Assembly: GCA_964490395.1 (NCBI GenBank)
Contig: CAZBAS010000001.1
Span: forward strand, 19,815-83,814
Source: an uncultured Candidatus Saccharibacteria bacterium
GTDB taxonomy: Bacteria; Patescibacteriota; Doudnabacteria; UBA920
Direction: 5' to 3'
DNA length: 64,000 bases
Shown here: one piece after another, positions 1 through 64,000 of the stretch
Position numbering within the stretch: position 1 is the first letter of the stretch
How the letters are laid out: each line of letters starts with the position of its first letter
Made by a program: the position numbers and the translations under genes
The notes under the pieces: model-generated
Told to the model about the DNA's origin: nothing
Database searches by the model: none
What the model saw: the letters and a program-made list of their open reading frames with translations, nothing else

Positions 1-936
1 TTCTTGAAAGAAGCACTCAAGGGTAAGCCAGTGGAACAATTTACCGTGCCAAATGGAATCTCTACCGTAACCGTCGACGCAGTGTCCGGCAAACTTCCAA
101 CCGAGTTTACACCACAAACCAAAGAAGAAGTATTTGCAGATTATTCTGTACCAAAAGACTACGACAACGTTCATGTATCTGTACGCGTAGATAGAACCAC
201 TGGACTACCGGCAAACAACCTCACACCACCGGAAAACATAGAAACCCGATCGTACCTGTCTTTCCAAAGCGAACAACCAGACAATGCCAACTGGGAAAGC
301 GCTGTGCAAACCTGGATTGAAAAGATGCAACAGCAGGGCCTCCCCTACATCTCTACAGGAAGCGTACCCACCACCCCCGCAAATACGAGCGGCGGACCAA
401 CCGTAACCATTTCCGAGCCTCGAGACGGTACCATTATTACCCGCTCTCCATTTACTGTTACGGTGCTGAACAGCTCGAATACAACTCTTTCAAAAATAGA
501 CCTACTCATCGACGGGCAGCTTATTGAGAGCAAAAGCAGCGAGCCGTACACATTTACTGTGCAAAAGAAATTTACGGATGGAAGTCGAGTTATTGCCATT
601 CATGCGGTTGACGCAGGTGGCCACAGCTCAGACGTTAGTGTACAGGTGCTCTTTGCAACGAACCAAGCAATAGCCATCACGAGCCCAGTCAAAGATGCTG
701 TAATGAGCGGACCTCTCACGCTCCAAGCTGTAAGCGGAAGTAATTTAGGTACCGCGACGTTCTACGTCAACGACGCACAAGTGGGCACGAGCCTACCCGT
801 AGAGGACACACAAGATGGAACATATGCGTACAGCCTGGTCTGGGATGCGCCAGCTAACGGAAACTATAAAGTTCAAGTAAAAGCTGGAGGAAACAGTAGT
901 GGAAAAATACCATTTACAGTGAACGACGGAAACTAG
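1..936 (+). CDS. 5'-truncated secreted protein. The C-terminal part resembles the tail of a class A penicillin-binding protein and is followed by Ig-like (Big) domains.
   Basis: The ORF is open to the window edge. The segment VPNGISTVTVDAVSGKLP...EEVFADYSVP resembles the post-transpeptidase region of PBP1A. Downstream are Thr/Ser-rich beta-strand repeats, and the gene ends just before a hairpin terminator. Confidence 0.4.
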   Translation, partial: FLKEALKGKPVEQFTVPNGISTVTVDAVSGKLPTEFTPQTKEEVFADYSVPKDYDNVHVSVRVDRTTGLPANNLTPPENIETRSYLSFQSEQPDNANWESAVQTWIEKMQQQGLPYISTGSVPTTPANTSGGPTVTISEPRDGTIITRSPFTVTVLNSSNTTLSKIDLLIDGQLIESKSSEPYTFTVQKKFTDGSRVIAIHAVDAGGHSSDVSVQVLFATNQAIAITSPVKDAVMSGPLTLQAVSGSNLGTATFYVNDAQVGTSLPVEDTQDGTYAYSLVWDAPANGNYKVQVKAGGNSSGKIPFTVNDGN

Positions 937-960
937 CGACAACGCCAAATAGCTCATAAT

Positions 961-986
961 AAAACACGGATTGTATTCCGTGTTTT
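961..986. terminator. Bidirectional rho-independent terminator hairpin (aacacgg-N-ccgtgtt) between convergent genes.
   Basis: Inverted repeat aaaacacggattgtattccgtgtttt with flanking A/T runs. Confidence 0.6.
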
Positions 987-999
987 ATTATGTCCTCAC

Positions 1000-1503
1000 T
1001 TACTCAGCCTCGCCTGTCGGAAATAGCGCTTCCAAGTCTTTAGTATAGTTTATGTCTGTAGTCTTTATAACCCTCACAAATAACTTTTCTGCAAGTTGTT
1101 TTAGTTCCGACTCAAGCTGACTATCGAGCTTATAGGGCGACGCCCAAATACTTGCTTGCCACATCCTAAACCCAAGGGACTTCAGTTTATTTCTTAAAAA
1201 GGTCCGCACACTTCTCTGCCGCTCTGGTATATCGAAAATAACTAGTTTCCACACCCCATCACGTTCAGGACGCTTTGTAGTTAACAACCCTAAGCCATCT
1301 GGGGTTATAGAAACCTGCGTTTTCGCCGGATTACTGTAGATAAGAAAGCCCTGCTGGATAAGACGGAACACGGTATCGTATACACCCTTGCGCCCCTTTT
1401 CTGGTGAAAATTGACTAAAGAGAGCAGTAAGTGTAGACGGACCATCCACGCTCGCAACCTGAGCGAGAAGCTCTACGCTAAATTGTGTATGAGTTCGAGC
1501 CAT
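1000..1503 (-). CDS. PaaX-like transcriptional regulator.
   Basis: The motif WKLVIFDIPERQRSVRTFLRNKLKSLGFRMWQASIWASP matches the PaaX family C-terminal domain signature (WhLv-f-Pe...R..Lr..L...GF..l...vWv.P), with a winged-helix-like N-terminus. Confidence 0.55.
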   Translation of the reverse strand: MARTHTQFSVELLAQVASVDGPSTLTALFSQFSPEKGRKGVYDTVFRLIQQGFLIYSNPAKTQVSITPDGLGLLTTKRPERDGVWKLVIFDIPERQRSVRTFLRNKLKSLGFRMWQASIWASPYKLDSQLESELKQLAEKLFVRVIKTTDINYTKDLEALFPTGEAE

Positions 1504-1564
1504 AGCAAGACTGAATTGAGAATAATGAATTAAGAATTAAAGTAAAATTAGAACCTCGCAAAGA

Positions 1565-2071
1565 CTATTCTTGATTCGTAATTCTCGCTTCTTGATTCTT
1601 CATTTTTATGATTACTTTCCTACGTGGTTCTAAACCGCTACTAGTTGATACGACCTCTGGATACTGCGCTTGTATGAGGGAGTGCACCAGCTTTCGCTCG
1701 TAATTTGGCATGGGCTCAAGCGCAACCGGGCGCGTAGTACGCTTAAGCTGCTCTACAGCGCCGCGTACAATTTCTTTAATGTACCACTCTCGCTTGCGCC
1801 TATAGTCATCCACATCCAAACTAAACCGAACAAACTGCCCCATGGTGCGACGAGCCACAATGGCCTGAGTAATTATTTCTAATGCATGCAAGTGAGCGCC
1901 GCGATGACCAATAAGCAGGTAGGATTCATTCCCAAGGTTAATGTTGAAAACCAAACCTTTAAGAATAGAGTCTTCGGCTTGTACGGTGGCAGCAAAACCC
2001 ATACTCGAAAAGAGTTCGAGGAGGAGCCGCTCTACACTGTCTTTGTATTCCGAAGACGCTTTTGAATCCAT
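1565..2071 (-). CDS. khpB: Jag/KhpB RNA-binding protein (Jag_N, KH, R3H).
   Basis: Position immediately downstream of yidC. R3H-like ERKLVHSLIQ and KH-like GHRGAHLHALEIIT motifs. Confidence 0.8.
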   Translation of the reverse strand: MDSKASSEYKDSVERLLLELFSSMGFAATVQAEDSILKGLVFNINLGNESYLLIGHRGAHLHALEIITQAIVARRTMGQFVRFSLDVDDYRRKREWYIKEIVRGAVEQLKRTTRPVALEPMPNYERKLVHSLIQAQYPEVVSTSSGLEPRRKVIIKMKNQEARITNQE

Positions 2072-2080
2072 ACGTAAAGG

Positions 2081-2782
2081 TTAAGAAGCTTTCTCAGATT
2101 TTTTCATTATATAGTATTGCTGTGCTATAGCAAACAATGTCGTCACCACCCAGTACAAAGGCAGGCCCGCCGGTAAGCGCCACGCAATAAAAATGCTGAC
2201 AAGTGGAAGCAAATAGGTGGTTTGCATTTGTATGGCCTTTGCCGTTGCGTCAGTCGAAGTACTGGTGTTTTTTGCTTGCATCATCCGCGCCTGCCAGAAC
2301 TGCAATCCACCCGCCAATACTGCTAATACAATGTTTGGCTTGGCAAGATTGATAAAACCTAAGAAGTACGGGTTTATGGTGCCGGGATTAAACACGGTGT
2401 GGTATAGGCCGCTCAGATTACCGTTTAGCGCAGTGCGGAACACTTGATATAAGGCAATGAGTATTGGCAACTGGATGAGCAACGGAAGACAAGAGCTAAA
2501 GGGGTTTACATTATGCTCTTTATATAAAGCCATTACCGCTTTTGCCTGCGCCTCTTTGTCGTCTTTATGCTTAGCCTTCACCTCATCAAGCTTTGGCTGA
2601 AGCGAGGTCATGGCGTGCTGACTCTTTATCTGCTTATGCATGGTAGGCGCGAGCACCAATCGAACCAGCACAGTCAGGATGATAATAACTATACCCACAT
2701 CATGGCCAGGTATAGAATTATAGCCCCACACGAGTAAGTTGAGGAGTGGTTGGTAAATAATTTGATGATAGAGTGCGAGCAT
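2081..2782 (-). CDS. yidC: Membrane protein insertase YidC/Oxa1 (short Gram-positive-type form).
   Basis: Multi-TM protein with the conserved YidC core (LPLLIQLPILIALYQVFR...) in the rnpA-yidD-yidC synteny. Confidence 0.85.
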   Translation of the reverse strand: MLALYHQIIYQPLLNLLVWGYNSIPGHDVGIVIIILTVLVRLVLAPTMHKQIKSQHAMTSLQPKLDEVKAKHKDDKEAQAKAVMALYKEHNVNPFSSCLPLLIQLPILIALYQVFRTALNGNLSGLYHTVFNPGTINPYFLGFINLAKPNIVLAVLAGGLQFWQARMMQAKNTSTSTDATAKAIQMQTTYLLPLVSIFIAWRLPAGLPLYWVVTTLFAIAQQYYIMKKSEKAS

Positions 2783-2788
2783 GGAGAT

Positions 2789-2855
2789 AGAATTATGAAT
2801 TAAGAATCAAGAATTATGTGTAAAATCATAATTCTTAATTCCATATTCTTAATTC
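2789..2855. repeat. AT-rich imperfect inverted repeat (gaattatgaattaagaatcaagaattatg ... cataattcttaattccatattcttaattc) in the yidD-yidC intergenic region.
   Basis: ~29-nt arms with an 8-nt spacer, visible directly. Member of a recurrent gaattaagaat/attcttaattc element family (see 26890..26945). Confidence 0.6.
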
Positions 2856-3127
2856 GGCATTTCAACCTTGGGCTGGGCGAATGGATTACAGCGAACAACC
2901 CGGTACAGCCCCAGATACACACCCTTTATTACACCATGATGCAAAATGGACACTCGAGTATATTCACTACAACTAGGATAATAAGGGCAAAACCCATAGG
3001 GAAAACGGCCCCGGAACACACCGTGGTCAGGAGAGAGAGTTTTCTGATATAGGCTGATTAACGCACTGAGTAAGTACTTCATATAACAAAATATGGAACT
3101 TTTGAGTTCCATTGCATTATACAGCAC
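2849..3127 (-). CDS. yidD: Membrane protein insertion efficiency factor YidD.
   Basis: Conserved Cys motifs (CRFxPSCSxY-like: FCPYYPSCSEYTRVSI) and position between rnpA and yidC. Confidence 0.8.
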   Translation of the reverse strand: MLYNAMELKSSIFCYMKYLLSALISLYQKTLSPDHGVFRGRFPYGFCPYYPSCSEYTRVSILHHGVIKGVYLGLYRVVRCNPFAQPKVEMPN

Positions 3128-3142
3128 TCCCGAGCAACTATG

Positions 3143-3487
3143 CTATAGGAGGAATTTGTTGCGCGCGAGCGCGTCTTGCAAGGCAGTTCGCACCTCAGCC
3201 GGAGTTGTCTTAGCAATCCCAGGACGAACTATAATCATATAGTCGCCACAAACAAGACCAGCCAGACGAAGCCGAAGATACTCTCGAATTATCCGCTTAA
3301 TGCGATTGCGCGTAACAGCCTGCTTAGCCACTTTAGTGGAAACGACCACCGTAAAACGGGACACACCAGCTTGCTGCCTAGATTTTAAAAACTTTATAGT
3401 AAAAAGTGGGGTAAAAAAAGTCCGCCCCGCTCGATAGGCGGTTTGTACATCCCTATCTTTAGCGAGGCGATTTTGCTTTGCAAACAT
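3143..3487 (-). CDS. rnpA: Ribonuclease P protein component.
   Basis: 114-aa basic protein with the RnpA signature (KRIIREYLR, RNRIKR) directly downstream of rpmH. Confidence 0.85.
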   Translation of the reverse strand: MFAKQNRLAKDRDVQTAYRAGRTFFTPLFTIKFLKSRQQAGVSRFTVVVSTKVAKQAVTRNRIKRIIREYLRLRLAGLVCGDYMIIVRPGIAKTTPAEVRTALQDALARNKFLL

Positions 3488-3579
3488 TCGTTAGTTTATA
3501 AAGTTTATAAAGTAGAAAGTTTATAAAGTAACGGATTTAGCTTTATGAACTTTACAAACTTTAAGAACTTGATACTTAT

Positions 3580-3717
3580 TTAGGCTACAGTAAGCCGTTT
3601 TCGACCCTTGGCGCGACGACTTGCGAGTACATTTTGACCTGCTCGTGTCTGCATGCGCTTGAGAAAACCGTGAACTCGTAGGCGTCTTCGGACTTTTGGT
3701 TGATAGGTTCGCTTCAT
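3580..3717 (-). CDS. rpmH: 50S ribosomal protein L34.
   Basis: Hand translation of the minus strand gives [45 protein letters not shown] (45 aa). This is a near-consensus L34. It is absent from the ORF track because it is shorter than 60 aa. Confidence 0.9.
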
Positions 3718-3896
3718 GATAAACAGTACATATTAATTGCGGACCCGCAAAGCAGGCCTAAAACTTCGCCAAGCATTGCTGGAAAGTAGAAAAACTATAC
3801 ATAGTATAAGGAAAACATACCCATTTCGTCAACTCCCCCATGGAGATGCCTTATATAGTTGTATAATGGATAAGGAGTGTATATTTTACGAACACC

Positions 3897-4274
3897 ATGA
3901 AGATAACAACATCAACCGGAACGCTCGTACTGCTACTTGCAGTGTCCATTGCGCTTATGCCCACCATTTCAGCCCTGGATAAATTCAATGCAGAGATAGT
4001 TCCCCCCGTAGGGACAGTTGCAGGTATTGCCATTGGAGGCGTTATTGAGCCAACCCCCACAAACACCCTCTATGCAGAATTGCAAAACGAGAAAACTGTC
4101 CTCGACAGCAGAACCAAAGAGCTGGACGCCAAGGAGCGATACCTTAATGCTGCAAATCAGCATAAAACCTACATACTCGAATTCGCCGTTGCTATACTAT
4201 TTTGCTTAGTTTTAATAAATTTCTATTTTGATATACGCAGAACAAAAAAGGAAGTCACACAAATCAATACATGA
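3897..4274 (+). CDS. Small bitopic membrane protein (N-terminal signal/TM, coiled-coil, C-terminal TM).
   Basis: Hydrophobic N- and C-terminal segments. Overlaps the next gene by 4 nt (atga), so it is first in an operon of surface-protein genes. Confidence 0.5.
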   Translation: MKITTSTGTLVLLLAVSIALMPTISALDKFNAEIVPPVGTVAGIAIGGVIEPTPTNTLYAELQNEKTVLDSRTKELDAKERYLNAANQHKTYILEFAVAILFCLVLINFYFDIRRTKKEVTQINT

Positions 4275-5794
4275 AGTACACTAAAAAAATATCCCTACTA
4301 CTCCTAACCGCTTTGCTGTGGCATCTCTGCACACCCTTGCACACAGCCATAGCCGCGCAGGAACTACTCAACAGAAAAGACACGTTGGGCAGTTCAATCA
4401 TAGACACTGCATCAAGTCACGACATACTGTTCACCACAACCACAACCATACCTGCTTCGGGTAAAATTGTATTTACGCTTACGCCCGGACAATTCACCAC
4501 TCCCCCTAGTATGAGCGAGAGCGATGTAGATGTTTTAGTAAATGGCGTAAATAAAAACATCGGAAGCACGCCAGGTTTAGGCGCGGGGAGCAATTTGGGC
4601 GTTGTGGTAACAACTGGGACAAGCGGATCCATCACCATCACCCTCAACGACACAGATGCCATAAGTAGCGGCAGTACAGTTGAGATTAAAACTGGCAATA
4701 TTGCAAACTTTCAGACCGGAGGAGTATTTAACATAATAAACCCTTCCACAATTGGGTCTTACCTTGTTACATTGACCACCTACTCCCCAGCTCTAGCAGT
4801 TCTAGACCAAAGTGGCATTGGCCTAGCCACTTCTGTCCCCGTAGGGATAATGGGAAGTAACATAGTAGAAACCCCTACTTTCAATCCTGCAAGCGGCACC
4901 TATACGAACCCAATCACCGCTTCCATACTCTCTACACCAGGAACAACTATCTACTACACCCTAGACGCAACAACGCCCACTACAAGCAGTCAAATATATA
5001 CAGGACCTTTATCCATAACTACATCTACCATTATTAATGCAATTGCTACTGCCCCGGGAATGTCTGACAGCGCCGTAGGCACAGCGAGCTATATAATTAG
5101 CAACGGCCAAACAAATACTGGTGGTGGTGGCGGCGGAGGTGGCGGTGGTGGAGTTGTGTACACCCCACCACCGGGTGAAACACCCATACAAGGGAACAGC
5201 GGCGGTACCCTTTCGACTCAGTGTGGTAATGGTGCGCGACTCACCCTCGTTGTGCCACCCCACGCCTTCGAAGGAGAGCAGTTCATAATTATTTCTTGTA
5301 TGGCATGGAGCACCTTTCCCATTAAGACCGGAGCACCAAAGGGCGACGCACTAGCAGATACTATTTTTGGGATTACCGTCCGCGATGTATACGGTACCTT
5401 GTCTACGAGCCCAAAAATTCCACTTTCCGCAACCATTGAGTATACACAAGGGCAAAGCTCCCAATATGCAGCACCTTTTGTGGCAACGCAGTACACCATA
5501 GGAGGCGTGTGGACGGTATTACCTACCCCCTCTGCACAGAACAATAACCAACAATTCGCCCTACAACTACCTACCGTTGGCCCCGTAGCCGTGCTCGCTA
5601 CGAAAGAACCACGCAACCAATGCAGTACAATCCCCGCTGACCTTAATTGTGACGGCCGAGTCAACCTTACCGATCTAAGTATTTTGCTCTATTATTGGCA
5701 ACAAAAAGGCGCTGGAATAAAAGCTGATATTAACAAAGATGGTATAGTTAATCTAATAGACTTCAGCGTAATGCTCTATTGGTGGACAAATTAG
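4271..5794 (+). CDS. Secreted protein with a C-terminal dockerin-like module and a chitobiase/Fn3-like domain.
   Basis: Signal peptide. Segment TIYYTLDATTPTTSSQIYTGPLSITTSTIINAIATAPGMSDS (CHB_HEX_C-like). Gly11 tract. C-terminal duplicated Ca-binding segments DLNCDGRVNLTDLSILLYYW and DINKDGIVNLIDFSVMLYWW, typical of dockerin type I. Confidence 0.65.
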   Translation: MKYTKKISLLLLTALLWHLCTPLHTAIAAQELLNRKDTLGSSIIDTASSHDILFTTTTTIPASGKIVFTLTPGQFTTPPSMSESDVDVLVNGVNKNIGSTPGLGAGSNLGVVVTTGTSGSITITLNDTDAISSGSTVEIKTGNIANFQTGGVFNIINPSTIGSYLVTLTTYSPALAVLDQSGIGLATSVPVGIMGSNIVETPTFNPASGTYTNPITASILSTPGTTIYYTLDATTPTTSSQIYTGPLSITTSTIINAIATAPGMSDSAVGTASYIISNGQTNTGGGGGGGGGGGVVYTPPPGETPIQGNSGGTLSTQCGNGARLTLVVPPHAFEGEQFIIISCMAWSTFPIKTGAPKGDALADTIFGITVRDVYGTLSTSPKIPLSATIEYTQGQSSQYAAPFVATQYTIGGVWTVLPTPSAQNNNQQFALQLPTVGPVAVLATKEPRNQCSTIPADLNCDGRVNLTDLSILLYYWQQKGAGIKADINKDGIVNLIDFSVMLYWWTN

Positions 5795-5798
5795 CCAC

Positions 5799-6761
5799 AT
5801 GAATACACATTATTTAAAATTTTTCTTAGCAACCGCCCTACTTGTTTTTACAGGAACACCCGCTGTATCCAGGGCAGCCAACACCAACATTAGCCTTTCC
5901 AGCCCCCACACCGCAAGCGTTGGTCAGAGCATTCGTATACGCGTACTAGTTTCAAGCGACCAAAGCCTTAACGCGGCACAGGGCACAGTACAATACCCAA
6001 AAGAATTTCTTTCGGTAACGGGCATCGCAACAGGAAAATCAATTATAAAATATTGGCAACAAGAGCCAAATAACGACCCGGGCACCGGCACCATAAGTTT
6101 TACGGGAGGATTGCCAAACCCTGGGTATACAGGCACGGGAGGCACTGTTTTCGACATTACCGCACGAGCGCTTGCTGAAGGAAAAGCAACGGTTGTGTTT
6201 GGAGAAAACACTCAAATTCTAGCAAATGATGGCAACGGTAGCGTGCTCGACACCAGTAAACAAGGCGCGACCATACAAATTACAAAAGCCACTACACCCG
6301 ACCAGGAAACAACACCACCAGCCGAACCCGCAAAAGATACAACACCCCCTACCGACCTAGAACTTCTCATAGGGCACGATGGAAATTTATTTAACGGGGA
6401 CTGGTTCGCGGTCTTTCAAGCAACCGACACTGAAAGTGGCATCGACCACTATGAAATAGCAGAGACCTCACAAAAAACGCCATACCCTGTTGACAATGAG
6501 TGGATAAAAGCAACAAGCCCGTACCGCCTACAAGAGCAAGTTAAGAATACTAAAATATTTTTTAAGGCTGTAGACAAAGCAGGAAACCAGTCCATAATTA
6601 GCCACGATCACATTGTAAAGCCACCCCTTTTGCAAATGATTACTACCCAAACCGATTGGAGATTTCTTGTAATTCTGGCTATCCTCCTCTTACTCGCCGT
6701 CGTACTACCCATATTTGTCTACAACAGAAAAAAACAACAAGCGGGCACTGTACAAAAGTAG
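5799..6761 (+). CDS. Cohesin-like domain protein with a C-terminal TM anchor.
   Basis: Signal peptide, then a ~140-aa region with cohesin-like strand pattern (GQSIRIRVLVSS...GTVQYPKEFLSVTGI...GTVFDITARALAEGKATVVFGE). Ends with the hydrophobic stretch LVILAILLLLAVVLPIFVY plus a basic tail. Immediately follows the dockerin gene. Confidence 0.55.
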   Translation: MNTHYLKFFLATALLVFTGTPAVSRAANTNISLSSPHTASVGQSIRIRVLVSSDQSLNAAQGTVQYPKEFLSVTGIATGKSIIKYWQQEPNNDPGTGTISFTGGLPNPGYTGTGGTVFDITARALAEGKATVVFGENTQILANDGNGSVLDTSKQGATIQITKATTPDQETTPPAEPAKDTTPPTDLELLIGHDGNLFNGDWFAVFQATDTESGIDHYEIAETSQKTPYPVDNEWIKATSPYRLQEQVKNTKIFFKAVDKAGNQSIISHDHIVKPPLLQMITTQTDWRFLVILAILLLLAVVLPIFVYNRKKQQAGTVQK

Positions 6762-6827
6762 AAAAATGTGATATTATTATTTCATAAAATATTTTTTGTC
6801 AGTTAAGAAATAAAAAGTAAACGTGTT

Positions 6828-7955
6828 ATGGCAAACCGACTAGCCTTCTACTTGAAAAAGAAGTTTAAAAATACAACCAGCAAAGCTCTTGTCGCCACAC
6901 TAGTGCTCAGCACAATTCTTTTTGGTGCCAATACAGCCAATGCAGCTCAAATTACTTCATTCTCAGATACGCTCACAAGGCTCAAAGCAAGCACGGCAGC
7001 AGACCACACCATATTCTTGGTCAGTCCTAGTGGTATTGCAGCAGGCCAAAGCATGACACTTACTTTTGGAGCAGCCTTTACTACAAGCTCAATAGTTCTT
7101 GCAGATATCGACTTTGCTACGGGAAACAGTGGTACTTGTACGAGTGCCACCTATACTGAGCAAACCCTAGCAGCTTCCCCTTCTGGTGCTACTTGGGGTG
7201 TTACCTTTTCAAGCTCAGTGTTAACCCTCACCTCAGGAACAGGCACCTCAACGGCTGGTAACTGCATGCGCTTCAGAATAGGGACAAACGCTGTAACTGG
7301 CAGCTCTGGTACCCATCAAATCACAAATGGTACAGCTGGCGCCACAACCGCAACGGTAGTAGCGAACATAAACTCAAGCACCGATACGGGTACACTGTTT
7401 ATTCCAATCATCACCAACGACCAAGTAACTATTAGCGCTACGGTTGACCCGACTATTTCTTTTAGCATAAACAACACCTCTGTTAGTTTCGGTTCTCTTT
7501 CTTCATCTACAGGCCGCTGGGCTACTACCGGTGGTGGCGCAAACGCCTCAGCTGCAACAGACCCTACCGCGGCCAACACTGCTCATACCTTAACTATAGG
7601 AACAAACGCCACCAGTGGATATACAGTTACCTACAACGGAGCCTTGCTTACAAGCGGTGCAAATACTATAGCAGCGGCTACAATCACTGGGGATAGCGAC
7701 GGAACACAAAACTCAAACCAATTTGGGCTCTGCGGTAAGGGCACCTCCGGTAGTCCAACAGTTGCCTCTGGCTATGTATGCAGTACCAACAGTGACTACA
7801 ACTTTGTCGCAAACACAACTACCACCCTTGCCAGCGCAACGGCCCCAGCCAGCAGCGACGTAGTAAGCGTAGCGTATTTGGCCAACATCGCGAGCTCGAA
7901 GCAAGCTGGTACATATACCACCACCCTGACCTACGTCGCCACCGGTAATTTCTAA
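6828..7955 (+). CDS. Secreted Thr/Ser-rich beta-sandwich protein with a WxL-like / SCPU-like C-terminal domain.
   Basis: Signal peptide. C-terminal ~170 aa has the pattern VTISATVDPTISFSI..SVSFGSL...HTLTIGTNATSGYTVTY....AGTYTTTLTYVATGNF*. Paralogous to 9062..10156. Confidence 0.5.
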   Translation: MANRLAFYLKKKFKNTTSKALVATLVLSTILFGANTANAAQITSFSDTLTRLKASTAADHTIFLVSPSGIAAGQSMTLTFGAAFTTSSIVLADIDFATGNSGTCTSATYTEQTLAASPSGATWGVTFSSSVLTLTSGTGTSTAGNCMRFRIGTNAVTGSSGTHQITNGTAGATTATVVANINSSTDTGTLFIPIITNDQVTISATVDPTISFSINNTSVSFGSLSSSTGRWATTGGGANASAATDPTAANTAHTLTIGTNATSGYTVTYNGALLTSGANTIAAATITGDSDGTQNSNQFGLCGKGTSGSPTVASGYVCSTNSDYNFVANTTTTLASATAPASSDVVSVAYLANIASSKQAGTYTTTLTYVATGNF

Positions 7956-7968
7956 ACGTTTTACCACC

Positions 7969-8997
7969 TTGTCTAGCATTCGCTTCATATATAAGCTTTT
8001 TACTATCAGCACTCTGTTGCTGATAGTTTTTATTACCTACCCGCAGCACGCCAGGGCAACCACCATTTCACCAGTAAAACTCGAGCTAGCGGCAAACCCT
8101 GGAGAGACAATTCAAGGGTCAATCAAGGTAATAAATGAAACCCAAAGCTCCGAGGTACTCTACACTGCAACATTAAACTTTGAGCCAAAGGGTGATGAAA
8201 GTGGTGAACCAAATTTCGTACCAACCAAAGACGGCCTAGCGGCTTGGGTAAAAACTGATTATTCCATCACCCTGGGACAAAAAGAGCAAAAAAACCTGCC
8301 TTTTATCATCCAAATTCCCATGGGAACTGAACCGGGGGGATATTTTGGGGCCATTTTTACTTCTACAACACCGCCAAAAGAAAATGGTAGCGGTGGGGTA
8401 ATGCTCACAGAACGGGTCGGATCCCTTGTGTTATTGCGTGTAAACGGAGCACTCGCCGATTCCGGAGATATATTAGAATTCGGTACAAAAGATAAAAAGT
8501 TTTGGCATACCACCCTGCCCATTACTTTCTACTACCGATTTCAAAATAGCGGCCTAGATCGCGTTAGACCGCTCGGCGATATTCTCATAAAAAATTGGGT
8601 TGGACGTACCTCAAAAATAGTCCCCGCCAATCCAGAGGGCGGAAACGTGCTACCTAAAAGTATACGCAGGTTTGAATCGAAATGGATTAACCTATGGGGC
8701 AAGGCAAACAAAGAGGATATTGCCCAATTCCCAACCCCGCCAGAACAGGGCTTCTGGAAAAAAGTGTCGTACGAAGCAAAATATTTTGCCTGGGGTCGCT
8801 ACAAAATTCAGCTCAACCTTGCATATGGTTTCACGGAATTCCACTCAACCAGCGCCACCACAACAATTTTTGTCTTCCCGTGGCACCTCACACTCGTAAG
8901 TACACTTGCCGCAATTACATTATTCTTCATACTACGCTTCGCAATACGTAGATACAATCGCTGGATAATAAAAAAGGCAACCAAGAAAACAAAGTAA
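7969..8997 (+). CDS. DUF916/DUF3324-like (CscA-like) cell-surface protein with a C-terminal TM anchor.
   Basis: Signal peptide, ~300-aa extracellular domain (PVKLELAANPGETIQGSIKV...EPGGYFGAIFTSTTPP...), and C-terminal TM plus basic tail (ITLFFILRFAIRRYNRWIIKK). Paralogous to 10161..11123 and 11120..12097. Confidence 0.5.
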   Translation: MSSIRFIYKLFTISTLLLIVFITYPQHARATTISPVKLELAANPGETIQGSIKVINETQSSEVLYTATLNFEPKGDESGEPNFVPTKDGLAAWVKTDYSITLGQKEQKNLPFIIQIPMGTEPGGYFGAIFTSTTPPKENGSGGVMLTERVGSLVLLRVNGALADSGDILEFGTKDKKFWHTTLPITFYYRFQNSGLDRVRPLGDILIKNWVGRTSKIVPANPEGGNVLPKSIRRFESKWINLWGKANKEDIAQFPTPPEQGFWKKVSYEAKYFAWGRYKIQLNLAYGFTEFHSTSATTTIFVFPWHLTLVSTLAAITLFFILRFAIRRYNRWIIKKATKKTK

Positions 8998-9007
8998 CTA
9001 TATAAAT

Positions 9008-9038
9008 AACACCCTTGTCTGAGCTGGGGTGTTTTTTA
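9008..9038 (+). terminator. Rho-independent terminator.
   Basis: Hairpin aacaccc-ttgtctgagctg-gggtgtt followed by a T run. Confidence 0.55.
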
Positions 9039-9061
9039 TATATCCGTGATAAAATGATTAC

Positions 9062-10156
9062 ATGGAACTCGCAAAAAAAATCTTGCTGCTATGCTCTCTT
9101 ATAACGCTTATTTTATACCCCTTTGGCCTGCACGCAGAGACGTTATCAAGCACAAATTATACCGTAGAGAACCCCAGCGTGGATTCAGGCGGTGAAAATA
9201 GCAATTCAACAAATTATAATGAGCGAGAATCCATCGGGGGAAGCAACGACAGCGCTGCGAGTTCAACAAACTATCGAGCATTCCCCGGATTCGTCCAACA
9301 TGCCTACCCAGGCATTCCCGGGCAACCAACACTCGTGAATACTGGTGGGGTACTGTACAACGCCCTAGATTTTATTATTGCTACTGCAGGCAACCAAACT
9401 GACACTACATACGCCATTGCCATATCGAGCGACAACTTTACCACAACCAACTTCATTCAAGCAGACGACACCGTAGGCAGCAGCGCTGTATGGCAATCCT
9501 ATACATCATGGGGCTCAGGCACAGGCCAACGAGTTACAGGGCTCAGCGCGAACACCACATATAAAATTAAAGTCAAAGCGCGCTATGGCTTTGATACCGA
9601 AACTGCTTATTCTATTACCGCCAGCGCTACTACAGGCGGGCCAACCCTCACAGTATCGTTTGCGGGCGTAAACTCAGGCACTACCATATCTGGAGCGACC
9701 ACTACCATTACGAGCGCAAGTAATACTATAAGCTATGGCTCACTAACCCCGAACGTAACAGCGGTAGCAGCTCAAACCATAACGGTAAGTACAAATGCAA
9801 CAGGCGGCTATACTACAACGCTGCAGCAAGACGGCGATCTACGCAACAATGGTGGAGATTCCATAAGTCCCGTATCGGGCAGCAACGCCTCACCCGCAGC
9901 ATGGCCCACAGGCATCACCACTGGGTTTTTTGGATATCACACTACTGACGCCACCCTCTGTACAGGGACCGCGGGAAGATTCACTTCAAATAACACGTAT
10001 GCTGCGGCCACAACCACCCCTTCAGAAATTGCCTGTTCTACCACAACGGTTACAAACGAACAAACGTCATTAGTATATAAAGTGGAAATTGGAACTGGAC
10101 AAGACGCAGGAACATATCAAAACATAGTTACCTACATAACCACTGCGCAATTTTAA
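9062..10156 (+). CDS. Secreted Thr/Ser-rich beta-sandwich protein, paralogue of 6828..7955 (WxL-like / SCPU-like C-terminus).
   Basis: Signal peptide. The C-terminal pattern TLTVSFAGV...ISYGSL...TITVSTNATGGYTTTL....AGTYQNIVTYITTAQF* parallels that of 6828..7955. Confidence 0.5.
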   Translation: MELAKKILLLCSLITLILYPFGLHAETLSSTNYTVENPSVDSGGENSNSTNYNERESIGGSNDSAASSTNYRAFPGFVQHAYPGIPGQPTLVNTGGVLYNALDFIIATAGNQTDTTYAIAISSDNFTTTNFIQADDTVGSSAVWQSYTSWGSGTGQRVTGLSANTTYKIKVKARYGFDTETAYSITASATTGGPTLTVSFAGVNSGTTISGATTTITSASNTISYGSLTPNVTAVAAQTITVSTNATGGYTTTLQQDGDLRNNGGDSISPVSGSNASPAAWPTGITTGFFGYHTTDATLCTGTAGRFTSNNTYAAATTTPSEIACSTTTVTNEQTSLVYKVEIGTGQDAGTYQNIVTYITTAQF

Positions 10157-10160
10157 ACTC

Positions 10161-11123
10161 ATGCATTACTCTTGGCGGGCCCTTATTGTATGGATACTTA
10201 TTATGGCTAGTTTTTTACTGGCCCCTGTTGGATACGCCCAAACAAATGAAGTGGCGCCAGAACTTGAAGTGCAAGGCGTGCGCATAACCCCTTTTATATT
10301 TGAACAATCCGTGCAAAAAGGAGAATCATTCACAGGAGACATTACTCTTACGAACACTACGGCAGCTCCGGTCACGCTTTCATTAGCCATTCGCGACTTC
10401 ATCCCCGCTGGCCGGCACGGCGAAGTCCGATTCCTACCAGCCAACCAAGAAACAGACTCTCATTTTTCCTTATCAAATTGGGTAGAAATACAGAAGCAGC
10501 CAGATTACACGCTTGACCCCGGACAAAGCACGCGTACTACATTTCGCATACATGTCCCAACTGATGCAGATGACGGCACTCACTACGGGGGCATACTCTT
10601 CTCTTTTAGCGAGGGAAAAGCAGAGAACGGCACAACGGTCATTCAAAGCATTGGCGCTATTCTCATTGCAAAAATTGGATATGCCAACGGTAGCGGTACA
10701 GTTGAAACTTTTACCACCCCGCAACACATATACGCCAGCAGCACTGTTCCATTTGTGGCCACTTTTCGTAATACCGGAAATGTGCATTTTAGTCCTAAAG
10801 GTAAAATAGAAATCAAAAATATCTTTGGCAAAGTCGTCGGCCTTGCTTATATAAACGAAAATGCGCAAATTAGCCTTCCTGACACAGTAAGACAATTTGA
10901 AAGTGTTTATAAAGGGAAATTTATGGTGGGAAAATATACTGCCACACTTACCCTTGTTTTCGGAAATCCAAAACTGGAAGCCCAAAAAACGATAGGGTTT
11001 TGGGTGCTGCCATGGAAATCACTTATAAAATTTGGATTATTGAGCATACTTGTATTAGCCCTGCTCATATTCGCAATAATCCGCTATAATACATGGGTTA
11101 TTAAACACGCCCCCCGATCATGA
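10161..11123 (+). CDS. DUF916-like (CscA-like) cell-surface protein with a C-terminal TM anchor (paralogue).
   Basis: Shares VRITPFIFEQSVQKGESFTGDITLTN and DGTHYGGILFSF with the corresponding PVKLELAANPGE... and EPGGYFGAIF segments of 7969..8997. C-terminal TM LSILVLALLIFAIIRY. Confidence 0.5.
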   Translation: MHYSWRALIVWILIMASFLLAPVGYAQTNEVAPELEVQGVRITPFIFEQSVQKGESFTGDITLTNTTAAPVTLSLAIRDFIPAGRHGEVRFLPANQETDSHFSLSNWVEIQKQPDYTLDPGQSTRTTFRIHVPTDADDGTHYGGILFSFSEGKAENGTTVIQSIGAILIAKIGYANGSGTVETFTTPQHIYASSTVPFVATFRNTGNVHFSPKGKIEIKNIFGKVVGLAYINENAQISLPDTVRQFESVYKGKFMVGKYTATLTLVFGNPKLEAQKTIGFWVLPWKSLIKFGLLSILVLALLIFAIIRYNTWVIKHAPRS

Positions 11124-12097
11124 ACCCAGTCTTGCGTTCAGTACTTGTAGTCAGCTTTATTTTTGCCATCATTGCTGGGACACTACCCCGCACTGCCAAC
11201 GCGCTTACTGCCTCCCCTATACGTATAGAGCTAAACTCAGATCCTGGTAAAACAATAACTTCGCAGTTTAAGCTTTACAACGACGGCAAAACAAGCGAGA
11301 CCTACTACGTAATTTTCGAAAACTTTGAAGCCAAAGGAGAAGACGGCAGCCCAACTCTAGTTGCCGGCACAGACGGCCTTGCCCGATGGATGTCCACAAC
11401 GGAGTCTGTCACTATAAACCCAAAAGAGTCAAAAACACTACCCCTCACTGTTACAATACCCAAAGATGCCGAACCCGGCGGGTATTTTGCTGCCATTCTA
11501 GCCTCTACCATTCCACCAACACCTGAAAGCGACCAAAACGTATTACTTGAAGCACAGGTGGGAACCCTTGTTTTATTACAGGTAAACGGAGATTTTAAAC
11601 AAGGAGTAGACATACTAGAGTTTGGAACTACAAGCAAAAAGCACTGGTTTACAGCGCTTCCTATAGAGCTCTATTACCGCTTTCAGAACGCAGGAGACAG
11701 CTGGGTTAAACCCATAGGAGACATTATTGCCAGGAATTGGTTTGGTAAAACAACCAAAGTTATCCCAACAAATGAGGATCGGGGCAACATCCTACCCCGC
11801 AGTATTAGAAAATTTACCACGACATGGTACGGAAAAGATAAAAGCGGCCAAATGCCCAAAGGCTTTTGGAAAAAAGTAGGCTACGAGTGGAACAATTTCG
11901 CTTTTGGGAAATATTCCATGTCCTTAAACTTGGCCTATGGCAACAGTAGCGACCAAGCAGCCAGAGCAACAACAAGTGTGTGGATATTTCCTTGGCATTT
12001 ATTGCTGGCCGGGCTTGTAGCAATTGTGCTAGTATTCGGAATTTCCATCTCGCTCGCCGTTGTTCTGGTCATGAAACTACTAAAACGAAGAAAATAA
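11120..12097 (+). CDS. DUF916-like (CscA-like) cell-surface protein with a C-terminal TM anchor (paralogue).
   Basis: Segments SPIRIELNSDPGKTITSQFKLYN and EPGGYFAAILASTIPP are nearly identical to those of 7969..8997. The start overlaps the previous gene by 4 nt. C-terminal TM plus KRRK tail. Confidence 0.5.
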   Translation: MNPVLRSVLVVSFIFAIIAGTLPRTANALTASPIRIELNSDPGKTITSQFKLYNDGKTSETYYVIFENFEAKGEDGSPTLVAGTDGLARWMSTTESVTINPKESKTLPLTVTIPKDAEPGGYFAAILASTIPPTPESDQNVLLEAQVGTLVLLQVNGDFKQGVDILEFGTTSKKHWFTALPIELYYRFQNAGDSWVKPIGDIIARNWFGKTTKVIPTNEDRGNILPRSIRKFTTTWYGKDKSGQMPKGFWKKVGYEWNNFAFGKYSMSLNLAYGNSSDQAARATTSVWIFPWHLLLAGLVAIVLVFGISISLAVVLVMKLLKRRK

Positions 12098-12114
12098 TCT
12101 CTCACATACATCTA

Positions 12115-12145
12115 AAGCGCCCTCTGTGGGGCGCTTTTGTTTTAA
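12115..12145 (+). terminator. Rho-independent terminator.
   Basis: Hairpin agcgccc-tctgt-ggggcgct followed by tttgtttt. Confidence 0.6.
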
Positions 12146-12483
12146 TAGGAAAATTGGTAGCAACTGTTAAAACAATAATGCTTATTTACTGACGTAGTTA
12201 GTAAATTAAAAGTTACTTTCCACGCAAGCCCAGCTTCACCAACATATACGATCGCAAAAATACACTTTCTAATACTTACGACCACACTTGCTTAAGCGTT
12301 GTCTCAACCATGAAACATAGTAATATGCCTCAGATTTCATACCACACAGCTATTATTGGTTCATGGGTATAATGTAGTTTTTTGTTTTATATAAGCAATA
12401 TTTATGAATAAAACGTATTACCAAGGAATGATTTATATCAAAAACCCTTTTATATTCAAGGAAAAATTTTGAGATGCGCTCTA

Positions 12484-12512
12484 TTGACCTAATGATAAAA
12501 CTGTGATAAAAT
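12484..12512 (+). promoter_or_regulatory. Sigma70-like promoter (TTGACC, 17 nt spacer, TAAAAT) in the long AT-rich leader upstream of the HTH gene and the giant protein gene.
   Basis: ttgacc-taatgataaaactgtga-taaaat read directly. It lies ~210 nt upstream of the 12721 start codon. Confidence 0.4.
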
Positions 12513-12720
12513 ATACATAAGTTTTGTTAAGTTGTGTGTAGATAAAAAACCTAACACCACCTACCAAAAGCTACTTCATTCCGCATAGCGGAAAGAAACC
12601 AAAAGAAAAAATAATTCAATAAGTGGTATTAGTTATTCGTTTTCAGTTTAGTTTTTTGAATGCCTATTTGGTGTTCGTCTAGCAGAAACGAGCAAATATA
12701 ACCACAAGGAAACAAACACC

Positions 12721-12924
12721 ATGCAAAATATGCAGTTACCAGAGCTGCTAACCTTGCGAGAAGCCTGCGAGCTCCTTCACGTTCACCCAAACACGCTCAG
12801 AAATTGGGAAAAAGAGGGAAGACTGTCCGCAGTTCGCATAGGCAGCCGCCGAGACCGCCGCTTCACCAAAGAAGCGCTGGCCCAGCTCTACACCTCTCTT
12901 GCAACCCAATCAGCCGCTTTGTAA
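12721..12924 (+). CDS. Small helix-turn-helix DNA-binding protein (excisionase/MerR-type HTH_17 family).
   Basis: The motif LLTLREACELLHVHPNTLRNWEKEGRLSAVRIGSRRDRRF is the typical excisionase-family HTH. The gene is 67 aa and lies immediately upstream of the giant ORF. Confidence 0.6.
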   Translation: MQNMQLPELLTLREACELLHVHPNTLRNWEKEGRLSAVRIGSRRDRRFTKEALAQLYTSLATQSAAL

Positions 12925-13043
12925 CCATAGTGGCTTTTATTGCAGTCCAAAAACAACAAGAAACAAAAACATTCAATAACGCCATGGCTCACGTATAGCA
13001 CGAAAGCCATACATAAAGAACTACTGGCGAACACCCCCCACAC

Positions 13044-16000
13044 GTGGCAAAACACAATCTGAAAACTATTCTAAATTTCAGAAAGCGTACAAAGCTGTAT
13101 GCTCTTTTGGCATTGGCGGGTGTAGCACTCAATTGGATGCCGTTGTTTGCCCCACCGGCCCAAGCCACGGTTCCAAAATACATAAACTTCCAGGGAAAGC
13201 TCACAAAAGTCTCTGATGGTACTAACGTCACGAACGGAAGCTATGCTTTTGAATTCAAACTATACGATGCGAGCACCAGTGGCACCCTACTCTGGACAGA
13301 AACATATGACCAACCAAGTGGTGCGTGTACTAAACTAGCAGTAACAAGTGGGGTATTCAACGCCAAACTTGGTTCTTGTGCGTCCCTGGCGAGCATCGAC
13401 TTTACCGGCGGATCAATATATCTCAGTGTAAACTTTGCTCCCACAGGTGTTAGCTATGACGGTGAAATGTCGCCACGCAAGCAACTCGTAGCCTCTCCCT
13501 TTGCATTAGTCGCCAACAGCGTATCCGGTGATGGACCTATTAATACAGTTAATTCTTCTGCTACGGCCTTAACCGTAGCAAAATCCGGAAGCAACTATGG
13601 CCTCCAAGTTGATACCAGCACTGCCTCTGCTGCGACAGGTCTTAAAATAACCTCAGCAGCTGCAGCGAGCGGTATTGCCTTGTCGGCTATTTCTTCTGGA
13701 ACTAATGAAAGTATTACTCTCGACGCCAAAGGAACAGGCTCAGTCAGCCTCGGCGCAACCTCTACCGGTGACATCCTCCTTGGTGGAGGCTCGGGTTCCA
13801 CTGGTTGTACAGTTACCAACTCAACCGGTGCATTTGCTTGTACGGCTGGCGGCTCGTTCACAACCCTTGGTCTGAGCGGGGCAATTACCGGAGCGACCGG
13901 GATTACATCTTCCGGCACCATCAACTTCTCTACTCTTTCCGCCTCAAGTGCCGTCTATACCGACGGCTCAAAAAACCTCACCTCAACAGCACCAACAAGC
14001 GGCGCCATTGGCTACTGGTCTAGAAGTGGCACCACACTTCAACCTACGACCAGCAACGATGCAATCTCAATAACGGGCAACTCTGGAGATATTGCCACAC
14101 TTACTTCCTCTGCAACTGAAGCCTCTAACAAAACTTTAAATATTTCTCAGACTGGTGCAACAAGTGGTACTGACTACGGAGCATATATTTCAAACACAGG
14201 AGCAGCAACAAACAATGTTGGTTTATATACCACCACCTCTGGGGCAACCAATAACTATGCTGCGATTTTTGATAGTGGAACAGTAGGGTTTGGTACAACT
14301 GCCCCCACAGCAGGCAAATTGCACATTCTAGCAGCAAACACTACACAACCCGCAATTGCAGTACAGCAGCCAAGCGCGAACAACAACTACAGCATATTAT
14401 TAGCATCTACAAACAACTTTGGCTCCAACAACCTTGATTTAAACTATCAAGATGGTAATGGTATTCGGATGATTAGCAACCTAAATATGAATATCAGCGC
14501 TGGAAGCGCGCTTAATTTAACATCCGGCACCGCATCTACGTACGCCCTACCTTCAAACACCGCAAGTGCTTTACGCTTTACAGATGGGACAAACTCGTAC
14601 CACACTATCGATACGAGAACTACAAACTCCACATCCTCCGCGCACACTTTCGCCACAACTGCACCCACCATTGCCTCATCTAGTACTTCCGCGTATTTAC
14701 TTACGACTTTTACCCCAGGCACCCAAACATACACCGGGACCACCAACACCACCAGCACTGGTGCTACTGCCCCACTGAGCGTACTCTTCAACCAGCCAAC
14801 CATAGCAGGCAACGGCACCAGAACTATTACTGAAACTTCTAACACCGTTATTAATGGTCCAACCATTGCATCTTCTTCTTCAGGTACAGAAACAATTACT
14901 AGCGCCTATGGACTTAATATCCTTTCCGGTTCTGCACTAAACGGCACTGGTGGTGCGGTTACTAACGGTGTTGGTCTTTCAGTAAACGCCCCCACTGGCG
15001 CAACCAATAACTACGCAGCCTTGTTTAACGGCGGCAATGTAGGCATTGGAAACACCGCCCCGACTGAGACGCTCGACGTAACGGGCAACGCAAAAATACG
15101 CGGCACTTTAAAGATCCGAAGCGCTAGCAATACTGGAAACCTAAGCATTCTTGATGCTGGAGGTGGTGTAGCCACAATAGACAACACTGGTAATAGTATT
15201 CTCGCTATAAATGGTGGCTCTATCAGCACAAACTTTGTGACTGGCAACGTTGGTATTGGTATTTCCAACGTCACCACACCAAATGCTGCATTACAAATTG
15301 CCACAAACGGCGCAGCTTCAACACCAGGCGTACGACTTGATGGTACCTGGTACGCTGCAGGAACAAGCACTACTAATAAACCACAATTATTAGTCGAACC
15401 AACTGGCACAACCTCTACTACCTGGTCCGGCGCAGGCACTGGCATTGGCGCCAATGCCGCAAGTGGTTTTACCGGCAACTTACTTGACCTGCAAACAAAC
15501 AATGCAAGCAAGTTTTCAGTAGCAAGCGACGGTACTGTAATTACAGCCAGTACTATTTTTGGCGGCAACGACATTTATGCTGGATCAAGCAGCTACTTAG
15601 CTTTTAGCAGCCGAAGTAAAATTAGTTCCCCTGCCGACAGCAACTTACTACTCACCAACGCTGCTGCAAACGCATTTAACTTATTGCAGTTCGGCGGCAC
15701 TTCTTCTTCTTTCCCTGCCCTAAAACGCAGCACAACCATCCTACAAGCGCGACTTGCAGATGATAGTGGGTACACATCATTTGACGCAGGAAATTTCCTC
15801 CTCAGCGGCACAAACATAAACACCGCGGGTACACTCACTAATGTTGCGTATAAAAATGCAGCCAATACTTTTACAGCTAATAATATCTTCCAGCCAACTG
15901 TCACTACCGGCACTGGGGCCACTGCTGGTGTACAAATTGCAGCAAACAGTTTAACCACCGGTAATGGACTAGATGTTTCTTCTACCTCACTCACAACAGG

Positions 16001-19000
16001 AAACCTAGCAGCGCTCTCTTCTTCATCCACCGCTGGTGGAGCGTCTGGTACTTCTACCCTCCTAAACTTGTCTCGCACTGGTGTTAATAGTAATACCGCA
16101 CACACTGCGTATGGACTTTATTCTACCGTCACAAACACAAACGTGACCAGCGGCACAAACATTGCTGCTTATCTTTCTGCTAGTGGTGCGACTACTGCAA
16201 ATTACGGCCTAATTGTTGCTGCTGGAAATGTAGGGATAGGAACAACAACACCTAAAGGGCTCCTTGAAATTGACGGATACGCGGGACAAACAATACTAAG
16301 AGACCTAGGAGCCGCAGCAGACGAAGGTGGGTGGTCATTTACCACTTCCGCAACCACCCTCACTCTTGGATCAACAAACGACGCCAACAATGCTGGCGCA
16401 AGCCTTCTTGTCGCAAAACGTGGCACCGGCACAACTATAACAAGCTTATACTCCCCTTCGACTTCTACTAATTTTGGGCTGGGCGACTCAACACCGGCCT
16501 CCCTACTTACTGTAGGCAACGGCGACCTTTTCCAAGTAAACTCATCGGGTGCAATTGCTGCTGCCACTGGAATTACCTCTTCTGGAACAATTAACTTCTC
16601 TACTCTTTCCGCTTCTAGCGCGGTCTATACCGACGGCTCAAAAAACTTAACCTCTACCGCACCAACAAGTGGCGCCATTGGGTATTGGTCTAGGAGCGGC
16701 ACCACTTTGCAACCAGCAACAAGCAATGACGTTGTAGCAATTTCTAGTAACGCTGTTGCTGCGGGCGGAGTTCTCGATATTACATCTTCTGGCACAGTTA
16801 CGAGCGGCAATAACGCAATTAGAATCACTGCAAACTCAGTAACCACTGGGGTAGGCGTTTCCTTGTCTACAACTGGAGTAACTACTGGAACAGCATTAAA
16901 CATTACCGGCCCTAGCACAACAGGTGTAACCACTGGCTTGTCATCTGGCTTCATCAAGGCAACAAGCGACGTTGGATCAGGTGGAACCGGCGGGGTGCTG
17001 GCGTACTTAGCACCAGACTACAGCTCCGCTTCTGCCGCAACTAGTTATGGCCTTGAAATAAATGGAACGGATAGCACAACGGTAAGTAATAACAATTACA
17101 ACCTTTACAGTAATTTGGCTATGAGCGGCGATGCTACGAGTAAACTCGGGGTAGCTATCTACGGCAATGTCAGCTCGAGTAGTACACTAGCTGATACTAC
17201 ATATGGCGGCCTATTTGGCACCTCTGTAAGCGGGGCAATATCCACCGGAAGCAGAAACAACTACGGAATATACGCGCAACCAAACGTCAGCAGCGCTAAC
17301 ACAGGTGGTATTACAAATGTGTACGGTGCCTTCCTAGCACCCGCTTCATCGAACTCTACTACTGGCTCTACAGTAAACGTGTACGGCAGCTATACTACAA
17401 ACCAAGCACTCTTAACAACAGGTGGCACCATAAACAGCTATGGCAACTATATTGCCAATGGGTCGGTAAGCACTACTGGAACTTCGACTCAATACGGTTT
17501 ATATGTGGAATCTCAAACTGGCGCAGATAATAACTACACCGCGGTGTTTGCGGGTGGAAACGTAGGAATAGGAACAACAACGCCTACGGCCTTTCTTCAT
17601 GTCGGCTCTAATGGTGCAGCATCTAACCCTGGACTTAAGCTGAGCGGCTCATGGTTTACCGGTGGCGACTCTACCACGACTAAACCACAGGCTTTAATAG
17701 AAGCGAGTGGGGCAACTTCTTCAGGGTGGTCCACAAGCGGCACTGGCCTTGGTATAAACGCACCGAGTGGTTTTACGGGAAGAATGATAGATGTAAAACT
17801 AAATGGAACCAGCTCCTTTGCCCTTAATGAGGCTGGAGGCATTTCAATCTTGGGCCAAGGAGTTACTAATATTGGGGCGGCCCAAGCCTACTGGTATCAA
17901 CCATCAGGAGCTACTGTATCAATTGGAAACAACGGCGACACTGGGGCAAGTAATTTATTACTACGGGCTGGAGCAAGCGGGTCTTCTGGTGGAAACATCA
18001 CATTTAATATAAACAACTCTAATACCGGAATATGGAACTCCGCAGGTTTTGGTATTGGTACCGGCACACCAATAGACCCACTCTCTATTAGCACCGCAAT
18101 AAACGCATCTGCGACACACGCACTGTTTAATCTTTCAAACACCGCTCTTTCCAGTGGTTCGGCTAATGGTACGTACATAGGCGCAAACCCTGCGGCTTTT
18201 ACTGGCAACTTCTTCGACTTTCAAGTTGCGAGTTCTAGTGTAGCTAAACTCACCAGCGCTGGTGCATTAACCGTTTCATCTTGTACTGGTTGTGGTAGTG
18301 GAGCCACTACATTCGACGCAATTGGAGATCCCGCTGGTAATGGCGCTATAAACATGGGTACCACTGTTCAAACCCTAGACTGGGGAGCCACCACCACAAC
18401 CGACAACTTAAGCATTACTTCCTCTGGTACTGGCATAACCTCTGGTTCTGTATTAAAAGTCACCTCGGCCACTACTGGCGCAGTTTCAAATGGACTTATT
18501 CAATTCACCGCAAGTGGTGCATATACATCAACTGGCGGGTTATTGAGTGTAACCGGCAACTCTACCGCAACTGGTACACTCGCAAAGTTTTCTGCTACCG
18601 GTTTAACTACTGGTACAGGGCTAACAATTGCCGGTGGTACGGCAATGACAACTGGCACAGTACTAGGCGTGAGCAGTGCAACCTACAACCACGCCAACGG
18701 TGAAACTGGAAATATGGCTTCACTAATCTTCTCAGACGCAACCACAACCGCCGGCGCCGTAACCAGCACCACCAACGGATTAAACATCGCCTCAACCATA
18801 GCAGCAACAACCAGCACCAGTGGTACAAAAACTGTGAACGCAATTAACATTGCCTCCCCTACTCTCACTTCTTGTACTGGTGGTGCTAGTTGTGTCTGGA
18901 ACGGTGTACAAATTACTGCTCCAGCGACTACTGCTAGTTTTACTTCTACTGCACTCAAAGTAGTTGCGAACTCTTTAACCACCGACACAGTGGCTAGTAT

Positions 19001-22000
19001 TTCTGCAACAGGTCAAACAAGTGGTATCGGGCTCTCCATAACTGGTGGTGGCGCCAACCTTACTGCTTCCGGTAAACTCATAGACCTGCAAATGGGTGCA
19101 GCCACCGTGGGTGCAGGATTAAATATTCTTAGCTCGGGTGTATATACTGGCGCGGGCTTAGTACAGCTCACTGCTAACTCAGCCACCAGTGGTGTAATCG
19201 ATAGTATTTCTGGAACAGGATTAACTTCTGGATCAGCAGTTAGAGTAACTGGGTCTGGTGCAACCATGACTACTGGTGGTGAACTCATTGACCTTGTCCT
19301 TGGCGCCAATACTGTAGGGGCGGGAATGACCATCACCAGCACGGGTGCATATACAGGTACCGGTGCAGCTGATGGACTAATTAACATAGTCGCCAACTCA
19401 CTTTCGAGCGGATTTGGTTCCCAATATTCCTTCACTGGCATGACCAGTGGTACCGGCATAAAAATAACCGGTGGCGGCGCAAACTTAACTGCTTCTGGTA
19501 AACTGATAGACCTTCAAATGGGCGCAGCTACTGTTGGTGCGGGTTTAAACATTGCCAGTTCTGGTGTATATACGGGCGCTGGCCTCGTACAACTAACTGC
19601 GAACAGTGCAACCTCTGGTGTAATAGATAGAATCTCCGGAACAGGATTAACTTCTGGATCAGCAGTTAGAGTAACTGGGTCTGGCGCAACCATGACCACT
19701 GGCGGAGAATTGATCGATTTAGTGCTTGGTGCCAATACTGTTGGTGCAGGCCTTACGGTTACCAGCACTGGTACGTATACGGGTAGCGGCGCTGCTGATG
19801 GATTAATTAACGTCGTAGCAAACTCGCTCACCACAGGACTCGGTTCACAATACTCATTCACTGGTATGACAACGGGCACCGGAATAAAGATGACTGGCGG
19901 TACCGCAATGACCACCGGTGGGCTAATACAAATCGGAAACGGTACATATAACCATGTCAACGGTGAAACGGGTAGTATTGCTAAAATTCTTGTTACGGAC
20001 GCCACCACAACCGCCGGTGCGGTTACGAGCACCACTAACGGATTAAACATTGCCTCAACCATAGCAGCAACAACCAGCACAAGTGGAACGAAAACAATAA
20101 ATGCTATCAACATAGCCTCCCCTACTCTTACCTCTTGTGCGGGTGGTGCAAGTTGTGTGTGGAATGGTATGCAAATTACCGCTCCGGCAACCACTGCAAG
20201 TTTTACTTCTACCGCGCTTAAGGTGGTGGCGGATTCGCTGACCACCGATACCGGCGTGAGCATTTCTGCTGCCGCATTAACTACGGGCAACGCCTTAAGC
20301 ATTACCGCTGGTGGCGCAACCGCACTAACTAGTGGTGCAGGACTCAAAGTAACCGGACCAAGCGGGGCTGCTGCAATAGCGAACGGCTTAGTACAAATTA
20401 CTGCAGCTGGTGCGTATACAGGCACAGGCGGACTGTTAAATGTAACCTCTGCGGCCTCTACAGCAGGAACACTTGTTAACTTTACCAACAACACAGCCAG
20501 CTTTACCGGTACGGCTGTTAACATCTCGACCAGCGGCATTACAAGCGGCTCAGCAATGCAAATTACAGGAGGAAGCTCTATGGCTGCGGGTGGACAATTA
20601 CTTGGTCTAAGCATTGGCACGGCAGGTGCAGGTACTGCCCTTAATATTGTTGCCAATGGTGGAACATATACCGGAACCGGGCTTCTAGCATTTAATAGTA
20701 ACAGCTTAACATCCGGAACCATGATGTCGGTAGCGGCAAATGGCTCCGGCCAAACCAGCGCAAAATATATCGACATTGCCCAGACAGGCGTTACCACAGG
20801 GTTTACAGGAAACCTAATAAACCTTAGCTCTACCTCTACAACTGGCGCGGCAACGTTTATAAACCTAACAGCAAACTCTTCTACGGTTGGGGTTGGCCAG
20901 GCTATTTCTATGACCGGCCTAACAACCGGCTCTGCCCTAACCATTACCGGACCAAGCTCGACCGGAGTTACGGGGAGCGGCATCTTAAAAGTTACTGCTG
21001 ACGTAGGGTCTGGTGGCACCCAAGGACAATTGGTCAGTTTTTCTCCGGACTACAGCGCGGGCACCGCGAGTACGGGCTACGGTCAAACCATACTCGGAAC
21101 CGACTCAACATCTACGGCAAACTCAGACAACAACCTATATTCCAGCCTAGCTTTAACAGGAAATGCCGCAAAAACAGGATACGCATTTTATGGCACAGTG
21201 ACCTCTAACTCAACCACTGCTGACACAACCTATGGCGCAAACTTTGACACCAGCATAACCGGAGCAATTTCCACTGGAACCCGCAACACCATTGGTGTCA
21301 GAAGCGCCCCCGCCACTTCAGGCGCAAACACAGGTGGAACCACACAACTGTTTGGTGGAAACTTTGCCCCAAGCAGTACTGGTTCTACCACAGGCGCTAC
21401 AGTAAATGTATTCGGCGCCTATGTAAGCAATACCGCCACCCTTACCACTGCCGGAACCATTAACAGTTACGGGCTGTATGTAGACTCTGGAACCACAAGC
21501 ACCACCGGAACCTCTACTGCATATGGCGCCTATATTCTAGCCCCGACAGGCGCAGACACAAACACGGGACTACTCATTAACACTGCAAACGCAGCAAGCA
21601 TTGGTCAAGTAATAAAGGCATCGACAAGCCAGACTGCTGACCTACTCCAATTCCAAAACTCTTCAGGCACTGTGTTAATGTCCCCAGACTTTGCCAACAG
21701 CAGTTCTTTGTGGAACTTCTACAACACAAGCGGTACAAAAATGGCAGTCATGGGATACGATAACGCCAACAATGCAGCCTTCTTCCAGTCCATAGGCATT
21801 GATGGAGTACTCCGTGCCCGCGACGCTATTAATGGAAGAGATTACGCCAAAATTAATCTGAATTACACTTCGGGTTATATATCTCTTAGTACCAACACCG
21901 GTGCGGATGCAGTAGAACGCATGCGCATAGATGCAACTGGTGCGGTTGGTATTGGCGCAAGCATGACCGCACCAAAACAACCCAACGGATTACAAATGGC

Positions 22001-23726
22001 ATACAGCACCACCGCCAATCAAAAATGGGCATTTATTAGTGGTGAAAGCGGCGCGTATTTAAACGGAAACGCCTACTACGACGGCACCTGGAGATATCTC
22101 GACGGCGCCAACGGCGCATCTATGGTTAACGCCAATAGCGTGCTTAATGCGATCCTGTTCTACACAACCGCAACAACCGGCAGCACCGGAGGAGCCATTA
22201 GCAACTGGACAGAAAAAATGCGTATTGAAGGTGGTGGAAACGTGGACATCGGCACCAGCACATCAAAAGGACTTTTGACTGTTGCCCAAACCGACGCCGC
22301 GAACGACGAAGGTATTTACTTAGATACCGAGGAATCAACTACCACGCAAACGGTGTTTGCTATAGAGAGTGACGCAACCTCTGCTGATACAGTGAAATTT
22401 AAAGTTACGGCGGACGGCGAAACGAGCGCACTTCTTAATGGCCAAGGCGGAAACAACTTGTGCCAAAACGGAGTATTCGCTGGTGGTGTTGGAAAAATTG
22501 GTGATTGTACTTCGGACCGCAGATTAAAAACCAATATTGTTGACCTTGATGGTGGGGCGCTAGAAAAAATCATGCAGGTAAAACCTCGTGTATTCGACTG
22601 GATTAACGGCGCCGGACAACACCAGTCAGGGTTTATAGCCCAAGAAGTACAGGCTGTCATACCAGAGCTGTACAGGGGCGAAACTGCCGATGGCTACTTA
22701 CGGTTCTCCAAAGACCTGCTAGTCCCCTATCTCACCAAAGCGCTACAAGAGTTAAACCAGGTTTCCATTAAGACAAATGCCGACGGAACGATAAACCGAG
22801 ACTCGTTCGTGTTTGAAATGCCCGAAAACCAAGCCAATACGGCACAAATTACAGGGACAGGCACACAGGCCGTGGCCAGTACCGGATTTGTCATAAATCA
22901 AAAAGGAAGTGGCAATATTCTTCAACTCCAAAAAGATGGCATGGACAACTTCTTGGTAGCAAACGACGGTACAGTACACATTCACACAGACCTCGCAAGC
23001 GGTACTGTACTTGAAATAACCAATGCAAACACTTCCCTCTTTACTATTAACACCCAAGGCAATGCGGCACTCGCAGGTACATTGGTTGTAAAGAAAGATG
23101 TTGCAGTACTTGGAAGAATCCTCGGATCTACAGCCATAGTAGCCAAAAATACCAGCAACGAGACTATTCACCAAGGCGACCTACTTATGCTTACTGGTGC
23201 AACCGCAGAGCCAATGCTTGGAGACCAGCCAACCCTTACCGTTGCAAAAGCAGTAGCGGGTACCAACACTACCATTGTTGGCATAGCAGACCGCAACCTT
23301 TCTGACTTCAACATAAACCCTGACTCCCCTGTTGCCGATGACCCAACTACCATAAAACCTGGAGAATATGTAAGCATTGTTATTACGGGCACATACAAAA
23401 AAGTCTTTGTGAACGGCAGCGTTTCACTGGGAGACAAGCTAACCGCATCCATAATCCCAGGAAAAGCAGAAAAGCTCACAGCCAACACACCAGGGCAAGT
23501 GTTTGGTATTTCCCTCGACAACACCCCGGACACAACTGGTTCCATACGCGTTATGCTCTTATCCACTTTTCAACAAGTAACCCAAATAGTTCAGCAAGTA
23601 CCAGTTAGCCAAGCCGCCCCACCAGCACCAAACCAGAACAATAACAACACTCCCCCCCCTGATAACGGTGGAACAACAAGCGATCCTGTGACCCCTCCCG
23701 CAGAAACCCCATCACCTACAGAATAG
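13044..23726 (+). CDS. Giant (3560 aa) secreted Thr/Gly/Ser/Ala-rich repetitive surface protein. It has a phage-tail-fibre-like beta-helical repeat region and a peptidase S74 / intramolecular chaperone autoprocessing domain near the C-terminus.
   Basis: Putative GTG start with a classic signal peptide (KRTKLYALLALAGVALNWMPLFAPPAQA). Globular N-terminal domain. Recurring GNVGIGTTTP / SGTVGFGTTAP motifs. Long internal repeats. The segment CTSDRRLKTNIVDL...PRVFDWIN.....GFIAQEVQAVIPELY....YLRFSKDLLVPYLTKALQELNQ matches the S74 chaperone domain consensus. Pro-rich C-terminal tail. Confidence 0.7.
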   Translation: MAKHNLKTILNFRKRTKLYALLALAGVALNWMPLFAPPAQATVPKYINFQGKLTKVSDGTNVTNGSYAFEFKLYDASTSGTLLWTETYDQPSGACTKLAVTSGVFNAKLGSCASLASIDFTGGSIYLSVNFAPTGVSYDGEMSPRKQLVASPFALVANSVSGDGPINTVNSSATALTVAKSGSNYGLQVDTSTASAATGLKITSAAAASGIALSAISSGTNESITLDAKGTGSVSLGATSTGDILLGGGSGSTGCTVTNSTGAFACTAGGSFTTLGLSGAITGATGITSSGTINFSTLSASSAVYTDGSKNLTSTAPTSGAIGYWSRSGTTLQPTTSNDAISITGNSGDIATLTSSATEASNKTLNISQTGATSGTDYGAYISNTGAATNNVGLYTTTSGATNNYAAIFDSGTVGFGTTAPTAGKLHILAANTTQPAIAVQQPSANNNYSILLASTNNFGSNNLDLNYQDGNGIRMISNLNMNISAGSALNLTSGTASTYALPSNTASALRFTDGTNSYHTIDTRTTNSTSSAHTFATTAPTIASSSTSAYLLTTFTPGTQTYTGTTNTTSTGATAPLSVLFNQPTIAGNGTRTITETSNTVINGPTIASSSSGTETITSAYGLNILSGSALNGTGGAVTNGVGLSVNAPTGATNNYAALFNGGNVGIGNTAPTETLDVTGNAKIRGTLKIRSASNTGNLSILDAGGGVATIDNTGNSILAINGGSISTNFVTGNVGIGISNVTTPNAALQIATNGAASTPGVRLDGTWYAAGTSTTNKPQLLVEPTGTTSTTWSGAGTGIGANAASGFTGNLLDLQTNNASKFSVASDGTVITASTIFGGNDIYAGSSSYLAFSSRSKISSPADSNLLLTNAAANAFNLLQFGGTSSSFPALKRSTTILQARLADDSGYTSFDAGNFLLSGTNINTAGTLTNVAYKNAANTFTANNIFQPTVTTGTGATAGVQIAANSLTTGNGLDVSSTSLTTGNLAALSSSSTAGGASGTSTLLNLSRTGVNSNTAHTAYGLYSTVTNTNVTSGTNIAAYLSASGATTANYGLIVAAGNVGIGTTTPKGLLEIDGYAGQTILRDLGAAADEGGWSFTTSATTLTLGSTNDANNAGASLLVAKRGTGTTITSLYSPSTSTNFGLGDSTPASLLTVGNGDLFQVNSSGAIAAATGITSSGTINFSTLSASSAVYTDGSKNLTSTAPTSGAIGYWSRSGTTLQPATSNDVVAISSNAVAAGGVLDITSSGTVTSGNNAIRITANSVTTGVGVSLSTTGVTTGTALNITGPSTTGVTTGLSSGFIKATSDVGSGGTGGVLAYLAPDYSSASAATSYGLEINGTDSTTVSNNNYNLYSNLAMSGDATSKLGVAIYGNVSSSSTLADTTYGGLFGTSVSGAISTGSRNNYGIYAQPNVSSANTGGITNVYGAFLAPASSNSTTGSTVNVYGSYTTNQALLTTGGTINSYGNYIANGSVSTTGTSTQYGLYVESQTGADNNYTAVFAGGNVGIGTTTPTAFLHVGSNGAASNPGLKLSGSWFTGGDSTTTKPQALIEASGATSSGWSTSGTGLGINAPSGFTGRMIDVKLNGTSSFALNEAGGISILGQGVTNIGAAQAYWYQPSGATVSIGNNGDTGASNLLLRAGASGSSGGNITFNINNSNTGIWNSAGFGIGTGTPIDPLSISTAINASATHALFNLSNTALSSGSANGTYIGANPAAFTGNFFDFQVASSSVAKLTSAGALTVSSCTGCGSGATTFDAIGDPAGNGAINMGTTVQTLDWGATTTTDNLSITSSGTGITSGSVLKVTSATTGAVSNGLIQFTASGAYTSTGGLLSVTGNSTATGTLAKFSATGLTTGTGLTIAGGTAMTTGTVLGVSSATYNHANGETGNMASLIFSDATTTAGAVTSTTNGLNIASTIAATTSTSGTKTVNAINIASPTLTSCTGGASCVWNGVQITAPATTASFTSTALKVVANSLTTDTVASISATGQTSGIGLSITGGGANLTASGKLIDLQMGAATVGAGLNILSSGVYTGAGLVQLTANSATSGVIDSISGTGLTSGSAVRVTGSGATMTTGGELIDLVLGANTVGAGMTITSTGAYTGTGAADGLINIVANSLSSGFGSQYSFTGMTSGTGIKITGGGANLTASGKLIDLQMGAATVGAGLNIASSGVYTGAGLVQLTANSATSGVIDRISGTGLTSGSAVRVTGSGATMTTGGELIDLVLGANTVGAGLTVTSTGTYTGSGAADGLINVVANSLTTGLGSQYSFTGMTTGTGIKMTGGTAMTTGGLIQIGNGTYNHVNGETGSIAKILVTDATTTAGAVTSTTNGLNIASTIAATTSTSGTKTINAINIASPTLTSCAGGASCVWNGMQITAPATTASFTSTALKVVADSLTTDTGVSISAAALTTGNALSITAGGATALTSGAGLKVTGPSGAAAIANGLVQITAAGAYTGTGGLLNVTSAASTAGTLVNFTNNTASFTGTAVNISTSGITSGSAMQITGGSSMAAGGQLLGLSIGTAGAGTALNIVANGGTYTGTGLLAFNSNSLTSGTMMSVAANGSGQTSAKYIDIAQTGVTTGFTGNLINLSSTSTTGAATFINLTANSSTVGVGQAISMTGLTTGSALTITGPSSTGVTGSGILKVTADVGSGGTQGQLVSFSPDYSAGTASTGYGQTILGTDSTSTANSDNNLYSSLALTGNAAKTGYAFYGTVTSNSTTADTTYGANFDTSITGAISTGTRNTIGVRSAPATSGANTGGTTQLFGGNFAPSSTGSTTGATVNVFGAYVSNTATLTTAGTINSYGLYVDSGTTSTTGTSTAYGAYILAPTGADTNTGLLINTANAASIGQVIKASTSQTADLLQFQNSSGTVLMSPDFANSSSLWNFYNTSGTKMAVMGYDNANNAAFFQSIGIDGVLRARDAINGRDYAKINLNYTSGYISLSTNTGADAVERMRIDATGAVGIGASMTAPKQPNGLQMAYSTTANQKWAFISGESGAYLNGNAYYDGTWRYLDGANGASMVNANSVLNAILFYTTATTGSTGGAISNWTEKMRIEGGGNVDIGTSTSKGLLTVAQTDAANDEGIYLDTEESTTTQTVFAIESDATSADTVKFKVTADGETSALLNGQGGNNLCQNGVFAGGVGKIGDCTSDRRLKTNIVDLDGGALEKIMQVKPRVFDWINGAGQHQSGFIAQEVQAVIPELYRGETADGYLRFSKDLLVPYLTKALQELNQVSIKTNADGTINRDSFVFEMPENQANTAQITGTGTQAVASTGFVINQKGSGNILQLQKDGMDNFLVANDGTVHIHTDLASGTVLEITNANTSLFTINTQGNAALAGTLVVKKDVAVLGRILGSTAIVAKNTSNETIHQGDLLMLTGATAEPMLGDQPTLTVAKAVAGTNTTIVGIADRNLSDFNINPDSPVADDPTTIKPGEYVSIVITGTYKKVFVNGSVSLGDKLTASIIPGKAEKLTANTPGQVFGISLDNTPDTTGSIRVMLLSTFQQVTQIVQQVPVSQAAPPAPNQNNNNTPPPDNGGTTSDPVTPPAETPSPTE

Positions 23727-23735
23727 AGCACATAT

Positions 23736-23762
23736 AAAAAGCCCTTATTTAAGGGTTTTTTA
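23736..23762 (+). terminator. Rho-independent terminator of the giant gene.
   Basis: aaaaagccctt-attt-aagggtttttt. Confidence 0.65.
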
Positions 23763-24110
23763 TATAACCAATTATGTTGGCCAATTTTAGTACTGACTTC
23801 GGCAGACAACCGCATTAACAGATTTAATTATCAACATACTATTAATTTACAAAATTACCCATAAGTACTCACATCTTTTGTACCTGCAATGTGGTTATTC
23901 ACTAGTAATATCCCCAAATACCACAAGTAATCCACAGGCAATCAACAGTTACGCGCCTTAACCGCTTATATAAGCGGTTTTATTACCTCCTAGCATGTTG
24001 ATAACTACCTTGGTAAGATAAGTAAATCAAAAGCAAATAAGTAAGTATTACGTAATAAATAGAGGTATTTTTACATAATTACTATCCTTAATTACGTAAA
24101 TACTGTTTTT

Positions 24111-25481
24111 ATGAACAATCAACAGATCTGGCAAGCCATCTTAGGACACCTAGAAGTCTCCCTTTCCAAAGCCAATTTTAATACTTGGCTTAAAAATACC
24201 CACATCATTGAGAAAACAGACGACAACATAACCGTTGCCGTACCCTCTACCTACCACCGGGATTGGATTGCTAGCAAATACAATGCCGAAATGCTGAAAG
24301 CACTAAAAGGTATTGCCCCAGAAATAAAGACCATCAAATACCAGGTAGGAACCATTGTAAAACCTTCGCCCGCCCCTATCCAAACACAGCAACAGCAGCA
24401 AAACGATACAACTTCTGCAGCCCCGTCATACCCTGCGCAAGTTACAACCCCGAACGCCCAGTCAAATATCAACCCGAAGTATATTTTCGACACATTCATT
24501 ATTGGTAAAAATAATGAACTCGCTCATGCCGCCAGTCTTGCAGTGGCAAAAAACCCAGGAACACAGTACAATCCGTTGTTTATCTATGGGGGAGTAGGAC
24601 TAGGCAAAACCCACCTTATGCACGCAGTTGCCAACAAGCTCCTCTCCGAGAACCCGCGAGCAAAAGTTCTATACCTAACCAGCGAAAAATTCACTAACGA
24701 CTATATAAACGCCATCTCAACCAAAAAAATGGAAGACTTTAAGCAGCATTACCGCACTGTGGACATGCTACTCATAGATGATATTCAGTTTATTGCTGGA
24801 AAAGAAGGAACTCAGGAAGAATTCTTTCACACATTTAACGAACTCCGCGACAAAGGCAAGCAGATCATAATCACTGCTGATAGGCTTCCTAAAGAAATCC
24901 CGGCCATAGAAGCAAGGCTTGTGAGCCGATTTGAATGGGGAATGGTCGCAGATATTCAAGCCCCAGACTTAGAGACGCGCATGGCCATATTGCGCACAAA
25001 GCTACAGAAAAGGGGGACGAACCTACCAGAAGAAATAGTGTATTACATAGCAGAGAACATACAGAGCAATGTGCGTGAACTAGAAGGCGCGCTCAATAGA
25101 TTGCTGGTTTTCCAAGACATGGAAAACCGTACTGTAAGCCTGGAGCAAGCCCAGAGTATGCTCCAGGGAATGATGAATAATAAGAAAAAAGGCGTTACAG
25201 TAAAGAAAATAGTTTCCCTTGTTGCCGAATTCTACAACGTTACGGGAGAAGACCTTATAAAACAGTCCAGAAGACAAGAATTCGTAAAACCCCGGCAAAT
25301 TGCCATGTTTTTAGCCAGACAAGAACTTTCAAGCTCATTTCCTAGTATTGGTGAATTCTTTGGGGGGAGAGACCACACAACTGTTATGCATGCTGTAGAA
25401 AAAATTCAGAATATGCTCGCAGAGAAAGAGTCGTTCAAGCAAGAGGTAGACTTGATTTTGGATAAACTCTACACGACATAG
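24111..25481 (+). CDS. dnaA: Chromosomal replication initiator protein DnaA.
   Basis: AAA+ Walker A GGVGLGKTHLMHAV, sensor motifs, and C-terminal DNA-binding domain (KPRQIAMFLARQELSSSFPSIGEFFGGRDHTTVMHA). Confidence 0.95.
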   Translation: MNNQQIWQAILGHLEVSLSKANFNTWLKNTHIIEKTDDNITVAVPSTYHRDWIASKYNAEMLKALKGIAPEIKTIKYQVGTIVKPSPAPIQTQQQQQNDTTSAAPSYPAQVTTPNAQSNINPKYIFDTFIIGKNNELAHAASLAVAKNPGTQYNPLFIYGGVGLGKTHLMHAVANKLLSENPRAKVLYLTSEKFTNDYINAISTKKMEDFKQHYRTVDMLLIDDIQFIAGKEGTQEEFFHTFNELRDKGKQIIITADRLPKEIPAIEARLVSRFEWGMVADIQAPDLETRMAILRTKLQKRGTNLPEEIVYYIAENIQSNVRELEGALNRLLVFQDMENRTVSLEQAQSMLQGMMNNKKKGVTVKKIVSLVAEFYNVTGEDLIKQSRRQEFVKPRQIAMFLARQELSSSFPSIGEFFGGRDHTTVMHAVEKIQNMLAEKESFKQEVDLILDKLYTT

Positions 25482-25769
25482 AGACCTGAATAACGAACGA
25501 CGAATTAAGCACGGAAATATCTTGGGGAAAACTGACGTATAAGAACCTCATAGCTAGTTGATAACTTTGACCCAATAGACCAGACCAATACTTTTCCCCA
25601 TTTAGTAATCCACCCTATGCACAAGTTATCCGCTAAAACCGCTGAGCCCAAAATGTATTTTTGCTTAATTCCTAATTCATAATTCGTCATTCCGCATTCG
25701 GGTTACCCACATATCCACCGCCCTTATTACTATTACTAATTTATTTATATATTTATTTAATAATAATCT
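25482..25769. other. Candidate oriC in the dnaA-dnaN intergenic region, with DnaA-box-like 9-mers and an AT-rich unwinding element.
   Basis: taatccacc (25606..25614), ttatccgct (25627..25635) and atatccacc (25711..25719) each differ from TTATCCACA at 2 positions. AT-rich tract tttatttatatatttatttaataataat (25741..25767) directly upstream of dnaN. Confidence 0.4.
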
Positions 25770-26876
25770 ATGAGAATTGTTGTAGTGCAGGAAAATTTGA
25801 AAAATGCACTTGCCGTATGCAGTAGAGCAGTTGCTACGAGTAGTACATTAGCTGTGTTGGGAAATGTTTTGCTTAAAACGCAAAATGGCTTATTAAAAAT
25901 AAGTGCTACAAATCTAGAAATAGGGATTTCTCAGCTAGTGCGCTGTAAAGTTGAAGAAGAGGGCGTGGTTTGCTTACCAGCAAGGCTGCTTGTTGAGGTG
26001 GTAAATAATTTACCTGGTGAGCCTGTAACGCTTGAAACGGTTGAAGAAGGCCTGCGACTTTCAGTAGGGAAGTACCGTACAGTGCTTAAAACTGTCCCTG
26101 CAGAAGACTTTCCGGTTATTGCCGATGCTCTGGGCGACAACGCTCTCTCATTGCCCTCACAGGACTTTTTTCATGCGTTAGAAGGTGTCCTGTTCGCGGT
26201 GTCAACCAACGAAACACAGATTGAATTGTGCGGGGTCTTTATGGGGCATTCGCAGTCAAATGAAATTGTGCTCGCTGGTACCGACAGGTACAGATTGGCT
26301 GAAAGTAAGGTTGTGTTAAAGGTGGGGACAGAAGTTTTCCCCAATTTTAGTATCATTGTTCCAGCAAGGGCGGCGAGCGAAGTTCTTCGTCTTTTACACA
26401 ACGCAACTGGGGAGTTTAAGGTAAGTATTGGCGATAATCAAGCCATATTCTCTGTGGACGAAACAATCATTACTACACGCCTTGTTGATGCGCAGTACCC
26501 AGAATATGAAGCAATTATCCCCAAGGAATTCACAGTCACTATTACCACTTCTCGGACCGATTTAATATCAGCGCTTAAGGCTGTTTCTGTTTTCGCGAAG
26601 GGGGTAAGCGGCATATCTGTTGCGTACGTACCGGGTGGTGGGCTGGTTCTTTCTGCTCGCTCGCAAGATGCGGGAGAGGGGACTGTAGAAGTTGCTGCTG
26701 AGGTAAGCGGCGGAGAAGATACTATTTTGTTTAACCATAAGTATCTGCTCGACATGCTGCAATTTTTGACTTCCCAGAGTGTTCATATTAAGCTGAATAA
26801 CCCAACAACCCCCGTAATACTGCAAAGTCCGGAAGATAAGAACTACATGTATCTAGTAATGCCAATAAAAACATAA
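25770..26876 (+). CDS. dnaN: DNA polymerase III beta sliding clamp.
   Basis: 368 aa, N-terminus MRIVVVQENLKNAL...LKISATNLEIGIS, and dnaA-dnaN-recF synteny. Confidence 0.9.
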   Translation: MRIVVVQENLKNALAVCSRAVATSSTLAVLGNVLLKTQNGLLKISATNLEIGISQLVRCKVEEEGVVCLPARLLVEVVNNLPGEPVTLETVEEGLRLSVGKYRTVLKTVPAEDFPVIADALGDNALSLPSQDFFHALEGVLFAVSTNETQIELCGVFMGHSQSNEIVLAGTDRYRLAESKVVLKVGTEVFPNFSIIVPARAASEVLRLLHNATGEFKVSIGDNQAIFSVDETIITTRLVDAQYPEYEAIIPKEFTVTITTSRTDLISALKAVSVFAKGVSGISVAYVPGGGLVLSARSQDAGEGTVEVAAEVSGGEDTILFNHKYLLDMLQFLTSQSVHIKLNNPTTPVILQSPEDKNYMYLVMPIKT

Positions 26877-26889
26877 TTTAGTCCGAAGT

Positions 26890-26945
26890 ATGAATCAAGA
26901 ATTACGAAGTGTGTGTTCTTGAGTTCATAATTCTTGATTCATTAT
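26890..26945. repeat. AT-rich inverted repeat (atgaatcaagaattacgaa ... ttcataattcttgattcat) in the dnaN-recF intergenic region.
   Basis: ~19-nt arms with 2 mismatches. Same motif family as 2789..2855. Confidence 0.55.
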
Positions 26946-26963
26946 TCATAATTCTACTTTGCT

Positions 26964-28055
26964 ATGAGAGTAAAACAGATTTCCATAAAGAATTTTCGAA
27001 ATTATCCAGAATTACAACTGGATATTACCAGTGATTTAGTAGTTTTATCCGGTCCAAATGCCGTAGGGAAGACCAATTTGCTTGAGTCAGTGTATTTTGC
27101 CTCTTTGTTTAAATCCTTTCGGGATGATTCAGAGTTTATCTTCATGAAGAACGCCACGACTGCCGAGGTTCGCGTGACTGTGGAGCGGCGAGGGCAGGAT
27201 CATACCATAGAAATATTCTTGGAGCAGCGAGACAAGATTTACGCAAACTTCAAGCTCGATGGTGTGGTGAAGCGTCGCCGGGAAGTACAAGGGTTTTTGA
27301 ATGTAGTCATATTTGAACCGGAAGATGTTGGTTTGTTTACCGCAAGTCCAGAAAGCAGGCGCCGATATTTAAACATGGTACTTTCTCAAAAAGACATTCA
27401 GTACTTGGAAGATATAGGGAATTACAAAAAAGTGCTGAGTCAGAAAAATAGGGTGCTCCAGCAAATTCGCGGTGGGGGAGCATCCCAGGATGACCTTATT
27501 GCCTGGAACGAACAAATAGTGAAATTGGGTGTTCCTATTATTATGCACCGAAAGCGGTTTATTAGTTTCTTAAACCAGCACTTTGCAGATATTTATAGCA
27601 ATATTTCAGGCTTTCACCGCCCCGTTGAAGTGGAGTACGCAACCCTTCCTGGTACTACTGTAGAAGAGGTTGAGAGTGCCTTACGCAAACTGCTCGCAGA
27701 CCAACTTCAGCGCGAAATTATGCTTTCTACGAGCTTGGTGGGGCCGCACCGTGATGATTTTAATTTAAAGAGCGACGGACTATTTTTGTCCCCATTTTCA
27801 TCTCGCGGTGAACTACGCAGTCAGATCCTTTCCCTTAAAGTTCTTGAGCTTGAGTATCTGAGTAAGGGAGAAGATAAGCCTGTATTGCTACTTGATGATG
27901 TGCTTTCAGAACTTGATGAACAGCGCCGCACATTCTTACTTAAGTTTCTACAAGGTAAATTCCAAACCTTTATTACCACTACCCACCCGCTGGAAATGGC
28001 AGCTCAGCATGTTACGTTAACCCCGAGCGCCCAAGAAGAAGAGTATAAGGCATAG
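26964..28055 (+). CDS. recF: DNA replication and repair protein RecF.
   Basis: N-terminus IKNFRNYPELQLDITSDLVVLSGPNAVGKTNLLESVYF (Walker A), C-terminal signature/Walker B LLLDDVLSELDEQR. Confidence 0.9.
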   Translation: MRVKQISIKNFRNYPELQLDITSDLVVLSGPNAVGKTNLLESVYFASLFKSFRDDSEFIFMKNATTAEVRVTVERRGQDHTIEIFLEQRDKIYANFKLDGVVKRRREVQGFLNVVIFEPEDVGLFTASPESRRRYLNMVLSQKDIQYLEDIGNYKKVLSQKNRVLQQIRGGGASQDDLIAWNEQIVKLGVPIIMHRKRFISFLNQHFADIYSNISGFHRPVEVEYATLPGTTVEEVESALRKLLADQLQREIMLSTSLVGPHRDDFNLKSDGLFLSPFSSRGELRSQILSLKVLELEYLSKGEDKPVLLLDDVLSELDEQRRTFLLKFLQGKFQTFITTTHPLEMAAQHVTLTPSAQEEEYKA

Positions 28056-28070
28056 ATAAAAAACTAACAT

Positions 28071-28104
28071 ATGTAAATAAAAATACTTTCCACACTATAA
28101 GGAA
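28071..28104 (+). terminator. Rho-independent terminator after recF.
   Basis: aaatactttcc-acactataa-ggaaagtattt followed by tt. Confidence 0.55.
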
Positions 28105-28134
28105 AGTATTTTTAATCTACCATATAATAAATAC

Positions 28135-28689
28135 ATGAATGAAATTGCATTTCAGAAAATAAAACAATTATTTGATAGTGTTGGTATAGAATATTCTATC
28201 TATACGCACCCAGAGTGCCGCACAAGCGAAGAGTCTGCGCGGGTTCGTAAAGAGACGGGTATGCCCGATGCTGTGGGGGCAAAGGCTTTATTGTGCAAGG
28301 TAGATTTTAAGCCTTCTCCCTCTGTTGTTAAGGTCTCCGAGTCGGAATCCAATGCTGCTCGTAGTGAGTTTGTCGTATTCGTCTTGCCCGGTACTCATGC
28401 GTTAGATAAAACAAAGCTAAAAAGTGGCTTGCCCGATTTAAAACAATTCCGTTTCTCGACCAAAGAAGAACTGCTTGATATTGCCGGGGTTGTTCCAGGT
28501 TGTATGCCTCCATTCGGTAATCAAATATTTGAAAAAGCACAAAGACTGTACGTTTCCGAAGCGCTTAAGGATTTTCCCCGCATTGCATTTAACGCTGCAA
28601 AATTAGATACAAGTATTACTCTTGCTACTGAAGACTATTTGCATACAGTAACACCGGATAGTGTCTTTGATTTTTCTTCCCTTAAGTAA
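28135..28689 (+). CDS. ybaK: YbaK/ProX-type aminoacyl-tRNA deacylase domain protein.
   Basis: YbaK fold motifs: HPECRTSEESA, KALLCKV, VLPGTHALDKTKL, GVVPGCMPPFG. Confidence 0.6.
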   Translation: MNEIAFQKIKQLFDSVGIEYSIYTHPECRTSEESARVRKETGMPDAVGAKALLCKVDFKPSPSVVKVSESESNAARSEFVVFVLPGTHALDKTKLKSGLPDLKQFRFSTKEELLDIAGVVPGCMPPFGNQIFEKAQRLYVSEALKDFPRIAFNAAKLDTSITLATEDYLHTVTPDSVFDFSSLK

Positions 28690-28710
28690 CAATCATAGGC
28701 AGCTTTAAAA

Positions 28711-28750
28711 TATACCCACCAACTCGCGGTCAGGAGTTAGTGGGTATATT
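28711..28750. terminator. Palindromic terminator-like element (atacccaccaactc-gcggtcag-gagttagtgggtat) between convergent genes. A second copy lies at 45978..46018.
   Basis: 14-nt stem with one mismatch. A near-identical element occurs downstream of uvrB. Confidence 0.55.
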
Positions 28751-28787
28751 TAGATGAGTAGGGGGGGCCTGAGTTTTTCTTAAGCGT

Positions 28788-29837
28788 TTATAAGAGATCG
28801 TCTTTGCCTTGTTTTTTAAGGCGGTTCACTATTTCTCCTACTTTGCCCGATTTATTTTTGTGGCAAATAAGCAAAGCGTCTTCAGTGTCTACAACTATTA
28901 AGTCTTGTACTCCAACTAGGGCAACTTGCTTACCGTTTTGTACTCGTACAAAGTTGTTAGAAGAATCTATTTCCTCTATATGCGCAGCGTCAGTGGTTTT
29001 TTGCGGTGCTGCAAAGTTCATGAGTGATTCCCAGGTACCAAAGTCTATCCAGTCAAAGGGGAGTTGGACCACCAGGGACTCGCCAGCCGCGTGCACTTTC
29101 TGAGTAACTTCTTCTATTGGTCCCGCTGGCATAGTGGCATATTCACTGGCTGCGTCGCCGCCTTCAATAATGCGCATGAGTGGTTCGTACCAGTCCGTGC
29201 GATATTGTTTCAGCATGTTCAGAAAAGCCCGGGGTGTCATGCAGGTGTGATTTGCATGAATCAGCGCTCCTTCTTGAATGTACTTACTGGTTTCTTCTTT
29301 TGTAGCGCGCCAGAGAAATTTGTCTACGCTATATACACCTGCCTCACCCTCTTCGGATACGCGCGCGCCGGGTACTAAGTAGTCTACTCCCATTACAGCG
29401 TATGTTGGTGCAATGCCTCCTGTAATGTATTTTCCAGTTTCTTTAGCGAGCCTGTCGCATACCTCTATCATTTCAATGAACTTATTACTAGGCAGGCGCA
29501 GTACATCTGCTTGAACGAGCATAAACGGCTCGTCGGGAAACTGTTTGTACAGCATGGCTGCAGCAAAGCCGCTTGCAGGGCCTTGGTTCCGCATCTCAGG
29601 CTCAAGAAATATATTTTCCTCAACTATTTCGCTTACCTGCTCTCTGGCCAGTTGTGCTTGTAGTTCGTTTGTTTGAATATATATATCTTCTGGTGCGAAT
29701 TTTAAACGTAGTGCTTCCCAGTTAAGCTGAAAAAGCGATTTACCATTAAAAAGAGGGAGGAACTGTTTTGGCGAATCTTGCCGGCTTTCTGGCCACATTT
29801 TAGTGCCAACGCCACCACAGAGAATTACAGGAATCAT
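28788..29837 (-). CDS. Mannose-1-phosphate guanylyltransferase (GDP-mannose pyrophosphorylase) family nucleotidyltransferase, without a PMI domain.
   Basis: N-terminus MIPVILCGGVGTKMWPESRQDSPKQFLPL matches the ManC/GMP G-x-G-T-R-L-x-P-L-S...PKQ motif. Length 349 aa. Confidence 0.7.
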   Translation of the reverse strand: MIPVILCGGVGTKMWPESRQDSPKQFLPLFNGKSLFQLNWEALRLKFAPEDIYIQTNELQAQLAREQVSEIVEENIFLEPEMRNQGPASGFAAAMLYKQFPDEPFMLVQADVLRLPSNKFIEMIEVCDRLAKETGKYITGGIAPTYAVMGVDYLVPGARVSEEGEAGVYSVDKFLWRATKEETSKYIQEGALIHANHTCMTPRAFLNMLKQYRTDWYEPLMRIIEGGDAASEYATMPAGPIEEVTQKVHAAGESLVVQLPFDWIDFGTWESLMNFAAPQKTTDAAHIEEIDSSNNFVRVQNGKQVALVGVQDLIVVDTEDALLICHKNKSGKVGEIVNRLKKQGKDDLL

Positions 29838-29999
29838 AGGAAAAGTAGAAATAATTGAAATAAAGAAATAAGAAAGCTATATAGCGTAAGACTAATAGAA
29901 ACTAGTAGATATATTGTTACTTGGTGTAACAATAATTTCTATTAGTTTCGTGAGTTTTTGAGCTAATTTCCTATATTTCTCTATACCACAGTATACCAC

Positions 30000-30578
30000 T
30001 TATGGATTAAGTGGTGGGGGAAGGGGGCTGGGTGTTGAGGTTTCCGTCACTTTTATAGCCATTTTACGGTGTTGCTCGTATATGTCTAATATTAACTTTT
30101 TAACCTGCTCCGGTCGGGCAACGTTTTCAAACTGGAACTCATTTTGTGCGCTGCTTGTTTGTACTAGCACATTGCCAAAATTAAATACGGTTGCAAGAAT
30201 TCCATGAGCATTACTGGTTACCTCTTCAACATTTTCTATTTGTATTTCAGTAACTTTTCTCCGAAATAGTCCGCTTTGGTCAACGTCTACCATTCGGTGG
30301 TCAGTTACTATTTGTAAAGAAAGATAGTAAAAAACAAATACTAACAAAGAGCCCAAGAGGAGGCCTAGGTAGTATATGTAAAAGAGCAGAGCAATAATTC
30401 CTACTGCGAGTTCGCTAAAAAAATCGGGAAGTATACGCGGTACTAAAATTTGTGCAGTAATACCAATGGCAAATAAAAATACAATCAGTGCCAGTCTAAA
30501 CCAAAGGAGTATAGGGTGCTCGCGTATAACTAAATATATTTTTTCATCATCAAGTTGCGATTCGAAAAGTTTATGCAT
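30000..30578 (-). CDS. Membrane protein with a bacterial PH (bPH_2/YdbT-like) domain.
   Basis: Two N-terminal TM helices, then a ~90-aa domain (DHRMVDVDQSGLFRRKVTEIQIENVEEV...) typical of DUF304/bPH proteins. Confidence 0.4.
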   Translation of the reverse strand: MHKLFESQLDDEKIYLVIREHPILLWFRLALIVFLFAIGITAQILVPRILPDFFSELAVGIIALLFYIYYLGLLLGSLLVFVFYYLSLQIVTDHRMVDVDQSGLFRRKVTEIQIENVEEVTSNAHGILATVFNFGNVLVQTSSAQNEFQFENVARPEQVKKLILDIYEQHRKMAIKVTETSTPSPLPPPLNP

Positions 30579-30583
30579 TTGAG

Positions 30584-30796
30584 TTATAAGTTAGCAAGCG
30601 TGTGAATAGAGAAAATAACTATGAGCAAAAATAAAATTCCGTAGACAGTCGAGACGCTGGTTGCGACCGAACGCTTCTCCGCATTTTTCAAAAATACGCC
30701 TATGGTAACAAGGCTAAATATTCCTAAAAACACCACTAGTAACAAGTAAATAGCTATAAGTATTCCCGATATGCTGTCAGGTAATATAGATGGCAT
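30584..30796 (-). CDS. Small two-TM membrane protein of unknown function.
   Basis: 70-aa hydrophobic ORF tightly packed between ruvB and the bPH gene. Confidence 0.35.
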   Translation of the reverse strand: MPSILPDSISGILIAIYLLLVVFLGIFSLVTIGVFLKNAEKRSVATSVSTVYGILFLLIVIFSIHTLANL

Positions 30797-30802
30797 AGTT
30801 TT

Positions 30803-31873
30803 TTATAAAAGTGTATTTGGTGGGGTCTTCCCCATGTGCTCGTACCCCCGTTTTGTTGCTTGTCGCCCTTTTGGAGTTCGGAGGATTAAACCTTCACGAA
30901 TTAAGTATGGTTCGTATATGTCTGTAATGGTATCTTCTGCTTCTCCGGTAGCTATGGCAAGTGTTTGCAGGCCAACTGGTCCGCCGTTGAACTTATTGAT
31001 AAGAGTCTCCATAATAAGCCGATCGCCATTGTCTAATCCTAATGGATCTATGCCAAGTTGCTCCAAACTTTCAACGGTATCTGTTGTGGTTATGGTATCA
31101 CGGCCTTTAAGCTGAGCAAAATCTCGCACTCGTTTTAGAAGGCGGTTGGCAATGCGCGGGGTGCCCCGACTGCGCCGCGCAATTTCTACGGCCGCGTCTT
31201 CAATTAGTGCAATTTCTAGTATATGTGCTGAGCGTTCAATAATGTGGCGAAGGTCCTCATCGGTATAATATTCAAGATGATAGATATGACCAAACCGGTC
31301 TCGGAGCGGTCCAGAAATAAGGCCTACCCGAGTGGTTGCGCCAACAAGAGTAAATGCAGGGAGTTGCATGCGAATGCTGCGTGCGCCCGGTCCTTTGCCA
31401 ACTACAATATCCAGTACTCGGTCTTCTATGGCCGGGTATAGAATTTCTTCCGCAGTAATGTGGAGGCGGTGGATTTCATCAATAAACAAAATATCACCCT
31501 CCTCCAGGTTCGTGAGGATGGCCGCAAGGTCGCCGGCTCGCTGCAGGCTTGCCCCAGAGGTTATGCGTAGTGCTCTACCGGTTTCTTTTGCAATAATGCT
31601 GGCCAGAGTGGTTTTGCCAAGTCCAGGAGGGCCATACAATAATACGTGCTCAACGGGCTCGCTCCGTTGTTTTGCTGCGGCAATGGCTACTCCAAGGTTA
31701 TTTTTTATTTGAGTTTGTCCTATATATTCAGTAAGCGCGTGTGGCCTCAGTGTTTGCTCAAGTATTGTTTCGTCCGGTTCTGCTGTACCTGCAACAATCT
31801 TTTCAGAATTTTCATTCGAGGATTCTATCATAGTAATAGTATTGTAAATGATTATCCTCGAGCTGGAAAGCAT
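30803..31873 (-). CDS. ruvB: Holliday junction branch migration helicase RuvB.
   Basis: LRPHALTEYIGQ...LLYGPPGLGKTTLA, Walker B ILFIDEIHRL, and C-terminal winged helix. Confidence 0.9.
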   Translation of the reverse strand: MLSSSRIIIYNTITMIESSNENSEKIVAGTAEPDETILEQTLRPHALTEYIGQTQIKNNLGVAIAAAKQRSEPVEHVLLYGPPGLGKTTLASIIAKETGRALRITSGASLQRAGDLAAILTNLEEGDILFIDEIHRLHITAEEILYPAIEDRVLDIVVGKGPGARSIRMQLPAFTLVGATTRVGLISGPLRDRFGHIYHLEYYTDEDLRHIIERSAHILEIALIEDAAVEIARRSRGTPRIANRLLKRVRDFAQLKGRDTITTTDTVESLEQLGIDPLGLDNGDRLIMETLINKFNGGPVGLQTLAIATGEAEDTITDIYEPYLIREGLILRTPKGRQATKRGYEHMGKTPPNTLL

Positions 31874-31876
31874 ATT

Positions 31877-31897
31877 AAAACCCGCCTCAAGGCGGGT
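31877..31897 (-). terminator. Terminator hairpin downstream of the vanW-like gene.
   Basis: aacccgcct-caa-ggcgggtt. Confidence 0.45.
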
Positions 31898-31937
31898 TTA
31901 TGTAGTGATGCTGTGTTGTGAACTATGCGTTCCCAGC

Positions 31938-33176
31938 TTAATTGGTAGAGTTTATCTGTGGCTGAGTTGGTGTTGGGGTTGTGGTATTTGCTGGAGTAGG
32001 CGGTGTTGCAATAACGAACTTCTCCTCTTTTTTAAATATTGCTGGTGGTAAATAGTTTGACTTAAGAACATCTTCGCGAGTGGTGCCATCTTTGGTGACG
32101 TGCCTGGTCCAGGAAGCTTTCATGGATCCGTCAGATTTTTTGTCCCACTGTATTGGCTCGTCTACCATCACGCTTCTGTCGTCTTTTGTGCCGTACAAAT
32201 CAAAAGCTAAATGGGTTTTATCTATATAGTATGGCCAAATAAGAACGTGAGCAGGGGTGTCGTTGATAAATTTTAAATCTGTAGCAGGAGTATAAATGGT
32301 GGCATCGGTTCCAGGAGGGAAGTAGTGACTAACGGAAAACGCATGATTTCGGCGCTGGGTAATTTGCATACCGGATTGCATAACTGCGCGGAATAGAGTT
32401 GATGATACCTGGCAAATGCCCCCACCCAGTTCAGGTACGAGTCCCTCTGCTTTAATAACAATTTCCGGTTTAAAGCCTTTTGCAGCAGTAACGTCGCCGA
32501 GGTATTCACCAAAACTAAAAGTGTCTCCTGGATTTACAATGACTCCTCGAACTTGCTGCATACCAGCTTCAATATTTGCTAGTCTGTTCTTGGAGCTATT
32601 GGAAAAGTCTGAAATTCCACCGCTGAGAAATTCATTTATTCCTAGGGTGTTGGTGCTCGCAAGTGTGTTCTGGGCTTTCCGTACAATGCCAGAAACGGCA
32701 ATAGAGGGGGCTTTTTTGTCTATAGCTAGAAGAAGTTCGAGTGTGGATTTTCGATTGTCTGGCACCAGGCCTTCTTTGCCGGGTGAAAAGTCAACCACAC
32801 GATTATTTTGCATGACCATCTTTGCGTCTTCCGGCTCTGTGGTTGCATCTTTTGTGTGCGAAGTAAGCCAGTCGTAAGCCTTTTGCGGGTCGGTGTTGGT
32901 TTGTCTTGTATTTCGTGTGTGCGGCTGCAGTGATTGTGCTTCGAGGAAGAGGGGGGTTGTGGCTATACGAACTGTTTGGGGTGTGGGGGAGCTCAGTTCG
33001 GTCAGTGCGCTCTCATCCAGGGGTATCTGAAGGCCTGTTGCGTTGTCAGTTGTTTTTATAATTTCTTTAACTGGTACCGTGCGTCCGTATGCGCTCTGTC
33101 CGCTATATACAAAAAGCGCTCCCCCAATAAGTAACAGAGCGAGGTATGTTGTTTTGGATGAGTGAGAAAATATCAT
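31938..33176 (-). CDS. VanW-family protein with an N-terminal TM anchor.
   Basis: VanW domain motifs GDTFSFGEYLGDVTAAKGF...ELGGGICQVSSTLFRAV. The start was chosen at the internal Met (MIFSHSS...), which abuts rather than overlaps tsaE. Confidence 0.7.
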   Translation of the reverse strand: MIFSHSSKTTYLALLLIGGALFVYSGQSAYGRTVPVKEIIKTTDNATGLQIPLDESALTELSSPTPQTVRIATTPLFLEAQSLQPHTRNTRQTNTDPQKAYDWLTSHTKDATTEPEDAKMVMQNNRVVDFSPGKEGLVPDNRKSTLELLLAIDKKAPSIAVSGIVRKAQNTLASTNTLGINEFLSGGISDFSNSSKNRLANIEAGMQQVRGVIVNPGDTFSFGEYLGDVTAAKGFKPEIVIKAEGLVPELGGGICQVSSTLFRAVMQSGMQITQRRNHAFSVSHYFPPGTDATIYTPATDLKFINDTPAHVLIWPYYIDKTHLAFDLYGTKDDRSVMVDEPIQWDKKSDGSMKASWTRHVTKDGTTREDVLKSNYLPPAIFKKEEKFVIATPPTPANTTTPTPTQPQINSTN

Positions 33177-33178
33177 GA

Positions 33179-33613
33179 TTATGTAAAGTATATAGTAATG
33201 GCGTTTTTTGGAATGAGGCTTGGAGCTTTGTCCGCCCATTCTACTAAGGTAATGCTGTGTGGGTCACCCCACTGTTCTGTAATTCCGCTCTGAACTGCCT
33301 CAGAAGCATTTTCAATACGGTAGAGATCTAAATGGTGTATAAACAGCCTTGTTTTGTTCTTGGGGTTTGTACCGGTATATGTCTGGAGGAGAACAAATGT
33401 GGGACTGCTGACTCTGCCCACATAGCCAAGGGCTTTGGCAAGGTGTTTGGCAAAAGTGGTCTTTCCCGCGCCGAGTGGCCCAATGAGGGCAAATATTTCA
33501 CCGCCGGTAATGGACTTTGCAATGGTCTGGGCTAATTTTTCTGTCTCCGCAACCGTTGTAGTTATAGACTTGGGCATGGGTTCTTTGGTGTATGCCTTTG
33601 TTGTGGTAAGCAC
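33179..33613 (-). CDS. tsaE: tRNA threonylcarbamoyladenosine biosynthesis protein TsaE.
   Basis: Walker A GPLGAGKTTFAK, and SPTFVLLQTY...HLDLYRI motifs typical of TsaE/YjeE. Confidence 0.8.
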   Translation of the reverse strand: MLTTTKAYTKEPMPKSITTTVAETEKLAQTIAKSITGGEIFALIGPLGAGKTTFAKHLAKALGYVGRVSSPTFVLLQTYTGTNPKNKTRLFIHHLDLYRIENASEAVQSGITEQWGDPHSITLVEWADKAPSLIPKNAITIYFT

Positions 33614-33801
33614 CTCTATTATAGTAGGCTGCTTCGCGTAATGGGGCGTGTGGTTAAAATGAACAACTTATTGTATATCATTGTACACTTTATTGACCTA
33701 GTAAGTAAAATGCGGTATAGTGTAGAGCTTTAACACGGTTGTTGGAGTGTTCTATTTTTATTACCCCGGTGGGGCTCCAAACTTGAGTTAATTTAAAGCT
33801 T

Positions 33802-34959
33802 ATGGACGAAATTACATTACAAACTACTGCGTCATTTTTAGAAAAACACAACAAAATAGGAATAGTGCTGCCCACCGCTACTACCATCGACGCTGCTGCA
33901 GCTGCGCTTGGTCTGCAAGCTGCGCTGCGAGCATTGGGTAAAACTGTGGAAGTAATAAGCGACGGCTCGGTTCCTCAAAAACTCTCGTTCCTTGAGTTAA
34001 GCGGTCAGGTGCACCCTCTCGAAGTTTCCCATTCACAGATAGTTATATCTTTAGATACTACTAAAGCCCAGTTGGCAGAACTGAGCTACGATACTTTGCC
34101 CGGAAAAGTTAATATCTACCTTCGCTCCAAGGAAGGACAGTTTTTACCAAGCGACGTGAGCATTGCTCCAGGTGAATTGCCATTTGAGGTGCTTATATTG
34201 TGTGGGGTAGAAAACCCGGAACAGCTTGGAAAAACCTTTTCAGAAAACGCTGAACTTTTTTATGCGTTACCAAGAATAAATATAGACACAAACCCGCACA
34301 ACGAGAATCACGGTACGCTCAATTTAGTAAGCGTCACATCCAGCTCTGTAAGTGAGTTGGTATATCATGTTGTATCGGCTCTAAAGCAGGAACAGTCTTT
34401 GCCTGTTGCTGCTACAGCGCTACTGGCCGGTATTCTTGCGAGCACGGATAGTTTAAAAAGTATTCGTACTACTCCAGATACATTTGCAGTTGTTGCAGAT
34501 TTAATAGCGGCTGGCGCAGAATATCCTTTAGTAGTTAAATATTTGTTTAAAACCGAAAGGCTTGGTTTTTTGAAATTGTGGGGACGAAGCTTGGCACGAC
34601 TCAAGGTGTTGGAAGGAAGAGCTGCGGCGTACTCTGTGTTGCTAACGGCAGATTTTGAAAAAACTGATGAAAAGCCCGAGATGGCAAAGAATGTTTTGGC
34701 GGAACTCTACGAGAATGTGAGCGGTATGGCTACTATCGCGTTGGCTGTGCCGTTTGCTGCGGGGAGTAAGGTTGCAGTAGTGCAAAATTCACGACTCAAT
34801 GTAGATGAACTAGTAGCAGCTCTTGGAGGTGGTGCGGTAGAGCATGCAAAGCTCGATACAGGCCTTGAAGTAGTGGTCATAGAAACGCCCATTGCGGTAG
34901 AGAAAATAGAGCAGCAGCTAGTCGCTGGGCTTAGCCAGGCGTTGCCAGCGCAGGTGTAG
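33802..34959 (+). CDS. NrnA-like DHH/DHHA1 family protein with degenerate catalytic motifs.
   Basis: Co-linear with NrnA (…VISDGSVPQKLSFL…, INIDTNPHNENHG in the DHH position, GILASTDSLKS for GI-TDTG, GGGAVEHAKLD for GGGH). The DHH His/Asp residues are substituted. Confidence 0.45.
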   Translation: MDEITLQTTASFLEKHNKIGIVLPTATTIDAAAAALGLQAALRALGKTVEVISDGSVPQKLSFLELSGQVHPLEVSHSQIVISLDTTKAQLAELSYDTLPGKVNIYLRSKEGQFLPSDVSIAPGELPFEVLILCGVENPEQLGKTFSENAELFYALPRINIDTNPHNENHGTLNLVSVTSSSVSELVYHVVSALKQEQSLPVAATALLAGILASTDSLKSIRTTPDTFAVVADLIAAGAEYPLVVKYLFKTERLGFLKLWGRSLARLKVLEGRAAAYSVLLTADFEKTDEKPEMAKNVLAELYENVSGMATIALAVPFAAGSKVAVVQNSRLNVDELVAALGGGAVEHAKLDTGLEVVVIETPIAVEKIEQQLVAGLSQALPAQV

Positions 34960-35112
34960 GTCAATCCAATACCGTTCTTTTTACCCTTTCGTGTATAATA
35001 AACGAAAGGGTATTTTATTATACGCCTTCGGCGTGTATGTACGAATTCGCGAATGGCACGAATCTGCAAATTGCTACGAATGCAGAATATGTCTTAAAAC
35101 AAATAATTATAA

Positions 35113-36762
35113 ATGTCTAAAAATTTTTTACAATCAAATAAAACCACACTTTCCGACTCGCTGAGTCGCATGAACCGGCAAATGGAAGAAGCAAACACGG
35201 AAGAAAAAGCGAAACTTCTCGGTTTGCCGTATGTAAATCTCCATGCTTTTCCTGCAGACTTAAATACGCTGAGTCTCTTTTCCGAAGCTGAAGCATCGGC
35301 CGCAGAGGCAGTGCCATTTTCTCGGGAGCATAATGAACTCCGTGTTGCTGCTGTGGATCCGCGAAATGAGCTACTCCAGAGTAAACTCGCTGAACTATCT
35401 ACTCGTTTTACCATAAAAACGTATGTCGTGTCTAAGTCCGGTTTAACATATGCGCTTACGTTTTATAAAAATGTTGTCACGCCGCATGCGCACGTTATAG
35501 AAGATGTGCGCCTTGCATCTGCCACAAACTATATTGAAGCAATAGCGCGTTTAAAAGATGCCAGTATTCAAAAAGGTACAAACATTACAGAGCTGGTTGG
35601 TAGTTTGTTTGGTCTTGCTATGCAGCTACAGGCTTCGGATATACACATTGAACCAGAGGACCACCTCATTAAAGTGAGGCTTCGCGTAGATGGGGTGCTG
35701 CAAGATATGCTGCACATAGACAAGTCCTTGCAGTCGGCGTTAGTGTCGCGCATAAAAATACTTTCTAAACTCAAGCTGAACGTTGCCAACCTTCCCCAGG
35801 ATGGCCGTATGACATTTTCCTGGGACATAAATCCTATAGATGTTCGTGTTTCTAGCTTACCTTCGGCGTACGGCGAAGGGTTAGTGCTCCGCTTGCTTGG
35901 CGTGGGGGCGGTGCGCTTAAAGCTTAAAGATTTAGGGTTGGTCGGCCGGTCGTACACTATTATAGAAACTGAACTTCAAAAACCAAATGGAATGATAGTT
36001 ACCACTGGACCTACTGGAAGTGGTAAGACTACAACGTTGTATGCTTTTTTGAATGAACTCAATGACCCTGGTGTCAAAATAATAACTATAGAAGACCCGG
36101 TAGAATATAAGCTCGAGGGCATCCAGCAAACCCCTATAGACCACAATGTAGACTTTAGCTTTGCCAAAGCCTTGCGTGCTATCTTGCGACAAGACCCCGA
36201 CATAGTAATGGTTGGTGAAATCCGTGATGGCGAAACGGCAGACACTGCTCTCCAAGCAGCGTTGACCGGGCACATTGTGCTTTCTACACTACACACCAAT
36301 GACTCGTTTGGCGCCGTCCCTAGACTTATGACTATGGGCGCGCAGCCATTTATTATTGCTCCTGCCATTAATGCTGTCATTGCTCAGCGTTTAGTGAGAC
36401 GCCTTTGTGAACATTGCAAAACCACGGTAGTTCTTGAACCAGCGCTATTGGAGCATGTGCAAACTATACTAAACGCTATTCCACCGGCGGCTGCGACTAT
36501 TCTACCAAACCCGCTTCAGTTTTATCATTCTGTGGGGTGTGACCAGTGTCATGGTCTTGGGTATAAGGGGCGAGTGGGTATATATGAAGTTATTCATGTA
36601 AACGATGCCATGAAGGATCTTATTTTAAAAAGTGCGTCTATGCTTGAGTTAAAAAAGCAGGCTATTGCCGATGGCACGCTTACCATGGCGCAAGACGGAT
36701 TGGTAAAAGCACTGCAAGGCATAACAGATGTTGAAGAAGTGTTTCGAGTTGCAGGGGAGTAG
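35113..36762 (+). CDS. pilB: Type IV pilus / type II secretion assembly ATPase (PilB/GspE family).
   Basis: N-terminal GspII_E_N-like region. Walker A TGPTGSGKTT, Asp box, His box (LSTLHTNDS), and tetracysteine CEHCK...CDQCHGLGYKGRVGIYEV. Confidence 0.9.
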   Translation: MSKNFLQSNKTTLSDSLSRMNRQMEEANTEEKAKLLGLPYVNLHAFPADLNTLSLFSEAEASAAEAVPFSREHNELRVAAVDPRNELLQSKLAELSTRFTIKTYVVSKSGLTYALTFYKNVVTPHAHVIEDVRLASATNYIEAIARLKDASIQKGTNITELVGSLFGLAMQLQASDIHIEPEDHLIKVRLRVDGVLQDMLHIDKSLQSALVSRIKILSKLKLNVANLPQDGRMTFSWDINPIDVRVSSLPSAYGEGLVLRLLGVGAVRLKLKDLGLVGRSYTIIETELQKPNGMIVTTGPTGSGKTTTLYAFLNELNDPGVKIITIEDPVEYKLEGIQQTPIDHNVDFSFAKALRAILRQDPDIVMVGEIRDGETADTALQAALTGHIVLSTLHTNDSFGAVPRLMTMGAQPFIIAPAINAVIAQRLVRRLCEHCKTTVVLEPALLEHVQTILNAIPPAAATILPNPLQFYHSVGCDQCHGLGYKGRVGIYEVIHVNDAMKDLILKSASMLELKKQAIADGTLTMAQDGLVKALQGITDVEEVFRVAGE

Positions 36763-36806
36763 GTGTGGTATTATATAAATATGATTTGTAAGTCGTTAAG
36801 AAAAAA

Positions 36807-37739
36807 ATGAAACCAAATAAAAATGTAACGCCTCCTGCGCATGAAGCAGATAGGCTCGCAGTAGAAATAGAAAAAGATGCAGCGCTCGTAAAACGCTTTG
36901 GCTATCGCGGTTCCTTCGTTATTTTATTCGTTGCCGTTTTTCTGCTGATTGGTATTTCGCTGTACGCGGCGCTGTCGGCCTTTACCTCGCGGAGCTTAGC
37001 GCTGCAGTCGCAAAATGCAGATGCTGCATGGCTGAATACGTTTGGTTCCGGGAGTGGCGGGTCTGCGCCGAAAACGATTAGTGGGTATAAAGCTCCAGCT
37101 CCCACAGCAACCGATCCTACTCCAGCGGTAGAGGCGGCAACTAAGCCTGGTATTTGTCCACGCGGCTTAGTAACAGTGTCGCCGGGTACTCTCACTGTAG
37201 GGGGTCCGTCTGCTACGGTTAGTGCGCCTGCGGGTTGGAAAGAGGGTTCTTTCCATTCTACTAACCCTAGTGTTATTCGTGTAGACGGTACTACGGTAAC
37301 AGCCGTGAGCGCTGGCTATGCGCAAGTCTATGGTATAGATTTTCGAGCGGGTACTGAGTGGCCTTGTACTGCCGATGCAGTGGGTGTTACTGCCCAGGGG
37401 GCGCCACAAATAAAACCAGCGTTCATAAATGGGTATGAGGTTATTAGTGACTGTGGTCGCTCCTCAGCAACACTCAGAGCAACCGCAGGCGTCCCTGGTG
37501 AAATTCGTTTTACTGAAATTCGAAATGAAGGTGGTACTACGGCAAGCTCGTACCGTGGCGCGAGAACAGCGAAACTTACCAAGCTTGGCGATGGAAGCTA
37601 TAGCGGTCAAATTACAGTTCGGACACGAGATTTTGGTGAAGGGCTGGCCGCAATATTTAGACTATATGGTGCCACGGGAGAACAGCTGGCTCCAGGGTAT
37701 GCCGCAGTAAGTCATGATTACGACAGTTCTTGCCAATAG
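36807..37739 (+). CDS. Bitopic membrane protein with an extracellular Big_2-like Ig domain.
   Basis: Cytoplasmic N-terminus, single TM (FVILFVAVFLLIGISLYAAL), and extracellular segment VSPGTLTVGGPSATVSAPAGW..FHSTNPSVIRVDGTTVTAVSAGYAQVYG. Confidence 0.45.
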   Translation: MKPNKNVTPPAHEADRLAVEIEKDAALVKRFGYRGSFVILFVAVFLLIGISLYAALSAFTSRSLALQSQNADAAWLNTFGSGSGGSAPKTISGYKAPAPTATDPTPAVEAATKPGICPRGLVTVSPGTLTVGGPSATVSAPAGWKEGSFHSTNPSVIRVDGTTVTAVSAGYAQVYGIDFRAGTEWPCTADAVGVTAQGAPQIKPAFINGYEVISDCGRSSATLRATAGVPGEIRFTEIRNEGGTTASSYRGARTAKLTKLGDGSYSGQITVRTRDFGEGLAAIFRLYGATGEQLAPGYAAVSHDYDSSCQ

Positions 37740-37846
37740 TCAAAAAGCATAATTACTCAATAGGGAATAGTCGTATATACACCATCGGAAACGATGGTGT
37801 TTTTTTTGCACTCGATTTACCAAGGAGTATCGTTTATACTACGCAT

Positions 37847-40714
37847 ATGGCTACTACCACAAAACACGCTCGATACATGCTTATAGATGGCAACGCCCTC
37901 GTGCATAGGGGCTTTCACGCTGTGCCCGGTCTTACTATTACCAAAACCGGGGAACCCATTGGCGCGGTATATGGATTTACCATGATATTGCTTCGCGCAA
38001 TTAAAGATTTAAAACCAACTCACGTTGTCTGTACCTTTGATTTGGCCGGGCCAACATTTCGTCACGAACAATACGCAGACTATAAAGGAACCCGTGCTAA
38101 AACGGCGGACGATTTAGTTCCGCAATTCCCGCTTGTAAAAGAGGTGGTGCGTGCTTTGAACATACCAATTTTTGAAAAAGAAGGCTTTGAAGCGGATGAC
38201 GTTCTTGGAACACTGGCGGTAGAGTTGTGTAAGCAAAATAAAGATGGTTGCGATGTTATGATAGTGACGGGCGATATGGATGCCATACAGCTTGTTAACA
38301 AGTGTGTAAAAATTTATACTTTGCGCAAAGGCATTACCGATACTGCCATATACGATGAAGCAGCTGTGCTGGAGCGCTATGGCTTTGCACCAAAGCAAAT
38401 GATTGACTATAAAGCGCTGCGCGGAGACCCGTCAGATAACATAAAAGGAGTAAAAGGCATTGGCGAAAAAGGAGCCACAGATTTAATAAAAGAATTTGGA
38501 AGCATAGACGCGTTGTATGAGGCAATCAAGAATCAAGAACCAAGAGTTAATGACCTCATAAAGCCACGCATACTTCAGTTGCTCATAGACCAAGAAGAGT
38601 CAGCTCGGCAATCCTACCACCTCGCGACCATTGTAACAAATGTGCCTATAGATATTGAAATCCCACCCTATAATTTTGGTGCGGCTGAATCTGCTGCCGC
38701 AGTAGAGGTTTTTAAAAAATTCGAGTTTAAGAGCTTGGTAGATAAGTTGCCGAAAGGGTATGACTCTGACGCTGGGCGAGTAACGGAAAGTGGCGTGTCC
38801 GGCCCCTCTCCTCGCGAGGAGAGGTTGGGAGAGGTCGCAGTAACGAATGATAATACATCAAAAGTTTCTATGACCCCCACTAGCTCCCCCTCAAGAGGGG
38901 GAGGACAGGATGTGCCACCTATCGGCAAGCAAGACTATCAGCTTATTGATACTGAGCAGAAATTAGATAAGCTCGTGGCGAAGCTGGAAAAGCAAAAAGT
39001 ATTTGCGTTGGACACAGAAAGCACTTCGCTGAGCATTATCGACGCAGAGCTGGTTGGTGTGTCTATTTGTTACACGCCTGGAGAAGCCTACTATATTCCA
39101 GCTGCTACCGTGCTTTCACATAAGGCTTTTGTGAAAATACTTGAAAGCAATATGCATAAAGTTGGTCATAACATTAAATTTGACCAGCACATGTTGCAGA
39201 ATGCTGGTGTTACTCTCGGCGGTATATATTTTGATACCATGATTGCATCTTATTTACTCAATGCAGGTACCCGCCAGCATGGATTGGATGCACTTGCGTT
39301 CAACGAACTCGGCTATCAAATGCAGCCGATAGAGGATTTAATAGGTAAAGGCAAAACAGCTATTGCCATGGACCAGGTTCCGGTAGAAAAAGTTTCGTGG
39401 TATGCCGCAGAAGACGTGGATATTACGTTTCGGTTGTACGAACTATTTGCACCCAAGCTTACCGCAGATAATCTAGAAGCCATATTCGCCGACATAGAAA
39501 TGCCGTTGGTTCCCGTGCTGGAACGTATGGAGCGAGAAGGCATCTTATTAGATGTACCATTTTTAAAGAAGCTTTCGGACGAAGCAGAAAAAACCATTTA
39601 CAGCCTTACCAAAGACATACACAAACTGGCAGAAGAAGAGTTTAACATTAACTCACCTACACAGCTTAGAGAAATATTATTTAATAAACTCGGTTTAAAA
39701 GCAGAGTTTGCTAAAAAAACAAAAACAGGGTTTTCTACTGCTGCTGGTGAACTTGAAAAACTGCTTGGCCAGCACCCCATTGTTGAAAAAATAATGCAGT
39801 ACCGCGAGCTTACGAAACTGCAAAATACCTACTTGCTGGCACTACCAGAAATGGTAAACGCTACCACTAAACGCATTCACACCAGTTATAACCAAACCAT
39901 TGCTGCTACGGGCCGGCTTAGTTCTGTAGACCCAAACCTGCAAAACATACCCGTAAAGGGCGATGGTGTAGGTAGTGAGATTCGCAAAGCCTTTGTGGCC
40001 CAAAAAGGATATAAGCTCCTCAGTTTAGACTATTCACAAATTGAACTTCGGGTGGTTGCGCATTTATCTAAAGACGAGAGCATGCTCGAAGTATTTAAGT
40101 CGGGCAAGGATATTCACACGAGCACTGCCATGGGTATATTTAATGTGCCAGCAGATAAGGTAACCAAAGACATGCGTCGCCACGCAAAAACAGTTAACTT
40201 TGGTATTCTCTATGGTTTGTCTGCATTTGGTTTGTCGTATCGCATAAGTGAAATAGCCAACGGGGATGCAAAAGAGTATATAGATAAATACTTTAAGACC
40301 TATCCGCGAGTGAAGGAGTATTTAGAGAAAGTAAAGACCGAGGTGAGAGATAATGGGTTTGTAACAAACGAACTTGGCCGTATGCGCAAGTTTCCTGAAA
40401 TAAAATCGAGCCAGTTTTTTATTCGCCAAGCCGCAGAGCGCGCCGCCATTAATTTTCCCATCCAGTCTTTAGCTGCTGATGTTATAAAAGTCGCCATGAT
40501 TAATATCTGGTCAAAGATCAAAGATAAAGGATTAGAGATAAAGATGTTGCTTCAGGTACACGACGAACTCGTGTTTGAAGTAAAGGAAAATAAGGTACAA
40601 GAATATATCAAACTTATAAAACCTCTTATGGAAGACGCCATACAATTGTCTGTCCCCGTAACCTCTGACGCCAAAGTTGGAGATAGCTGGGGCGAAATGG
40701 AGCAGTGGTCATGA
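37847..40714 (+). CDS. polA: DNA polymerase I.
   Basis: 5'-3' exonuclease (LIDGNALVHRGFHA), 3'-5' exonuclease and polymerase domains (RRHAKTVNFGILYG, QVHDELVFE). The start was taken at the ATG at 37847, since the track ORF at 37730 adds a non-conserved 39-aa extension. A low-complexity linker (SPSRGGGQDVPP) sits between the exonuclease domains. Confidence 0.9.
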   Translation: MATTTKHARYMLIDGNALVHRGFHAVPGLTITKTGEPIGAVYGFTMILLRAIKDLKPTHVVCTFDLAGPTFRHEQYADYKGTRAKTADDLVPQFPLVKEVVRALNIPIFEKEGFEADDVLGTLAVELCKQNKDGCDVMIVTGDMDAIQLVNKCVKIYTLRKGITDTAIYDEAAVLERYGFAPKQMIDYKALRGDPSDNIKGVKGIGEKGATDLIKEFGSIDALYEAIKNQEPRVNDLIKPRILQLLIDQEESARQSYHLATIVTNVPIDIEIPPYNFGAAESAAAVEVFKKFEFKSLVDKLPKGYDSDAGRVTESGVSGPSPREERLGEVAVTNDNTSKVSMTPTSSPSRGGGQDVPPIGKQDYQLIDTEQKLDKLVAKLEKQKVFALDTESTSLSIIDAELVGVSICYTPGEAYYIPAATVLSHKAFVKILESNMHKVGHNIKFDQHMLQNAGVTLGGIYFDTMIASYLLNAGTRQHGLDALAFNELGYQMQPIEDLIGKGKTAIAMDQVPVEKVSWYAAEDVDITFRLYELFAPKLTADNLEAIFADIEMPLVPVLERMEREGILLDVPFLKKLSDEAEKTIYSLTKDIHKLAEEEFNINSPTQLREILFNKLGLKAEFAKKTKTGFSTAAGELEKLLGQHPIVEKIMQYRELTKLQNTYLLALPEMVNATTKRIHTSYNQTIAATGRLSSVDPNLQNIPVKGDGVGSEIRKAFVAQKGYKLLSLDYSQIELRVVAHLSKDESMLEVFKSGKDIHTSTAMGIFNVPADKVTKDMRRHAKTVNFGILYGLSAFGLSYRISEIANGDAKEYIDKYFKTYPRVKEYLEKVKTEVRDNGFVTNELGRMRKFPEIKSSQFFIRQAAERAAINFPIQSLAADVIKVAMINIWSKIKDKGLEIKMLLQVHDELVFEVKENKVQEYIKLIKPLMEDAIQLSVPVTSDAKVGDSWGEMEQWS

Positions 40715-41937
40715 GAGTTGGTGCTGAGCGAAAACGATTTCGCGAGTTTACTAAGGAGCACCATCAAGAGCAGCGAACAGCACTCGCTCAGGAAATTCGT
40801 CATATCCGCAGACAAGAGTTGCTTGAGCAACAAAGCCTGGATTTACTAATCGAGCGTATACAAGGTGAGGTGGAGGCTGGGGACTTACAAGTATCGGACC
40901 TCGCAGCAGAAATAGCGCAATTGGAAACAGATCAGGAAAAGATTGCTGAAAAGTTTTTAGCGAAGGTGCTGCACTTTATTGAATTACAGAGCGTTCGAAA
41001 AAAATTGGGTACAACACAACAGTTAAGCCGGCTCACAGAGAGTGTTACAGAGTTTAAACGTGGTCAAATTCGCACGTTTCAAGAGGCGCGCACACTTCAA
41101 ATGTCTAAGAGTAAAATAACTACTTTGCTTAAGGATTTCTCGCATGCACACAGAGACGAGGTGAAAGAGTATTCCGAAATACAGAAAAATACTTCCCTGC
41201 GAGAAGTTGCGGACAGAGAAAATTGCTTGTTTTTACATGGTACTTTAAACTACGCGAGCCCAACCGCAGCGCTGGAGAATGATGGAATATTGGACTGGGT
41301 AGATAAGATGAACGTAGTCGCAAGCGTTCCAGTAGACATAGGAAGTTTTACATTTGACGAGCACACTGTTTCTCAAGGCCAAATGTTCGGGGAAATCGGT
41401 GTAGTCTTGTATGATGGGGAAATTACTAACGCTAAAGCCTCTGACCAGGGTTCAACCAAGGGTAGTAGGGGTCGCACACCATATGCCACTCTAGAGCAAA
41501 AGGCTGTATTGGCTGGGGAGATTATTCCTCGTGCCATCCACGAGCGGGGAGACAGGTATAATGAGTTCACTGTACGCAATCCCAATATATCTGGTATTTG
41601 GTACAATTTTGAACCAAATGACTTTGACCGCAAGAAGCGTCTGCAGGGTCTGGGTGGTGCGGAAAAAATACGCAGTAAGGCAGAATCGTTTGGCGTGCCA
41701 CTGTACATTTTGCACCAGGGCAAAGCATATGAGCCACTGGCCGAAGTGGAAGGCGATTTGCGCTTGGGCAGGGAAGTTTCTTTAGAGTCTGTGCGCAAGC
41801 GACCACCTATATTTATGAGCGACGAACGATCGAATAGGATTTTTTCAGAGGTTGTTAATAGAACAGTTTTTACTAAACTAGAGCAACAAAGATTGCCTCA
41901 AGATATTCATCAAAAAATATATAAAAAAGCTGCCTAG
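40705..41937 (+). CDS. Hypothetical protein (410 aa) with a coiled-coil N-terminus, translationally coupled to polA.
   Basis: ATGGTCATGA overlap with the polA stop. No recognisable domain. Confidence 0.45.
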   Translation: MVMRVGAERKRFREFTKEHHQEQRTALAQEIRHIRRQELLEQQSLDLLIERIQGEVEAGDLQVSDLAAEIAQLETDQEKIAEKFLAKVLHFIELQSVRKKLGTTQQLSRLTESVTEFKRGQIRTFQEARTLQMSKSKITTLLKDFSHAHRDEVKEYSEIQKNTSLREVADRENCLFLHGTLNYASPTAALENDGILDWVDKMNVVASVPVDIGSFTFDEHTVSQGQMFGEIGVVLYDGEITNAKASDQGSTKGSRGRTPYATLEQKAVLAGEIIPRAIHERGDRYNEFTVRNPNISGIWYNFEPNDFDRKKRLQGLGGAEKIRSKAESFGVPLYILHQGKAYEPLAEVEGDLRLGREVSLESVRKRPPIFMSDERSNRIFSEVVNRTVFTKLEQQRLPQDIHQKIYKKAA

Positions 41938-42035
41938 GGCCTTTACAGAGTAGTTCTTACCGTTGCGAGAGTTTACTCCCCCATATCCCTTAGTGGATAA
42001 GCGCGTTTGACAATGGGTGTACGTGCGTATACCAT

Positions 42036-42674
42036 ATGGGTATGGAATACGCATCGCAAAATTGGCTCGTTCAGGTTTTGGCCTCTTGGTACGGGGTCCT
42101 AGCTTTCCTCGGGCTTGTTTTTATTATTGTGTGTAGAAAAGCGTTGGGAGATTTGGTCCGTAAGGTAACTATTAGTTTCCGAAAGGGAGACATAGAAGTT
42201 ACTAATCAGCAATCACAGCAGGACGAGTCTAAAGATGTTATTAAAACCGATGAGTATGCCAAGGTGCAAAAGGTGTTAGAAAAGCTTGAGGTAGAGAAAA
42301 TAGAAGAATTAGAAGATCTAGTAAATAACGCTCTGGAAACTATAGATGAGCAGGATAAGGAGCTTGAAGATGCAGATGTGGCTTTTAGCGCATTGTTGGA
42401 GCTTAAGGAAACGTATGAATTTGCATATCTCAACCTATACCTTGTTGAGCGCACAAAGCAAGCGTTATTGAAATTATATAATTTGGGCAGTAGCACTAAA
42501 GAGTTGTTCATTGGTTCATTGGTTTTTGATGAGTCTGTAGCAGACCCAGCGCTGGAGCGGGAAGCAATTTGCAGTGCCCTGTTATCTCATGAGCTTATCG
42601 AGGTAGCTAATAATGGTTTGCACGGCACTTCGGAAAAAGGCGAGCGGTTTCTGCGGTTTGTGGATTTGGTGTGA
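42036..42674 (+). CDS. Hypothetical membrane-anchored coiled-coil protein (212 aa).
   Basis: N-terminal TM (LVQVLASWYGVLAFLGLVFIIV) followed by an acidic coiled-coil. Confidence 0.4.
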   Translation: MGMEYASQNWLVQVLASWYGVLAFLGLVFIIVCRKALGDLVRKVTISFRKGDIEVTNQQSQQDESKDVIKTDEYAKVQKVLEKLEVEKIEELEDLVNNALETIDEQDKELEDADVAFSALLELKETYEFAYLNLYLVERTKQALLKLYNLGSSTKELFIGSLVFDESVADPALEREAICSALLSHELIEVANNGLHGTSEKGERFLRFVDLV

Positions 42675-42877
42675 CGACTGCCTTGTTGTTGGTGGATAGT
42701 GGTAAGGGCTTGCCCTGCCGCTGGCGAGGGTTACACTACGTAGCTTTAGCGAAGTAGTGGATAATCCTGTGGAAAAGTACTTTTGACTGTGGGTAAACGT
42801 TAGTTTACCATGTAAGTAAGTTCCATTTTTGAACTTACTGAACTATTCGGAAATCCCGAATAGTTGGAAAGGTTTAT

Positions 42878-43891
42878 ATGTCAGAAATAAAAGAGCAAAA
42901 TACAAGCGAAATTACTATTTATAAAGACAATGAAGGCCCTGAAGTCCAGGTCAGTTTTGAAGGCGACACAGTATGGCTTTCACAGGCACAAATGGCGGAA
43001 TTGTTCCAAAAAGACGTAAAAACTATTTCCGAGCATATTGCCAATGTTTATAAGGATAAAGAGTTAGAACCAGAAAAAACTTTGCTTAAGAAAGCCAATT
43101 CTGGTATTTCCGGAATTGCTTCAAATAAGCGGATATTTTACTATAATTTGGACGTAATAATATCTGTTGGCTACCGAGTAAAATCTAAGCGCGGTACCCA
43201 ATTTCGTATTTGGGCTACACAACACCTACGTGACTATTTACTGAAGGGTTTTGTGGTAAACCAGGAACGGCTTAAGGAACAGTCGCAGGCAAAGCTAAAA
43301 GAGCTGGAAGGCGCAGTAAAGCTTTTACAGGGAGCAGTTGAGACACATCGGTTAGATGGGTATGAAAAAGAGTTGCTCAATATAATTACCGACTACACTG
43401 CTACATGGGTACTGCTGAATAAGTACGACCACGACGAGCTAGAAATTGAGAACGTCACTAAAAAGTCAGTTTATAAACTCGACTACGAAAAAGTTACTAA
43501 GTCCATTGCGCAATTTAAAAAGCGGCTCATGGCCAAAGGGGAGGCGAGTGATATATTTGGCACTGAGTCAGGTAGTAAGTTCCAGGGTTTGCTGGGTAGC
43601 ATAGAACAAACTTGGGATGGTAAGCCACTGTACGAAAGCCTGGAAGAAAAAGCTGCACATCTTTTGTACTTTGCCATAAAGGATCACCCGTTCGTAGATG
43701 GAAACAAACGCATAGGGTCACTATTATTCCTGCTGTACCTGATAGAAAATCGTGCGCTATACAATAAACGCGGAGAGCGTAAATTAAACGACAACGCCTT
43801 GGCTGCCCTTGCCCTCTTAATCGCAGAAAGCAAGCCCGATCAAAAAGAGGTTATGGTAAAATTAATTGTAAACATAATTAACAAGAAGTGA
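42878..43891 (+). CDS. RhuM-family N-terminal domain fused to a Fic/Doc-fold domain with a Doc-type active-site motif.
   Basis: RhuM signature VWLSQAQMAELFQKDVKTISEHI...YYNLDVIISVGYRVKSKRGTQFRIWATQHLRDYLLKGF. C-terminal HPFVDGNKRIGS matches the Doc motif H-x-F-x-D-G-N-K-R. Confidence 0.7.
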   Translation: MSEIKEQNTSEITIYKDNEGPEVQVSFEGDTVWLSQAQMAELFQKDVKTISEHIANVYKDKELEPEKTLLKKANSGISGIASNKRIFYYNLDVIISVGYRVKSKRGTQFRIWATQHLRDYLLKGFVVNQERLKEQSQAKLKELEGAVKLLQGAVETHRLDGYEKELLNIITDYTATWVLLNKYDHDELEIENVTKKSVYKLDYEKVTKSIAQFKKRLMAKGEASDIFGTESGSKFQGLLGSIEQTWDGKPLYESLEEKAAHLLYFAIKDHPFVDGNKRIGSLLFLLYLIENRALYNKRGERKLNDNALAALALLIAESKPDQKEVMVKLIVNIINKK

Positions 43892-43986
43892 GCAGTAAAT
43901 AGAAAATAGTAATCAGAAAATAGAGACCTGCAGTGGTTTGTGTCTGATTACTACTTACTAATTTCTGCTTACCTACCTACATCCCC

Positions 43987-44475
43987 ATGTCTGAACGAGA
44001 ATTCTACATGTATACCGTAAGTGACGAAATACCTCGGTTTGAGCGCGCTGTTTCTGCGGTTCCGCAAGAGCATGATGATTACAAACCAGATCCTAAGTCT
44101 AAAACCGCCATGGAGCTCGCAACCATGATGGCGGGTGAAGCGGGGACCATAAAAACGCTCCTTACCGAAGGCGATTTGGATTTTACAAAAGTAGTATGGC
44201 CTACCTTCACTACTCCTGCAGAGGCAGCAGCAGAATTGGTCCGCGCGCTCAAGGAGTCTAAAACAATAGCCGAAGGCTTAAGTGATGAGCAGTGGGATGC
44301 TGAAGGTCGCATGCATATGAATGGCCAAAATGAGTGGAAGAATACGAGAGGGAAGCTTGCGTTTAGTTTCTTGCTCGATATGATACATCATCGCGGCCAA
44401 CTTTCCACCTACTTCCGCGCTATGGGTGGTAAGACACCGTCCATTTACGGCCCTTCGGCAGACTCCGCAGAGTAA
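43987..44475 (+). CDS. DinB/YfiT-like (DinB_2 superfamily) metal-dependent protein.
   Basis: Four-helix-bundle pattern with the conserved MIHHRGQLSTYFR (H-x-HHRGQ) motif. Confidence 0.6.
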   Translation: MSEREFYMYTVSDEIPRFERAVSAVPQEHDDYKPDPKSKTAMELATMMAGEAGTIKTLLTEGDLDFTKVVWPTFTTPAEAAAELVRALKESKTIAEGLSDEQWDAEGRMHMNGQNEWKNTRGKLAFSFLLDMIHHRGQLSTYFRAMGGKTPSIYGPSADSAE

Positions 44476-44539
44476 TATACGGCGCCTTACATTTTTCTTC
44501 AGTATAGTGTGTTAGTATGTTAGTAATTAAACTTATTTT

Positions 44540-44785
44540 ATGGCAGACGATATTATTGACGAAGAAGAAATAGCAGATCCGGTAATTGATACCGGCGAAC
44601 CAGCGGCTGTGTACCCAGTAAAAGATGTTGAGCGGATTGGTGTTGATACAGATCAAGGAACACCAGCAAGCGCTACGGACGATGTGGACGAAAACGATAA
44701 AATTGCAGGTACCCCAGACGATGTTTCCGATGGCGGTACAGAGGGTGACGAGGCTGGTCTCGAAGACGGCTCAATAGTAAAGTAA
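44540..44785 (+). CDS. Small highly acidic protein, probably disordered (81 aa).
   Basis: Contains 20 Asp (25% of residues) plus further Glu. Followed by a strong terminator. Confidence 0.35.
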   Translation: MADDIIDEEEIADPVIDTGEPAAVYPVKDVERIGVDTDQGTPASATDDVDENDKIAGTPDDVSDGGTEGDEAGLEDGSIVK

Positions 44786-44810
44786 ATCCAGCACAACACG
44801 CGTGCATCAA

Positions 44811-44838
44811 AAAAGACCTCGCAAGAGGTCTTTTTTCT
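44811..44838. terminator. Bidirectional rho-independent terminator.
   Basis: aaaa-gacctc-gcaa-gaggtc-tttttt, an A run and a T run flanking a 6-bp GC stem. Confidence 0.7.
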
Positions 44839-44924
44839 TGCCTCTTCGCACTAGCGAGGGGCTTCCGTTCTTTTTCTCCCCCTAATATAGGGGGAGCTAG
44901 AGGGGGTATAATTTGCTTTTAGAA

Positions 44925-45194
44925 CTAAGCTTTCTTAAGCTTGTTAATCGCTTTTGCCATGCGGCTCTTTTTGCGATTTGCAGTGTTCTTGTGAATGACT
45001 TTCTTCTTTGCTGCTTTGTCGAGCGCTGCATATGCTGCGGTAAGAGCCTTAAGGGCTTCATCTGCGTTGCTGGTCTTAACAGCGTCCTTTACGACCTTAA
45101 CTGCTGCTTTAAACTTGTCTTTGGTGCGGAGGTTGTATACCCGCTTGCGAGCGCTTCCGCGCATAGCCTTTGCGGCCGATTTCGTATTTGGCAT
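44925..45194 (-). CDS. rpsT: 30S ribosomal protein S20.
   Basis: 89-aa basic protein MPNTKSAAKAMRGSARKRVYNLRTKDKFKAAVK...AINKLKKA. Confidence 0.9.
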   Translation of the reverse strand: MPNTKSAAKAMRGSARKRVYNLRTKDKFKAAVKVVKDAVKTSNADEALKALTAAYAALDKAAKKKVIHKNTANRKKSRMAKAINKLKKA

Positions 45195-45324
45195 GTATAA
45201 ATTTAGTGACTAGTACTTAGTAAGTAGTTATTAGTGTTTGAGCAACTAAAACTTGTGACACGGTGAACCTATTGTACAGAATATCACGAAAAAAAACAAG
45301 CCCAAAGGGCTTGCTTGGGGGCTG

Positions 45325-45879
45325 TTATTTATACTGGTTCTTAATCTGGAAAAGTATGTAGAGACCAATTATGTCGCCAAGAATGCCGCCAATGTTTATG
45401 CTGAGTATGTTTACTGCGGCAGTAATGAGTGCTGCGTAAAACACAAATACCCAACCTTTCTTTGTGCGGTGGAATAATCCTGGTAAGGCAATTATCTCGA
45501 GTACGAGAGAGGCAATGGAAATTACTGCCACTACCATGGACCAGGTGCCATAGTGGTATCCAATTACCGCAGCTGTAGATACTGTGGCAAGGCCAAGACC
45601 AAATGCTGCCAGTATAAGAGGCAGGCCCAATACCAAAACCACAAGTGTTATCCATGGGCCAATCTTTGCTATTGTTTGGCGCCACTTTTCTGGCATCTGG
45701 GGTGCTTTCTGTCCCAAATATTCTTCGAGCCATTCTTCAAGCTGGGGTATAGCACTGTATGGAGGCAGCTTTGGTGGTAGCTGTTTATGCGGCTCGCTAT
45801 GCGTGCTGCTAGTTTGTGGTCCTTGATTTGTTGCTTGTGTGTTTCCAGGCTGTGCCTGACCTTGTGTTTGTTCTTCCAT
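45325..45879 (-). CDS. Hypothetical polytopic membrane protein with a Gln/Pro-rich N-terminus.
   Basis: Four predicted TM helices. No recognised domain. Confidence 0.4.
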   Translation of the reverse strand: MEEQTQGQAQPGNTQATNQGPQTSSTHSEPHKQLPPKLPPYSAIPQLEEWLEEYLGQKAPQMPEKWRQTIAKIGPWITLVVLVLGLPLILAAFGLGLATVSTAAVIGYHYGTWSMVVAVISIASLVLEIIALPGLFHRTKKGWVFVFYAALITAAVNILSINIGGILGDIIGLYILFQIKNQYK

Positions 45880-45977
45880 AAAATATTTTAATATGTCCTT
45901 ATGTATAGTGTGCCAAATCCTTAAGAATTAGCAAGTCTTGGGTAAATGGCCCTAGGTGCATCATTTCACCACATAAA

Positions 45978-46018
45978 ATATACCCAGTAACTCACGGTCG
46001 TGAGTTACTGGGTATATG
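45978..46018. terminator. Palindromic terminator element downstream of uvrB (atacccagtaactcac-ggtc-gtgagttactgggtat), second copy of the 28711..28750 element.
   Basis: Perfect 16-nt stem. Shares atataccca..aactc / gagtta..tgggtatat with the copy at 28711..28750. Confidence 0.6.
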
Positions 46019-46054
46019 TATTCCGCTCCGGTCCTGCGATGCTGGTCGACGGGG

Positions 46055-48118
46055 CTATTTCTTTTTCAATTTTGAAAGTTTCTTTGCGGCGGTTATTTTG
46101 TCTCGTAGGGTTGCGGCCAACTCGAATTCCAAGTTTTTTGCAGCGAGCTCCATTTGGTTTTCTAGTTCTTCCAAGTAGTACTTCAACTCTTCTTTGTTGA
46201 GCTTGCCCGGATCAACTTCTTGTATACTGCTCCCTGGAAGTGTTTCTGGTATTTTACTTCCGGCCATGCGCGTATCTGCTATGGCTTTTTGTATGCCTTT
46301 AGGAGTTATACCGTGCTCTTCATTGTATTTTTGTTGGAGCGTGCGACGTCTGGTGGTTTCTTTTATGGCGCGGTCCATGGAACCGGTCATGCGGTCTGCA
46401 TACATAATAACGTGCCCGTGTAAGTGGCGAGCAGCACGGCCAATAATTTGCATAAACGCTGTTTCGCTTCTCAGGAACCCTTCTTTGTCTGCATCGAGTA
46501 TCGCCACGAGCGATACTTCGGGGAGGTCTAGTCCTTCACGTAAAAGATTAATGCCTACTAGGACATCATAAATTCCCAAACGCAAGTCACGCAGGGTTTC
46601 TATGCGCTCCATGGTGTCTACTTCGGAGTGAATGTACTGAACTTTAATATTTGCCTCTTTTAAATACTCGGTAAGCTCTTCTGCCATGCGCTTTGTAAGG
46701 GTTGTTACCAGCACACGCTCATGCTTTTTTATGCGGTCCTGAATTTGTTCAAGCAGGTCGTCTACCTGATTCTTGATCGGCTTTATCTCTATGGTCGGGT
46801 CCACTAAGCCTGTTGGACGTATAATTTGCTCCACTACTGTAGGAGTAGAATTTCCAATTTTCAATTTCCTATTTCCAATTTTTTGATGAGTTTTTATATT
46901 CTCATTTTCTTCGACACTCTTGCGAATCTCGTACGGTCCTGGTGTGGCAGACACATAGACCACTTGATCAACTTTCTTTTCAAATTCAGCAAACTGCAAT
47001 GGGCGGTTGTCCATGGCACTGGGCAGGCGGAATCCATAATCCACTAGTGTTGTTTTGCGAGCGCGGTCGCCATTGTACATGGCACCAACCTGGGGGATGG
47101 TTTGGTGGGATTCATCCACGAACAATAAAAAGTCGTCGGGAAAATAATCAATCAAAGTAGAGGGTGGGTCGCCGGCTTGGCGTCCGTCCATGTGGCGGGA
47201 ATAGTTTTCTATACCAGCGACAAAACCCGTATTTGTAAGCATTTCCAAATCAAAGTTTGTTCGTTGTTCAAGCCGGGCTGCCTCAAGAATCTTCCCTTGC
47301 CCGCGCAATACCGCGAGCTGCTCAAGTAGTTCATTGCGAATATTTTTTATGGCCGTGTGTATGGCGTCTTCGGTTGCTACAAAGTGTTTTGCCGGAAATA
47401 TGTGAATGCTATCAAGCACGTCCAGTGTTTCGCCAGTAAGAACGTCGCGGCGCTCAATTTTTTCTAATTCATCACCAAAAAATTCCAAACGGATAAGTGT
47501 GTCTTCGCTGGCAAGTACAATTTCCAAGGTGTCACCTTGCGCCCTGAATGTGCCGCGCTTTAAGTCAAAATCGTTCCTGTGGAATTGTAAATCCGTAAGT
47601 CTGCGCAGGAGTTTATCGCGCTTGAGCTGCTGTCCCTTTTTAAGCTCCATGGATAGCTCCATGTAGTTCGCTGGGTTACCAAGACCATAAATACAGGACA
47701 CCGAAGCTACTATTAATACATCTTTTCGGGTGAGCAAGCTTTGCGTTGCAGCGTTGCGGAGCCGGTCTATTTCTTCGTTTATTTGGGTTTCTTTTTCTAC
47801 AAATGTGTCAGAGCGGGGGATATACGCCTCCGGTTGGTAGTAGTCGTAGTAGGAAACAAAGTAGTGTACGGCGTTGTTGGGGAAAAATTCTTGGAACTCG
47901 CTGGCCAGTTGAGCTGCCAGAGTTTTGTTGTGGCACATTACGAGCGTAGGCCGTTGTAGCTCTTGGACTACATTTGCCATGGTGAATGTTTTGCCGCTTC
48001 CGGTTACGCCCAAGAGCGTCTGGTGTTTGTTTCCAGATTTTAAGGAGGCGATTATTCCTGCGATGGCCCTTGGTTGATCACCTGCCGGTTTATACGTACT
48101 TTGTAGGTCAAACTGCAT
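46055..48118 (-). CDS. uvrB: Excinuclease ABC subunit B.
   Basis: [14 protein letters not shown] (Walker A), helicase motifs, beta-hairpin region, and C-terminal UvrB/UvrC interaction coiled-coil. Contains a ~20-aa low-complexity insertion ([20 protein letters not shown]). Confidence 0.95.
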
Positions 48119-48281
48119 AGGGTAAGCTTACCAGATATTGTCATGGTGCAAAACCAAGCAGTATATATAGATGAGTCAATCTTGCATATACATGATAAAC
48201 GTGATATAATGATTTCAATTGCTTACAAATTCCCCAAAATTAGGGAGCTGAAACAAAAAATAAATTAACAAAAGAATATTT

Positions 48282-51113
48282 ATGTCAGAAAACACGAGCT
48301 CATGGGTGAGTCGGGTCGTTTTGAACCGCATTCCCGTTGTAGCATCTCTTGCGATCGGCAGCATTGCGCTGGTTGCATCCGTCGTCACCACTTCTCCTAT
48401 TGGAGGACCAGTGGCTTTTGGTCGTCCAGACCCAGCCAGGAGTGACGCAAGTGCTAAGATGTTGTACGCAGACCCAAATCCAATATCCGTTTGTAATGGA
48501 GCAACTGCTTCAACAACGCTCTATTGGAATATAGGCCAGGCAAAACAGTATAAGTTGTTTAGAGATAATGCTGGTACACCGTTTAAGCAGGGGGTAGGCT
48601 CTGGAAAGTATACGGTAGATTCAGTTTCTGTGGGCACCGTGTTCAGAATTGACGCGTACACCACCAGAATTCAGACAACAAAATCTGGAAATCGTCAGGT
48701 GCGAACTCCTGTTCAGGTTAAAGATAGCTCTTCTACTATAACTATTTCCCTTAGCCCGGCAACGGATTGTGCACCACCAGTAGATCCAGATCCAGCTCCT
48801 GCGAAAGCATCTTTTGAGTTTGTGACACAACAATTGCCAAGCGCAAATACTGGTATAGGCTACGATAGTGGAAAAATTAGCTTCCAGTACCACACCACAG
48901 GCACGAACTATGCAACTAACGTTAGTTTTAGTGGTCTACCAGCAGGTATAACTACTGGCAGCGCATCCCATCCGAATGAGGTTATTGGCGTGCTTCCTGG
49001 GATTGATGGCCCAAATGGTCAAGCATCGGTTACTTTGGTAGGGACTCCAACAACTGCAGGAACGTATGCAGTTACCATGGCCTTAACCGACCAATACGGT
49101 ACAAATGCTACCAAAACTTACCAGTTAGTAGTGAATACGCGCCCAGTAGTGGTACTTCCTCTAACTTGTACTCCAAACGCTAAAAATATCGGAACTGGCC
49201 AAGAAGTATCCTTTGCGGCAGCAGGCGGTACTGGTAGCTATACGTGGTCAGCCCCAGGCGCAACTGGCGGGGACTTAAATGCTCAAATACTGAAGGTTTC
49301 TTATGCTTCAGGAGGGGTTAAAACCGTTACTTTACGCTCTGTTCCACAAAGTGCTGCAGAAGCAGTAACTTGTGAAGTTTCTGTAATTACTCCCCAGCCT
49401 CCAATAGTACAGCCTCGCGTAGGTCGGCTCATTACAAAAGCAGACGGTGTAGTGTACTTGGTGGGCGACAATGGGCTCATTGGTATACCAAGCATGGCAG
49501 TATTTAACTCCTGGTGCTTTAGTATTTCCGATTTAACCCCTGCGAATACCGCAGAGGCAGCGCTCTCGCAGGTTTCAGTGCTTGAAACCCGGGCAAATGG
49601 CCAAACACTCCCTGCTGGGGTATCGGTATTAAAAGTTACTACTTGTCCCGCAGGTGTTACACCTCCTGCAAATGTTCAGGCCAGAACTGGCCAACTTATA
49701 AATAGAGATGGAACCGTATTGCTCGTGGGGGATAATGGGGTAATTGGCATTCCTACTTTAGCCATATTTAACTCTTGGTGCTTTAGTTTTGGTCAGGTGG
49801 TTGAAGCAAATAGCGCAGAAAGAGCAATGTCCCAAGTGGGATTGCTCGAAATGCGTGCTGCAGGGCAAACGCTTCCTGCGGGCGTATCGGTGCTTAAGGT
49901 GACAACATGTTCAAACACTCCACCTCCTGCTGTAGAAAACCGTTCTCCAGTTAGCTCGGTGGACCTTGCAGACTGTGACCAAAATGTTATTAAAGGTTGG
50001 GCAGCGGACCCAGATGCCCTTACCGATTCAATAGTTGTTCGTTTGCTCGATGGCGGTGTTGGTGGAACCGTTATTAAAAGCCAGCCTACAGATATCCTGC
50101 GCGCTGACGTAAACACCTATCTTGCAAGTCAGTATAATGCGGGCCATGCAGTTACCGGTAGTCATGGATTCTCCTTTGACTTAACCCCAATTCGAGCAGA
50201 CGAAAAAGTACACTTGTTCGCTCTGGAATTGGTTGATAACACTGGTGCTATTGTAAAAGCAAACATAGGCAATGCAGCAAGTTTTGTTTGTCAGGCGTCG
50301 ACGGTTGCTCATGCAAGCCTTTCTGTGAGCTATAAGCAAATTACACTTCTCGATAAGCACGACACGAGTGTTGTTATAACCGATCCAACCGGACGGGATG
50401 ATACAACTGTTACCTATAAAGAAGACACGGTTACCGTTGGCGACACTATGGATATATGTCCAGGGCCAGACGGTGCCATAGGGCGACGAAAAAATGTAGC
50501 TCTTGCAGGTTGGATTAGCCCTAACGGAGGCAGTATCTTTGTAAAAGACAGTGTGACGAACCAAGAAAAATGGTTTGCTACGTTAGTCGGTCCTACCCCA
50601 CAGACAAATATGTGGACCGCGCAGTTAGGCCCAGGAAATACTGCTATTACGTACACATTCAGAGCCTCAAACTACTATTCTGGAGCTAATACTCTTTTGA
50701 CCAAGACTGTTACTGTGCGCCCCATAACTGGCGCATGTGATCCGGGCGAATACACGCTAACCTATTTCTTGGACACCACTCCATATTGCCCATTAAATAA
50801 CCAGTATACTCGCGCATACGCTACTGCTACGCTTGAAAATGTCAGCTCGCAGCCTCCACTGAGTGCATCAGACGCAATAGTTGTGAAGTTTAGACCCTTT
50901 GGTAAGGCCGACGTGCCAGAAAACTGGCAGGTAATTCCTGTAGAAGTTAAGCAGGCTTACACTAACGACCCTCACTACTTTGTTATATCCACCTTGGCTT
51001 TCCCTATGCAGCAAAAAGGTACCTACGATTTCTTCCTTAAGTTTAGAGGAAAGACAATCCATCAGGTAAGCAAGGAATACTTTGTTGGAATACCTGGTCC
51101 GTTCTGCGAGTAG
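48282..51113 (+). CDS. Large (943 aa) membrane-anchored extracellular protein with Ig-like/cadherin-like domains and two tandem ~95-aa repeats.
   Basis: N-terminal TM. He_PIG/cadherin-like segment (GLPAGITTG...VTLVGTPTTAGTYAVTMALTDQYG). Tandem repeats VGRLITKADGVVYLVGDNGLIGIPSMAVFNSWCFS... / TGQLINRDGTVLLVGDNGVIGIPTLAIFNSWCFS... at 49430..49920. Confidence 0.5.
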   Translation: MSENTSSWVSRVVLNRIPVVASLAIGSIALVASVVTTSPIGGPVAFGRPDPARSDASAKMLYADPNPISVCNGATASTTLYWNIGQAKQYKLFRDNAGTPFKQGVGSGKYTVDSVSVGTVFRIDAYTTRIQTTKSGNRQVRTPVQVKDSSSTITISLSPATDCAPPVDPDPAPAKASFEFVTQQLPSANTGIGYDSGKISFQYHTTGTNYATNVSFSGLPAGITTGSASHPNEVIGVLPGIDGPNGQASVTLVGTPTTAGTYAVTMALTDQYGTNATKTYQLVVNTRPVVVLPLTCTPNAKNIGTGQEVSFAAAGGTGSYTWSAPGATGGDLNAQILKVSYASGGVKTVTLRSVPQSAAEAVTCEVSVITPQPPIVQPRVGRLITKADGVVYLVGDNGLIGIPSMAVFNSWCFSISDLTPANTAEAALSQVSVLETRANGQTLPAGVSVLKVTTCPAGVTPPANVQARTGQLINRDGTVLLVGDNGVIGIPTLAIFNSWCFSFGQVVEANSAERAMSQVGLLEMRAAGQTLPAGVSVLKVTTCSNTPPPAVENRSPVSSVDLADCDQNVIKGWAADPDALTDSIVVRLLDGGVGGTVIKSQPTDILRADVNTYLASQYNAGHAVTGSHGFSFDLTPIRADEKVHLFALELVDNTGAIVKANIGNAASFVCQASTVAHASLSVSYKQITLLDKHDTSVVITDPTGRDDTTVTYKEDTVTVGDTMDICPGPDGAIGRRKNVALAGWISPNGGSIFVKDSVTNQEKWFATLVGPTPQTNMWTAQLGPGNTAITYTFRASNYYSGANTLLTKTVTVRPITGACDPGEYTLTYFLDTTPYCPLNNQYTRAYATATLENVSSQPPLSASDAIVVKFRPFGKADVPENWQVIPVEVKQAYTNDPHYFVISTLAFPMQQKGTYDFFLKFRGKTIHQVSKEYFVGIPGPFCE

Positions 51114-51122
51114 TATAGTTCT

Positions 51123-51160
51123 AAATAAAAGAAGCCCGGAAAGGGCTTCTTTTATTTTTA
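51123..51160. terminator. Bidirectional terminator between convergent genes.
   Basis: aaataaaa-gaagccc-ggaa-agggcttc-ttttatttt. Confidence 0.7.
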
Positions 51161-51184
51161 GTAGTGCCTAATGTTGCCGCGCCG

Positions 51185-52477
51185 TTAAGGCTTGTTTTGG
51201 GCATTCTGGATAATGTTTTTGTACTCATCGGCGCTGGGCCGGAGAGAGCGCACAAACGTTTTGTTATTAACCGATGCAAGGCCAAATTTGGGCCAAAAAC
51301 CCTTGTCCCATTCAAAGTTATCGAGCAGTGACCAGTAAAAATAGCCTCGCATGTCTACCCCAGCGGTAAGTAGCTTTTGCACTTGTTCCACATGGTCGGT
51401 AATGTACTGTGCTCGATATTGGTCGTTTCTATCTGCTATACCATTTTCTGTAACAATAATTGGTTTTTTGTAACGTTTCCATACAAGCAACGCATATTTG
51501 TATAGTCCTGCGGGATATATTTCTTGGCCCATGTCACTGGCGGGTCCTGGTTGTAGTATCTCTCTGGGTAGGGGAATAAGGTATTTGCTTTTACGAAACC
51601 CAATTACGCCACGGGTGTAGTATTGAATACCAATAAAGTCCGTATGGTTCTGAATGCCATTTAAAAATTTCCAATTCGCAAAGTAGTGTACCGCATGTAC
51701 TAGGAGCCGATTGTACCAGTGGTTGCCTTCTGCTTCTGCATACACAGCTGCCTGAGCACAGCCAATTTGCGCATTGCTGTTCACCGTTTTTATGGCCGCA
51801 TATGCCTTATTGTGCGCGCGAATCATGTTGCGGTAGGCGGTGAGCCCCGCCACTATGTTTTTTCTGCGGGGTGGGATGCTTCCGGCAATATATCCGCCGC
51901 CTACGTTAAGGACTGGCTCATTCAAAACAGTCCAGTGGGTTACGCTCGAACCAAAAGTTTCAGCCAATAATTTTGCATAGAACACGAAAGTACGAACAGA
52001 TTCAGGGTGCGCCCAGCCGCCTTTTCGAGCAAACCACACGGGTACGGTCCGGTGAAGAATGGTGATACATGGTTCTATATTGTTCGCCTTGAGGGCGGCA
52101 ATGATATGTTTGTAGTGAGCCAGCGCTTCATTGTTAATTTTGCCGAATTCCGGCTCTATTCTGGACCATTCTACAGAAAACCGATATGCATTTACGCCAA
52201 GCTCTTTGAGTAGTGCGACATCTTCTACCCATCGGTTATAGCTATCATCACACGGCCCAGAAATGTAATTCTTCGGGTCAATAGCCTCTGCTTTAACCTG
52301 CTGCCAAATAGGGGACCGCTTTTCAAACGCCTTTGGCGCATCTGCGGCGAGCTGCGTTGCATGTTCTTGTTCAAATACAGACCAGTCATTGGTGGTGTTT
52401 CCTTCTATTTGGTGACTTGCGGTGGAGACGCCCCAGAAAAATTTTTTGGGAAAGGACGTTTGTGTCATAGATGGCAT
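51185..52477 (-). CDS. Glycoside hydrolase family 1 beta-glucosidase.
   Basis: N-terminus FPKKFFWGVSTASHQIEGN, acid/base TLNEP (WTVLNEP), nucleophile ITENG (IIVTENGIAD), and NAYRFSVEWSRIEP. Confidence 0.85.
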   Translation of the reverse strand: MPSMTQTSFPKKFFWGVSTASHQIEGNTTNDWSVFEQEHATQLAADAPKAFEKRSPIWQQVKAEAIDPKNYISGPCDDSYNRWVEDVALLKELGVNAYRFSVEWSRIEPEFGKINNEALAHYKHIIAALKANNIEPCITILHRTVPVWFARKGGWAHPESVRTFVFYAKLLAETFGSSVTHWTVLNEPVLNVGGGYIAGSIPPRRKNIVAGLTAYRNMIRAHNKAYAAIKTVNSNAQIGCAQAAVYAEAEGNHWYNRLLVHAVHYFANWKFLNGIQNHTDFIGIQYYTRGVIGFRKSKYLIPLPREILQPGPASDMGQEIYPAGLYKYALLVWKRYKKPIIVTENGIADRNDQYRAQYITDHVEQVQKLLTAGVDMRGYFYWSLLDNFEWDKGFWPKFGLASVNNKTFVRSLRPSADEYKNIIQNAQNKP

Positions 52478-52678
52478 GTTCGAAATGGCAATATTTTAGA
52501 ACTATAAGTAGTGATTGTATTGTAGCATCCAACTGAGCTTTACTAATATATGAAAACCTGATATAATCAACTTAAGAAATTACATTTCTGAAACAAAAAA
52601 CAATTTAATATGTCCCGTGTCTTTTTGGCCAAAAAATAGCCAAGGAGATGTGGTGATATACAAAGAAAAATACAATTC

Positions 52679-55600
52679 ATGCCATCTTCTGTGCAGTCAT
52701 TCGCGCAGGCTTCTCCGGACCAAAGCCGCGCGCATGGTTTTGTCAGGTTTTTGACCCAAACAAAGGTTAACCAGCTCTCCGCATTTGCAATAATAATTGC
52801 GAGTGCTTTTTCCGTTATTTCTGTGCTGTTGCACAGCACCCCAGTCACTCCGGATGAAACGTATGCGTTAGTAGCCCACGAAGGCGCCCCCATGGCACTT
52901 GCCTATGACGCAACTACCCCAGCACATCCGCAGGTGCTCGGCCGAACTACCTTGGCTCCCGTTATAAAATTGCCGGGGACCATACAAGGGTATCGCACAG
53001 CCCCAGCTGGCCAGACTTTGCCGGATGCTGTTATAACTGCAGGGGCATATGCATCGAATTCTGCAGACAGTTCCTATACCTCATCGGTTCCGGCAGGGCA
53101 GCAGGTGGTAACCACCTCAGAGCCTACGGGGTACGATGTATTTTATTCTGTGTGTACGAATTGTACAGAGCATCCCGACTCTAGTTATGTGCAGGGAAAT
53201 GCAGCTATAGTAACAGTTACCAGTTCCGGGTATGTAGATGTATGGTGGAAATACGTAGCCCGAGCCCAGCAGAATACCGGTTTAACGGTTTCTATAGACA
53301 AGGCCGAAGTTGCCGCTGGCGGTGTGTATGTGGTTTCTGCAAAGGATGCTCAAGGGCAGATTTTTAGCGGGGCTACGGACTTTGAAGTTACTGTTTGTGA
53401 TTATGCAAACAATACTCAATGCGGCGCTACGACAGTAATGGCGCCTTTGGCAGATGGGATTTTTAGTAATGGCAGAAACATTCGCCAGACTACCAGTGCT
53501 ACTCCGAGCGGTTTGTACAAGTTTCGTATACGACCTGCTGGACAGAGTGCAACTCCTTGGAGTAACCTTCTCACGGTAAAGGTGTCGCCAGTCCAAGCAA
53601 ACGCCCTTTCCATACTTCTAAGTTCTTCGACAGTTTCAACGCCGGCAACTACTGTTACCGTACCGTACGGAGGCACCTACACGCTCTATGCTAAGCAGGG
53701 TGGACAAAATTATAACGGCCAACTAGAGTACCAGCTTCAGGTGTGCCAACTCAGCAACCAGTCACAGTGTTCTGCCATGACTACTGGGCCATGGGGCAAC
53801 TATACTCTTTCAAGCGGGCAAGTAACTGTAGGGTTAGATACTACTGCACCTGGTGTATATAAGGCTAAATTCCGCCCTCGTAACCAAACAAGTTGGCAAT
53901 GGAGCAATGAAATAGTTGTTACGGTAAATGCTGCCTCTTCAGCTGGTGCTCACACGTACCAGGAAGGTAATGTGCTATTTTTGGATACAGGTGCACTAAA
54001 GGTTGGCGCGGATATCCATTGGGGTGGTGCAATAACTCACGTGCTAGCGAATGGCCTTGATATGGTTAATCGCCATGATACCGGACGGGAAGCACAATTT
54101 GCGTTGTACGATGGCGAAGCCCAGTATGATGGCTGTGCTGGCTGCTCGGGGACATTTGGCTGGGATCCGGTTCAGGGTGGTGATACCCACGGCAACGGGA
54201 GTGCTGTGCTGTCTAAGGAGCTTGGTGCAGACTATATATATACCAAGACCGCGCCTATTCATTGGAATCCTTCGGGTGTTGGTGGTGGCGCAGGTCAGCC
54301 AGTGGTGAGCGATGTAGTAATTGAGCAGTGGGTTCGTGGCGTTCCTGGTTTGCCTTCAGTTGCGCAAGTGCAATACAAAATTACACATACCGGAACCGAT
54401 ACCCATACCAATAGCTTTCAGGAGCTGCCCGCATTTTATGTAAATAAAGATTTTTCAAAAACAATTACGTATGCAGGGGATGAGCCCTGGACGAACGGTG
54501 CTACAAGCACACGAACATACCCGCCCTCTACAAACGATAGGCCTTTTTTCAAAGCTACTGAGCGGTGGGCTGCGCAGGTAAACAGTGACGGTGTTGGGGT
54601 GGGGCTGTTTGCTCCTGGTGAGTTTAATATGATGGCCGGACTGTATTTTCCCGGGGTTGGTAGTGGTGGGCCAAATGGCGATGCAACCTATTATTTGCGC
54701 CCAGAATGTGGATTTAGTTTTTCACCAGGAAGCGTTGCAGCGGGTTCGTATTACATTGCAACTGGTTCTTCTACGGCAATACGGCAAGCTATATACGCCT
54801 TGCATAACCAATTGCCAGCTAGTGATACCTGTGGAGTATATGGGTATTCAAACATGGATACTCCCACACCAAACCAAACTCTTTCTGGCTCAGTGGTTGT
54901 AGGTGGGTGGTTATTTGATAATGTTGGAGTGCAAACTATAGACGTCCTGGTTGACGGTATTGTGGTTGGTCAAGCATGGTACGGGGCCCCCCGCCCAGAT
55001 GTAATTGCTTTTTACCCAGGCGCTCCGACGAATGCTGGGTATGGATACACCTGGGACACAACAACACTTGCCAACGGGAATCATACGCTCCAGCTTCGTG
55101 TTACCGATACGAGCGGTATAGTTAGTATGATGCCTACGCGAAAAGTGGTCACAGCGAATTCTGGTGTACCGACTAGTGTGGTTCGCGATGGCTACGTAGA
55201 TACTGCGACTAGTGCAAGCATTGCCGGGTGGACGTACGATTCATCAAACGGCAACACCGGACAGCCGGTTACCATTGTAGTGGTAAGCACAAGTAATTCT
55301 CAAACAACTTTTTCTAAAACTGTACAACCAAGCGTAGTGCGCGGGGATGCGGCAGGGTATTTACACCAAACATACGGCCCTACACTTACGGTAACCAATA
55401 CCAATGAGCACCCTCTCGGGTTTGTAATAGACCCGGCAACATTTATATCAACACCAGGCACATATAAAATTCAAAGTGTTGCGACTAGCCGCGGATATGC
55501 TGTCGCCATAGATCAAGCCGCTCAGGGCCAGTTTGTGGTTGGCGCGACCTCTGCAAATCAACTCTCTGTTACGGTTGGTGCTGTCGCAGCCTCTACGCAG

Positions 55601-57319
55601 GGTAATGCCGTGTCAGTGCCGGCTGGTAGTAGCTACGCCTTAACAGCAAAACAAGGAACAGCGTCCTACACTGTGCAACCTCGCCAGCTCGATTATCAAT
55701 TAGTTATTTGTGACAATAATGGCGCCAATTGCGGCAATATGACTACCGGCGCTTGGGGGGATTATACGTTAGATGCAAACGGACAAGTAATAGTATCTCT
55801 TGGTAGTACTCCTCCGGGTGTTTACAAAGCTAAGTTTAGACCCCGCAATCAAACTACTTGGAACTGGAGCAATGAGGTAGTGGTGAGCGTGACAGGTAAT
55901 TCTGTGGCGCCGGCAACAAATCTGTATGGAGTACACAGCGCCCTCGAGTGGAAGACTTTTTTCGCCCAAGATGAGCACATAGACAAGCTCAAAGAACTTG
56001 GTGTGCAGGTTTCTCGTAGTGGGGTCTTTTGGCAGATGGTTGAACCGGTACGGGGTCAAAAAAACTGGACTTTAACCGACAAATGGGTAAACGACTTAAA
56101 CAATGCAGGTATAAAACCACTTATTTCTATTTTAGGTTCAGCTGCGTGGGCGAACGGGACAACGCCTAGCGATACCACTAATTATATGATGGTGGTTCCT
56201 ACCGAAGAGGCCGCGTTTAACCAATGGGTTGAAAACTATCGTCTTTACGTGCACGAAATGGTCGTGCGGTATAAAGATAAGGTGAAGTTGTGGGAACTCT
56301 GGAACGAGCCTAACTGGCACGAATTTTGGTTACCAGCACCGAACCCAGAACATTATGTGCGATGGGCTCAAGTAATGGAACGAGAAATAAAGTCAGTACA
56401 GCCAGACGCTCAGGTGGCATATGCAGGTTTAACCGTCCTAGATGGTTATTCCGGTATGACCGCAGGCGATATAAAAGGTAAAGACTTTTTGCAGGCAATG
56501 TATAACGCGGGTGCCCGACCAGATATTGTGAGCCTTCACCCGTACGCGTTAACCAATGCTGCCCCAGATCAGTATTCGGTTGGTGATGGTATAAGTACGT
56601 TCCGCGATGTAGAAACAATAAAGGCTGTTATGGATGCGAATGGACAGAGCAGTAAGAAGCTTTGGCTTACCGAGTTTGGGTGGGATGCTGATGTGGTTAC
56701 GGAAGCTGTAAAAGCCCAGTATTTAGAACGATCTTTTAGCCTTATTCGAGATTCGTGGCCGTATGTAACCCTTGCGACCTGGTATTTGGACTTCCTTGGT
56801 CCGCCGGTTATTCCGGCAACAACCACCAGCGGGTACGGTCTCATGAAAGTGGACGGAACAATAACCCCAGCGGGCGTCGCCTTCAAAAATTTTATGCAAC
56901 CGGATTCGGCTGTCGCGTCTACCCCTCAAAAATTACCAGTGCTTCAGGTGCATACTTCAAATGCATATGCAGGTGCTCCCGGAGCAAATGCAGTTGATGG
57001 GAATTTGAATACTATGTGGAATGCAGGAGGCTCCCCAGATCAATGGATAGAGCTGGATTTAGGGGCCGTAAAGAGCGTAAGCAAAATTCGCCTGTTGGTT
57101 GAACAAACACCAGCCGGACCAACTACCCACAAGGTCTATATGGGCAATGGTACGTGGCCGAATCAGCAACTGAAATATACATTTTCTGGCACGACCAGTA
57201 GTGGTCAGTGGCTAGAATATAATTTGCCAGCTACAGCGGATGTTCGCTATATCAGCATAGATACCACAGACAGTTCTTCGTGGGTGGCATGGCGCGAAGT
57301 AGAGGTCTATGGTAACTAA
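52679..57319 (+). CDS. Very large (1546 aa) secreted multidomain glycoside hydrolase. It has three repeated ~100-aa Cys-containing modules, Ig-like domains, a clan GH-A TIM-barrel catalytic domain and a C-terminal F5/8 type C (discoidin) domain.
   Basis: N-terminal TM/signal. Repeated modules ...CGATTVMAPLADG...YKFRIRPAGQSATPWSN / ...CSAMTTGPWGNYTL...YKAKFRPRNQTSWQWSNE / ...CGNMTTGAWGDYTL...YKAKFRPRNQTTWNWSNE. Catalytic WELWNEPN (acid/base) and LWLTEFGWD (nucleophile). Discoidin AVDGNLNTMWNAGGSPDQWIELDLG. Confidence 0.7.
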   Translation: MPSSVQSFAQASPDQSRAHGFVRFLTQTKVNQLSAFAIIIASAFSVISVLLHSTPVTPDETYALVAHEGAPMALAYDATTPAHPQVLGRTTLAPVIKLPGTIQGYRTAPAGQTLPDAVITAGAYASNSADSSYTSSVPAGQQVVTTSEPTGYDVFYSVCTNCTEHPDSSYVQGNAAIVTVTSSGYVDVWWKYVARAQQNTGLTVSIDKAEVAAGGVYVVSAKDAQGQIFSGATDFEVTVCDYANNTQCGATTVMAPLADGIFSNGRNIRQTTSATPSGLYKFRIRPAGQSATPWSNLLTVKVSPVQANALSILLSSSTVSTPATTVTVPYGGTYTLYAKQGGQNYNGQLEYQLQVCQLSNQSQCSAMTTGPWGNYTLSSGQVTVGLDTTAPGVYKAKFRPRNQTSWQWSNEIVVTVNAASSAGAHTYQEGNVLFLDTGALKVGADIHWGGAITHVLANGLDMVNRHDTGREAQFALYDGEAQYDGCAGCSGTFGWDPVQGGDTHGNGSAVLSKELGADYIYTKTAPIHWNPSGVGGGAGQPVVSDVVIEQWVRGVPGLPSVAQVQYKITHTGTDTHTNSFQELPAFYVNKDFSKTITYAGDEPWTNGATSTRTYPPSTNDRPFFKATERWAAQVNSDGVGVGLFAPGEFNMMAGLYFPGVGSGGPNGDATYYLRPECGFSFSPGSVAAGSYYIATGSSTAIRQAIYALHNQLPASDTCGVYGYSNMDTPTPNQTLSGSVVVGGWLFDNVGVQTIDVLVDGIVVGQAWYGAPRPDVIAFYPGAPTNAGYGYTWDTTTLANGNHTLQLRVTDTSGIVSMMPTRKVVTANSGVPTSVVRDGYVDTATSASIAGWTYDSSNGNTGQPVTIVVVSTSNSQTTFSKTVQPSVVRGDAAGYLHQTYGPTLTVTNTNEHPLGFVIDPATFISTPGTYKIQSVATSRGYAVAIDQAAQGQFVVGATSANQLSVTVGAVAASTQGNAVSVPAGSSYALTAKQGTASYTVQPRQLDYQLVICDNNGANCGNMTTGAWGDYTLDANGQVIVSLGSTPPGVYKAKFRPRNQTTWNWSNEVVVSVTGNSVAPATNLYGVHSALEWKTFFAQDEHIDKLKELGVQVSRSGVFWQMVEPVRGQKNWTLTDKWVNDLNNAGIKPLISILGSAAWANGTTPSDTTNYMMVVPTEEAAFNQWVENYRLYVHEMVVRYKDKVKLWELWNEPNWHEFWLPAPNPEHYVRWAQVMEREIKSVQPDAQVAYAGLTVLDGYSGMTAGDIKGKDFLQAMYNAGARPDIVSLHPYALTNAAPDQYSVGDGISTFRDVETIKAVMDANGQSSKKLWLTEFGWDADVVTEAVKAQYLERSFSLIRDSWPYVTLATWYLDFLGPPVIPATTTSGYGLMKVDGTITPAGVAFKNFMQPDSAVASTPQKLPVLQVHTSNAYAGAPGANAVDGNLNTMWNAGGSPDQWIELDLGAVKSVSKIRLLVEQTPAGPTTHKVYMGNGTWPNQQLKYTFSGTTSSGQWLEYNLPATADVRYISIDTTDSSSWVAWREVEVYGN

Positions 57320-57415
57320 TCTACACATACGAGTTATAAAGCAGACACCACGTAGTGTCTGCTTTATAATGTATAGCACTAGTCAAAATAGACGGCACAG
57401 TGGTACCATGTCTAT

Positions 57416-58363
57416 ATGGAAGATGTAATACAAGTATCCAATCTAAAGAAAGAATACGAATTGTCTCGCGCAAATGAGTCTGGAGAAAAAGTATTTCCAG
57501 CGCTACGCGGTGTATCGTTTGAGGTGCACACAGGAGAAGTTTTTGGCATTCTTGGACCAAATGGTGCTGGTAAAACAACCACCCTTGAGATTATAGAAGG
57601 TATTCGCAGGCAAACCTCCGGCAGTGTTGTTGTGCTTGGGTTAGATAACATAGACAGTAGCCATGCTATCAAACGGCGTATAGGCGTGCAATTGCAAAGC
57701 AGTGAGTATTTGCCAGCGCTTACTCTCGTGGAGCTACTGGCCCTATTCGCTTCAATTTACGGAACCAAAAAAGACCCCATGCAGCTGTTGGGGTTTGTGG
57801 GTCTGCAAGAGAAGGCTACAGAGAAAGTAAAAAACTTATCTGGTGGCCAGAAACAGCGGTTTACTATAGCAACAAGTTTGGTGAACGATCCGGAAATTAT
57901 TTTTCTTGACGAACCTACTACGGGTCTAGACCCCCGTGCGCGTCACGATATGTGGGATCTTATTAAGCAAATAAACGCCCGTGGCACCACTGTTGTGTTG
58001 ACCACACACTATATGGAGGAGGCGGAGTTTTTGTGCAATCGTGTAGCTATTATGGACCATGGCCAGCTTTTAAAAATAGACGAGCCAAAACGGCTGATCA
58101 ATGACCTTGCACATACTACTCAAATTGCTTTTCTAACCAGCGCGGAGTTGCCAGCAGGTATATGGGCGTCTATTCAAGATAGTATTGAAAAAGTAATCAA
58201 TCAAAACCCTAAGGTTATATTGGAGGTAACATCACTCGATGTGGTTGGTCGGGTGGTAGATTTGCTAAAGCAGTGGAATATTGGTTTCAGCGGTTTTACC
58301 GTACGCACCGCAAGCCTTGAGGACGTGTATTTGGACTTAACCGGAAAAGTGTATGGAGAATAA
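57416..58363 (+). CDS. ABC transporter ATP-binding protein (ABC-2 type exporter ATPase).
   Basis: Walker A GPNGAGKTT, signature LSGGQKQR, Walker B IIFLDEPTTGLD. Confidence 0.9.
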   Translation: MEDVIQVSNLKKEYELSRANESGEKVFPALRGVSFEVHTGEVFGILGPNGAGKTTTLEIIEGIRRQTSGSVVVLGLDNIDSSHAIKRRIGVQLQSSEYLPALTLVELLALFASIYGTKKDPMQLLGFVGLQEKATEKVKNLSGGQKQRFTIATSLVNDPEIIFLDEPTTGLDPRARHDMWDLIKQINARGTTVVLTTHYMEEAEFLCNRVAIMDHGQLLKIDEPKRLINDLAHTTQIAFLTSAELPAGIWASIQDSIEKVINQNPKVILEVTSLDVVGRVVDLLKQWNIGFSGFTVRTASLEDVYLDLTGKVYGE

Positions 58364-59000
58364 TGCCCAAGGTTTGCGGAAGATTGTAATGGCTTTTGCA
58401 ATCGCTGCGTTCATTTTCTGGCTTTCCTATTATTTTATTTCATCGCAAGTGGTGAGCGTTATATTTCATAAAAATATACTATGCACATCCGTAGGGTTGA
58501 ATAGTAGTAAAGTTCAGAAATGTTATGACGTGCCGAATAAAATGGGCTTTGGTACCCCTTCAGAACTATACGAACCATTAGAAAACAAAGAAATTCCTGA
58601 AGATGTTGTGGCTAGTAATTTCTTTTTCTTTAGCCATATGGGCTTGGGTGCGGCTGTGTTGTTATCCAGTTTAGTGCTCCGCCGCTTGAACTCAAGTGGT
58701 GGGCGGAATGCTGCGGCGCAAGAACCTGGCGGCTATGAAGCAACTATTTCTCTAAGAACTACAGAAGAAGAGGGGAGGCATGCACCATTTTTTAGTGGGT
58801 ATGCAGCGGAGATATATACTGAAGGAGAATTGGTACCTGTTATATTCACGCTTACCAATAGAGAAATGGTTTCGCCGGGGGAGATTGCTGAGGTGGTTAT
58901 GAGGATAAACGCCCAATCGAACCTTGGTATGGGTCAAGAATTTGAAATTCAAGACCACGGGCACATAATCGGTAGTGGTACTATTACTAAAATTTTATAA
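58353..59000 (+). CDS. Membrane-anchored protein whose C-terminal ~90 aa resemble EF-Tu domain 3, inserted between the ABC ATPase and permease genes.
   Basis: N-terminal TM (IVMAFAIAAFIFWLSYYF). The C-terminus YEATISLRTTEEEGRHAPFFSGYAAEIYTEGELVPVIFTLTNREMVSPGEIAEVVMRINAQSNLGMGQEFEIQDHGHIIGSGTITKIL aligns with EF-Tu [89 protein letters not shown]. Overlaps the upstream gene by 11 nt and shares its ATG/stop with the permease gene. Confidence 0.6.
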   Translation: MENNAQGLRKIVMAFAIAAFIFWLSYYFISSQVVSVIFHKNILCTSVGLNSSKVQKCYDVPNKMGFGTPSELYEPLENKEIPEDVVASNFFFFSHMGLGAAVLLSSLVLRRLNSSGGRNAAAQEPGGYEATISLRTTEEEGRHAPFFSGYAAEIYTEGELVPVIFTLTNREMVSPGEIAEVVMRINAQSNLGMGQEFEIQDHGHIIGSGTITKIL

Positions 59001-59746
59001 TGTATATGTCATTTTTAGAGCTCCTCAAAGCTAATTTAAAAATCGTTTTCCGCGATACAGGCGGCTTGTTTTGGACGGTGGCGTTGCCAGTGGTTATTTA
59101 TGTTGCGTTATCGCTCTTGCCCATTGGCAACTTCTTTAAGCTCGACTTCAACTACTCTGCATTTGTCCTGCCGGGTATTATTAGCTATGTAATAATGCAA
59201 GGTGGTATATACGGGCTTGGATATTGGATGGTAGACATGCGCGCGCAAGGGGTTATAAAGCGGTTTGTGGTAACACCACTTAGGCAGTGGGAGCTCGCAC
59301 TCGCAGTTGTGTGCTCGCGGCTTGTGGTTATGCTTATACAAGTGGTATTGCTCACCGCAATCGGCGTTCTTGCGTTCCATACGGCGTTTTACTGGAACAT
59401 ATTTTCCATCTTGCTATTTACTATTCTGGGAGGGAGTATATTCCTTATGCTTGGTCTCCTTATTTCTACGGTGGCAAGTAGTTACCAGGCAGCGGCCCCT
59501 ATTACTGCGGGCATAGGTTTGCCCCTCACCGTGCTTGGTAATATGTTTTTCTCAGTGTCAGTACTGCCCGTGGCGCTACAGTGGGTAGCAAAGGTTTTGC
59601 CTATCACGTATTTAGCTCAGGGCTTGCGCGCGGTATATCTTGAGCCGTTTAGCATAGAGCCGCTCGCAATTCCCGTACTCATTTTGTTCGGGTGGTTTGC
59701 TCTCATGCTCGCGCTTACTGTGTGGCGCTTTAAATTGAAAGAATAA
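59000..59746 (+). CDS. ABC-2 type transporter permease.
   Basis: Six TM helices in the ABC-2 permease topology. Translationally coupled to the upstream gene. Confidence 0.8.
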   Translation: MYMSFLELLKANLKIVFRDTGGLFWTVALPVVIYVALSLLPIGNFFKLDFNYSAFVLPGIISYVIMQGGIYGLGYWMVDMRAQGVIKRFVVTPLRQWELALAVVCSRLVVMLIQVVLLTAIGVLAFHTAFYWNIFSILLFTILGGSIFLMLGLLISTVASSYQAAAPITAGIGLPLTVLGNMFFSVSVLPVALQWVAKVLPITYLAQGLRAVYLEPFSIEPLAIPVLILFGWFALMLALTVWRFKLKE

Positions 59747-59778
59747 AAAATAGACTCCATACCGGAGTCTATTTTTTT
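59745..59778. terminator. Bidirectional rho-independent terminator.
   Basis: aaaaaa-tagactcc-atac-cggagtcta-ttttttt. Confidence 0.7.
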
Positions 59779-60131
59779 AAAATCTTAAGCGGGACATTCC
59801 AGGCTAGCGAAAGGGCTTGTGCTATGGAAGTGCCAATGCGTATGCCGGTGTAGGAGCCTTGGCCAGCGGAAACGGAAATAGCTGTCAGTTGTCTGTTGTC
59901 AGTTGTCAGTTTTTTCTTAGGCTTAGCCTGCTGCTTTGGTGGCAGGGGATGAATGCCTTCTTTACTGAGAAATGCGTCTAGATGTTTGAGAATGTCGCCG
60001 TTTTCGTGGTATTCAAGGGCTATGGTGTCTTCGGCAATAGTTTTTTTACCGTCTAGTAGTTTAAATTCGATTTGCTCAAGTTTTGTGGTATTGAGATGTA
60101 GGATCATAAGTGAGGAAATGTCTAATATCAA
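59769..60131 (-). CDS. tsaB: Truncated TsaB-like protein (N-terminal half only), carrying a low-complexity insertion with a 4x heptamer repeat.
   Basis: MILHLNTTKLEQIEFKLLDGKK... and LTAISVSAGQGSYTGIRIGTSIAQALSLAWNVPL match the TsaB N-domain, including the GPGSFTGxRIG motif. The protein ends right after this motif at ~120 aa. The insertion KQQAKPKKKLTTDNRQ is encoded by (ctgacaa)x4. Confidence 0.55.
   Translation of the reverse strand: MILDISSLMILHLNTTKLEQIEFKLLDGKKTIAEDTIALEYHENGDILKHLDAFLSKEGIHPLPPKQQAKPKKKLTTDNRQLTAISVSAGQGSYTGIRIGTSIAQALSLAWNVPLKILKK
59884..59911. repeat. Tandem heptamer repeat (gtcagtt gtctgtt gtcagtt gtcagtt) inside the tsaB-like coding sequence.
   Basis: Read directly. 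4 x 7 nt. Confidence 0.8.
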
Positions 60132-60206
60132 ATTTCTAATGTCTAATATAATACTAACTCTACGAATTCAGGTCCTTCATTAGAAGTTAGGTATTAGGAA
60201 TTAGGC
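60108..60206. repeat. ~90-nt AT-rich palindromic intergenic element (copy 1) flanking murE. It shares ctaatatc-aatttctaat...cattagaa-ttag-tattaggaattaggcatt with the copy at 61567..61647.
   Basis: Direct comparison of the two murE flanks. The terminal 19 nt tattaggaattaggcatt are identical in both copies. Confidence 0.7.
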
Positions 60207-61541
60207 ATTTTGTAACCGCTTTAGCTCTTCGCGGGTTACGGTACGGTCATCCCAGTCTTCGTACGTATTGTTCGCGCGGGCAATTTTTTGTTCTGCGCCT
60301 TTGCCGGTAATGAGCACAAGGTCGCCGGGCTCTGCGAGTGAAAGAGCTTTTGTTATTGCTCCGCGGCGGTCTGGGTTTCGAAAGAGCGTTTGACCAATAA
60401 CTTTACCTTCCGCAACTGCTTTGTCTGCAATATCATGGATTATACTTTGCGGGTCCTCATCAAACGGGTCTTCATCGGTAATTACTGCTATATCTGCAAA
60501 TTTACCCGCAAGAGTTCCTAAGTCAGTTCGTCTGGATTTGTCACGTACTCCGCCAGTTGCGCCGAACACTTGAATAATGCGGTTATGGGGCCATGATTTT
60601 ACTGTTTCGTATAACGCAGTCATGGATGCTTTCTCGTGCGCGTAATCTATGAGTACGGTAAATGGTTCGCTTTGCAAAATCTCCATGCGTCCAGGTATTG
60701 GCTGGAGTTTGTTCGCCGCTGCAGATATAGAGTTCATATCAAACCCTAACGACTCAGCTACGCCAACCGCTGCGAGTACATTGTATATATTGAATTTACC
60801 CGGCAATAGAATTGAAAATTGAAAATTGAAAGTTGAAAATTTCGACCCTGCATTATCACTTTGTACATTCGTCGCCACTACATTTGCCGTAGCATTATCA
60901 ATCCCATACGTAACATGCTTGTCCGCCTTAAAGTTCAAATAATACAATCCGTGCTCGCTGTCTATATTCGAAACTATCGTTTTCGAAAGGTTTTGATTTA
61001 CTTTCAACTTTTCACTTGTCACTTTCAACTTGTTTAGCCCCCTAAACAGTATTCCTTTTGCCTCTTTATACGCCTGGAAACTTCCATGTGCTTCTATGTG
61101 GTCTGGGGTGAGGTTGGTAAAGACCGCTATATCAAAGTTAATGCCAAAGTGGCGGTGCTGTGCCAAGCCTTCGCTCGACACCTCAACTACTGCATACTTT
61201 TTTCCGGCTTTTACCATGCGGGCAAGTAGACTGTGGGTAACAGGACCGGACATTTGGGTCATGCGGAATTCGTTCATGCGCTGCCCGCTACCGTCATCTA
61301 TTACTGCTGTGGTAACTAAGCCACATGATGCCCCAAGGTTGTTGAGTACCTGGTAAATAATGTGTGCAGTAGATGTCTTACCTTTGGTGCCAGTTACTCC
61401 AATAACAATAAGCTTGTCGCTTGGCTTTCCATAATAATAGTGCGCAAGCAATGCTAAAGTGCCGTGGTAGTACGGTTGTGCAGCTTTAAAAACTTTTGCT
61501 GGTATGAGTTTTCGAGCTATGTTTTTTACAGTGCGTATCAT
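60201..61541 (-). CDS. murE: Mur ligase, most similar to MurE (UDP-MurNAc-tripeptide synthetase), with a ~70-aa low-complexity insertion.
   Basis: GVTGTKGKTST (Walker A-like), DYAHEKAS, and LLPGKFNIYNVLAAVGVA (MurE LPGxHNVxNxLAA). The insertion is bounded by inverted heptamer-repeat blocks. Confidence 0.7.
   Translation of the reverse strand: MIRTVKNIARKLIPAKVFKAAQPYYHGTLALLAHYYYGKPSDKLIVIGVTGTKGKTSTAHIIYQVLNNLGASCGLVTTAVIDDGSGQRMNEFRMTQMSGPVTHSLLARMVKAGKKYAVVEVSSEGLAQHRHFGINFDIAVFTNLTPDHIEAHGSFQAYKEAKGILFRGLNKLKVTSEKLKVNQNLSKTIVSNIDSEHGLYYLNFKADKHVTYGIDNATANVVATNVQSDNAGSKFSTFNFQFSILLPGKFNIYNVLAAVGVAESLGFDMNSISAAANKLQPIPGRMEILQSEPFTVLIDYAHEKASMTALYETVKSWPHNRIIQVFGATGGVRDKSRRTDLGTLAGKFADIAVITDEDPFDEDPQSIIHDIADKAVAEGKVIGQTLFRNPDRRGAITKALSLAEPGDLVLITGKGAEQKIARANNTYEDWDDRTVTREELKRLQNA
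60811..60838. repeat. 4x heptamer tandem repeat (attgaaa)3-gttgaaa inside murE. It pairs as an inverted repeat with the block at 61000..61034.
   Basis: Read directly. Confidence 0.8.
61000..61034. repeat. Heptamer tandem repeat (actttca acttttc acttgtc actttca acttgtt) inside murE, the approximate reverse complement of the 60811..60838 block.
   Basis: Read directly. Confidence 0.75.
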
Positions 61542-61566
61542 GGGGATAGTATACCAATTTGAATGC

Positions 61567-61647
61567 CCAATATCTAATTTCTAATTTCTAATGCGTTAAT
61601 CCGATTTTCTTGCATTAGAAATTAGATATTAGGAATTAGGCATTATA
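61567..61647. repeat. ~90-nt AT-rich palindromic intergenic element (copy 2) upstream of murE, with internal hairpin ctaatttctaatgc...gcattagaaattag.
   Basis: See copy 1. Confidence 0.7.
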
Positions 61648-61668
61648 TTTTACCGTCTGTGCTAAAAT

Positions 61669-62013
61669 ATGTATATGAACAATCAGCCGCTTTCTATATT
61701 TAATTTTCCAATTTGGTGGTATAGCGAAGGTTTGGGTCTTGCTTGGCGACATTGCCAGTCTCGGTTTCGGTATGTCTTGCGCTCAACCGGGCTAGTTATT
61801 TTTTTGCGCAATATTACCCAACCTTTGTATGGTGATACTACAAGGCAGGGGAGAATTATTAGTATTTTTTTGCGGGTCATATTGCTCTTTTTTATTTTCT
61901 TTTGGACAGCTGCTCGCCTTGCGTTTTCGTTTGCGCTCTTTTTAGTACATGTGGTAGCGCTCCCATTCGCTATTGTCATGATTATCTATCAATTGTTTAG
62001 TCTCTTTACCTAG
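61669..62013 (+). CDS. Small polytopic membrane protein of unknown function.
   Basis: 114 aa with three hydrophobic helices. Confidence 0.35.
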   Translation: MYMNNQPLSIFNFPIWWYSEGLGLAWRHCQSRFRYVLRSTGLVIFLRNITQPLYGDTTRQGRIISIFLRVILLFFIFFWTAARLAFSFALFLVHVVALPFAIVMIIYQLFSLFT

Positions 62014-62044
62014 CACATACAATCATGGAAGAACCAGTTGAAGA

Positions 62045-64000
62045 AAATTTAGAATTTGCTGAGGCAAGCGGTAGTTGGCCGCTCGAAGCGCATAAGAATG
62101 GCGCTGTTTTTTCATTCTCAGGCAGCTTTTCCACTATACGCATAGCAGGAGAAAAGGCGGCTGAGGCAGCCAATGCTTTAGTGGATATGGTCTTGTATAT
62201 TGTGTGTGGTGTGGGCGCGGCTGCGTTGGTGTTTGGTGCCGTTACCGTAGGCATGGAAGAATCGGACCTGTTGTTCTTTGTGCGTGCTCACTGGTTCAAT
62301 ATTTTTGTTTGGGTGGGTGCACTCGGGGCCTTGTACCTGTGGGCTCGGCGCATTAAAGCAGCGGCTGAGTACGAAGTGACTCGAGTGCTGTCATGGGCAA
62401 ATGTAAGTAAGTGGACGAGTTCTGGTCGTTCGGTAGATGTATATCATTTGTTTACCAAGGGTGCGCGGCAGGTATGGAATTCTGTTCCTGGTATTGCAGG
62501 TGAAAAACCTACCACCGTTCATATTTTTCTTGCCCTGCTCACGCACGAGTCTATCAAACTAGTATTTTACCGGTTCGGTGTAAACCCGGATCAGCTTACA
62601 GAACAGCTACAGCAAATGCTGCCTAGTTTGGACGCGGCTAAGGAGGCTGAATATGTTGCTCAGGTGCCTTTTGTAGCGCTTTCTGAGAGTCTCAAGTTGC
62701 GCAACCGTTCTGTGGATCCACTCATGCTGCTCTGTGCTTTGGCAACCGAGTTGCCCGATGAACACCCTGTACAAAAACTGTTCTTTAACTTAGATCTTTC
62801 CTATGACAAGCTGGAAGTTATAGCTGCGTGGATATTTAACATAGACCTACTCTACGAAGAAGATAAAATATTTCGCAAACTTGCACGGCACAAGAGCGAT
62901 AAAGGTATAAACAAAGGTTTAACTGCCGTGCCAACGCCGTATTTGGATCAGTTTAGTGTGGACTTAACCATTGCTGCTAAGTACCACCGGTTGCCGCTTA
63001 CGCGCGGCCGCGATGCAGACACGGATAAGATAATGGATCTCATGGCCAATAGCGGCAAAAATGTCCTGGTCAAAGGTGCTATTGGCACCGGTAGGAGCAC
63101 TGTTCTTGCGGACTTAGCATATCGCATGGCTTCGGAGCAGGTGCCGTTCAGCCTGCAAGACAAAAGACTTATTCGTCTGGAACTCGCGGGCATGTTGGGG
63201 AGTCATGTGAGCCCAGAGCAAGCGCTCCTGAATATTTTCCACGAAGCTGAACATAGTGGCAATATCATTTTTGCCTTGGACGATATACAGCAACTGGCAA
63301 AGGCTTCTGGGAGTGAGGGCCTGTCTGTACTAGAAGTGCTGCTGAGTCATTTGGAAAATAGCTCTATACGAGTTATAGCTACTACTACTGCTGAGGATTA
63401 TCAGACTACGTTACGCAACAGCGCGAATTTTGACGAACGGTTTGTAACCTATGAACTGCAGGACTTAAATGAGCAGGGTATAATGCTTGCCAGCTGCATG
63501 CGTGCAAGTCAGCTCGAAGGTCAGACTGGCGCATTTTTTGAGTATCAGGCAGTGCAAGAGGCAGTGCGGCTTACTGACGAGTATTTTAAAGATATGGGCC
63601 AGCCGCAAAAAGCCATTTCAGTGTTACAAGAAGCGGCCAATAAAGTGAAAACAGCACCAAAGGGCCCAGCTAAGCTCATTACCCCACAAGTTATACAGGA
63701 AGTGGTAGCAGAAAAAACTCACGTTCCAACAAGCGCCTTTACTGAGGGTGAGGCGGAAAAGCTGTTGCATTTGGAAGAGACGATTGGCAAGCGAGTTATA
63801 GGTCAGGTAGAAGCAGTCACTGCAGTGTCAGAAGGTATGCGCCGGGCTCGTAGCGGACTCTCGAGTGGCCAACGACCGCTGGCGTCGTTCTTGTTTGTGG
63901 GGCCTACTGGTGTGGGTAAAACAGAACTCGCCAAAACACTTGCTGCGGTATATTTTGGTGATGAACGGTATATGCTGCGGTTAGATATGTCTGAATACCG
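62045..64000 (+). CDS. ClpB/ClpC-like AAA+ chaperone (3'-truncated by the window end), with an N-terminal hydrophobic segment and a degenerate D1 Walker A.
   Basis: Open reading frame from the ATG at 62045 to the window end (652 codons, hand-checked). Clp_N-like repeats. D1 P-loop reads GAIGTGRST (Lys replaced by Arg, Gly-Thr order altered). D2 is canonical: VIGQVEAV...LFVGPTGVGKTELAK. Confidence 0.75.

Follow-up and report, generated by a model that had tools for sequence, protein, structure and literature searches.

The ten-gene block of about 20 kb at positions 3897-23726 of the window (the whole stretch of 64,000 nucleotides analysed here) quite probably comprises two transcription units for a cell-surface filament of the Pam/WxL type and an associated adhesion apparatus. 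The Pam pilus is a CPR-specific pilus for which assembly by donor-strand exchange was proposed, and it was described in Ca. Mycosynbacter amalyticus (2026 preprint 10.64898/2026.03.03.709456, called the Pam preprint below). The block and its flanking genes are arranged as follows.

1000-1503, minus strand: PaaX-like gene (Pfam)
1565-2071, minus strand: jag/R3H (Pfam R3H)
2081-2782, minus strand: yidC (Pfam 60KD_IMP)
2849-3127, minus strand: yidD (Pfam YidD)
3143-3487, minus strand: rnpA (Pfam Ribonuclease_P)
3580-3717, minus strand: rpmH, 45 aa (ORF; tblastn 50-77% in ~110 loci)
3897-4274, plus strand: g1, 125 aa small membrane protein, N-terminal signal/TM and C-terminal TM helix (hydropathy)
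4271-5794, plus strand: g2, 507 aa exported protein (Pfam; profile alignment)
5799-6761, plus strand: g3, 320 aa, signal peptide, cohesin-like and Ig-like domains, C-terminal TM anchor
6828-7955, plus strand: g4, 375 aa Pam-type pilin (NCBIfam NF058581; AF2)
7969-8997, plus strand: g5, 342 aa, signal peptide and C-terminal TM helix (hydropathy; BLASTP)
9062-10156, plus strand: g6, 364 aa second pilin-like protein (NCBIfam, HHalign, BLASTP)
10161-11123, plus strand: g7, 320 aa WxLIP-like protein, two beta-sandwich domains and C-terminal TM helix 285-316
11120-12097, plus strand: g8, 325 aa membrane-anchored g5 paralogue (BLASTP; hydropathy)
12114-12137, plus strand: intrinsic-terminator-like hairpin, 10-pair stem (6 G-C), then T run
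12138-12720, plus strand: AT-rich non-coding spacer of ~580 nt between the g8 hairpin and the HTH gene
12721-12924, plus strand: HTH_17/MerR/excisionase-type DNA-binding protein, 67 aa (Pfam, TIGR01764)
13044-23726, plus strand: giant gene, 3560 aa Thr/Gly/Ala/Ser-rich fibre-like protein (Pfam, repeats, motif)
23740-23761, plus strand: terminator-like hairpin and T run (AGCCCTT-ATTT-AAGGGTT then TTTT), directly 3' of the giant gene
24111-25481, plus strand: dnaA (Pfam)
25770-26876, plus strand: dnaN (Pfam)
26964-28055, plus strand: recF (Pfam)

The minus-strand run jag-yidC-yidD-rnpA-rpmH and the plus-strand run dnaA-dnaN-recF are both intact and are separated by the block, as the preliminary description had it for rpmH-rnpA and dnaA-dnaN, with gene calls and coordinates in agreement. 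The block itself contains ten genes, all on the plus strand; the earlier count of ten holds, but not the statement that all ten are secreted with an HTH gene in addition, there being nine genes for exported or membrane proteins and one for the small HTH protein. By hydropathy, all nine proteins have a hydrophobic N-terminus, to which g1, g3, g5, g7 and g8 add a membrane helix at the C-terminus. The hairpin at 12114-12137 starts 17 nt past the g8 stop codon and closes the g1-g8 transcription unit. The spacer behind it, with no credible ORF, Rfam match or tRNA and with a promoter-like site at 12484-12512 (TTGACC-17-TAAAAT, TG in front), is the probable control region for the HTH and giant genes.

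The protein g4, which is likely the shaft subunit, consists of a signal peptide, an N-terminal beta-sandwich (~40-195), a linker strand (~196-225) and a C-terminal Ig-like domain (~205-375), with two Cys pairs, and its AF2 model (pLDDT 92.6) has two beta domains. It matches the NCBIfam model NF058581 (CPR_Pam_pilin_C) with 56.2 bits, narrowly above the cut-off of 55 (E 4e-15); the same model is matched by 71 of the 71 aligned g4 homologues, 43 of which also match PamT, and a search with the g4 family profile yields 2827 cluster representatives at E<=1e-3. It is noted that the pilins behind this model form filaments that were solved by cryo-EM (the Pam preprint). Searches with the g4 fold returned nothing more specific than generic matches to Ig-like folds and Gram-positive pilins, the PDB set being without a Pam pilus structure. 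Conservation of g4 is highest in the linker and in the last strand (361-375), with peaks at ~201-205 and 365, and likewise the Pam preprint reports the strongest conservation for the linker that is donated and for the site that binds it. The second pilin-like protein, g6, has a PamT-like N-terminus with STNY repeats, an Fn3 domain (~111-178; with a match in the PDB) and a Pam-pilin-type C-terminal domain (218-364). Its NCBIfam scores, 38.1 bits for PamT (cut-off 240) and 22.2 bits for Pam_pilin_C, are both under cut-off; homology links its C-terminal domain with the one in g4 (HHalign 87.6%, E 3.5e-6; BLASTP E 9e-7). With an acceptor-only architecture, g6 is a candidate tip or adaptor. Paired cysteines are a further feature that g4 and g6 share with PamA and PamB (the Pam preprint).

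The three two-Ig-domain proteins g5, g7 and g8 matched no NCBIfam model and have a C-terminal TM helix, as do PamC and PamD (the Pam preprint). The protein g7 matches Pfam WxLIP_PGBD/DUF916 with 34.4 bits (cut-off 27.3), its family profile matches EfmWxLIP1 (9i25_C, E 7.8e-6), and Foldseek with its AF2 model (pLDDT 82.8) gives as best matches 9i25_C, the E. faecium WxLIP, and 9i1y (E ~2e-10), after which come the chaperone-usher chaperones CfaA, YadV, CsuC, Caf1M and EcpB (TM 0.5-0.59) and RbmA. It is a candidate pilin chaperone. The protein g5, with positional orthologues in all core cassettes described below, is paralogous to g8 (45%) and g7 (27%) by BLASTP and is a candidate WxLIP/PapD-like chaperone or anchor, and g8, with weak Pfam fn3_5 and WxLIP_PGBD matches, is a candidate WxLIP-like chaperone or anchor.

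The same proteins could be arranged in a surface complex of the WxL/Csc kind with no pilus, where g5, g7 and g8 are WxLIP-like anchors, g4 and g6 are wall-held monomeric adhesins or polysaccharide binders, and the dockerin and cohesin serve a cellulosome-like display. We consider this unlikely. It is true that g7 passes the WxLIP_PGBD model and that its best structural match is an E. faecium WxLIP in complex with a long WxL protein, that a WxL cluster is defined by a single WxLIP together with a pair of WxL proteins (PMC10599100), which the g4/g6-type pair with the WxLIP-like proteins resembles, that the AlphaFold2 prediction in the same paper has a DUF916 strand inserting into WxL, i.e., the same contact logic without polymerisation, and that g2 combines a carbohydrate-associated CHB_HEX_C domain with a dockerin. 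However, g4 and g6 have neither a Pfam WxL match nor a Trp-x-Leu motif and match the model made from cryo-EM-solved pilins, the most conserved segment of g4 is the inter-domain linker, which is more in keeping with strand donation than with a spacer, and no LPxTG protein is present. The Csc/WxL-like pairs of the preliminary description stand as to the WxLIP-like g7 and not as to g4 and g6, and a Pam-type pilus module is the better reading of them.

Based on the Pam-type reading, the first unit (g1-g8) would act as follows. The Sec-exported pilin g4 and the acceptor-type g6 would be received by the WxLIP/PapD-like g5, g7 and g8, which, by analogy with Ca. Mycosynbacter amalyticus, would retain every pilin's C-terminal Ig-like domain in its incomplete state, with the three possibly dividing the roles of chaperone and anchor. 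At handover the linker strand of the next g4 would complete the C-terminal domain of the pilin by donor-strand exchange, and outside the cell, which lacks an outer membrane, a thin linear filament would result. A PamR-like terminator as a separate component was not identified.

The first three genes are lineage-specific. The small protein g1 has no Pfam or NCBIfam match and has orthologues only in L083 (99%) and L081 (49%), and g1-g3 together with the rpmH-side position are found only in the present lineage (three assemblies). The protein g2 is composed of a Pam-pilin-NTD-like domain (~30-160), a CHB_HEX_C/Fn3_assoc domain (206-274), a Gly run, an unassigned region and a type I dockerin (456-501), and it has no pilin C-terminal domain; its first part aligns with the g4 family profile (HHalign probability 96.6%, E 5.5e-10, residues 3-160). 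In g3 there are a cohesin-like domain (~38-150) and an OmpL47-type/Ig-like domain (206-267; NCBIfam barrel_OmpL47 27.9 bits, under cut-off). Of the dockerin/cohesin pair described earlier, the dockerin is borne out by Pfam (32.1 bits, cut-off 22.9), while the cohesin is backed only via the L081 orthologue of g3 (50% identical over the full length; Pfam Cohesin 24.4, cut-off 24.1). It may be expected that g2, with its dockerin and pilin-NTD-like domain, probably docks onto the membrane-anchored cohesin of g3 at the cell surface. In another locus, L168, a dockerin protein and two cohesin-like proteins occur, independently, with a Pam-like pilin and a WxLIP-like protein, and we count this combination and the pilin-NTD-like domain of g2 in favour of a link between dockerin/cohesin and the pilus.

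The second unit encodes a small putative regulator of the HTH_17/MerR type and, behind it, a trimeric-fibre-like protein of 3560 aa. The HTH gene of the earlier account is confirmed by Pfam HTH_17 (44.6 bits), MerR_1 and NCBIfam TIGR01764; in the cassettes it always lies directly upstream of the giant gene, with positional orthologues in L081, L084, L085, L086, L167 and L169 (60-64%) and in L083 (100%). The giant protein has an N-terminal signal/anchor, a highly conserved N-terminal domain of ~200-340 aa (54-88% identity of the N-terminus across cassettes) and internal repeats, which at the gene level are 200-300 nt long at 78-81% identity. Its fibre-like character, also claimed before, is upheld by Peptidase_S74 (Pfam, 58.6 bits; aa 3157-3209, nt ~22512-22670, motif SDRRLKTNI), followed by ~350 aa, and by matches to PHROG tail-fibre and receptor-binding families in the S74 region only. 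Peptidase_S74, an intramolecular chaperone domain, would fold the giant fibre, presumably as a trimer, and then cleave itself off.

The tail-fibre PHROG matches, the excisionase-family match of the HTH protein (TIGR01764) and an integrase beside the variant cassette of L168 would suit a degraded prophage or mobile element carrying a tail-fibre gene and an excisionase. This is scarcely credible, since integrase, transposase, capsid, terminase and any other phage genes are all absent from the island, antisense ORFs included, as the preliminary description had stated for the first two, there is no tRNA at its borders and no repeat of at least 10 nt common to both, its GC3 is 0.39-0.44 in 9 of 10 genes (0.57 in the 67 aa HTH gene), within the range seen elsewhere in the window, and the HTH-giant pair is fixed in a chromosomal cassette of many CPR genomes. 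In favour of the pilus reading, the Pam preprint also lists a tail-fibre-like protein among the genes that are conserved next to the pam operon, which the giant gene beside g4-g8 resembles. ATP synthase genes are another conserved pam neighbour in that preprint; a scan of window ORFs gave none.

Five further, distinct CPR contexts have the order g4-g8, HTH, giant elsewhere on the chromosome. Positional orthologues of the core genes in the same order are present in L081, L083, L084, L085/L086, L167 (without a g8 orthologue) and L169. In L084, L167 and a 730 kb JGI contig the cassette directly follows rpoB-rpoC and is co-oriented with it; it adjoins type IV pilin-like genes in L085/L086 and another giant gene in L169. 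In the synteny comparison proposed earlier, the rpmH-side position recurs in L081 and L083, and the core is at other loci in other CPR genomes, which counts in part against the preliminary reading; the origin position is therefore specific to the lineage and not a property of the system.

For the origin itself, the two relevant spacers are as follows.

23727-24110: giant gene-dnaA spacer, 384 nt, with DnaA-box-like 9-mers at 23828, 23928 and 23996
25482-25769: dnaA-dnaN spacer, with box-like TTACCCACA at 25703 and an AT-rich stretch at ~25725-25769

The cumulative GC skew has its minimum at ~24-25 kb of the window, at the dnaA region, where the origin had been placed. The AT skew at four-fold sites is +0.28 in the left flank, mostly +0.15 to +0.35 in g1-g8 and +0.15 in dnaA, and is -0.16 in dnaN and -0.11 to -0.14 in genes of both strands further to the right. 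The sign thus flips between dnaA and dnaN, and it follows that the block adjoins the origin and is transcribed towards it, i.e., head-on to replication. The 9-mers of the first spacer are one-mismatch boxes only, with no perfect TTATCCACA anywhere in the window; this spacer holds the dnaA promoter region and possibly half of oriC. Further box-like sites in the second spacer, read by eye, are ATATCCACC, TAATCCACC and TTATCCGCT. Among ~151 DnaA loci with enough upstream sequence, rpmH is divergent and at most 1.5 kb from dnaA in 106, and not in 45, and island genes lie upstream of dnaA in none. In the Doudnabacteria L002 and L003, jag-yidC-yidD-(rnpA)-rpmH, the same order as in the window flanks, lies ~175-215 nt from dnaA; L001, the closest relative by DnaA, has unrelated genes between rpmH and dnaA.

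It could be argued that the place beside the origin is adaptive, by a higher copy number during replication, the gene-dosage idea of the preliminary description, or by faster evolution through head-on conflict between replication and transcription. The rpmH-side position is common to the window and L081 despite only 47-77% identity of the flanking housekeeping proteins, the island is mosaic in a near-identical strain (divergence in g6-g8 and the giant gene, flanks 99.6-100% identical), and the block is oriented head-on. Yet the cassette is found at other loci, three times behind rpoB-rpoC, in two other Doudnabacteria nothing separates rpmH from dnaA and in L001 the genes at that place are unrelated, dosage would take effect only with rounds of replication that overlap, for which CPR growth is assumed too slow, the divergent blocks have sharp borders at ~82% identity and look like recombination rather than local mutagenesis, and ~30% of the genes right of the origin are head-on too. 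Note also that transcription towards the origin is not what simple expression-optimising placement predicts. An adaptive placement is thus quite improbable.

Nor is it at all probable that two loci were falsely joined inside the repetitive giant gene to give the rpmH...dnaA linkage. The assemblies L081, L083 and L084 do break inside this gene, the middle of which, with its repeats, is spanned by the present assembly alone. However, the ORF is uninterrupted over 3560 codons, with the conserved N-terminal domain and the C-terminal S74 at the expected places, its length is near that of cassette giants elsewhere (3347 and 3623 aa), the rpmH-g1 junction is seen independently in L083 and L081, the junction of the giant 3' end with dnaA recurs in L170 at 100% identity over 5816 nt, and the left flank and g1-g8 have a four-fold skew opposite in sign to that of the right arm, as in a true origin-spanning contig.

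We therefore return to the pilus locus. The seven-gene core (g4-g8, HTH, giant) would be an old, widely conserved CPR cassette that entered the normally short rpmH/dnaA gap in an ancestor of the present Doudnabacteria-like lineage, coming to lie 0.4-2 kb left of the origin and pointing at it. The locus is a dedicated cell-surface locus, as first described, and the Pam pili of Ca. Mycosynbacter amalyticus offer an analogy that makes the host-attachment role suggested for it plausible. The gene set itself is probably a copy of the recently described pilus set, joined to the giant tail-fibre-like protein, and its place beside the origin is a trait of the lineage and not a rule.

The genes at the junction between rpmH and dnaA are arranged as follows, as obtained from the ORF map, with domain scans in addition for the first and last lines.

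Left flank, minus strand: PaaX-like gene, jag, yidC, yidD and rnpA
3580-3717, minus strand: rpmH
3897-23726, plus strand: the ten island genes (g1-g8, the HTH gene and the giant gene)
24111 onward, plus strand: dnaA, dnaN, recF and a YbaK-like gene

The rpmH/dnaA junction is among the most conserved in bacteria. Here, the ORF map and the domain scans bear out that the rpmH-side and dnaA-side blocks are both intact and are separated by an island of surface genes, which is what the preliminary description had observed, while its interpretation of the island holds only in part, as discussed below. The island has ten genes in total with the HTH gene included, the earlier count of ten plus one further gene being one too many. 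Nine of the ten island proteins have a hydrophobic N-terminus, the tenth being the HTH protein of 67 aa, and five of them (g1, g3, g5, g7 and g8) have a C-terminal membrane helix as well. No paralogue of the island proteins occurs elsewhere within the window, the spacer of 580 nt (12138-12720) contains neither a credible ORF nor an Rfam match or a tRNA, and no Rfam family or tRNA was detected in the whole window.

Both junctions of the island are recovered in independent assemblies. On the rpmH side, two homologous loci from other assemblies, L083, with a flank 99.6-100% identical to that of the window, and L081, which is more distant, have the order PBP-paaX-jag-yidC-rpmH, after which come g1-g8 and the beginning of the giant gene. 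On the dnaA side, a third locus, L170, is 100% identical to window positions 22031-27846 and runs from the 3' part of the giant gene across dnaA and dnaN into recF. A second assembly is absent solely for the repetitive middle of the giant gene, where two loci might have been misjoined. Such a misjoin is unlikely, since the ORF of 3560 codons is intact, the domain order is as expected and the length is typical of the giant genes of the cassette discussed below.

It is noted that L083 also gives the variation between strains. The housekeeping genes and most of the island have 98-100% nucleotide identity to the window, g4 is 94.5% identical in nucleotides, the segment of 9.4-11.4 kb (the end of g6, all of g7 and the start of g8) drops with sharp borders to about 82%, and the giant gene becomes unalignable beyond its first ~850 nt (window 13600 onward). 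Thus, as to the question raised before whether the island varies between strains, the gene content is stable while the alleles are mosaic, and the pattern resembles recombinational replacement of alleles in genes exposed at the surface. That the island does not resemble a mobile element, as was claimed before, is borne out here: no integrase, transposase or phage structural gene is present in it, antisense ORFs included, its borders have no tRNA and no common repeat of at least 10 nt, and its GC3 resembles that of the rest of the window.

The origin position was checked by GC skew, of which the cumulative minimum is at ~24-25 kb. The whole-sequence GC skew of the island was discarded as stand-alone evidence, and the skew was recomputed at four-fold degenerate sites, because the island encodes Thr/Ala/Ser/Gly-rich proteins, by which the former is biased. 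The GC skew at the four-fold sites is composed of a coding-strand effect of about -0.14 and a replication effect (right side about +0.14, left side -0.2 to -0.3) and is thus still confounded by the coding strand, whereas the AT skew at these sites is strand-independent. On the right side, the latter is -0.11 for plus-strand genes and -0.14 for minus-strand genes, while on the left it is +0.28 in the flank and mostly +0.15 to +0.35 in g1-g8, with values near zero in g4 and g7; it is about 0 in the giant gene, +0.15 in dnaA and -0.16 in dnaN. This sign pattern places the switch at dnaA/dnaN. It follows that the island adjoins the origin, lying 0.4-2 kb to the left of it, and is transcribed toward the origin, head-on to the leftward fork. 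The dnaA-dnaN spacer contains several DnaA-box-like sites and an AT-rich stretch, with further box-like sites upstream of dnaA. Since no perfect consensus DnaA box occurs in the window, where the relaxed box TTWTNCACA is not enriched either, the origin call rests mainly on the skew.

Two other features of the replication genes and sites are noted. Four DnaA-box-like 9-mers of one orientation (GGTGGATAG, AGTGGATAA, TGTGGAAAA and TGTGGGTAA) lie within 100 nt at 42700-42797, in the spacer that precedes a RhuM/Fic-domain gene (42878-43891) and 18.5 kb to the right of dnaA, where such sites are denser than beside dnaA; this cluster could be a DnaA-titrating or DnaA-regulated site. In addition, the divergence across three adjacent replication genes is unusually uneven, with DnaN sharing only 38% identity with its counterpart in L001 (by DnaA the closest relative), while the neighbours DnaA and RecF are 68% and 67% identical.

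Based on the evidence presented below, we consider it quite probable that the island is a Pam/WxL-type module for a chaperone-assisted surface filament, having a giant S74 fibre under an HTH regulator and a lineage-specific dockerin/cohesin pair, and being located head-on beside the origin. A 'Pam pilus system' of CPR bacteria is modelled in release 20 of NCBIfam, the source being a 2026 preprint (10.64898/2026.03.03.709456). In that work two filaments of Ca. Mycosynbacter amalyticus were solved by cryo-EM, in which the pilins PamA and PamB have two domains each and are connected through donor-strand exchange by an internal linker strand. In M. amalyticus, PamA and PamB rank with the most abundant proteins. 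The pam operon (products WP_260763277 to WP_260763289) further encodes a third pilin, PamE, the tip pilin PamT, the two chaperones PamC and PamD, which are PapD-like with a C-terminal membrane helix, and the RbmA-like anchor PamR, and it has a tail-fibre-like protein and ATP synthase genes as conserved neighbours (10.64898/2026.03.03.709456).

The pilin g4 passes the Pam pilin C-terminal model NF058581 (56.2 bits versus the curated cut-off of 55, E 4e-15), and the model is matched by all 71 of the aligned g4 homologues (best E 8.9e-25). The family is large, with 627 matches in a word-indexed search and 2827 cluster representatives at E<=1e-3 in an exhaustive search. The AF2 model of g4 (pLDDT 92.6) is all-beta, with domains at ~40-195 and 205-375, and the conservation is maximal in the inter-domain linker and the last strand, the same pattern being given for the donated strand and its binding site in the Pam pilins (10.64898/2026.03.03.709456). 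This conservation pattern is consistent with polymerisation of g4 by donor-strand exchange into a linear filament. The pilin-like g6 (364 aa, multi-domain) matches the Pam pilin C-terminal model weakly (22.2 bits), its C-terminal, acceptor-type domain being homologous to that of g4, and its residues 8-83 match the PamT model with 38.1 bits against a cut-off of 240. In the same part, the mature N-terminus of g6 (residues ~27-83, 9140-9310) has three copies of an S-(S/T)-N-Y motif ~13-22 residues apart, SSTNYTVENPSVDSGG, NSTNYNERESIGG and SSTNYRAFPGF. Sequence searches of the PDB with g4, g6, g3 and the g4 family profile returned no Pam or WxL chain.

The three paralogues g5, g7 and g8, having the same termini, would provide the chaperone side. 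The g7 protein passes the Pfam model WxLIP_PGBD/DUF916 (34.4 bits versus 27.3), and its family profile matches the solved E. faecium WxL-interacting protein EfmWxLIP1 with E 7.8e-6. The AF2 model of g7 (pLDDT 82.8) has two beta-sandwiches and a terminal helix at 285-316, and in Foldseek its best matches are 9i25_C and 9i1y, followed by the chaperone-usher chaperones CfaA, YadV, CsuC, Caf1M and EcpB and also by RbmA, with which the superposition is poorer than with WxLIP or the chaperones. From the predicted structure of g7, this protein and its paralogues g5 and g8 appear as PapD/FimC-like chaperones with a C-terminal transmembrane helix, in the manner of PamC/PamD. No NCBIfam model is matched by the three. 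As judged from the family profile and the predicted fold, these membrane-anchored 'chaperones' are homologues of WxLIP. No separate RbmA-like candidate for the terminator and anchor PamR was found in the locus; the role of PamR might be filled by g5 or g8, or by the g2-g3 pair.

The WxLIP proteins consist of DUF916, DUF3324 and a transmembrane helix and occur with small and large WxL proteins, into which a DUF916 strand inserts in AlphaFold2 predictions (PMC10599100). Of the 'Csc/WxL-like pairs' described before, it is the WxLIP side that stands, by DUF916 in g7, the fold and the membrane helix, and not the partner side: the WxL domain or dual Trp-x-Leu motif is absent from the partner proteins g4 and g6, no island protein has an LPx[TSA]G motif for CscD-type anchoring, and Pfam gives no DUF3324 match in g7 although a second Ig-like domain is present in the predicted structure. 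WxL and DUF916 go unmentioned in the Pam preprint (10.64898/2026.03.03.709456). In separate profile comparisons, g3 showed no relation to the WxLIP profile, and the N-terminus of the giant protein none to the pilin profile.

The dockerin/cohesin pair is upheld on the dockerin side and marginal on the cohesin side. Residues 456-501 of g2, which also has a CHB_HEX_C domain, match Pfam Dockerin_1 with 32.1 bits versus 22.9. The window g3 gives no Pfam Cohesin match even at E<=10, and its cohesin-like domain is assigned by orthology, via the full-length, 50% identical orthologue in L081 that scores 24.4 versus 24.1; the membrane anchor is present. The first 160 residues of g2 are homologous to the pilin N-terminal domain. 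A donor strand in g2 was looked for by HHalign of residues 140-215 against the g4 profile, and since the result is not significant (E 0.44), a donor strand in g2 would follow from domain logic only. The genes g1-g3, together with the position beside rpmH, occur in the window, L083 and L081 only, and the literature search on dockerin or cohesin in CPR or Doudnabacteria returned nothing specific. Among the proteins from the homology searches, P0376 (3077 aa) has nine tandem pilin N-terminal domains and P0394 (776 aa) has one at its N-terminus only, like g2, so that this domain appears to be a mobile module outside true pilins.

The giant protein is fibre-like, as was described: it has a Peptidase_S74 domain (PF13884, 58.6 bits at aa 3157-3209) with the motif SDRRLKTNI at aa 3157, and its similarity to the tail-fibre families of PHROG is confined to the S74 region. 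An exact-protein look-up found neither the giant protein nor P0121 on record, and the cluster look-up gave no names. The HTH protein is of the excisionase/MerR type, yet it is a fixed member of the cassette directly upstream of the giant gene. A strong terminator-like hairpin 3' of g8, a promoter-like site 5' of the HTH gene and a hairpin with a T run 3' of the giant gene indicate that the block consists of two transcription units. In other genomes, some giants of 1100-3974 aa end in a Pam-pilin C-terminal domain or a whole pilin (L168 at 1-8011 and 10001-15831, P0367, P0372, P0397, P0303 and P0349). This is the architecture that a pilus-mounted tip adhesin would be expected to have. As regards other surface functions in the window, a PilB/T2SSE-type ATPase of type IV pilus machinery is encoded at 35113-36762, so that the organism has a second filament system, and 52679-57319 encodes an exported protein of 1546 aa with GH39, Big_7 and F5/8 type C domains.

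The core g4, g5, g6, g7, g8, HTH and giant recurs in the same order across loci, with positional orthologues throughout (except g8 in L167) and a giant N-terminus that is 54-88% identical among the copies. Of the eight related loci that were fetched, seven have a tail-fibre-like giant linked to them. The locations of the core are as follows.

Locations of the core cassette in other genomes
L081, L083: beside rpmH, as in the window
L084, L167 and a JGI contig of 730 kb (the latter by its gene list alone): downstream of rpoB-rpoC, with only L167 having the core immediately behind rpoC
L085/L086: beside type IV pilin-like genes
L169: beside another giant gene

In a variant locus, L168, a pilin and a WxLIP-like protein are encoded together with one dockerin protein and two cohesin-like proteins, with an adjoining integrase, and the neighbouring protein of 3974 aa terminates in a pilin C-terminal domain. 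To judge from the sources named for the matches, the Pam-type family ranges over Paceibacterota, Kerfeldbacteria, Falkowbacteria, Nomurabacteria and Wolfebacteria.

The dnaA side was surveyed in 166 fetched loci, 160 of which are DnaA loci. Among those with enough upstream sequence, rpmH is divergent within 1.5 kb of dnaA in 106 and the adjacency is absent in 45, and none of the surveyed loci has island genes upstream of dnaA. In the Doudnabacteria L002 and L003 the rpmH-dnaA gap is ~175-215 nt, and the window flanks are collinear with both, so that in one lineage a gap that is normally short either received the block or kept it. In L001 the genes upstream of dnaA are unrelated to the island, encoding signal peptidase II, a Mg-chelatase-like ATPase, a solute-binding protein and T4SS-pilin-like proteins. 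Four T4SS_pilin-domain genes lie there directly upstream of dnaA on the dnaA strand (6416-9153), replacing rpmH, and a different surface-gene set thus occupies the same gap. A metagenome scan with DnaA found no close relative (best 59%), and the dnaA side of the island was thereby not seen in other strains. L081 keeps the arrangement of the window, with RnpA, Jag and YidD being 47%, 48% and 49% identical while the island proteins are 62-88% identical. Among the latter, g4 (71%), g6 (80%) and the giant N-terminus (88%) are above the flanking housekeeping proteins, which points to strong constraint or else to the cassette having been exchanged among lineages.

We now compare the locus with the known systems. 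The Pam system of M. amalyticus is like it in the CPR host, in components that are all Sec-exported, in a pilin made of an N-terminal beta-sandwich, a conserved linker and a C-terminal Ig-like domain matching the Pam pilin C model, in paired pilin cysteines, in several two-Ig-domain proteins with a C-terminal membrane helix and in a linked tail-fibre-like neighbour. The window locus differs from it by having two pilin-type and three chaperone-type genes in a different order, a three-part g6 where PamT is a single domain, an added dockerin/cohesin pair, and the HTH protein and giant fibre as fixed parts of the cassette; no ATP synthase gene was found among the window ORFs scanned, nor are CorB or MFS genes nearby. 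The rpmH-dnaA position is particular to the window lineage, and the host is Doudnabacteria-like, the emphasis of the preprint being on Saccharimonadia and Microgenomatia (10.64898/2026.03.03.709456).

The WxL/Csc clusters of Bacillota (PMC10599100, PDB 9i25 and 9i1y) share with the locus a protein like g7, with signal peptide, two Ig-like domains and C-terminal helix, the pairing of a WxLIP with two secreted partners, and a predicted contact by a beta-strand inserted into the partner, while the locus differs by the missing WxL domain, LPxTG protein and Pfam-detectable DUF3324 and by the CPR host. With the chaperone-usher pili (Pap/Fim, CFA/I, Csu and Caf1), the likeness is in the fold of the g7 model, which aligns with the five chaperones from the Foldseek search at target-normalised TM 0.42-0.59, and in the subunit logic of acceptor-only, donor-plus-acceptor and donor-only; unlike them, the locus has no usher or outer membrane, no detectable sequence similarity, membrane-anchored chaperones, an extra N-terminal pilin domain and a donor that is an internal linker rather than an N-terminal extension (10.64898/2026.03.03.709456). 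As in the cohesin-dockerin systems (cellulosomes and the non-cellulosomal bacterial and archaeal pairs), g2 has a C-terminal type I dockerin and is beside the membrane-anchored cohesin-like g3, but g2 starts with a pilin-like domain and has no glycoside hydrolase module, there is no multi-cohesin scaffoldin and the cohesin is marginal. The giant resembles the phage or endosialidase-type fibres in its S74 domain with the SDRRLKxNI motif near the C-terminal end and its long repetitive fibre-like body, and differs from them by being chromosomal, in a conserved cellular cassette with no other phage genes, and by its signal peptide, 3560 aa length and ~350 aa after S74.

To our knowledge, WxL clusters are not known to form filaments. 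Two further, linked readings go beyond anything found described, and we offer them tentatively, regarding them as rather unlikely. One is that the CPR Pam pilus and the Bacillota WxL/WxLIP clusters may be one superfamily. The other is that the locus encodes a complete filament of three subunit types, g6, g4 and g2. In such a filament, g6, which is acceptor-only in having the C-terminal domain without the pilin N-terminal domain, would be the tip, g4, with both donor and acceptor, would form the shaft, and g2, having only the pilin N-terminal domain, would be the base, its dockerin plugging into the membrane-anchored cohesin of g3 to give a two-piece anchor that replaces PamR. With this reading goes the suggestion, from the giants with a terminal pilin C-terminal domain (the 3974 aa protein in L168, P0367, P0372 and P0397), that adhesins of very large size can sit at pilus tips.

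As regards genome organisation, the rpmH/dnaA junction took in 20 kb of head-on surface genes with both flanks undisturbed, an arrangement that persists across deep divergence within the lineage, although the result is a modest one. The gene-dosage rationale proposed for the position is weakened by the other locations of the cassette and by the head-on orientation, and with other lineages carrying the same cassette at different loci, no function should be read into its position by itself.

CPR bacteria are considered dependent on attaching to host cells, yet most of their surface machinery lacks annotation. The kind of system considered here was described in 2026, and what is added is the host lineage, the seven-gene cassette, the WxLIP link, the dockerin/cohesin pair and the chromosomal position. 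The Pam-type pilus family now extends to a Doudnabacteria-like lineage, where a compact cassette of two pilins with three WxLIP-like proteins, the HTH protein and the giant S74 fibre is defined. The invariant gene order speaks for the giant fibre and the pilus acting jointly. The tie in sequence and fold to the Gram-positive WxL-interacting proteins gives a testable annotation for hundreds of 'hypothetical' CPR proteins. Moreover, if Pam and WxL are one superfamily, findings on either would carry across to the other, for example as to whether the WxL proteins, too, assemble by strand complementation.

Follow-up and report, generated by a model that had tools for sequence, protein, structure and literature searches.

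A pilin derivative ending in a dockerin and a membrane-bound cohesin encoded in a CPR Pam-type pilus operon: a possible plug and socket for the pilus base

Judged from its sequence and those of its relatives, P2, a protein encoded in the 64,000-nucleotide stretch of DNA analysed here (the window), is a pilin whose chain-extending acceptor domain has been exchanged for a dockerin, and the gene that follows encodes P3, a membrane protein with an extracellular cohesin. A dockerin in the place of the acceptor domain suggests that a plug and socket of the cellulosome type fastens the base of a pilus to the membrane. Our preferred reading, to which we give a probability of roughly 0.55, is that P2 is the base subunit that ends the pilus chain, docked on membrane-bound P3 and encoded with it in a Pam-pilus operon.

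Positions 3897-12097 are laid out as a single eight-gene operon for a CPR Pam-type donor-strand-exchange pilus, with the genes for P1, P2 and P3 as its 5′ part (Table 1), and this synteny is kept in loci L001-L004 and L006-L012. The only strong terminator, the hairpin at 12114, probably marks the 3′ end of the operon. The initial annotation had described P2 and P3 as a minimal anchoring pair; they do not stand alone but are part of an operon that also encodes Pam-type pilins and TM-anchored chaperone-like proteins. It had also joined P1, P2 and P3 through 4-nt overlaps, which is right for the P1/P2 junction, but the P2 and P3 genes are separated by a 4-nt spacer (the stop codon ends at 5794 and the ATG begins at 5799). 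The small membrane protein P1 does belong with the pair, as had been proposed: it is the first gene of the module, its core ‘PxGTVAGxxVGGVIEPTPTNTLY’ is conserved, it is kept in five syntenic loci, and a P1 HMM found 17 loci of this type, in all of which the P1-like gene lies immediately 5′ of a dockerin gene of the pilin-NTD type.

The Pam system is represented in NCBIfam by NF058581 and NF058579. Among the downstream genes, the major pilin exceeds the NCBIfam CPR_Pam_pilin_C (NF058581) cut-off of 55 with 56.2 bits and carries the linker strand ‘VTISATV’ at residues 200-206 (nt 7425-7445). For the second pilin, neither the match to NCBIfam PamT (E 1.1e-9) nor that to pilin_C (1.2e-4) reaches the cut-off. 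The three Ig-like proteins with a C-terminal TM helix, recognised by Pfam and hydropathy, are matched by none of the curated PamC/D models; that encoded at 10161..11123 scores 34.4 bits against a threshold of 27.3 for Pfam WxLIP_PGBD. The gene at 7969 may start at 8017, and the L001 gene call begins later.

Table 1. Features of the operon and of the proteins P2 and P3, in window coordinates.
Feature	Position	Strand	Description	Basis
P1	3897..4274	+	125 aa; N- and C-terminal hydrophobic segments, coiled coil	ORF, hydropathy
P2	4271..5794	+	507 aa; predicted secreted, dockerin-bearing pilin derivative	ORF, Pfam, alignment, hhalign, AF2
P2 N-terminal domain	4352..4834	+	aa ~28-188; homologous to N-terminal beta-sandwich of pilin at 6828	hhalign, AF2
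P2 linker ‘VPVGIMGS’	4835..4858	+	aa 189-196; candidate donor strand	Pilin linker-strand position
P2 CHB_HEX_C / Fn3_assoc Ig-like domain	4886..5083	+	aa 206-271	Pfam CHB_HEX_C_1, E 1.4e-17
P2 (GGN)11 tract	5120..5152	+	Gly11, aa 284-294; disordered hinge, length-polymorphic	
P2 middle beta-sandwich	5180..5605	+	aa ~304-445; conserved Cys318 and Cys343	AF2, alignment
P2 dockerin	5636..5791	+	aa 456-507; two Ca-binding loop-helix segments, near-symmetric recognition positions	Pfam, PDB matches, AF2
P3	5799..6761	+	320 aa; type-I membrane protein, extracellular cohesin	ORF, homologues, AF2, Foldseek, hydropathy
P3 cohesin domain	5877..6287	+	aa ~27-163	Foldseek, PF00963 matches of homologues
P3 FnIII/Big_13-like domain	6351..6614	+	aa ~185-272; membrane-proximal	AF2, 2w1n match, alignment
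P3 C-terminal TM helix	6657..6725	+	aa ~287-309, then basic cytoplasmic tail	AF2, hydropathy
Pam-type major pilin	6828..7955	+	375 aa; NTD, linker strand, acceptor CTD	NCBIfam, motif, alignment
Putative PamC/D-like chaperone	7969..8997	+	C-terminal TM helix	ORF, custom CHAP HMM, hydropathy
Second pilin	9062..10156	+	PamT-like N-terminus and pilin CTD	NCBIfam, custom PILCTD HMM
Chaperone-like Ig protein	10161..11123	+	C-terminal TM helix	Pfam, custom CHAP HMM, hydropathy
Third chaperone-like protein	11120..12097	+	C-terminal TM helix	Pfam, CHAP HMM, hydropathy
Intrinsic-terminator-like hairpin	12114..12137	+	10 bp, 6 GC, T-rich tail	Consensus match only

The duplicated Ca-binding dockerin that had been read from the letters at the C-terminus of P2 is real. 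Pfam Dockerin_1 (PF00404), the profile by which it was to be checked, matches residues 456-501 (E 1.4e-7; 32.1 bits, gathering score 22.9), and the P2 family profile matches solved cellulosomal dockerins (4fl4_A at 2e-4; 1daq, 2mte and 2y3n_B). The duplicated segments, residues 457-476 and 486-505, have the type I architecture (D-x-[ND]-x-D, D at position 12, then a helix, ~22 residues each), with helices at 466-474 and 495-503 in the AF2 model. Across 17 homologues no substitution occurs at the Ca-loop residues D457, N459, D461 and D468 of the first segment or D486, D490 and D497 of the second, while conservation of N488 is 90% or higher.

P3 is built, in order, of a signal peptide, the cohesin, a PT linker, the FnIII-like domain and the C-terminal TM helix. 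Pfam Cohesin (PF00963), likewise intended as a check, gave a divided answer: P3 itself has no match at E ≤ 1, nor does the NCBIfam scan of P3 return a cohesin, but 14 of 35 aligned homologues match it (best 6.8e-8), one of them 79% identical to P3. Since the direct scans are negative, the identification of the cohesin comes from the homologues and from structure. The P3 family profile has cohesins as its top PDB matches (E 0.003-0.005), with R. flavefaciens cohesins matched weakly, and all of the top 50 Foldseek matches of the AF2 model (pLDDT 90.5) are cohesins, led by the cohesin-FnIII double module 2w1n at E 2.4e-11. The domain is a nine-stranded jelly roll that superposes on solved cohesins with TM scores of 0.70-0.76 (rmsd 2.9-3.5 Å over ~145 columns). 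The anchor that had been predicted to follow this beta-sandwich appears as a model helix at 287-319 with a Kyte-Doolittle maximum of 3.39. The best-conserved part of the P3 family is the FnIII/Big_13-like domain (‘SGIDHYEIAE...DKAGN’), which in P3 also has a weak match (27.9 bits) to an NCBIfam OmpL47-type barrel model.

The initial annotation was also correct in placing the pair outside any cellulosome. A cellulosome has dockerins on CAZymes and scaffoldins with several cohesins, and neither is found at this locus; the HMM scan of the whole window returned one dockerin and one cohesin, there are no enzymes among the partners, and the cargo of relatives consists of Ig, MG2 and fn3 proteins. 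P2 itself has no catalytic domain by Pfam or Foldseek. Its model retrieves only generic Ig-like, adhesin and S-layer arrays from the PDB, with no informative match for the N-terminal or middle domain and no enzyme-like fold for the latter (Ig-like or adhesin arrays only). The tethered protein had been called CHB_HEX_C/Fn3-like, and a CHB_HEX_C domain is indeed present, but the N-terminal 170 residues are, on profile comparison, a Pam pilin NTD and linker. In hhalign the P2 family aligns with the pilin family at 98.4% (E 5.6e-15), P2 residues 4-196 falling onto pilin residues 11-202, and the domain is modelled with pLDDT above 90. A sequence search for Pam pilins in a PDB copy lacking 25PZ and 25QA gave no match.

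At the linker, hhalign pairs P2 ‘VPVGIMGS’ with pilin ‘DQVTISAT’. This stretch does not follow the consensus of the pilins, ‘V[TSA][IV][ST]ATV’, and residues 191-196 have pLDDT below 50 in the monomer model; V191 is invariant, and the corresponding stretch in relatives reads ‘GPVSVTAE’ or ‘APIEVSAK’. The linker may be a donor strand, inserting into the groove of a pilin. An acceptor CTD was sought in P2 with the PILCTD HMM and NF058581, and neither matched. With a pilin NTD and linker but no acceptor (truncated-Ig) CTD, P2 would be a donor only, terminating the chain at its cell-proximal end. The polarity in this argument comes from the AlphaFold-based models of the Pam pilus of Ca. Mycosynbacter amalyticus (Troman et al. 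2026, bioRxiv 10.64898/2026.03.03.709456), in which PamT at the tip accepts a strand and PamR, by way of its N-terminal strand, both ends the chain and tethers it. In M. amalyticus, whose Pam system is the only one studied by experiment, pamR lies right behind pamB, and a dockerin is not reported there.

It could be objected that P2 is a free-standing surface adhesin or glycan-binder seated on P3, co-expressed with the pilus but not part of it, and that its NTD is simply a reused beta-sandwich. We consider this unlikely, though it is the most serious competitor of the base-subunit reading. The CHB_HEX_C domain is typical of glycan-active proteins, and P0367, in which the NTD is repeated nine times and a TM helix is present, indicates that the NTD can exist outside a pilin context. 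Yet the homology to pilins runs through the linker-strand position, and minimal relatives retain only the NTD, the linker strand, a Pro/Gly spacer and the dockerin (298 aa in L008, 281 aa in L020). The CHB_HEX_C and middle domains are thus dispensable; the CHB_HEX_C domain is missing from the orthologues of L004, L008, L013 and L020. The P2-type NTD forms 239 representative clusters at 50% identity; among 150 representative NTD clusters, 107 end in a dockerin, none of them with an acceptor CTD, and four in a pilin CTD, so that dockerin and acceptor CTD are mutually exclusive in this subfamily, which speaks against a merely reused domain.

The broader survey bears on the same objection. In 54 of 80 species-representative CPR loci with the dockerin-cohesin cassette, pam genes were not detected by our own narrow HMMs, and the cargo consists of large MG2/Ig proteins or other unrelated ones with InlB repeats or fn3 domains. 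The pair is therefore a general anchoring device that need not imply a pilus. Dockerin genes of the pilin-NTD type (class A), however, adjoin pam genes in every locus that is long enough. Moreover, a second class of dockerin proteins, ~290 aa long and with at least 215 members, carries the pilin linker motif at the mature N-terminus (VTVTATV in L078, VAVTATV in the pilin), followed by a Pro/Gly spacer. A donor-strand regex, composed after the sequences had been seen, finds the motif in 21 of 46 pilins (at the NTD-CTD junction), 10 of 79 dockerin ORFs, none of 63 chaperones and 6 of 4030 other ORFs. The gene order giant protein, pilin, chaperone, ~290-aa dockerin protein and cohesin-TM protein is seen in Kerfeld-, Microgenomat-, Parcu- and other lineages, where the giant proteins have a pilin acceptor CTD at their end (E 1e-38 to 4e-56). 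These short dockerin proteins share with PamR a strand and two Ig domains, the dockerin replacing the TM helix. NCBIfam has no PamR model, and no TM-ended (PamR-like) relative is found among the best 120 of the at least 215 matches.

PamR (WP_260763282.1), a 32.8-kDa protein in which two Ig/FnIII-like domains are followed by a C-terminal TM helix, resembles P3 in size and layout, and it is conceivable that P3 is itself the terminator and tether, the P2 dockerin decorating P3 or other cohesins as an accessory, for example in host binding. This is improbable. The first domain of P3 is a cohesin, and although the mature protein opens with a strand of alternating pattern, ‘TNISLS’, this is modelled as strand 1 of the complete cohesin fold, not as a free extension. 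Among 133 homologues no sequence link to M. amalyticus proteins emerged, and the proposal leaves the pilin NTDs or donor motifs on dockerin proteins unexplained.

That P2 may bind P3 is supported indirectly by the cassette itself. Relatives are encoded in 162 stretches from GTDB species representatives, the contig profile search having used an alignment of 22 closer sequences. An ORF with a C-terminal dockerin lies at most 400 nt upstream of the first cohesin gene in 71 of the 80 loci, with a median gap of 4 nt, and in seven of the nine exceptions the contig edge leaves the upstream gene unseen. Of the 79 proteins encoded by first cohesin genes, 69 have a C-terminal TM helix and the dockerin proteins never do, a complementary topology, and one protein (P0442 of L087), encoded beside a Pam chaperone and a P1-like gene, joins NTD, MID, dockerin, linker, cohesin, FnIII and TM in a single chain. 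Against this adjacency, topology and fusion, it is very improbable that dockerin and cohesin merely share regulation and each bind another target (a host ligand, or other cohesins or dockerins), even though many loci carry two to four cohesin genes behind one dockerin gene, dockerin-like modules with no known cohesin partner are described (Peer et al. 2009, cited in PMC10066038), and an essential dockerin protein of S. epibionticum has no adjacent cohesin gene. The latter, SEML1_0315 (Wang et al. 2023), was considered as an orthologue with an adjacent cohesin and rejected; it is a 927-aa Ig-repeat protein encoded beside a tRNA and a hydrolase gene. Co-evolution of dockerin and cohesin (partial Mantel test controlled for FnIII, r 0.247, 0 of 2000 permutations) was no stronger than the reciprocal FnIII control (r 0.263), which points to shared ancestry rather than specific co-evolution, and the test was discarded as evidence.

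In the proposed mechanism, P3 would be exported and held by its single TM helix, displaying its cohesin outside the membrane on a stalk of PT linker and FnIII domain. P2 would be exported, donate its strand to the last pilin and accept none, and seat its Ca-dependent dockerin in the cohesin of P3, which would give the pilus base a non-covalent hold on the membrane. The Gly11 tract, which the initial annotation had rightly seen as a flexible hinge and repeat tract, would be a flexible joint: its pLDDT is 26-27 in the AF2 model, it is reduced to G7 in a 99%-identical homologue, and it differs in length in other relatives too (in the TGG register, TRF places it at 5119-5151). P2 and P3 together would be a two-piece counterpart of the one-piece tether proposed for M. 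amalyticus.

The M. amalyticus system has in common with the window that it is CPR-specific, with pilins of NTD, linker donor strand and truncated-Ig CTD, chaperones (in the window, chaperone-like proteins) with a C-terminal TM helix, a tail-fibre-like giant protein nearby and, as proposed here, a strand-donating base component tied to the membrane. It differs in that a single protein, made up of an N-terminal strand, two FnIII domains and a TM helix, serves as tether, with no cohesin or dockerin reported, whereas in the window the tether would be split between a pilin derivative with a dockerin and a TM protein with a cohesin, P1 is added and the gene order is another. Among non-cellulosomal pairs (surveyed in Peer et al. 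2009, FEMS Microbiol Lett 291:1), the cohesin-FnIII module of C. perfringens GH84C (2w1n) likewise combines a type-I-like cohesin jelly roll with FnIII, and pairs with a duplicated Ca-loop dockerin without a cellulosome; pairs of that type join secreted enzymes or toxins, whereas here the cohesin is TM-anchored and the cargo is non-enzymatic and pilin-derived. The C. thermocellum scaffoldin anchors SdbA and OlpB (type II cohesins with SLH) offer a parallel in function, in that a secreted structural protein is caught by its C-terminal dockerin on a cell-bound cohesin and a large extracellular assembly is thereby anchored, but here the anchor is a TM helix with neither SLH nor sortase, there is no X-module, the assembly would be a filament rather than an enzyme scaffold, and the pair is one-to-one in the window. 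Chaperone-usher PapH and sortase-anchored Gram-positive base pilins share the principle of a dedicated last subunit that joins the fibre, is not extendable and couples it to the envelope. PapH, however, stays at the usher and Gram-positive base pilins are attached covalently to peptidoglycan by the housekeeping sortase, whereas the coupling proposed here would be a non-covalent, Ca-dependent protein-protein plug.

A wider generalisation is tentative, its odds in our estimate falling a little short of even: that many CPR natively anchor their pili to the membrane by cohesin-dockerin pairing, a third route beside ushers and sortases for donor-strand-exchange or Gram-positive pili, within a phylum-wide modular cassette of dockerin gene followed by cohesin-TM gene from which giant surface proteins hang on ultrasmall cells poor in wall. 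It would include two convergent terminators, one a pilin with a dockerin for its acceptor domain, the other an N-terminal donor strand with two Ig domains and a dockerin.

Pam pili of M. amalyticus ‘appear easily untethered’ (bioRxiv 10.64898/2026.03.03.709456), and a Ca-dependent non-covalent joint, if it exists, would explain such easy shedding and could permit regulated release or exchange of appendages. It would also supply the missing base component for the many Pam operons without a PamR-type tether.

CPR bacteria, whose cells are attached to those of their hosts, may account for much of bacterial diversity, and their surface appendages are built and retained on a minimal envelope. With 162 stretches, at least 215 short dockerin proteins and 239 NTD clusters, the cassette is widespread and so offers a marker by which surface-display loci can be recognised in the genomes of uncultured lineages. 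If a cohesin-dockerin plug does anchor the Pam pilus, the use of this module would extend from the scaffolding of enzymes to the anchoring of filaments.

Three open reading frames on one strand, spanning 3897-6761, encode a small membrane protein (P1), a dockerin protein (P2) and a cohesin protein with a TM helix (P3), which the initial annotation had described as an operon with 4-nt overlaps that contains a minimal cohesin-dockerin anchoring pair. P1 and P2 do share 4 nt, and P2 and P3 are instead separated by a gap of 4 nt. The duplicated Ca-binding dockerin claimed for the C-terminus of P2 is upheld: residues 456-501 match Pfam Dockerin_1 (32.1 bits, gathering score 22.9, E = 1.4e-7), and an alignment of 17 homologues shows invariant Ca ligands in the two loops (D457, N459, D461 and D468; D486, D490 and D497), with N488 at least 90% conserved. 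The P2 family profile also matches solved cellulosomal dockerins (4fl4_A at 2e-4, 1daq, 2mte and 2y3n_B), and the AF2 model (mean pLDDT 79) places dockerin helices at 466-474 and 495-503. With numbering from the first Asp of its loop, one segment has L-T-L-Y at positions 10, 11, 17 and 18 and the other has L-I-L-Y, so that the dockerin is nearly symmetric and a dual binding mode is conceivable. Further upstream in P2 are a CHB_HEX_C_1 domain (206-271, E = 1.4e-17, Pfam) and the Gly11 tract, whose array Tandem Repeats Finder places at 5119-5151 in TGG register. The view of this tract as a hinge and a hotspot of length change is reasonable, given that it is disordered in the AF2 model (pLDDT 26-27) and is G11 in P2 versus G7 in the homologous protein P0121, the two proteins being 99% identical; other relatives differ too, and similar Gly/Pro runs occur in dockerin proteins of other lineages, e.g., at relative loci L020 (G8), L081 (G9) and L085 (G10).

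Features of the P1-P3 module and its surroundings (nt positions in the window unless marked aa)
Feature	Position	Strand	Remark
Class-A PBP	4-936	+	C-terminal end, two Big_7 Ig domains
PaaX-like regulator	1000-1503	-	
rpmH	3580-3717	-	upstream flank
P1	3897-4274	+	ORF, 125 aa
P2	4271-5794	+	ORF, 507 aa
(GGN)11 tract, Gly284-Gly294	5120-5152	+	sequence
P3	5799-6761	+	ORF, 320 aa
P3 signal peptide	about aa 1-26		by inspection
P3 cohesin	aa 27-163		AF2 model
P3 Pro/Thr linker			between cohesin and FnIII/Big_13-like domain
P3 FnIII/Big_13-like domain	aa 185-272		AF2 model
P3 TM helix	aa 287-309		then basic tail
Pilin gene	6828-7955		CPR_Pam_pilin_C
Ig-like TM protein	7969-8997		C-terminal TM helix
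PamT-like gene	9062-10156		below cut-off
Ig-like TM protein	10161-11123		C-terminal TM helix
Ig-like TM protein	11120-12097		C-terminal TM helix
Terminator-like hairpin	12114-12137		
Giant ORF	13044-23726	+	3560 aa
dnaA, dnaN, recF	24111-28055	+	downstream flank

The cohesin assigned to P3 stands on its family and its predicted fold, and a Pfam scan gave no direct Cohesin (PF00963) match to P3 itself. Many of its 133 homologues, all of them CPR where named, have precomputed PF00963 matches, one of these being 79% identical to P3, and on rescan 14 of 35 aligned family members matched PF00963 (best 6.8e-8). An AF2 model built from the 35-member alignment (pLDDT 90.5) has cohesins as all of its top 50 PDB matches, the best being 2w1n (E = 2.4e-11), a double module of cohesin and FnIII from C. 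perfringens GH84C, with single-domain TM-scores against PDB cohesins of 0.70-0.76 at 2.9-3.5 A. With homologue hits, family rescan and model in agreement, we take P3 to carry a cohesin.

The genes 3′ of P3 are, to judge from their profile matches, a CPR Pam pilus set, a context that the initial annotation had missed. The first product scores 56.2 bits with the NCBIfam model CPR_Pam_pilin_C, whose cut-off is 55, another matches PamT (1.1e-9) and the pilin C model (1.2e-4), both under the NCBIfam cut-off, and three Ig-like proteins with a C-terminal TM helix would fit the described membrane-anchored PamC/D chaperones; the sole strong terminator-like hairpin comes after the last of these. The Pam system was described in 2026 by cryo-EM of filaments of Ca. 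Mycosynbacter amalyticus (bioRxiv 10.64898/2026.03.03.709456): its pilin has an NTD of nine strands and a truncated-Ig CTD, and the linker strand between them enters the CTD of the adjacent subunit; PamT is a CTD only and is modelled at the tip; PamR (32.8 kDa), modelled as the terminator and tether, has an N-terminal strand, two FnIII domains and a TM helix. Dockerin and cohesin are nowhere mentioned in the preprint. Just 3′ of the major pilin gene, a 10-bp hairpin with a T tail (8002-8027, plus strand) straddles the point where the first chaperone gene begins, which is uncertain (TTG 7969 versus a later start in relative locus L001), and may be an attenuator setting the pilin-to-chaperone ratio.

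The flanking genes are those of a CPR-type chromosome, with rnpA, yidD, yidC and jag joining rpmH on the minus strand upstream of 3897. A surface-structure block of about 20 kb (3897-23726) lies between rpmH-rnpA-yidD-yidC-jag (1000-3717, minus strand) and dnaA-dnaN-recF, two sets that usually adjoin at the replication origin, and the cumulative GC skew is lowest near 24-26 kb of the window. All close relatives (L002-L006) likewise have the class-A PBP and the PaaX-like regulator upstream of the module. Right after the operon, the giant ORF encodes, near its C-terminus, a Peptidase_S74, the endosialidase-chaperone domain of tail-fibre type. In L002 and L004 the corresponding place is taken by orthologues of 3683 aa and at least 2411 aa, and the protein matches the “tail fibre-like protein” reported beside pam operons (bioRxiv 10.64898/2026.03.03.709456).

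P2 itself is related to the pilin. Its family profile matches that of the first pilin with 98.4% probability (E = 5.6e-15), residues 4-196 aligning to pilin 11-202, the whole NTD as far as the linker strand, and neither NCBIfam nor our own module HMMs found an acceptor CTD in P2. The linker position is occupied by VPVGIMGS (189-196), in which V191 is invariant; residues 191-196 are the sole short low-confidence stretch in the N-terminal half of the monomer AF2 model, as might be expected of a strand ordered only on binding. Relatives have linkers nearer the pilin consensus (GPVSVTAE in L018, APIEVSAK in L020), and the smallest of them, L008 (298 aa) and L020 (281 aa), consist of NTD, linker strand, Pro/Gly spacer and dockerin. 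An exhaustive phmmer search with P2 28-201 gave 239 clusters at 50% identity; among the best 150 of these, a dockerin forms the end of 107 and a pilin CTD that of 4, and none has both. In this NTD subfamily the dockerin takes the acceptor domain's place. One homologue, P0367 (3077 aa), has nine tandem pilin-type NTDs, its own C-terminal TM helix and a basic tail, and looks like a covalently concatenated “pilus” on a single chain. P1-like genes were found in 17 loci, every time directly upstream of a dockerin gene of pilin-NTD type. A conserved stretch of P1 (aa 34-57, “IVPPVGTVAGIAIGGVIEPTPT”) is like the P2 linker “SVPVGIMGSNIVETPTF” (PVG ... [IV][IV]E.PT), and P1 may act in assembly or, bound to the membrane, mimic the strand.

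We infer from this arrangement a way in which the pilus could be held at the cell. Pilins would polymerise through donor-strand exchange on TM-anchored chaperones; P2 would donate its strand, its NTD packing as a pilin NTD does, with no groove for the next subunit. Because it gives a strand but offers no groove, P2 would end the fibre on the cell-proximal side, a polarity that relies on the AlphaFold-based ordering in the Pam preprint. The P2 dockerin would then bind the P3 cohesin, which a stalk raises above the membrane. What the analysis shows is the identity of the modules, the NTD homology, the missing CTD, the linkage of the genes, the topology and a fusion of the two families; both binding events and the polarity are inferred. 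Easy untethering of Pam pili, on which the preprint remarks, would suit such a non-covalent joint, though the remark concerns an organism with no reported dockerin.

The dockerin-cohesin cassette is widespread in the CPR. Scanning a single genome for each GTDB species gave 162 stretches with P3 relatives, of which 80 loci were taken for analysis, and module HMMs from our own alignments were run on their six-frame ORFs. In 71 of the 80, a gene with a dockerin at its extreme C-terminus lies within 400 nt upstream of the first cohesin gene (median gap 4 nt), and in seven of the nine without one, the cohesin is at a contig edge. Of 79 complete first cohesin proteins, 69 have a C-terminal TM helix, as against none of the 79 dockerin proteins. 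Dockerin proteins range from 281 to 2785 aa, each one sampled has Dockerin_1 above the Pfam cut-off, and the cargo domains in this sample are MG2, InlB B-repeat, fn3 and Big_6. Most CPR loci (many of L015-L080) have a second cohesin gene downstream of the cohesin-TM gene, whose longer product (about 470-610 aa) lacks a terminal TM helix and finishes with a coiled-coil tail of high charge, apparently preceded by an internal TM segment; L033 and L038 have three or four tandem cohesin genes. Southlakia epibionticum is a cultured Saccharibacterium. Its SEML1_0315 (927 aa, dockerin and Ig repeats) is Tn-seq essential (PMC10633639), and a check of the neighbouring genes found no cohesin gene adjacent to it. 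The cassette may be a general display device and P2 a free-standing surface protein, which the many loci without pam genes favour.

Pam-like genes lie beside the cassette in 26 of the 80 loci, with two distinct gene orders. An independent tie to pili comes from distant lineages: Kerfeldbacteria, Ca. Microgenomatus, Parcubacteria and others have first a giant pilin-CTD-ended protein, then pilin, TM chaperone, a dockerin protein of ~290 aa and cohesin-FnIII-TM. The giant proteins, the first ORF in L044, L074, L078 and L084 (>1300-1680 aa, incomplete at the locus edge), have a full pilin CTD at the extreme C-terminus (E = 1e-38 to 4e-56) and are candidate tip adhesins seeding the pilus. The ~290-aa dockerin proteins comprise a signal peptide, a short strand, a Pro/Gly spacer, Big_6, Big_13 and Dockerin_1 (25.6-38.9 bits), and the strand matches the pilin linker motif under a regular expression, [VI][TSAG][VI][TS][AI][TSQGR][VI], that was composed after the data were seen. 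It occurs in 21 of 46 pilins, every time at the NTD-CTD junction, and in 10 of 79 dockerin ORFs, all of the ~290-aa type and every time at the mature N-terminus, as against 0 of 63 chaperones, 2 of 169 cohesin ORFs and 6 of 4030 other ORFs. The two strands of one locus are almost the same (e.g., VSVTASV versus VSVTATV in L029). At least 215 proteins of 265-387 aa belong to this short family, almost all of them with a dockerin; 52 of the top 120 have the strict motif, and most others single-substitution variants. These short proteins have the PamR layout, with a dockerin where PamR has its TM helix. In a rival reading, P3 may itself be a PamR-type terminator.

The P2 and P3 families are joined in P0442 (740 aa, GCA_038249015.1; L087 2602-4824), a single chain with signal peptide, pilin NTD, middle domain, dockerin, linker “DAPATLPGPATL”, cohesin, FnIII and TM helix. 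Its gene is preceded by those of a Pam chaperone (E = 9e-62) and a P1-like protein. No internal signal peptide is found in P0442, so it is not a plain read-through of two genes; some residual chance of an assembly error attaches to this one MAG contig. By Rosetta-stone logic the fusion supports physical or functional coupling of the two families. Another rival reading is that dockerin and cohesin may not pair with each other. Specific co-divergence of the two was sought with a partial Mantel test, which did not discriminate.

Cohesins and dockerins outside cellulosomes have been described before (Peer et al. 2009, cited in PMC10066038), and some CPR relatives already bear the NCBI label “cohesin domain-containing” or “dockerin type I repeat-containing”. 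A full-text search of incomplete coverage, and hence absence of evidence only, found no publication tying cohesin-dockerin to a pilus or describing the CPR cassette. The proposed anchoring of a pilus through a cohesin-dockerin pair is open to sharp and cheap experimental tests.

Follow-up and report, generated by a model that had tools for sequence, protein, structure and literature searches.

A probable compact Pam-type pilus operon in a Doudnabacteria-like genome

We identified five co-directional genes, all on the + strand between positions 6828 and 12097 of the 64,000-nt stretch of DNA analysed here (the window), which we consider likely to be, in compact form, the operon for a Pam-type pilus in a Doudnabacteria-like CPR bacterium. 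The support for this reading within the locus comes from family membership, predicted folds, the pattern of conservation and synteny. The Pam pilus, described in Ca. Mycosynbacter amalyticus (Saccharimonadia), is a filament joined by donor-strand exchange; its PapD-like chaperones are anchored in the membrane, and it has no usher. It comprises the pilins PamA, PamB and PamE, the tip protein PamT, the chaperones PamC and PamD, which are anchored in the membrane, and the anchor PamR (bioRxiv 10.64898/2026.03.03.709456). It is the sole CPR-specific filament of known structure and is thought to mediate host-cell contact. The locus would be a new member of this kind, from a Doudnabacteria-like genome.

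The genes lie where the preliminary description had placed them, and we name each protein after the first coordinate of its gene. The major Pam-type pilin (6828-7955, 375 aa) is followed by the first copy of a PapD-like/WxLIP-like chaperone (7969-8997, 342 aa), which has a TTG start and for which gene callers elsewhere choose a start 16 codons downstream. Next come a PamT-like minor pilin (9062-10156, 364 aa), a divergent DUF916/WxLIP-type TM-anchored protein (10161-11123, 320 aa) and the second chaperone copy (11120-12097, 325 aa), with a 4-nt overlap between its start and the stop of 10161. A strong intrinsic terminator on the + strand (12114-12137; a 10-bp stem with six G-C pairs, then TGTTTT) closes the five-gene unit. 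Downstream on the same strand, we found a gene for a small MerR/HTH_17 protein (12721-12924, 67 aa; 44.6 bits with PF12728 and 34.9 bits with PF13411), a possible regulator, and one for a giant secreted fibre-like protein (13044-23726, 3560 aa). The latter carries a tail-fibre-type intramolecular chaperone domain (Peptidase_S74, aa 3157-3209, E 7e-16), and the HMM of the pilin C-domain gave no match in it. A T2SSE-type ATPase is encoded far from the cassette, at 35113-36762.

The order pilin, chaperone, PamT-like protein, DUF916-type protein, chaperone, MerR protein and giant protein is kept in four other loci on unrelated contigs (L004, L013, L014 and L015), with the MerR/HTH_17 gene at the same relative position and the giant gene downstream in all four; in a further locus, L003, the giant gene lies upstream. 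This recurrence of the five-gene pattern is far beyond chance. All named homologues come from CPR MAGs, and homologues occur in Paceibacterota and in Kerfeld-, Falkow- and Nomurabacteria. In GTDB, a Ca. Doudnabacteria MAG is the nearest genome, at 78% identity. If our reading holds, we see here the Pam system pared down to five genes, in a version kept across Doudnabacteria- and Paceibacteria-type lineages. In the preprint, a tail-fibre-like protein is a conserved pam neighbour and ATP synthase genes are typical ones. We found no ATP synthase genes among the window ORFs scanned, and no CorB/MFS neighbours.

The secreted proteins belong to the Pam pilin family

6828 and 9062 contain 33% and 29% Thr+Ser and end in ...QAGTYTTTLTYVATGNF and ...DAGTYQNIVTYITTAQF, respectively. 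As the preliminary description proposed, both are predicted to be secreted and their C-termini are related: the last ~137 aa share 31% identity (E 7e-6), and hhalign aligns 9062 with the major-pilin family at 96.5% probability (E 9e-10), over the C-terminal domain only.

6828 consists of a Sec signal peptide (aa ~1-39), an N-terminal beta-sandwich domain (aa ~41-193), a conserved inter-domain linker (aa ~199-213, nt 7422-7466, QVTISATVDPTISFS) and a predicted incomplete Ig-like acceptor domain (aa ~214-375). Its AF2 model (pLDDT 88.3) shows a signal helix, strands at 44-192, the linker and strands at 253-373, i.e. two beta domains. Against the NCBIfam model NF058581 (CPR_Pam_pilin_C), 6828 scored 56.2 bits (E 4e-15, model positions 12-148 of 148), above the 55-bit cutoff by a narrow margin, and the 47 homologues tested all matched the same model, with a best E of 1e-24. 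The founding members of the Pam pilin family have been visualised as filaments by cryo-EM, and their C-domains have an incomplete Ig-like fold, which a donated strand completes (bioRxiv 10.64898/2026.03.03.709456). The most conserved 12-mer of the 6828 family falls in the linker (202-213) and the second in the last strand of the C-domain (360-371), the same pattern reported for PamA and PamB. Since the linker is the most conserved element of 6828, it fits a strand donated to the neighbouring subunit, and we regard it as the probable donor strand. The cysteine pair C104-C146 is kept in 40-43 of the 47 homologues. With phmmer, 6828 also matched sortases (E 0.08-0.45), but we dismissed these matches as weak and composition-driven.

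9062 combines a signal peptide, an N-terminal S(T)NY-repeat module, an FN3-like middle domain (aa ~85-190) and, at the C-terminus (aa ~218-364), a Pam-type acceptor domain in which the pair C300-C325 is conserved. It matches the PamT model NF058579 (CPR_pilus_PamT) at aa 8-83 only (model positions 7-83), with 38.1 bits, far below the 240-bit cutoff of this equivalog model, and five of its six orthologues likewise match through the N-terminus only. Its score against NF058581, 22.2 bits, is also below cutoff. In the hhalign alignment, nothing in 9062 corresponds to the donor-linker region of 6828. Across lineages, 9062 is 59-62% identical where the major pilin is ~50%. PamT has a single acceptor domain and no donor strand, and 9062 is probably a PamT-like minor pilin at the filament tip.

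The C-terminal domains of 6828 and 9062 had been likened to WxL cell-wall-binding domains and, equally, to Csu/SCPU-like pilin sandwiches. The first proposal is not supported. Neither WxL (PF13731) nor SCPU (PF05229) matched any of 47 family members, even at E<=10, and at that threshold PF13731 also found nothing in 6828, 9062 and 46 homologues; hhalign against WxL alignments gave probabilities of 5.9%, 2.2% and 3.9%; and the WxL HMM scored the secreted proteins no better than shuffled sequences. We conclude that 6828 and 9062 are not WxL proteins; the family is that of the NF058581 Pam pilin C-domain. The second proposal came mechanistically closer, Pam pilin C-domains being Ig-like folds that need a donated strand.

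The membrane-anchored partners are related to Firmicutes WxLIP proteins

The remaining three proteins are paralogues. 7969 and 11120 are 45% identical over 317 aa (E 5e-98), and 10161 aligns over its full length with 7969 (27% identity, E 6e-24) and with 11120 (24%, E 1e-19). All three begin with a hydrophobic signal segment and carry a second hydrophobic segment near the C-terminus, just ahead of a basic tail; these segments span aa 3-25 and 300-327 in 7969, and the AF2 model of 11120 shows helices at 3-21 and 292-324. The motifs P..(L/I)EL..PG.T and EPGGYF are present and count, within the family, among the most conserved stretches. The description of three TM-anchored paralogues of ~320-340 aa with signal peptides is borne out.

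In Firmicutes, WxL/Csc clusters encode small and large WxL proteins together with WxLIP (CscA), which consists of DUF916, DUF3324 and a TM helix (PMC1534035, PMC9772566, PMC10599100; PDB 9i1y, 9i25). PF06030 (WxLIP_PGBD, formerly DUF916) matched 10161 with 34.4 bits (cutoff 27.3) and gave 17.8 bits with 11120, below that cutoff; it matched 27 of 52 members of the TM-anchored family at E<=0.01. 7969 alone had no Pfam match and reached only 3% against the WxLIP profile, and 10161 reached 89.9% by hhalign. When a CPR family profile that includes 7969 was compared with eight Firmicutes WxLIPs, hhalign gave 98.4% (E 5e-15) over 223 columns covering both Ig-like domains. PF11797 (DUF3324) did not match the TM-anchored proteins directly, and no NCBIfam model matched 7969, 10161 or 11120. 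Among the four Pfam profiles named in the preliminary description, PF06030 found 10161, and PF13731, PF05229 and PF11797 found none of the proteins. Judging by these profile comparisons, the TM-anchored proteins are clear homologues of WxLIP/CscA (DUF916+DUF3324+TM), and the CscA architecture attributed to them stands. The accompanying claim that such clusters were undescribed in CPR-type bacteria has been overtaken by the bioRxiv preprint and the models of NCBIfam release 20, since the Pam pilus was described for Ca. M. amalyticus in 2026.

We assign 7969 and 11120 to the membrane-anchored PapD-like chaperones of PamC/PamD type. 10161 forms a conserved family of its own, with a fixed position in the cassette and a conserved extra N-terminal segment (..ELEVQG..) ahead of its first domain. 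PamR is RbmA-like and TM-anchored, with an extra N-terminal strand; 10161 could be either a third chaperone or a PamR-like terminator/membrane anchor.

A model for assembly and its alternatives

We infer donor-strand exchange, the order of subunits and the role of 10161 at this locus, with the assembly steps carried over from the studies of Ca. M. amalyticus by cryo-EM and AlphaFold. All five products would be exported by Sec. After export, the open C-terminal domain of each pilin would be capped by a strand from a chaperone, with 7969 and 11120, each of two Ig-like domains, remaining tethered to the cytoplasmic membrane through their C-terminal helix. The next pilin would then replace this cap with its own linker strand, so that the filament would grow from its base without an outer-membrane usher. 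9062, which has gained an FN3-like domain and in which we recognise no donor linker, would most likely be the tip subunit, and 10161 might be a chaperone dedicated to it or take the anchoring and terminating role of PamR.

One could argue that the homology to WxLIP points instead to a non-filamentous complex, in which the TM proteins permanently hold the Thr-rich proteins by strand complementation, as an adhesion or carbohydrate-capture platform and not a polymer, which is the current picture of the Firmicutes WxL clusters. The homology is strong, the structure of a WxL-WxLIP complex is available (PDB 9i25), the WxL sandwich is completed by a strand from WxLIP in AF2 predictions (PMC10599100), and the set of a small client, a larger client and TM partners recalls small WxL, large WxL and WxLIP. 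Moreover, many giant proteins whose genes lie beside WxLIP-like ones end in a Pam-type C-domain too. However, the clients match a pilin family whose founders are cryo-EM filaments, the linker of 6828 is conserved as expected for a strand given to a neighbour, and the WxL domain is undetectable by Pfam, HMM or hhalign, so that we find this alternative unlikely.

It is far less probable still that the genes encode an unrelated surface structure, be it a sortase-dependent pilus, a type IV pilus or an S-layer-like coat with superficially pilin-like Ig folds. None of the five products carries an LPxTG sorting signal or a prepilin-peptidase motif, no product encoded between 3897 and 12097 contains LPxTG, and no sortase or usher family was matched among the neighbouring window ORFs scanned. 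Such a structure would also leave unexplained the match to the curated Pam model and the chaperone-like partners. We discarded a sortase-dependent pilus on these grounds. A chaperone-usher pilus was likewise discarded: the usher, PapD_N/PapD_C, fimbrial and SCPU Pfam families had no matches in the locus, and the chaperones are TM-anchored.

The homology between Pam chaperones and WxLIP is possibly new, this link being absent from the Pam preprint, and so, possibly, is the finding that giant proteins can end in the Pam C-terminal domain, which suggests a general device for mounting surface proteins, beyond pili. Tentatively, CPR Pam pili and Firmicutes WxL/Csc clusters might both descend, as separate branches, from a single ancient system by which bacteria without an outer membrane assemble surface structures with no usher. 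In this system, a membrane-anchored PapD-like chaperone (WxLIP = PamC/D) would cap a C-terminal, strand-deficient acceptor domain borne by small subunits or giant adhesins, and the Pam C-domain would be the counterpart, possibly a diverged homologue, of the WxL domain. If this were true, WxL proteins would be strand-complemented or even polymerising subunits, and CPR bacteria would attach giant proteins to pili or to the membrane via the same module. The homology to WxLIP/CscA in itself offers the Pam field an experimental structural template, in the form of crystal structures that include a WxL complex (9i1y, 9i25), and the WxL field gains a concrete mechanistic hypothesis, chaperone-like donor-strand complementation.

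Comparison with known systems

With the chaperone-usher pili (Pap, Fim, Csu, CFA/I), the locus shares a predicted incomplete Ig-like pilin domain, presumed donor-strand complementation and exchange, and a probable tip subunit without a recognisable donor strand; with the chaperone of that system, only the fold is shared. Here there is neither an outer-membrane usher nor an outer membrane, the chaperones are membrane-anchored instead of soluble, the pilin has an extra N-terminal domain, and the donor would be an internal linker and not an N-terminal extension.

The Firmicutes WxLIPs have in common with the TM-anchored proteins a signal peptide, two Ig-like domains, a TM helix with a basic tail, and a flexible loop ahead of the last strand of domain 1, the place from which WxLIP is predicted to insert a strand into WxL. 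In both systems, the genes are adjacent and the client domain invariably occupies the C-terminus, whether of a small protein or of a giant multidomain one. In contrast, the clients here have neither a detectable WxL domain nor W-x-L motifs (GY.V.Y and TLTY stand in the corresponding strands, and no profile method supports homology), there is no LPxTG partner of CscD type, and the host is a CPR bacterium. The WxL system, moreover, is viewed as a peptidoglycan-bound complex and not as a filament.

The likeness to the Pam system of Ca. M. amalyticus rests on the models NF058579 and NF058581 and on the description in the preprint. Both systems have a two-domain, Sec-exported pilin with a Pam C-terminal domain and the AF2 architecture of PamA/PamB, a conserved linker and last strand, disulfide pairs, a PamT-like N-terminal module, three TM-anchored proteins of two Ig domains (PamC, PamD and PamR there), a CPR host and no usher; a giant fibre-like gene here parallels the tail-fibre-like neighbour there. 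They differ in several respects. Around the cassette, we found no ATP-synthase genes among the window ORFs scanned and no CorB/MFS neighbours, and a MerR/HTH_17 gene is syntenic with it. The chaperones here have diverged so far that no NCBIfam model matches them, a single full-length pilin gene stands where the Pam system has three (PamA/B/E), and the PamT-like protein, with an inserted FN3-like domain, has 364 aa as against ~241 aa. Finally, the lineage here is Doudnabacteria-like, whereas the preprint emphasises Saccharimonadia and Microgenomatia.

Gene organization of the locus

The five genes at 6828-12097 make up a Pam-type pilus operon, a kind of locus described in 2026, here compact in composition and carried by a different lineage from that in which Pam was studied. 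All of them lie in the same direction on the forward strand: 6828-7955 (375 aa), 7969-8997 (342 aa, with a TTG start), 9062-10156 (364 aa), 10161-11123 (320 aa) and 11120-12097 (325 aa), with gaps of 13, 64 and 4 nt and, between the last two, an overlap of 4 nt. After the last stop codon, at 12114-12137, comes the hairpin that most resembles a terminator in this region (10 pairs, 6 of them G-C, with a T-tail). The scan for sigma-70 promoters scored no better than shuffled sequences. None of the five products contains an LPxTG or a prepilin motif. Two starts are conceivable for the first chaperone gene: translation from the TTG at 7969 yields a normal signal peptide (MSSIRFIYKLF...ARA), and in near-identical contigs gene callers begin the protein 16 codons downstream (at 8017; 326 aa), truncating the signal.

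The secreted products of 6828 and 9062 contain 33% and 29% Thr+Ser, and have a C-terminal domain in common (31% identity, 137 aa, E 7e-6). Among the other three, 7969 and 11120 share 45% identity across 317 aa and 10161 is their paralogue, with 24-27% identity; each of them carries an N-terminal signal-like segment, a C-terminal hydrophobic helix and a basic tail. The ORFs, the shared domain of the secreted proteins and the membrane-anchored paralogues reported in the preliminary description are therefore all present, and its account of the sequence is accurate.

The secreted proteins are probable Pam-type pilins

Pfam gave no match in 6828 or 9062. In NCBIfam release 20, 6828 matched NF058581 ‘CPR_Pam_pilin_C’ with 56.2 bits (cutoff 55; E 4e-15), as did all of its aligned homologues (47 of 47, best E 1e-24). 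9062 aligned with the N-terminal third of the model NF058579 ‘CPR-type pilus protein PamT’ at 38 bits, far short of the equivalog cutoff of 240, and the protein also matched NF058581 weakly (22 bits; cutoff 55). When the profiles of the 6828 and 9062 families were compared with hhalign, the result was 96.5% (E 9e-10). The two NCBIfam models correspond to the system of Troman et al., 2026 (bioRxiv 10.64898/2026.03.03.709456), who used cryo-EM to identify the pilins PamA and PamB in filaments of the Saccharimonadia parasite Ca. Mycosynbacter amalyticus. The pam operon also encodes a further pilin (PamE), a tip subunit (PamT), two FimC/PapD-like chaperones that unusually have a C-terminal TM helix (PamC and PamD), and an RbmA-like, TM-anchored terminator (PamR).

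An AF2 model of 6828, built from a 47-sequence alignment, reached a pLDDT of 88.3 and comprises a signal helix, beta strands at 44-192, a linker and beta strands at 253-373. The most conserved 12-residue window of the family is the inter-domain linker (202-213, ISATVDPTISFS), followed by the final strand (360-371), and the Cys104-Cys146 pair is kept in 40-43 of the 47 sequences. Foldseek searches of the PDB with the whole model returned only poor two-domain matches (MSCRAMMs, integrins). The 9062 family is better conserved than the major pilin (59-62% vs about 50% identity) and carries an FN3-like insert and a conserved Cys pair; we infer that 9062 acts at the tip. The 6828-type pilus would presumably be assembled as Pam is, by donor-strand exchange without an usher.

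Two other families had been proposed for the secreted proteins, WxL and SCPU/Csu. Neither PF13731 (WxL) nor PF05229 (SCPU) matched any of the 47 pilin family members at E<=10, and the SCPU/Csu assignment was rejected accordingly. For WxL, hhalign comparisons of pilin profiles (full-length and C-domain-only) with alignments of 9, 11 and 20 WxL sequences gave 5.9%, 2.2% and 3.9%, the last value coming from a 109-sequence diversified C-domain profile against 20 WxL domains. Reciprocal HMM scores between pilins and WxL domains were the same as those of shuffled-sequence controls. With Pfam, hhalign and reciprocal HMM searches all negative, we rejected a WxL domain in the pilins, and the WxL-like reading of the secreted proteins is wrong. 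Three stretches are collinear in hhalign (I.FG.L, TNA..GY/GW and Y..TLTY/TLTW), at P values of only 0.01-0.02, so that homology between the Pam client domain and the WxL domain may be entertained as an open possibility, not as a finding.

The membrane-anchored proteins are related to WxLIP

Regarding the membrane-anchored proteins, PF06030 (WxLIP_PGBD, formerly DUF916) matched 10161 with 34.4 bits, above its cutoff of 27.3, and 11120 with 17.8 bits, below it; 7969 had no Pfam match. Across the family, 27 of 52 members matched this profile at E<=0.01. The AF2 model of 11120 (pLDDT 91.3, pTM 0.76) consists of a signal helix, two Ig-like domains (29-155 and 163-289) and a TM helix (292-324), with a low-confidence loop (130-146) preceding the last strand of the first Ig-like domain. 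We compared the CPR family profile with one made from eight aligned Firmicutes WxLIPs from plasmid-borne WxL loci, and obtained a 98.4% probability (E 5e-15) over 223 columns covering both domains. As single sequences against this profile, 10161 gave 89.9%, 11120 76.7% and 7969 3%, and the top match of a PDB sequence search with the CPR profile was EfmWxLIP1, at a marginal E of 0.026. The PF06030, AF2 and profile results thus bear out CscA/WxLIP as the correct assignment of these proteins. The architecture first proposed for the locus holds for the membrane-anchored partners, which are WxLIP-like, and fails for their secreted clients, which are Pam pilins.

These WxLIP/CscA-type partners coincide with what the Pam preprint calls a ‘membrane-anchored PapD-like chaperone’. 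In WxLIP, a loop is predicted to turn into a strand that completes the WxL sandwich (Hassan et al. 2023, PMC10599100), a prediction that amounts to complementation of the chaperone type, even if it does not use the term.

Directly after the TM helix, on the cytoplasmic side, an RYN...IK motif is conserved in both the 7969/11120-type and the 10161-type families (8935-8997, 11060-11123 and equivalents; family alignments A2 and A5). A segment serving only as an anchor would not be expected to show such conservation, which may reflect an interaction with a cytoplasmic or membrane partner.

A conserved cassette and its surroundings

The window is chromosomal and carries yidC, dnaA, dnaN, recF, ruvB, polA and uvrB. 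A dnaA-dnaN-recF cluster (24111-28055) together with a cumulative GC skew minimum near 24-26 kb indicates that it spans the chromosomal replication origin, with the pilus operon about 12 kb away. Among GTDB representatives that have the pilin, the closest, at 78% identity, is a MAG of Ca. Doudnabacteria, and a scan of the genome collection returned only one Doudnabacteria contig; named homologues belong to Paceibacterota, Kerfeld-, Falkow- and Nomurabacteria and the Parcubacteria group.

The order pilin, chaperone, PamT-like, DUF916-type, chaperone, MerR/HTH_17 and giant protein is repeated in three comparison loci (L004, L013 and L015), and is kept in a fourth (L014) that misses the final chaperone; the genes flanking the cassette differ among the four. 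The HTH_17 gene of the window occupies 12721-12924, and the giant ORF 13044-23726 (3560 aa). The latter has a signal/TM-like N-terminus, a single Pfam domain, the tail-fibre intramolecular chaperone Peptidase_S74 (aa 3157-3209), and after it a tail rich in Pro. In each of these four comparison loci, too, a giant gene stands in this position, behind the cassette and its MerR gene. This ORF was considered as a ‘large pilin’ and rejected, as it has no Pam C-domain.

Upstream, the secreted product of 4271-5794 combines CHB_HEX_C/Fn3_assoc with a type I dockerin at its C-terminus, the dockerin scoring 32 bits and passing its cutoff. Dockerin- and cohesin-bearing genes also border Pam-like clusters in L003, L023 and L024, which suggests that cohesin-dockerin surface display is associated with these pili. 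Directly upstream of the pilin, 5799-6761 encodes a TM-anchored protein with a weak OmpL47-type barrel match; it was rejected as a cohesin or as PamR, this match being the extent of its Pfam and PDB sequence support. Further genes of the window with surface or interaction functions (35113-36762, 42878-43891 and 51185-57319) encode a T2SSE/PilB-type ATPase, a RhuM/Fic protein, a GH1 glycosidase and a 1546-aa protein with GH39, Big_7 and F5/8 type C domains.

Comparison with Pam pili and WxL clusters

The preliminary description held that Csc/WxL-type clusters had not been described for reduced-genome CPR-type bacteria, a claim that is outdated since the 2026 description of Pam. The preprint nowhere mentions WxL, DUF916 or Firmicutes, and full-text literature searches found no paper tying WxL clusters to donor-strand systems. 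Three points are possibly new: that Pam chaperones are demonstrably homologous to WxLIP, that the conserved cassette includes a MerR gene and a gene for a giant fibre protein, and that giant proteins, too, carry the Pam C-domain.

With respect to the last point, a phmmer search of 1.84 billion representatives gave 1040 relatives of 9062 at E<=1e-3. Among the best 150 of these (P0280-P0429), 93 contain the C-domain, at the extreme C-terminus in all but one (92/93) and ending in ...AG.Y...I.YI.VP.F; 52 of these 92 are multidomain proteins of 450-4319 aa. Most of the large C-domain proteins escape the NCBIfam Pam models. In all four sampled loci (L021-L024), the large protein adjoins one or two genes for WxLIP-like TM proteins. 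L021, a 30.8-kb contig (Logan SRR21358790; GC 55.6%), has a cluster of pilin, chaperone and a 1514-aa C-domain protein at 5532-12545, and also carries hisA/hisF/hisI-type and acetyl-CoA carboxylase carboxyltransferase genes and a PALP enzyme. For a CPR genome these would be unusual genes, a hint that other lineages may have Pam-like systems as well.

Compared with the Pam pilus, the 6828 model has the PamA/PamB layout as the preprint describes it, and its family resembles PamA/B both in which stretches are conserved and in having paired cysteines (bioRxiv 10.64898/2026.03.03.709456). The 10161 family, which may act as a chaperone or in the role of PamR, has a conserved additional N-terminal segment reminiscent of the strand by which PamR is said to be extended. 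Finally, large C-domain proteins encoded beside WxLIP-like genes mirror the small-WxL/large-WxL/WxLIP logic of the Firmicutes WxL clusters (PMC9772566).
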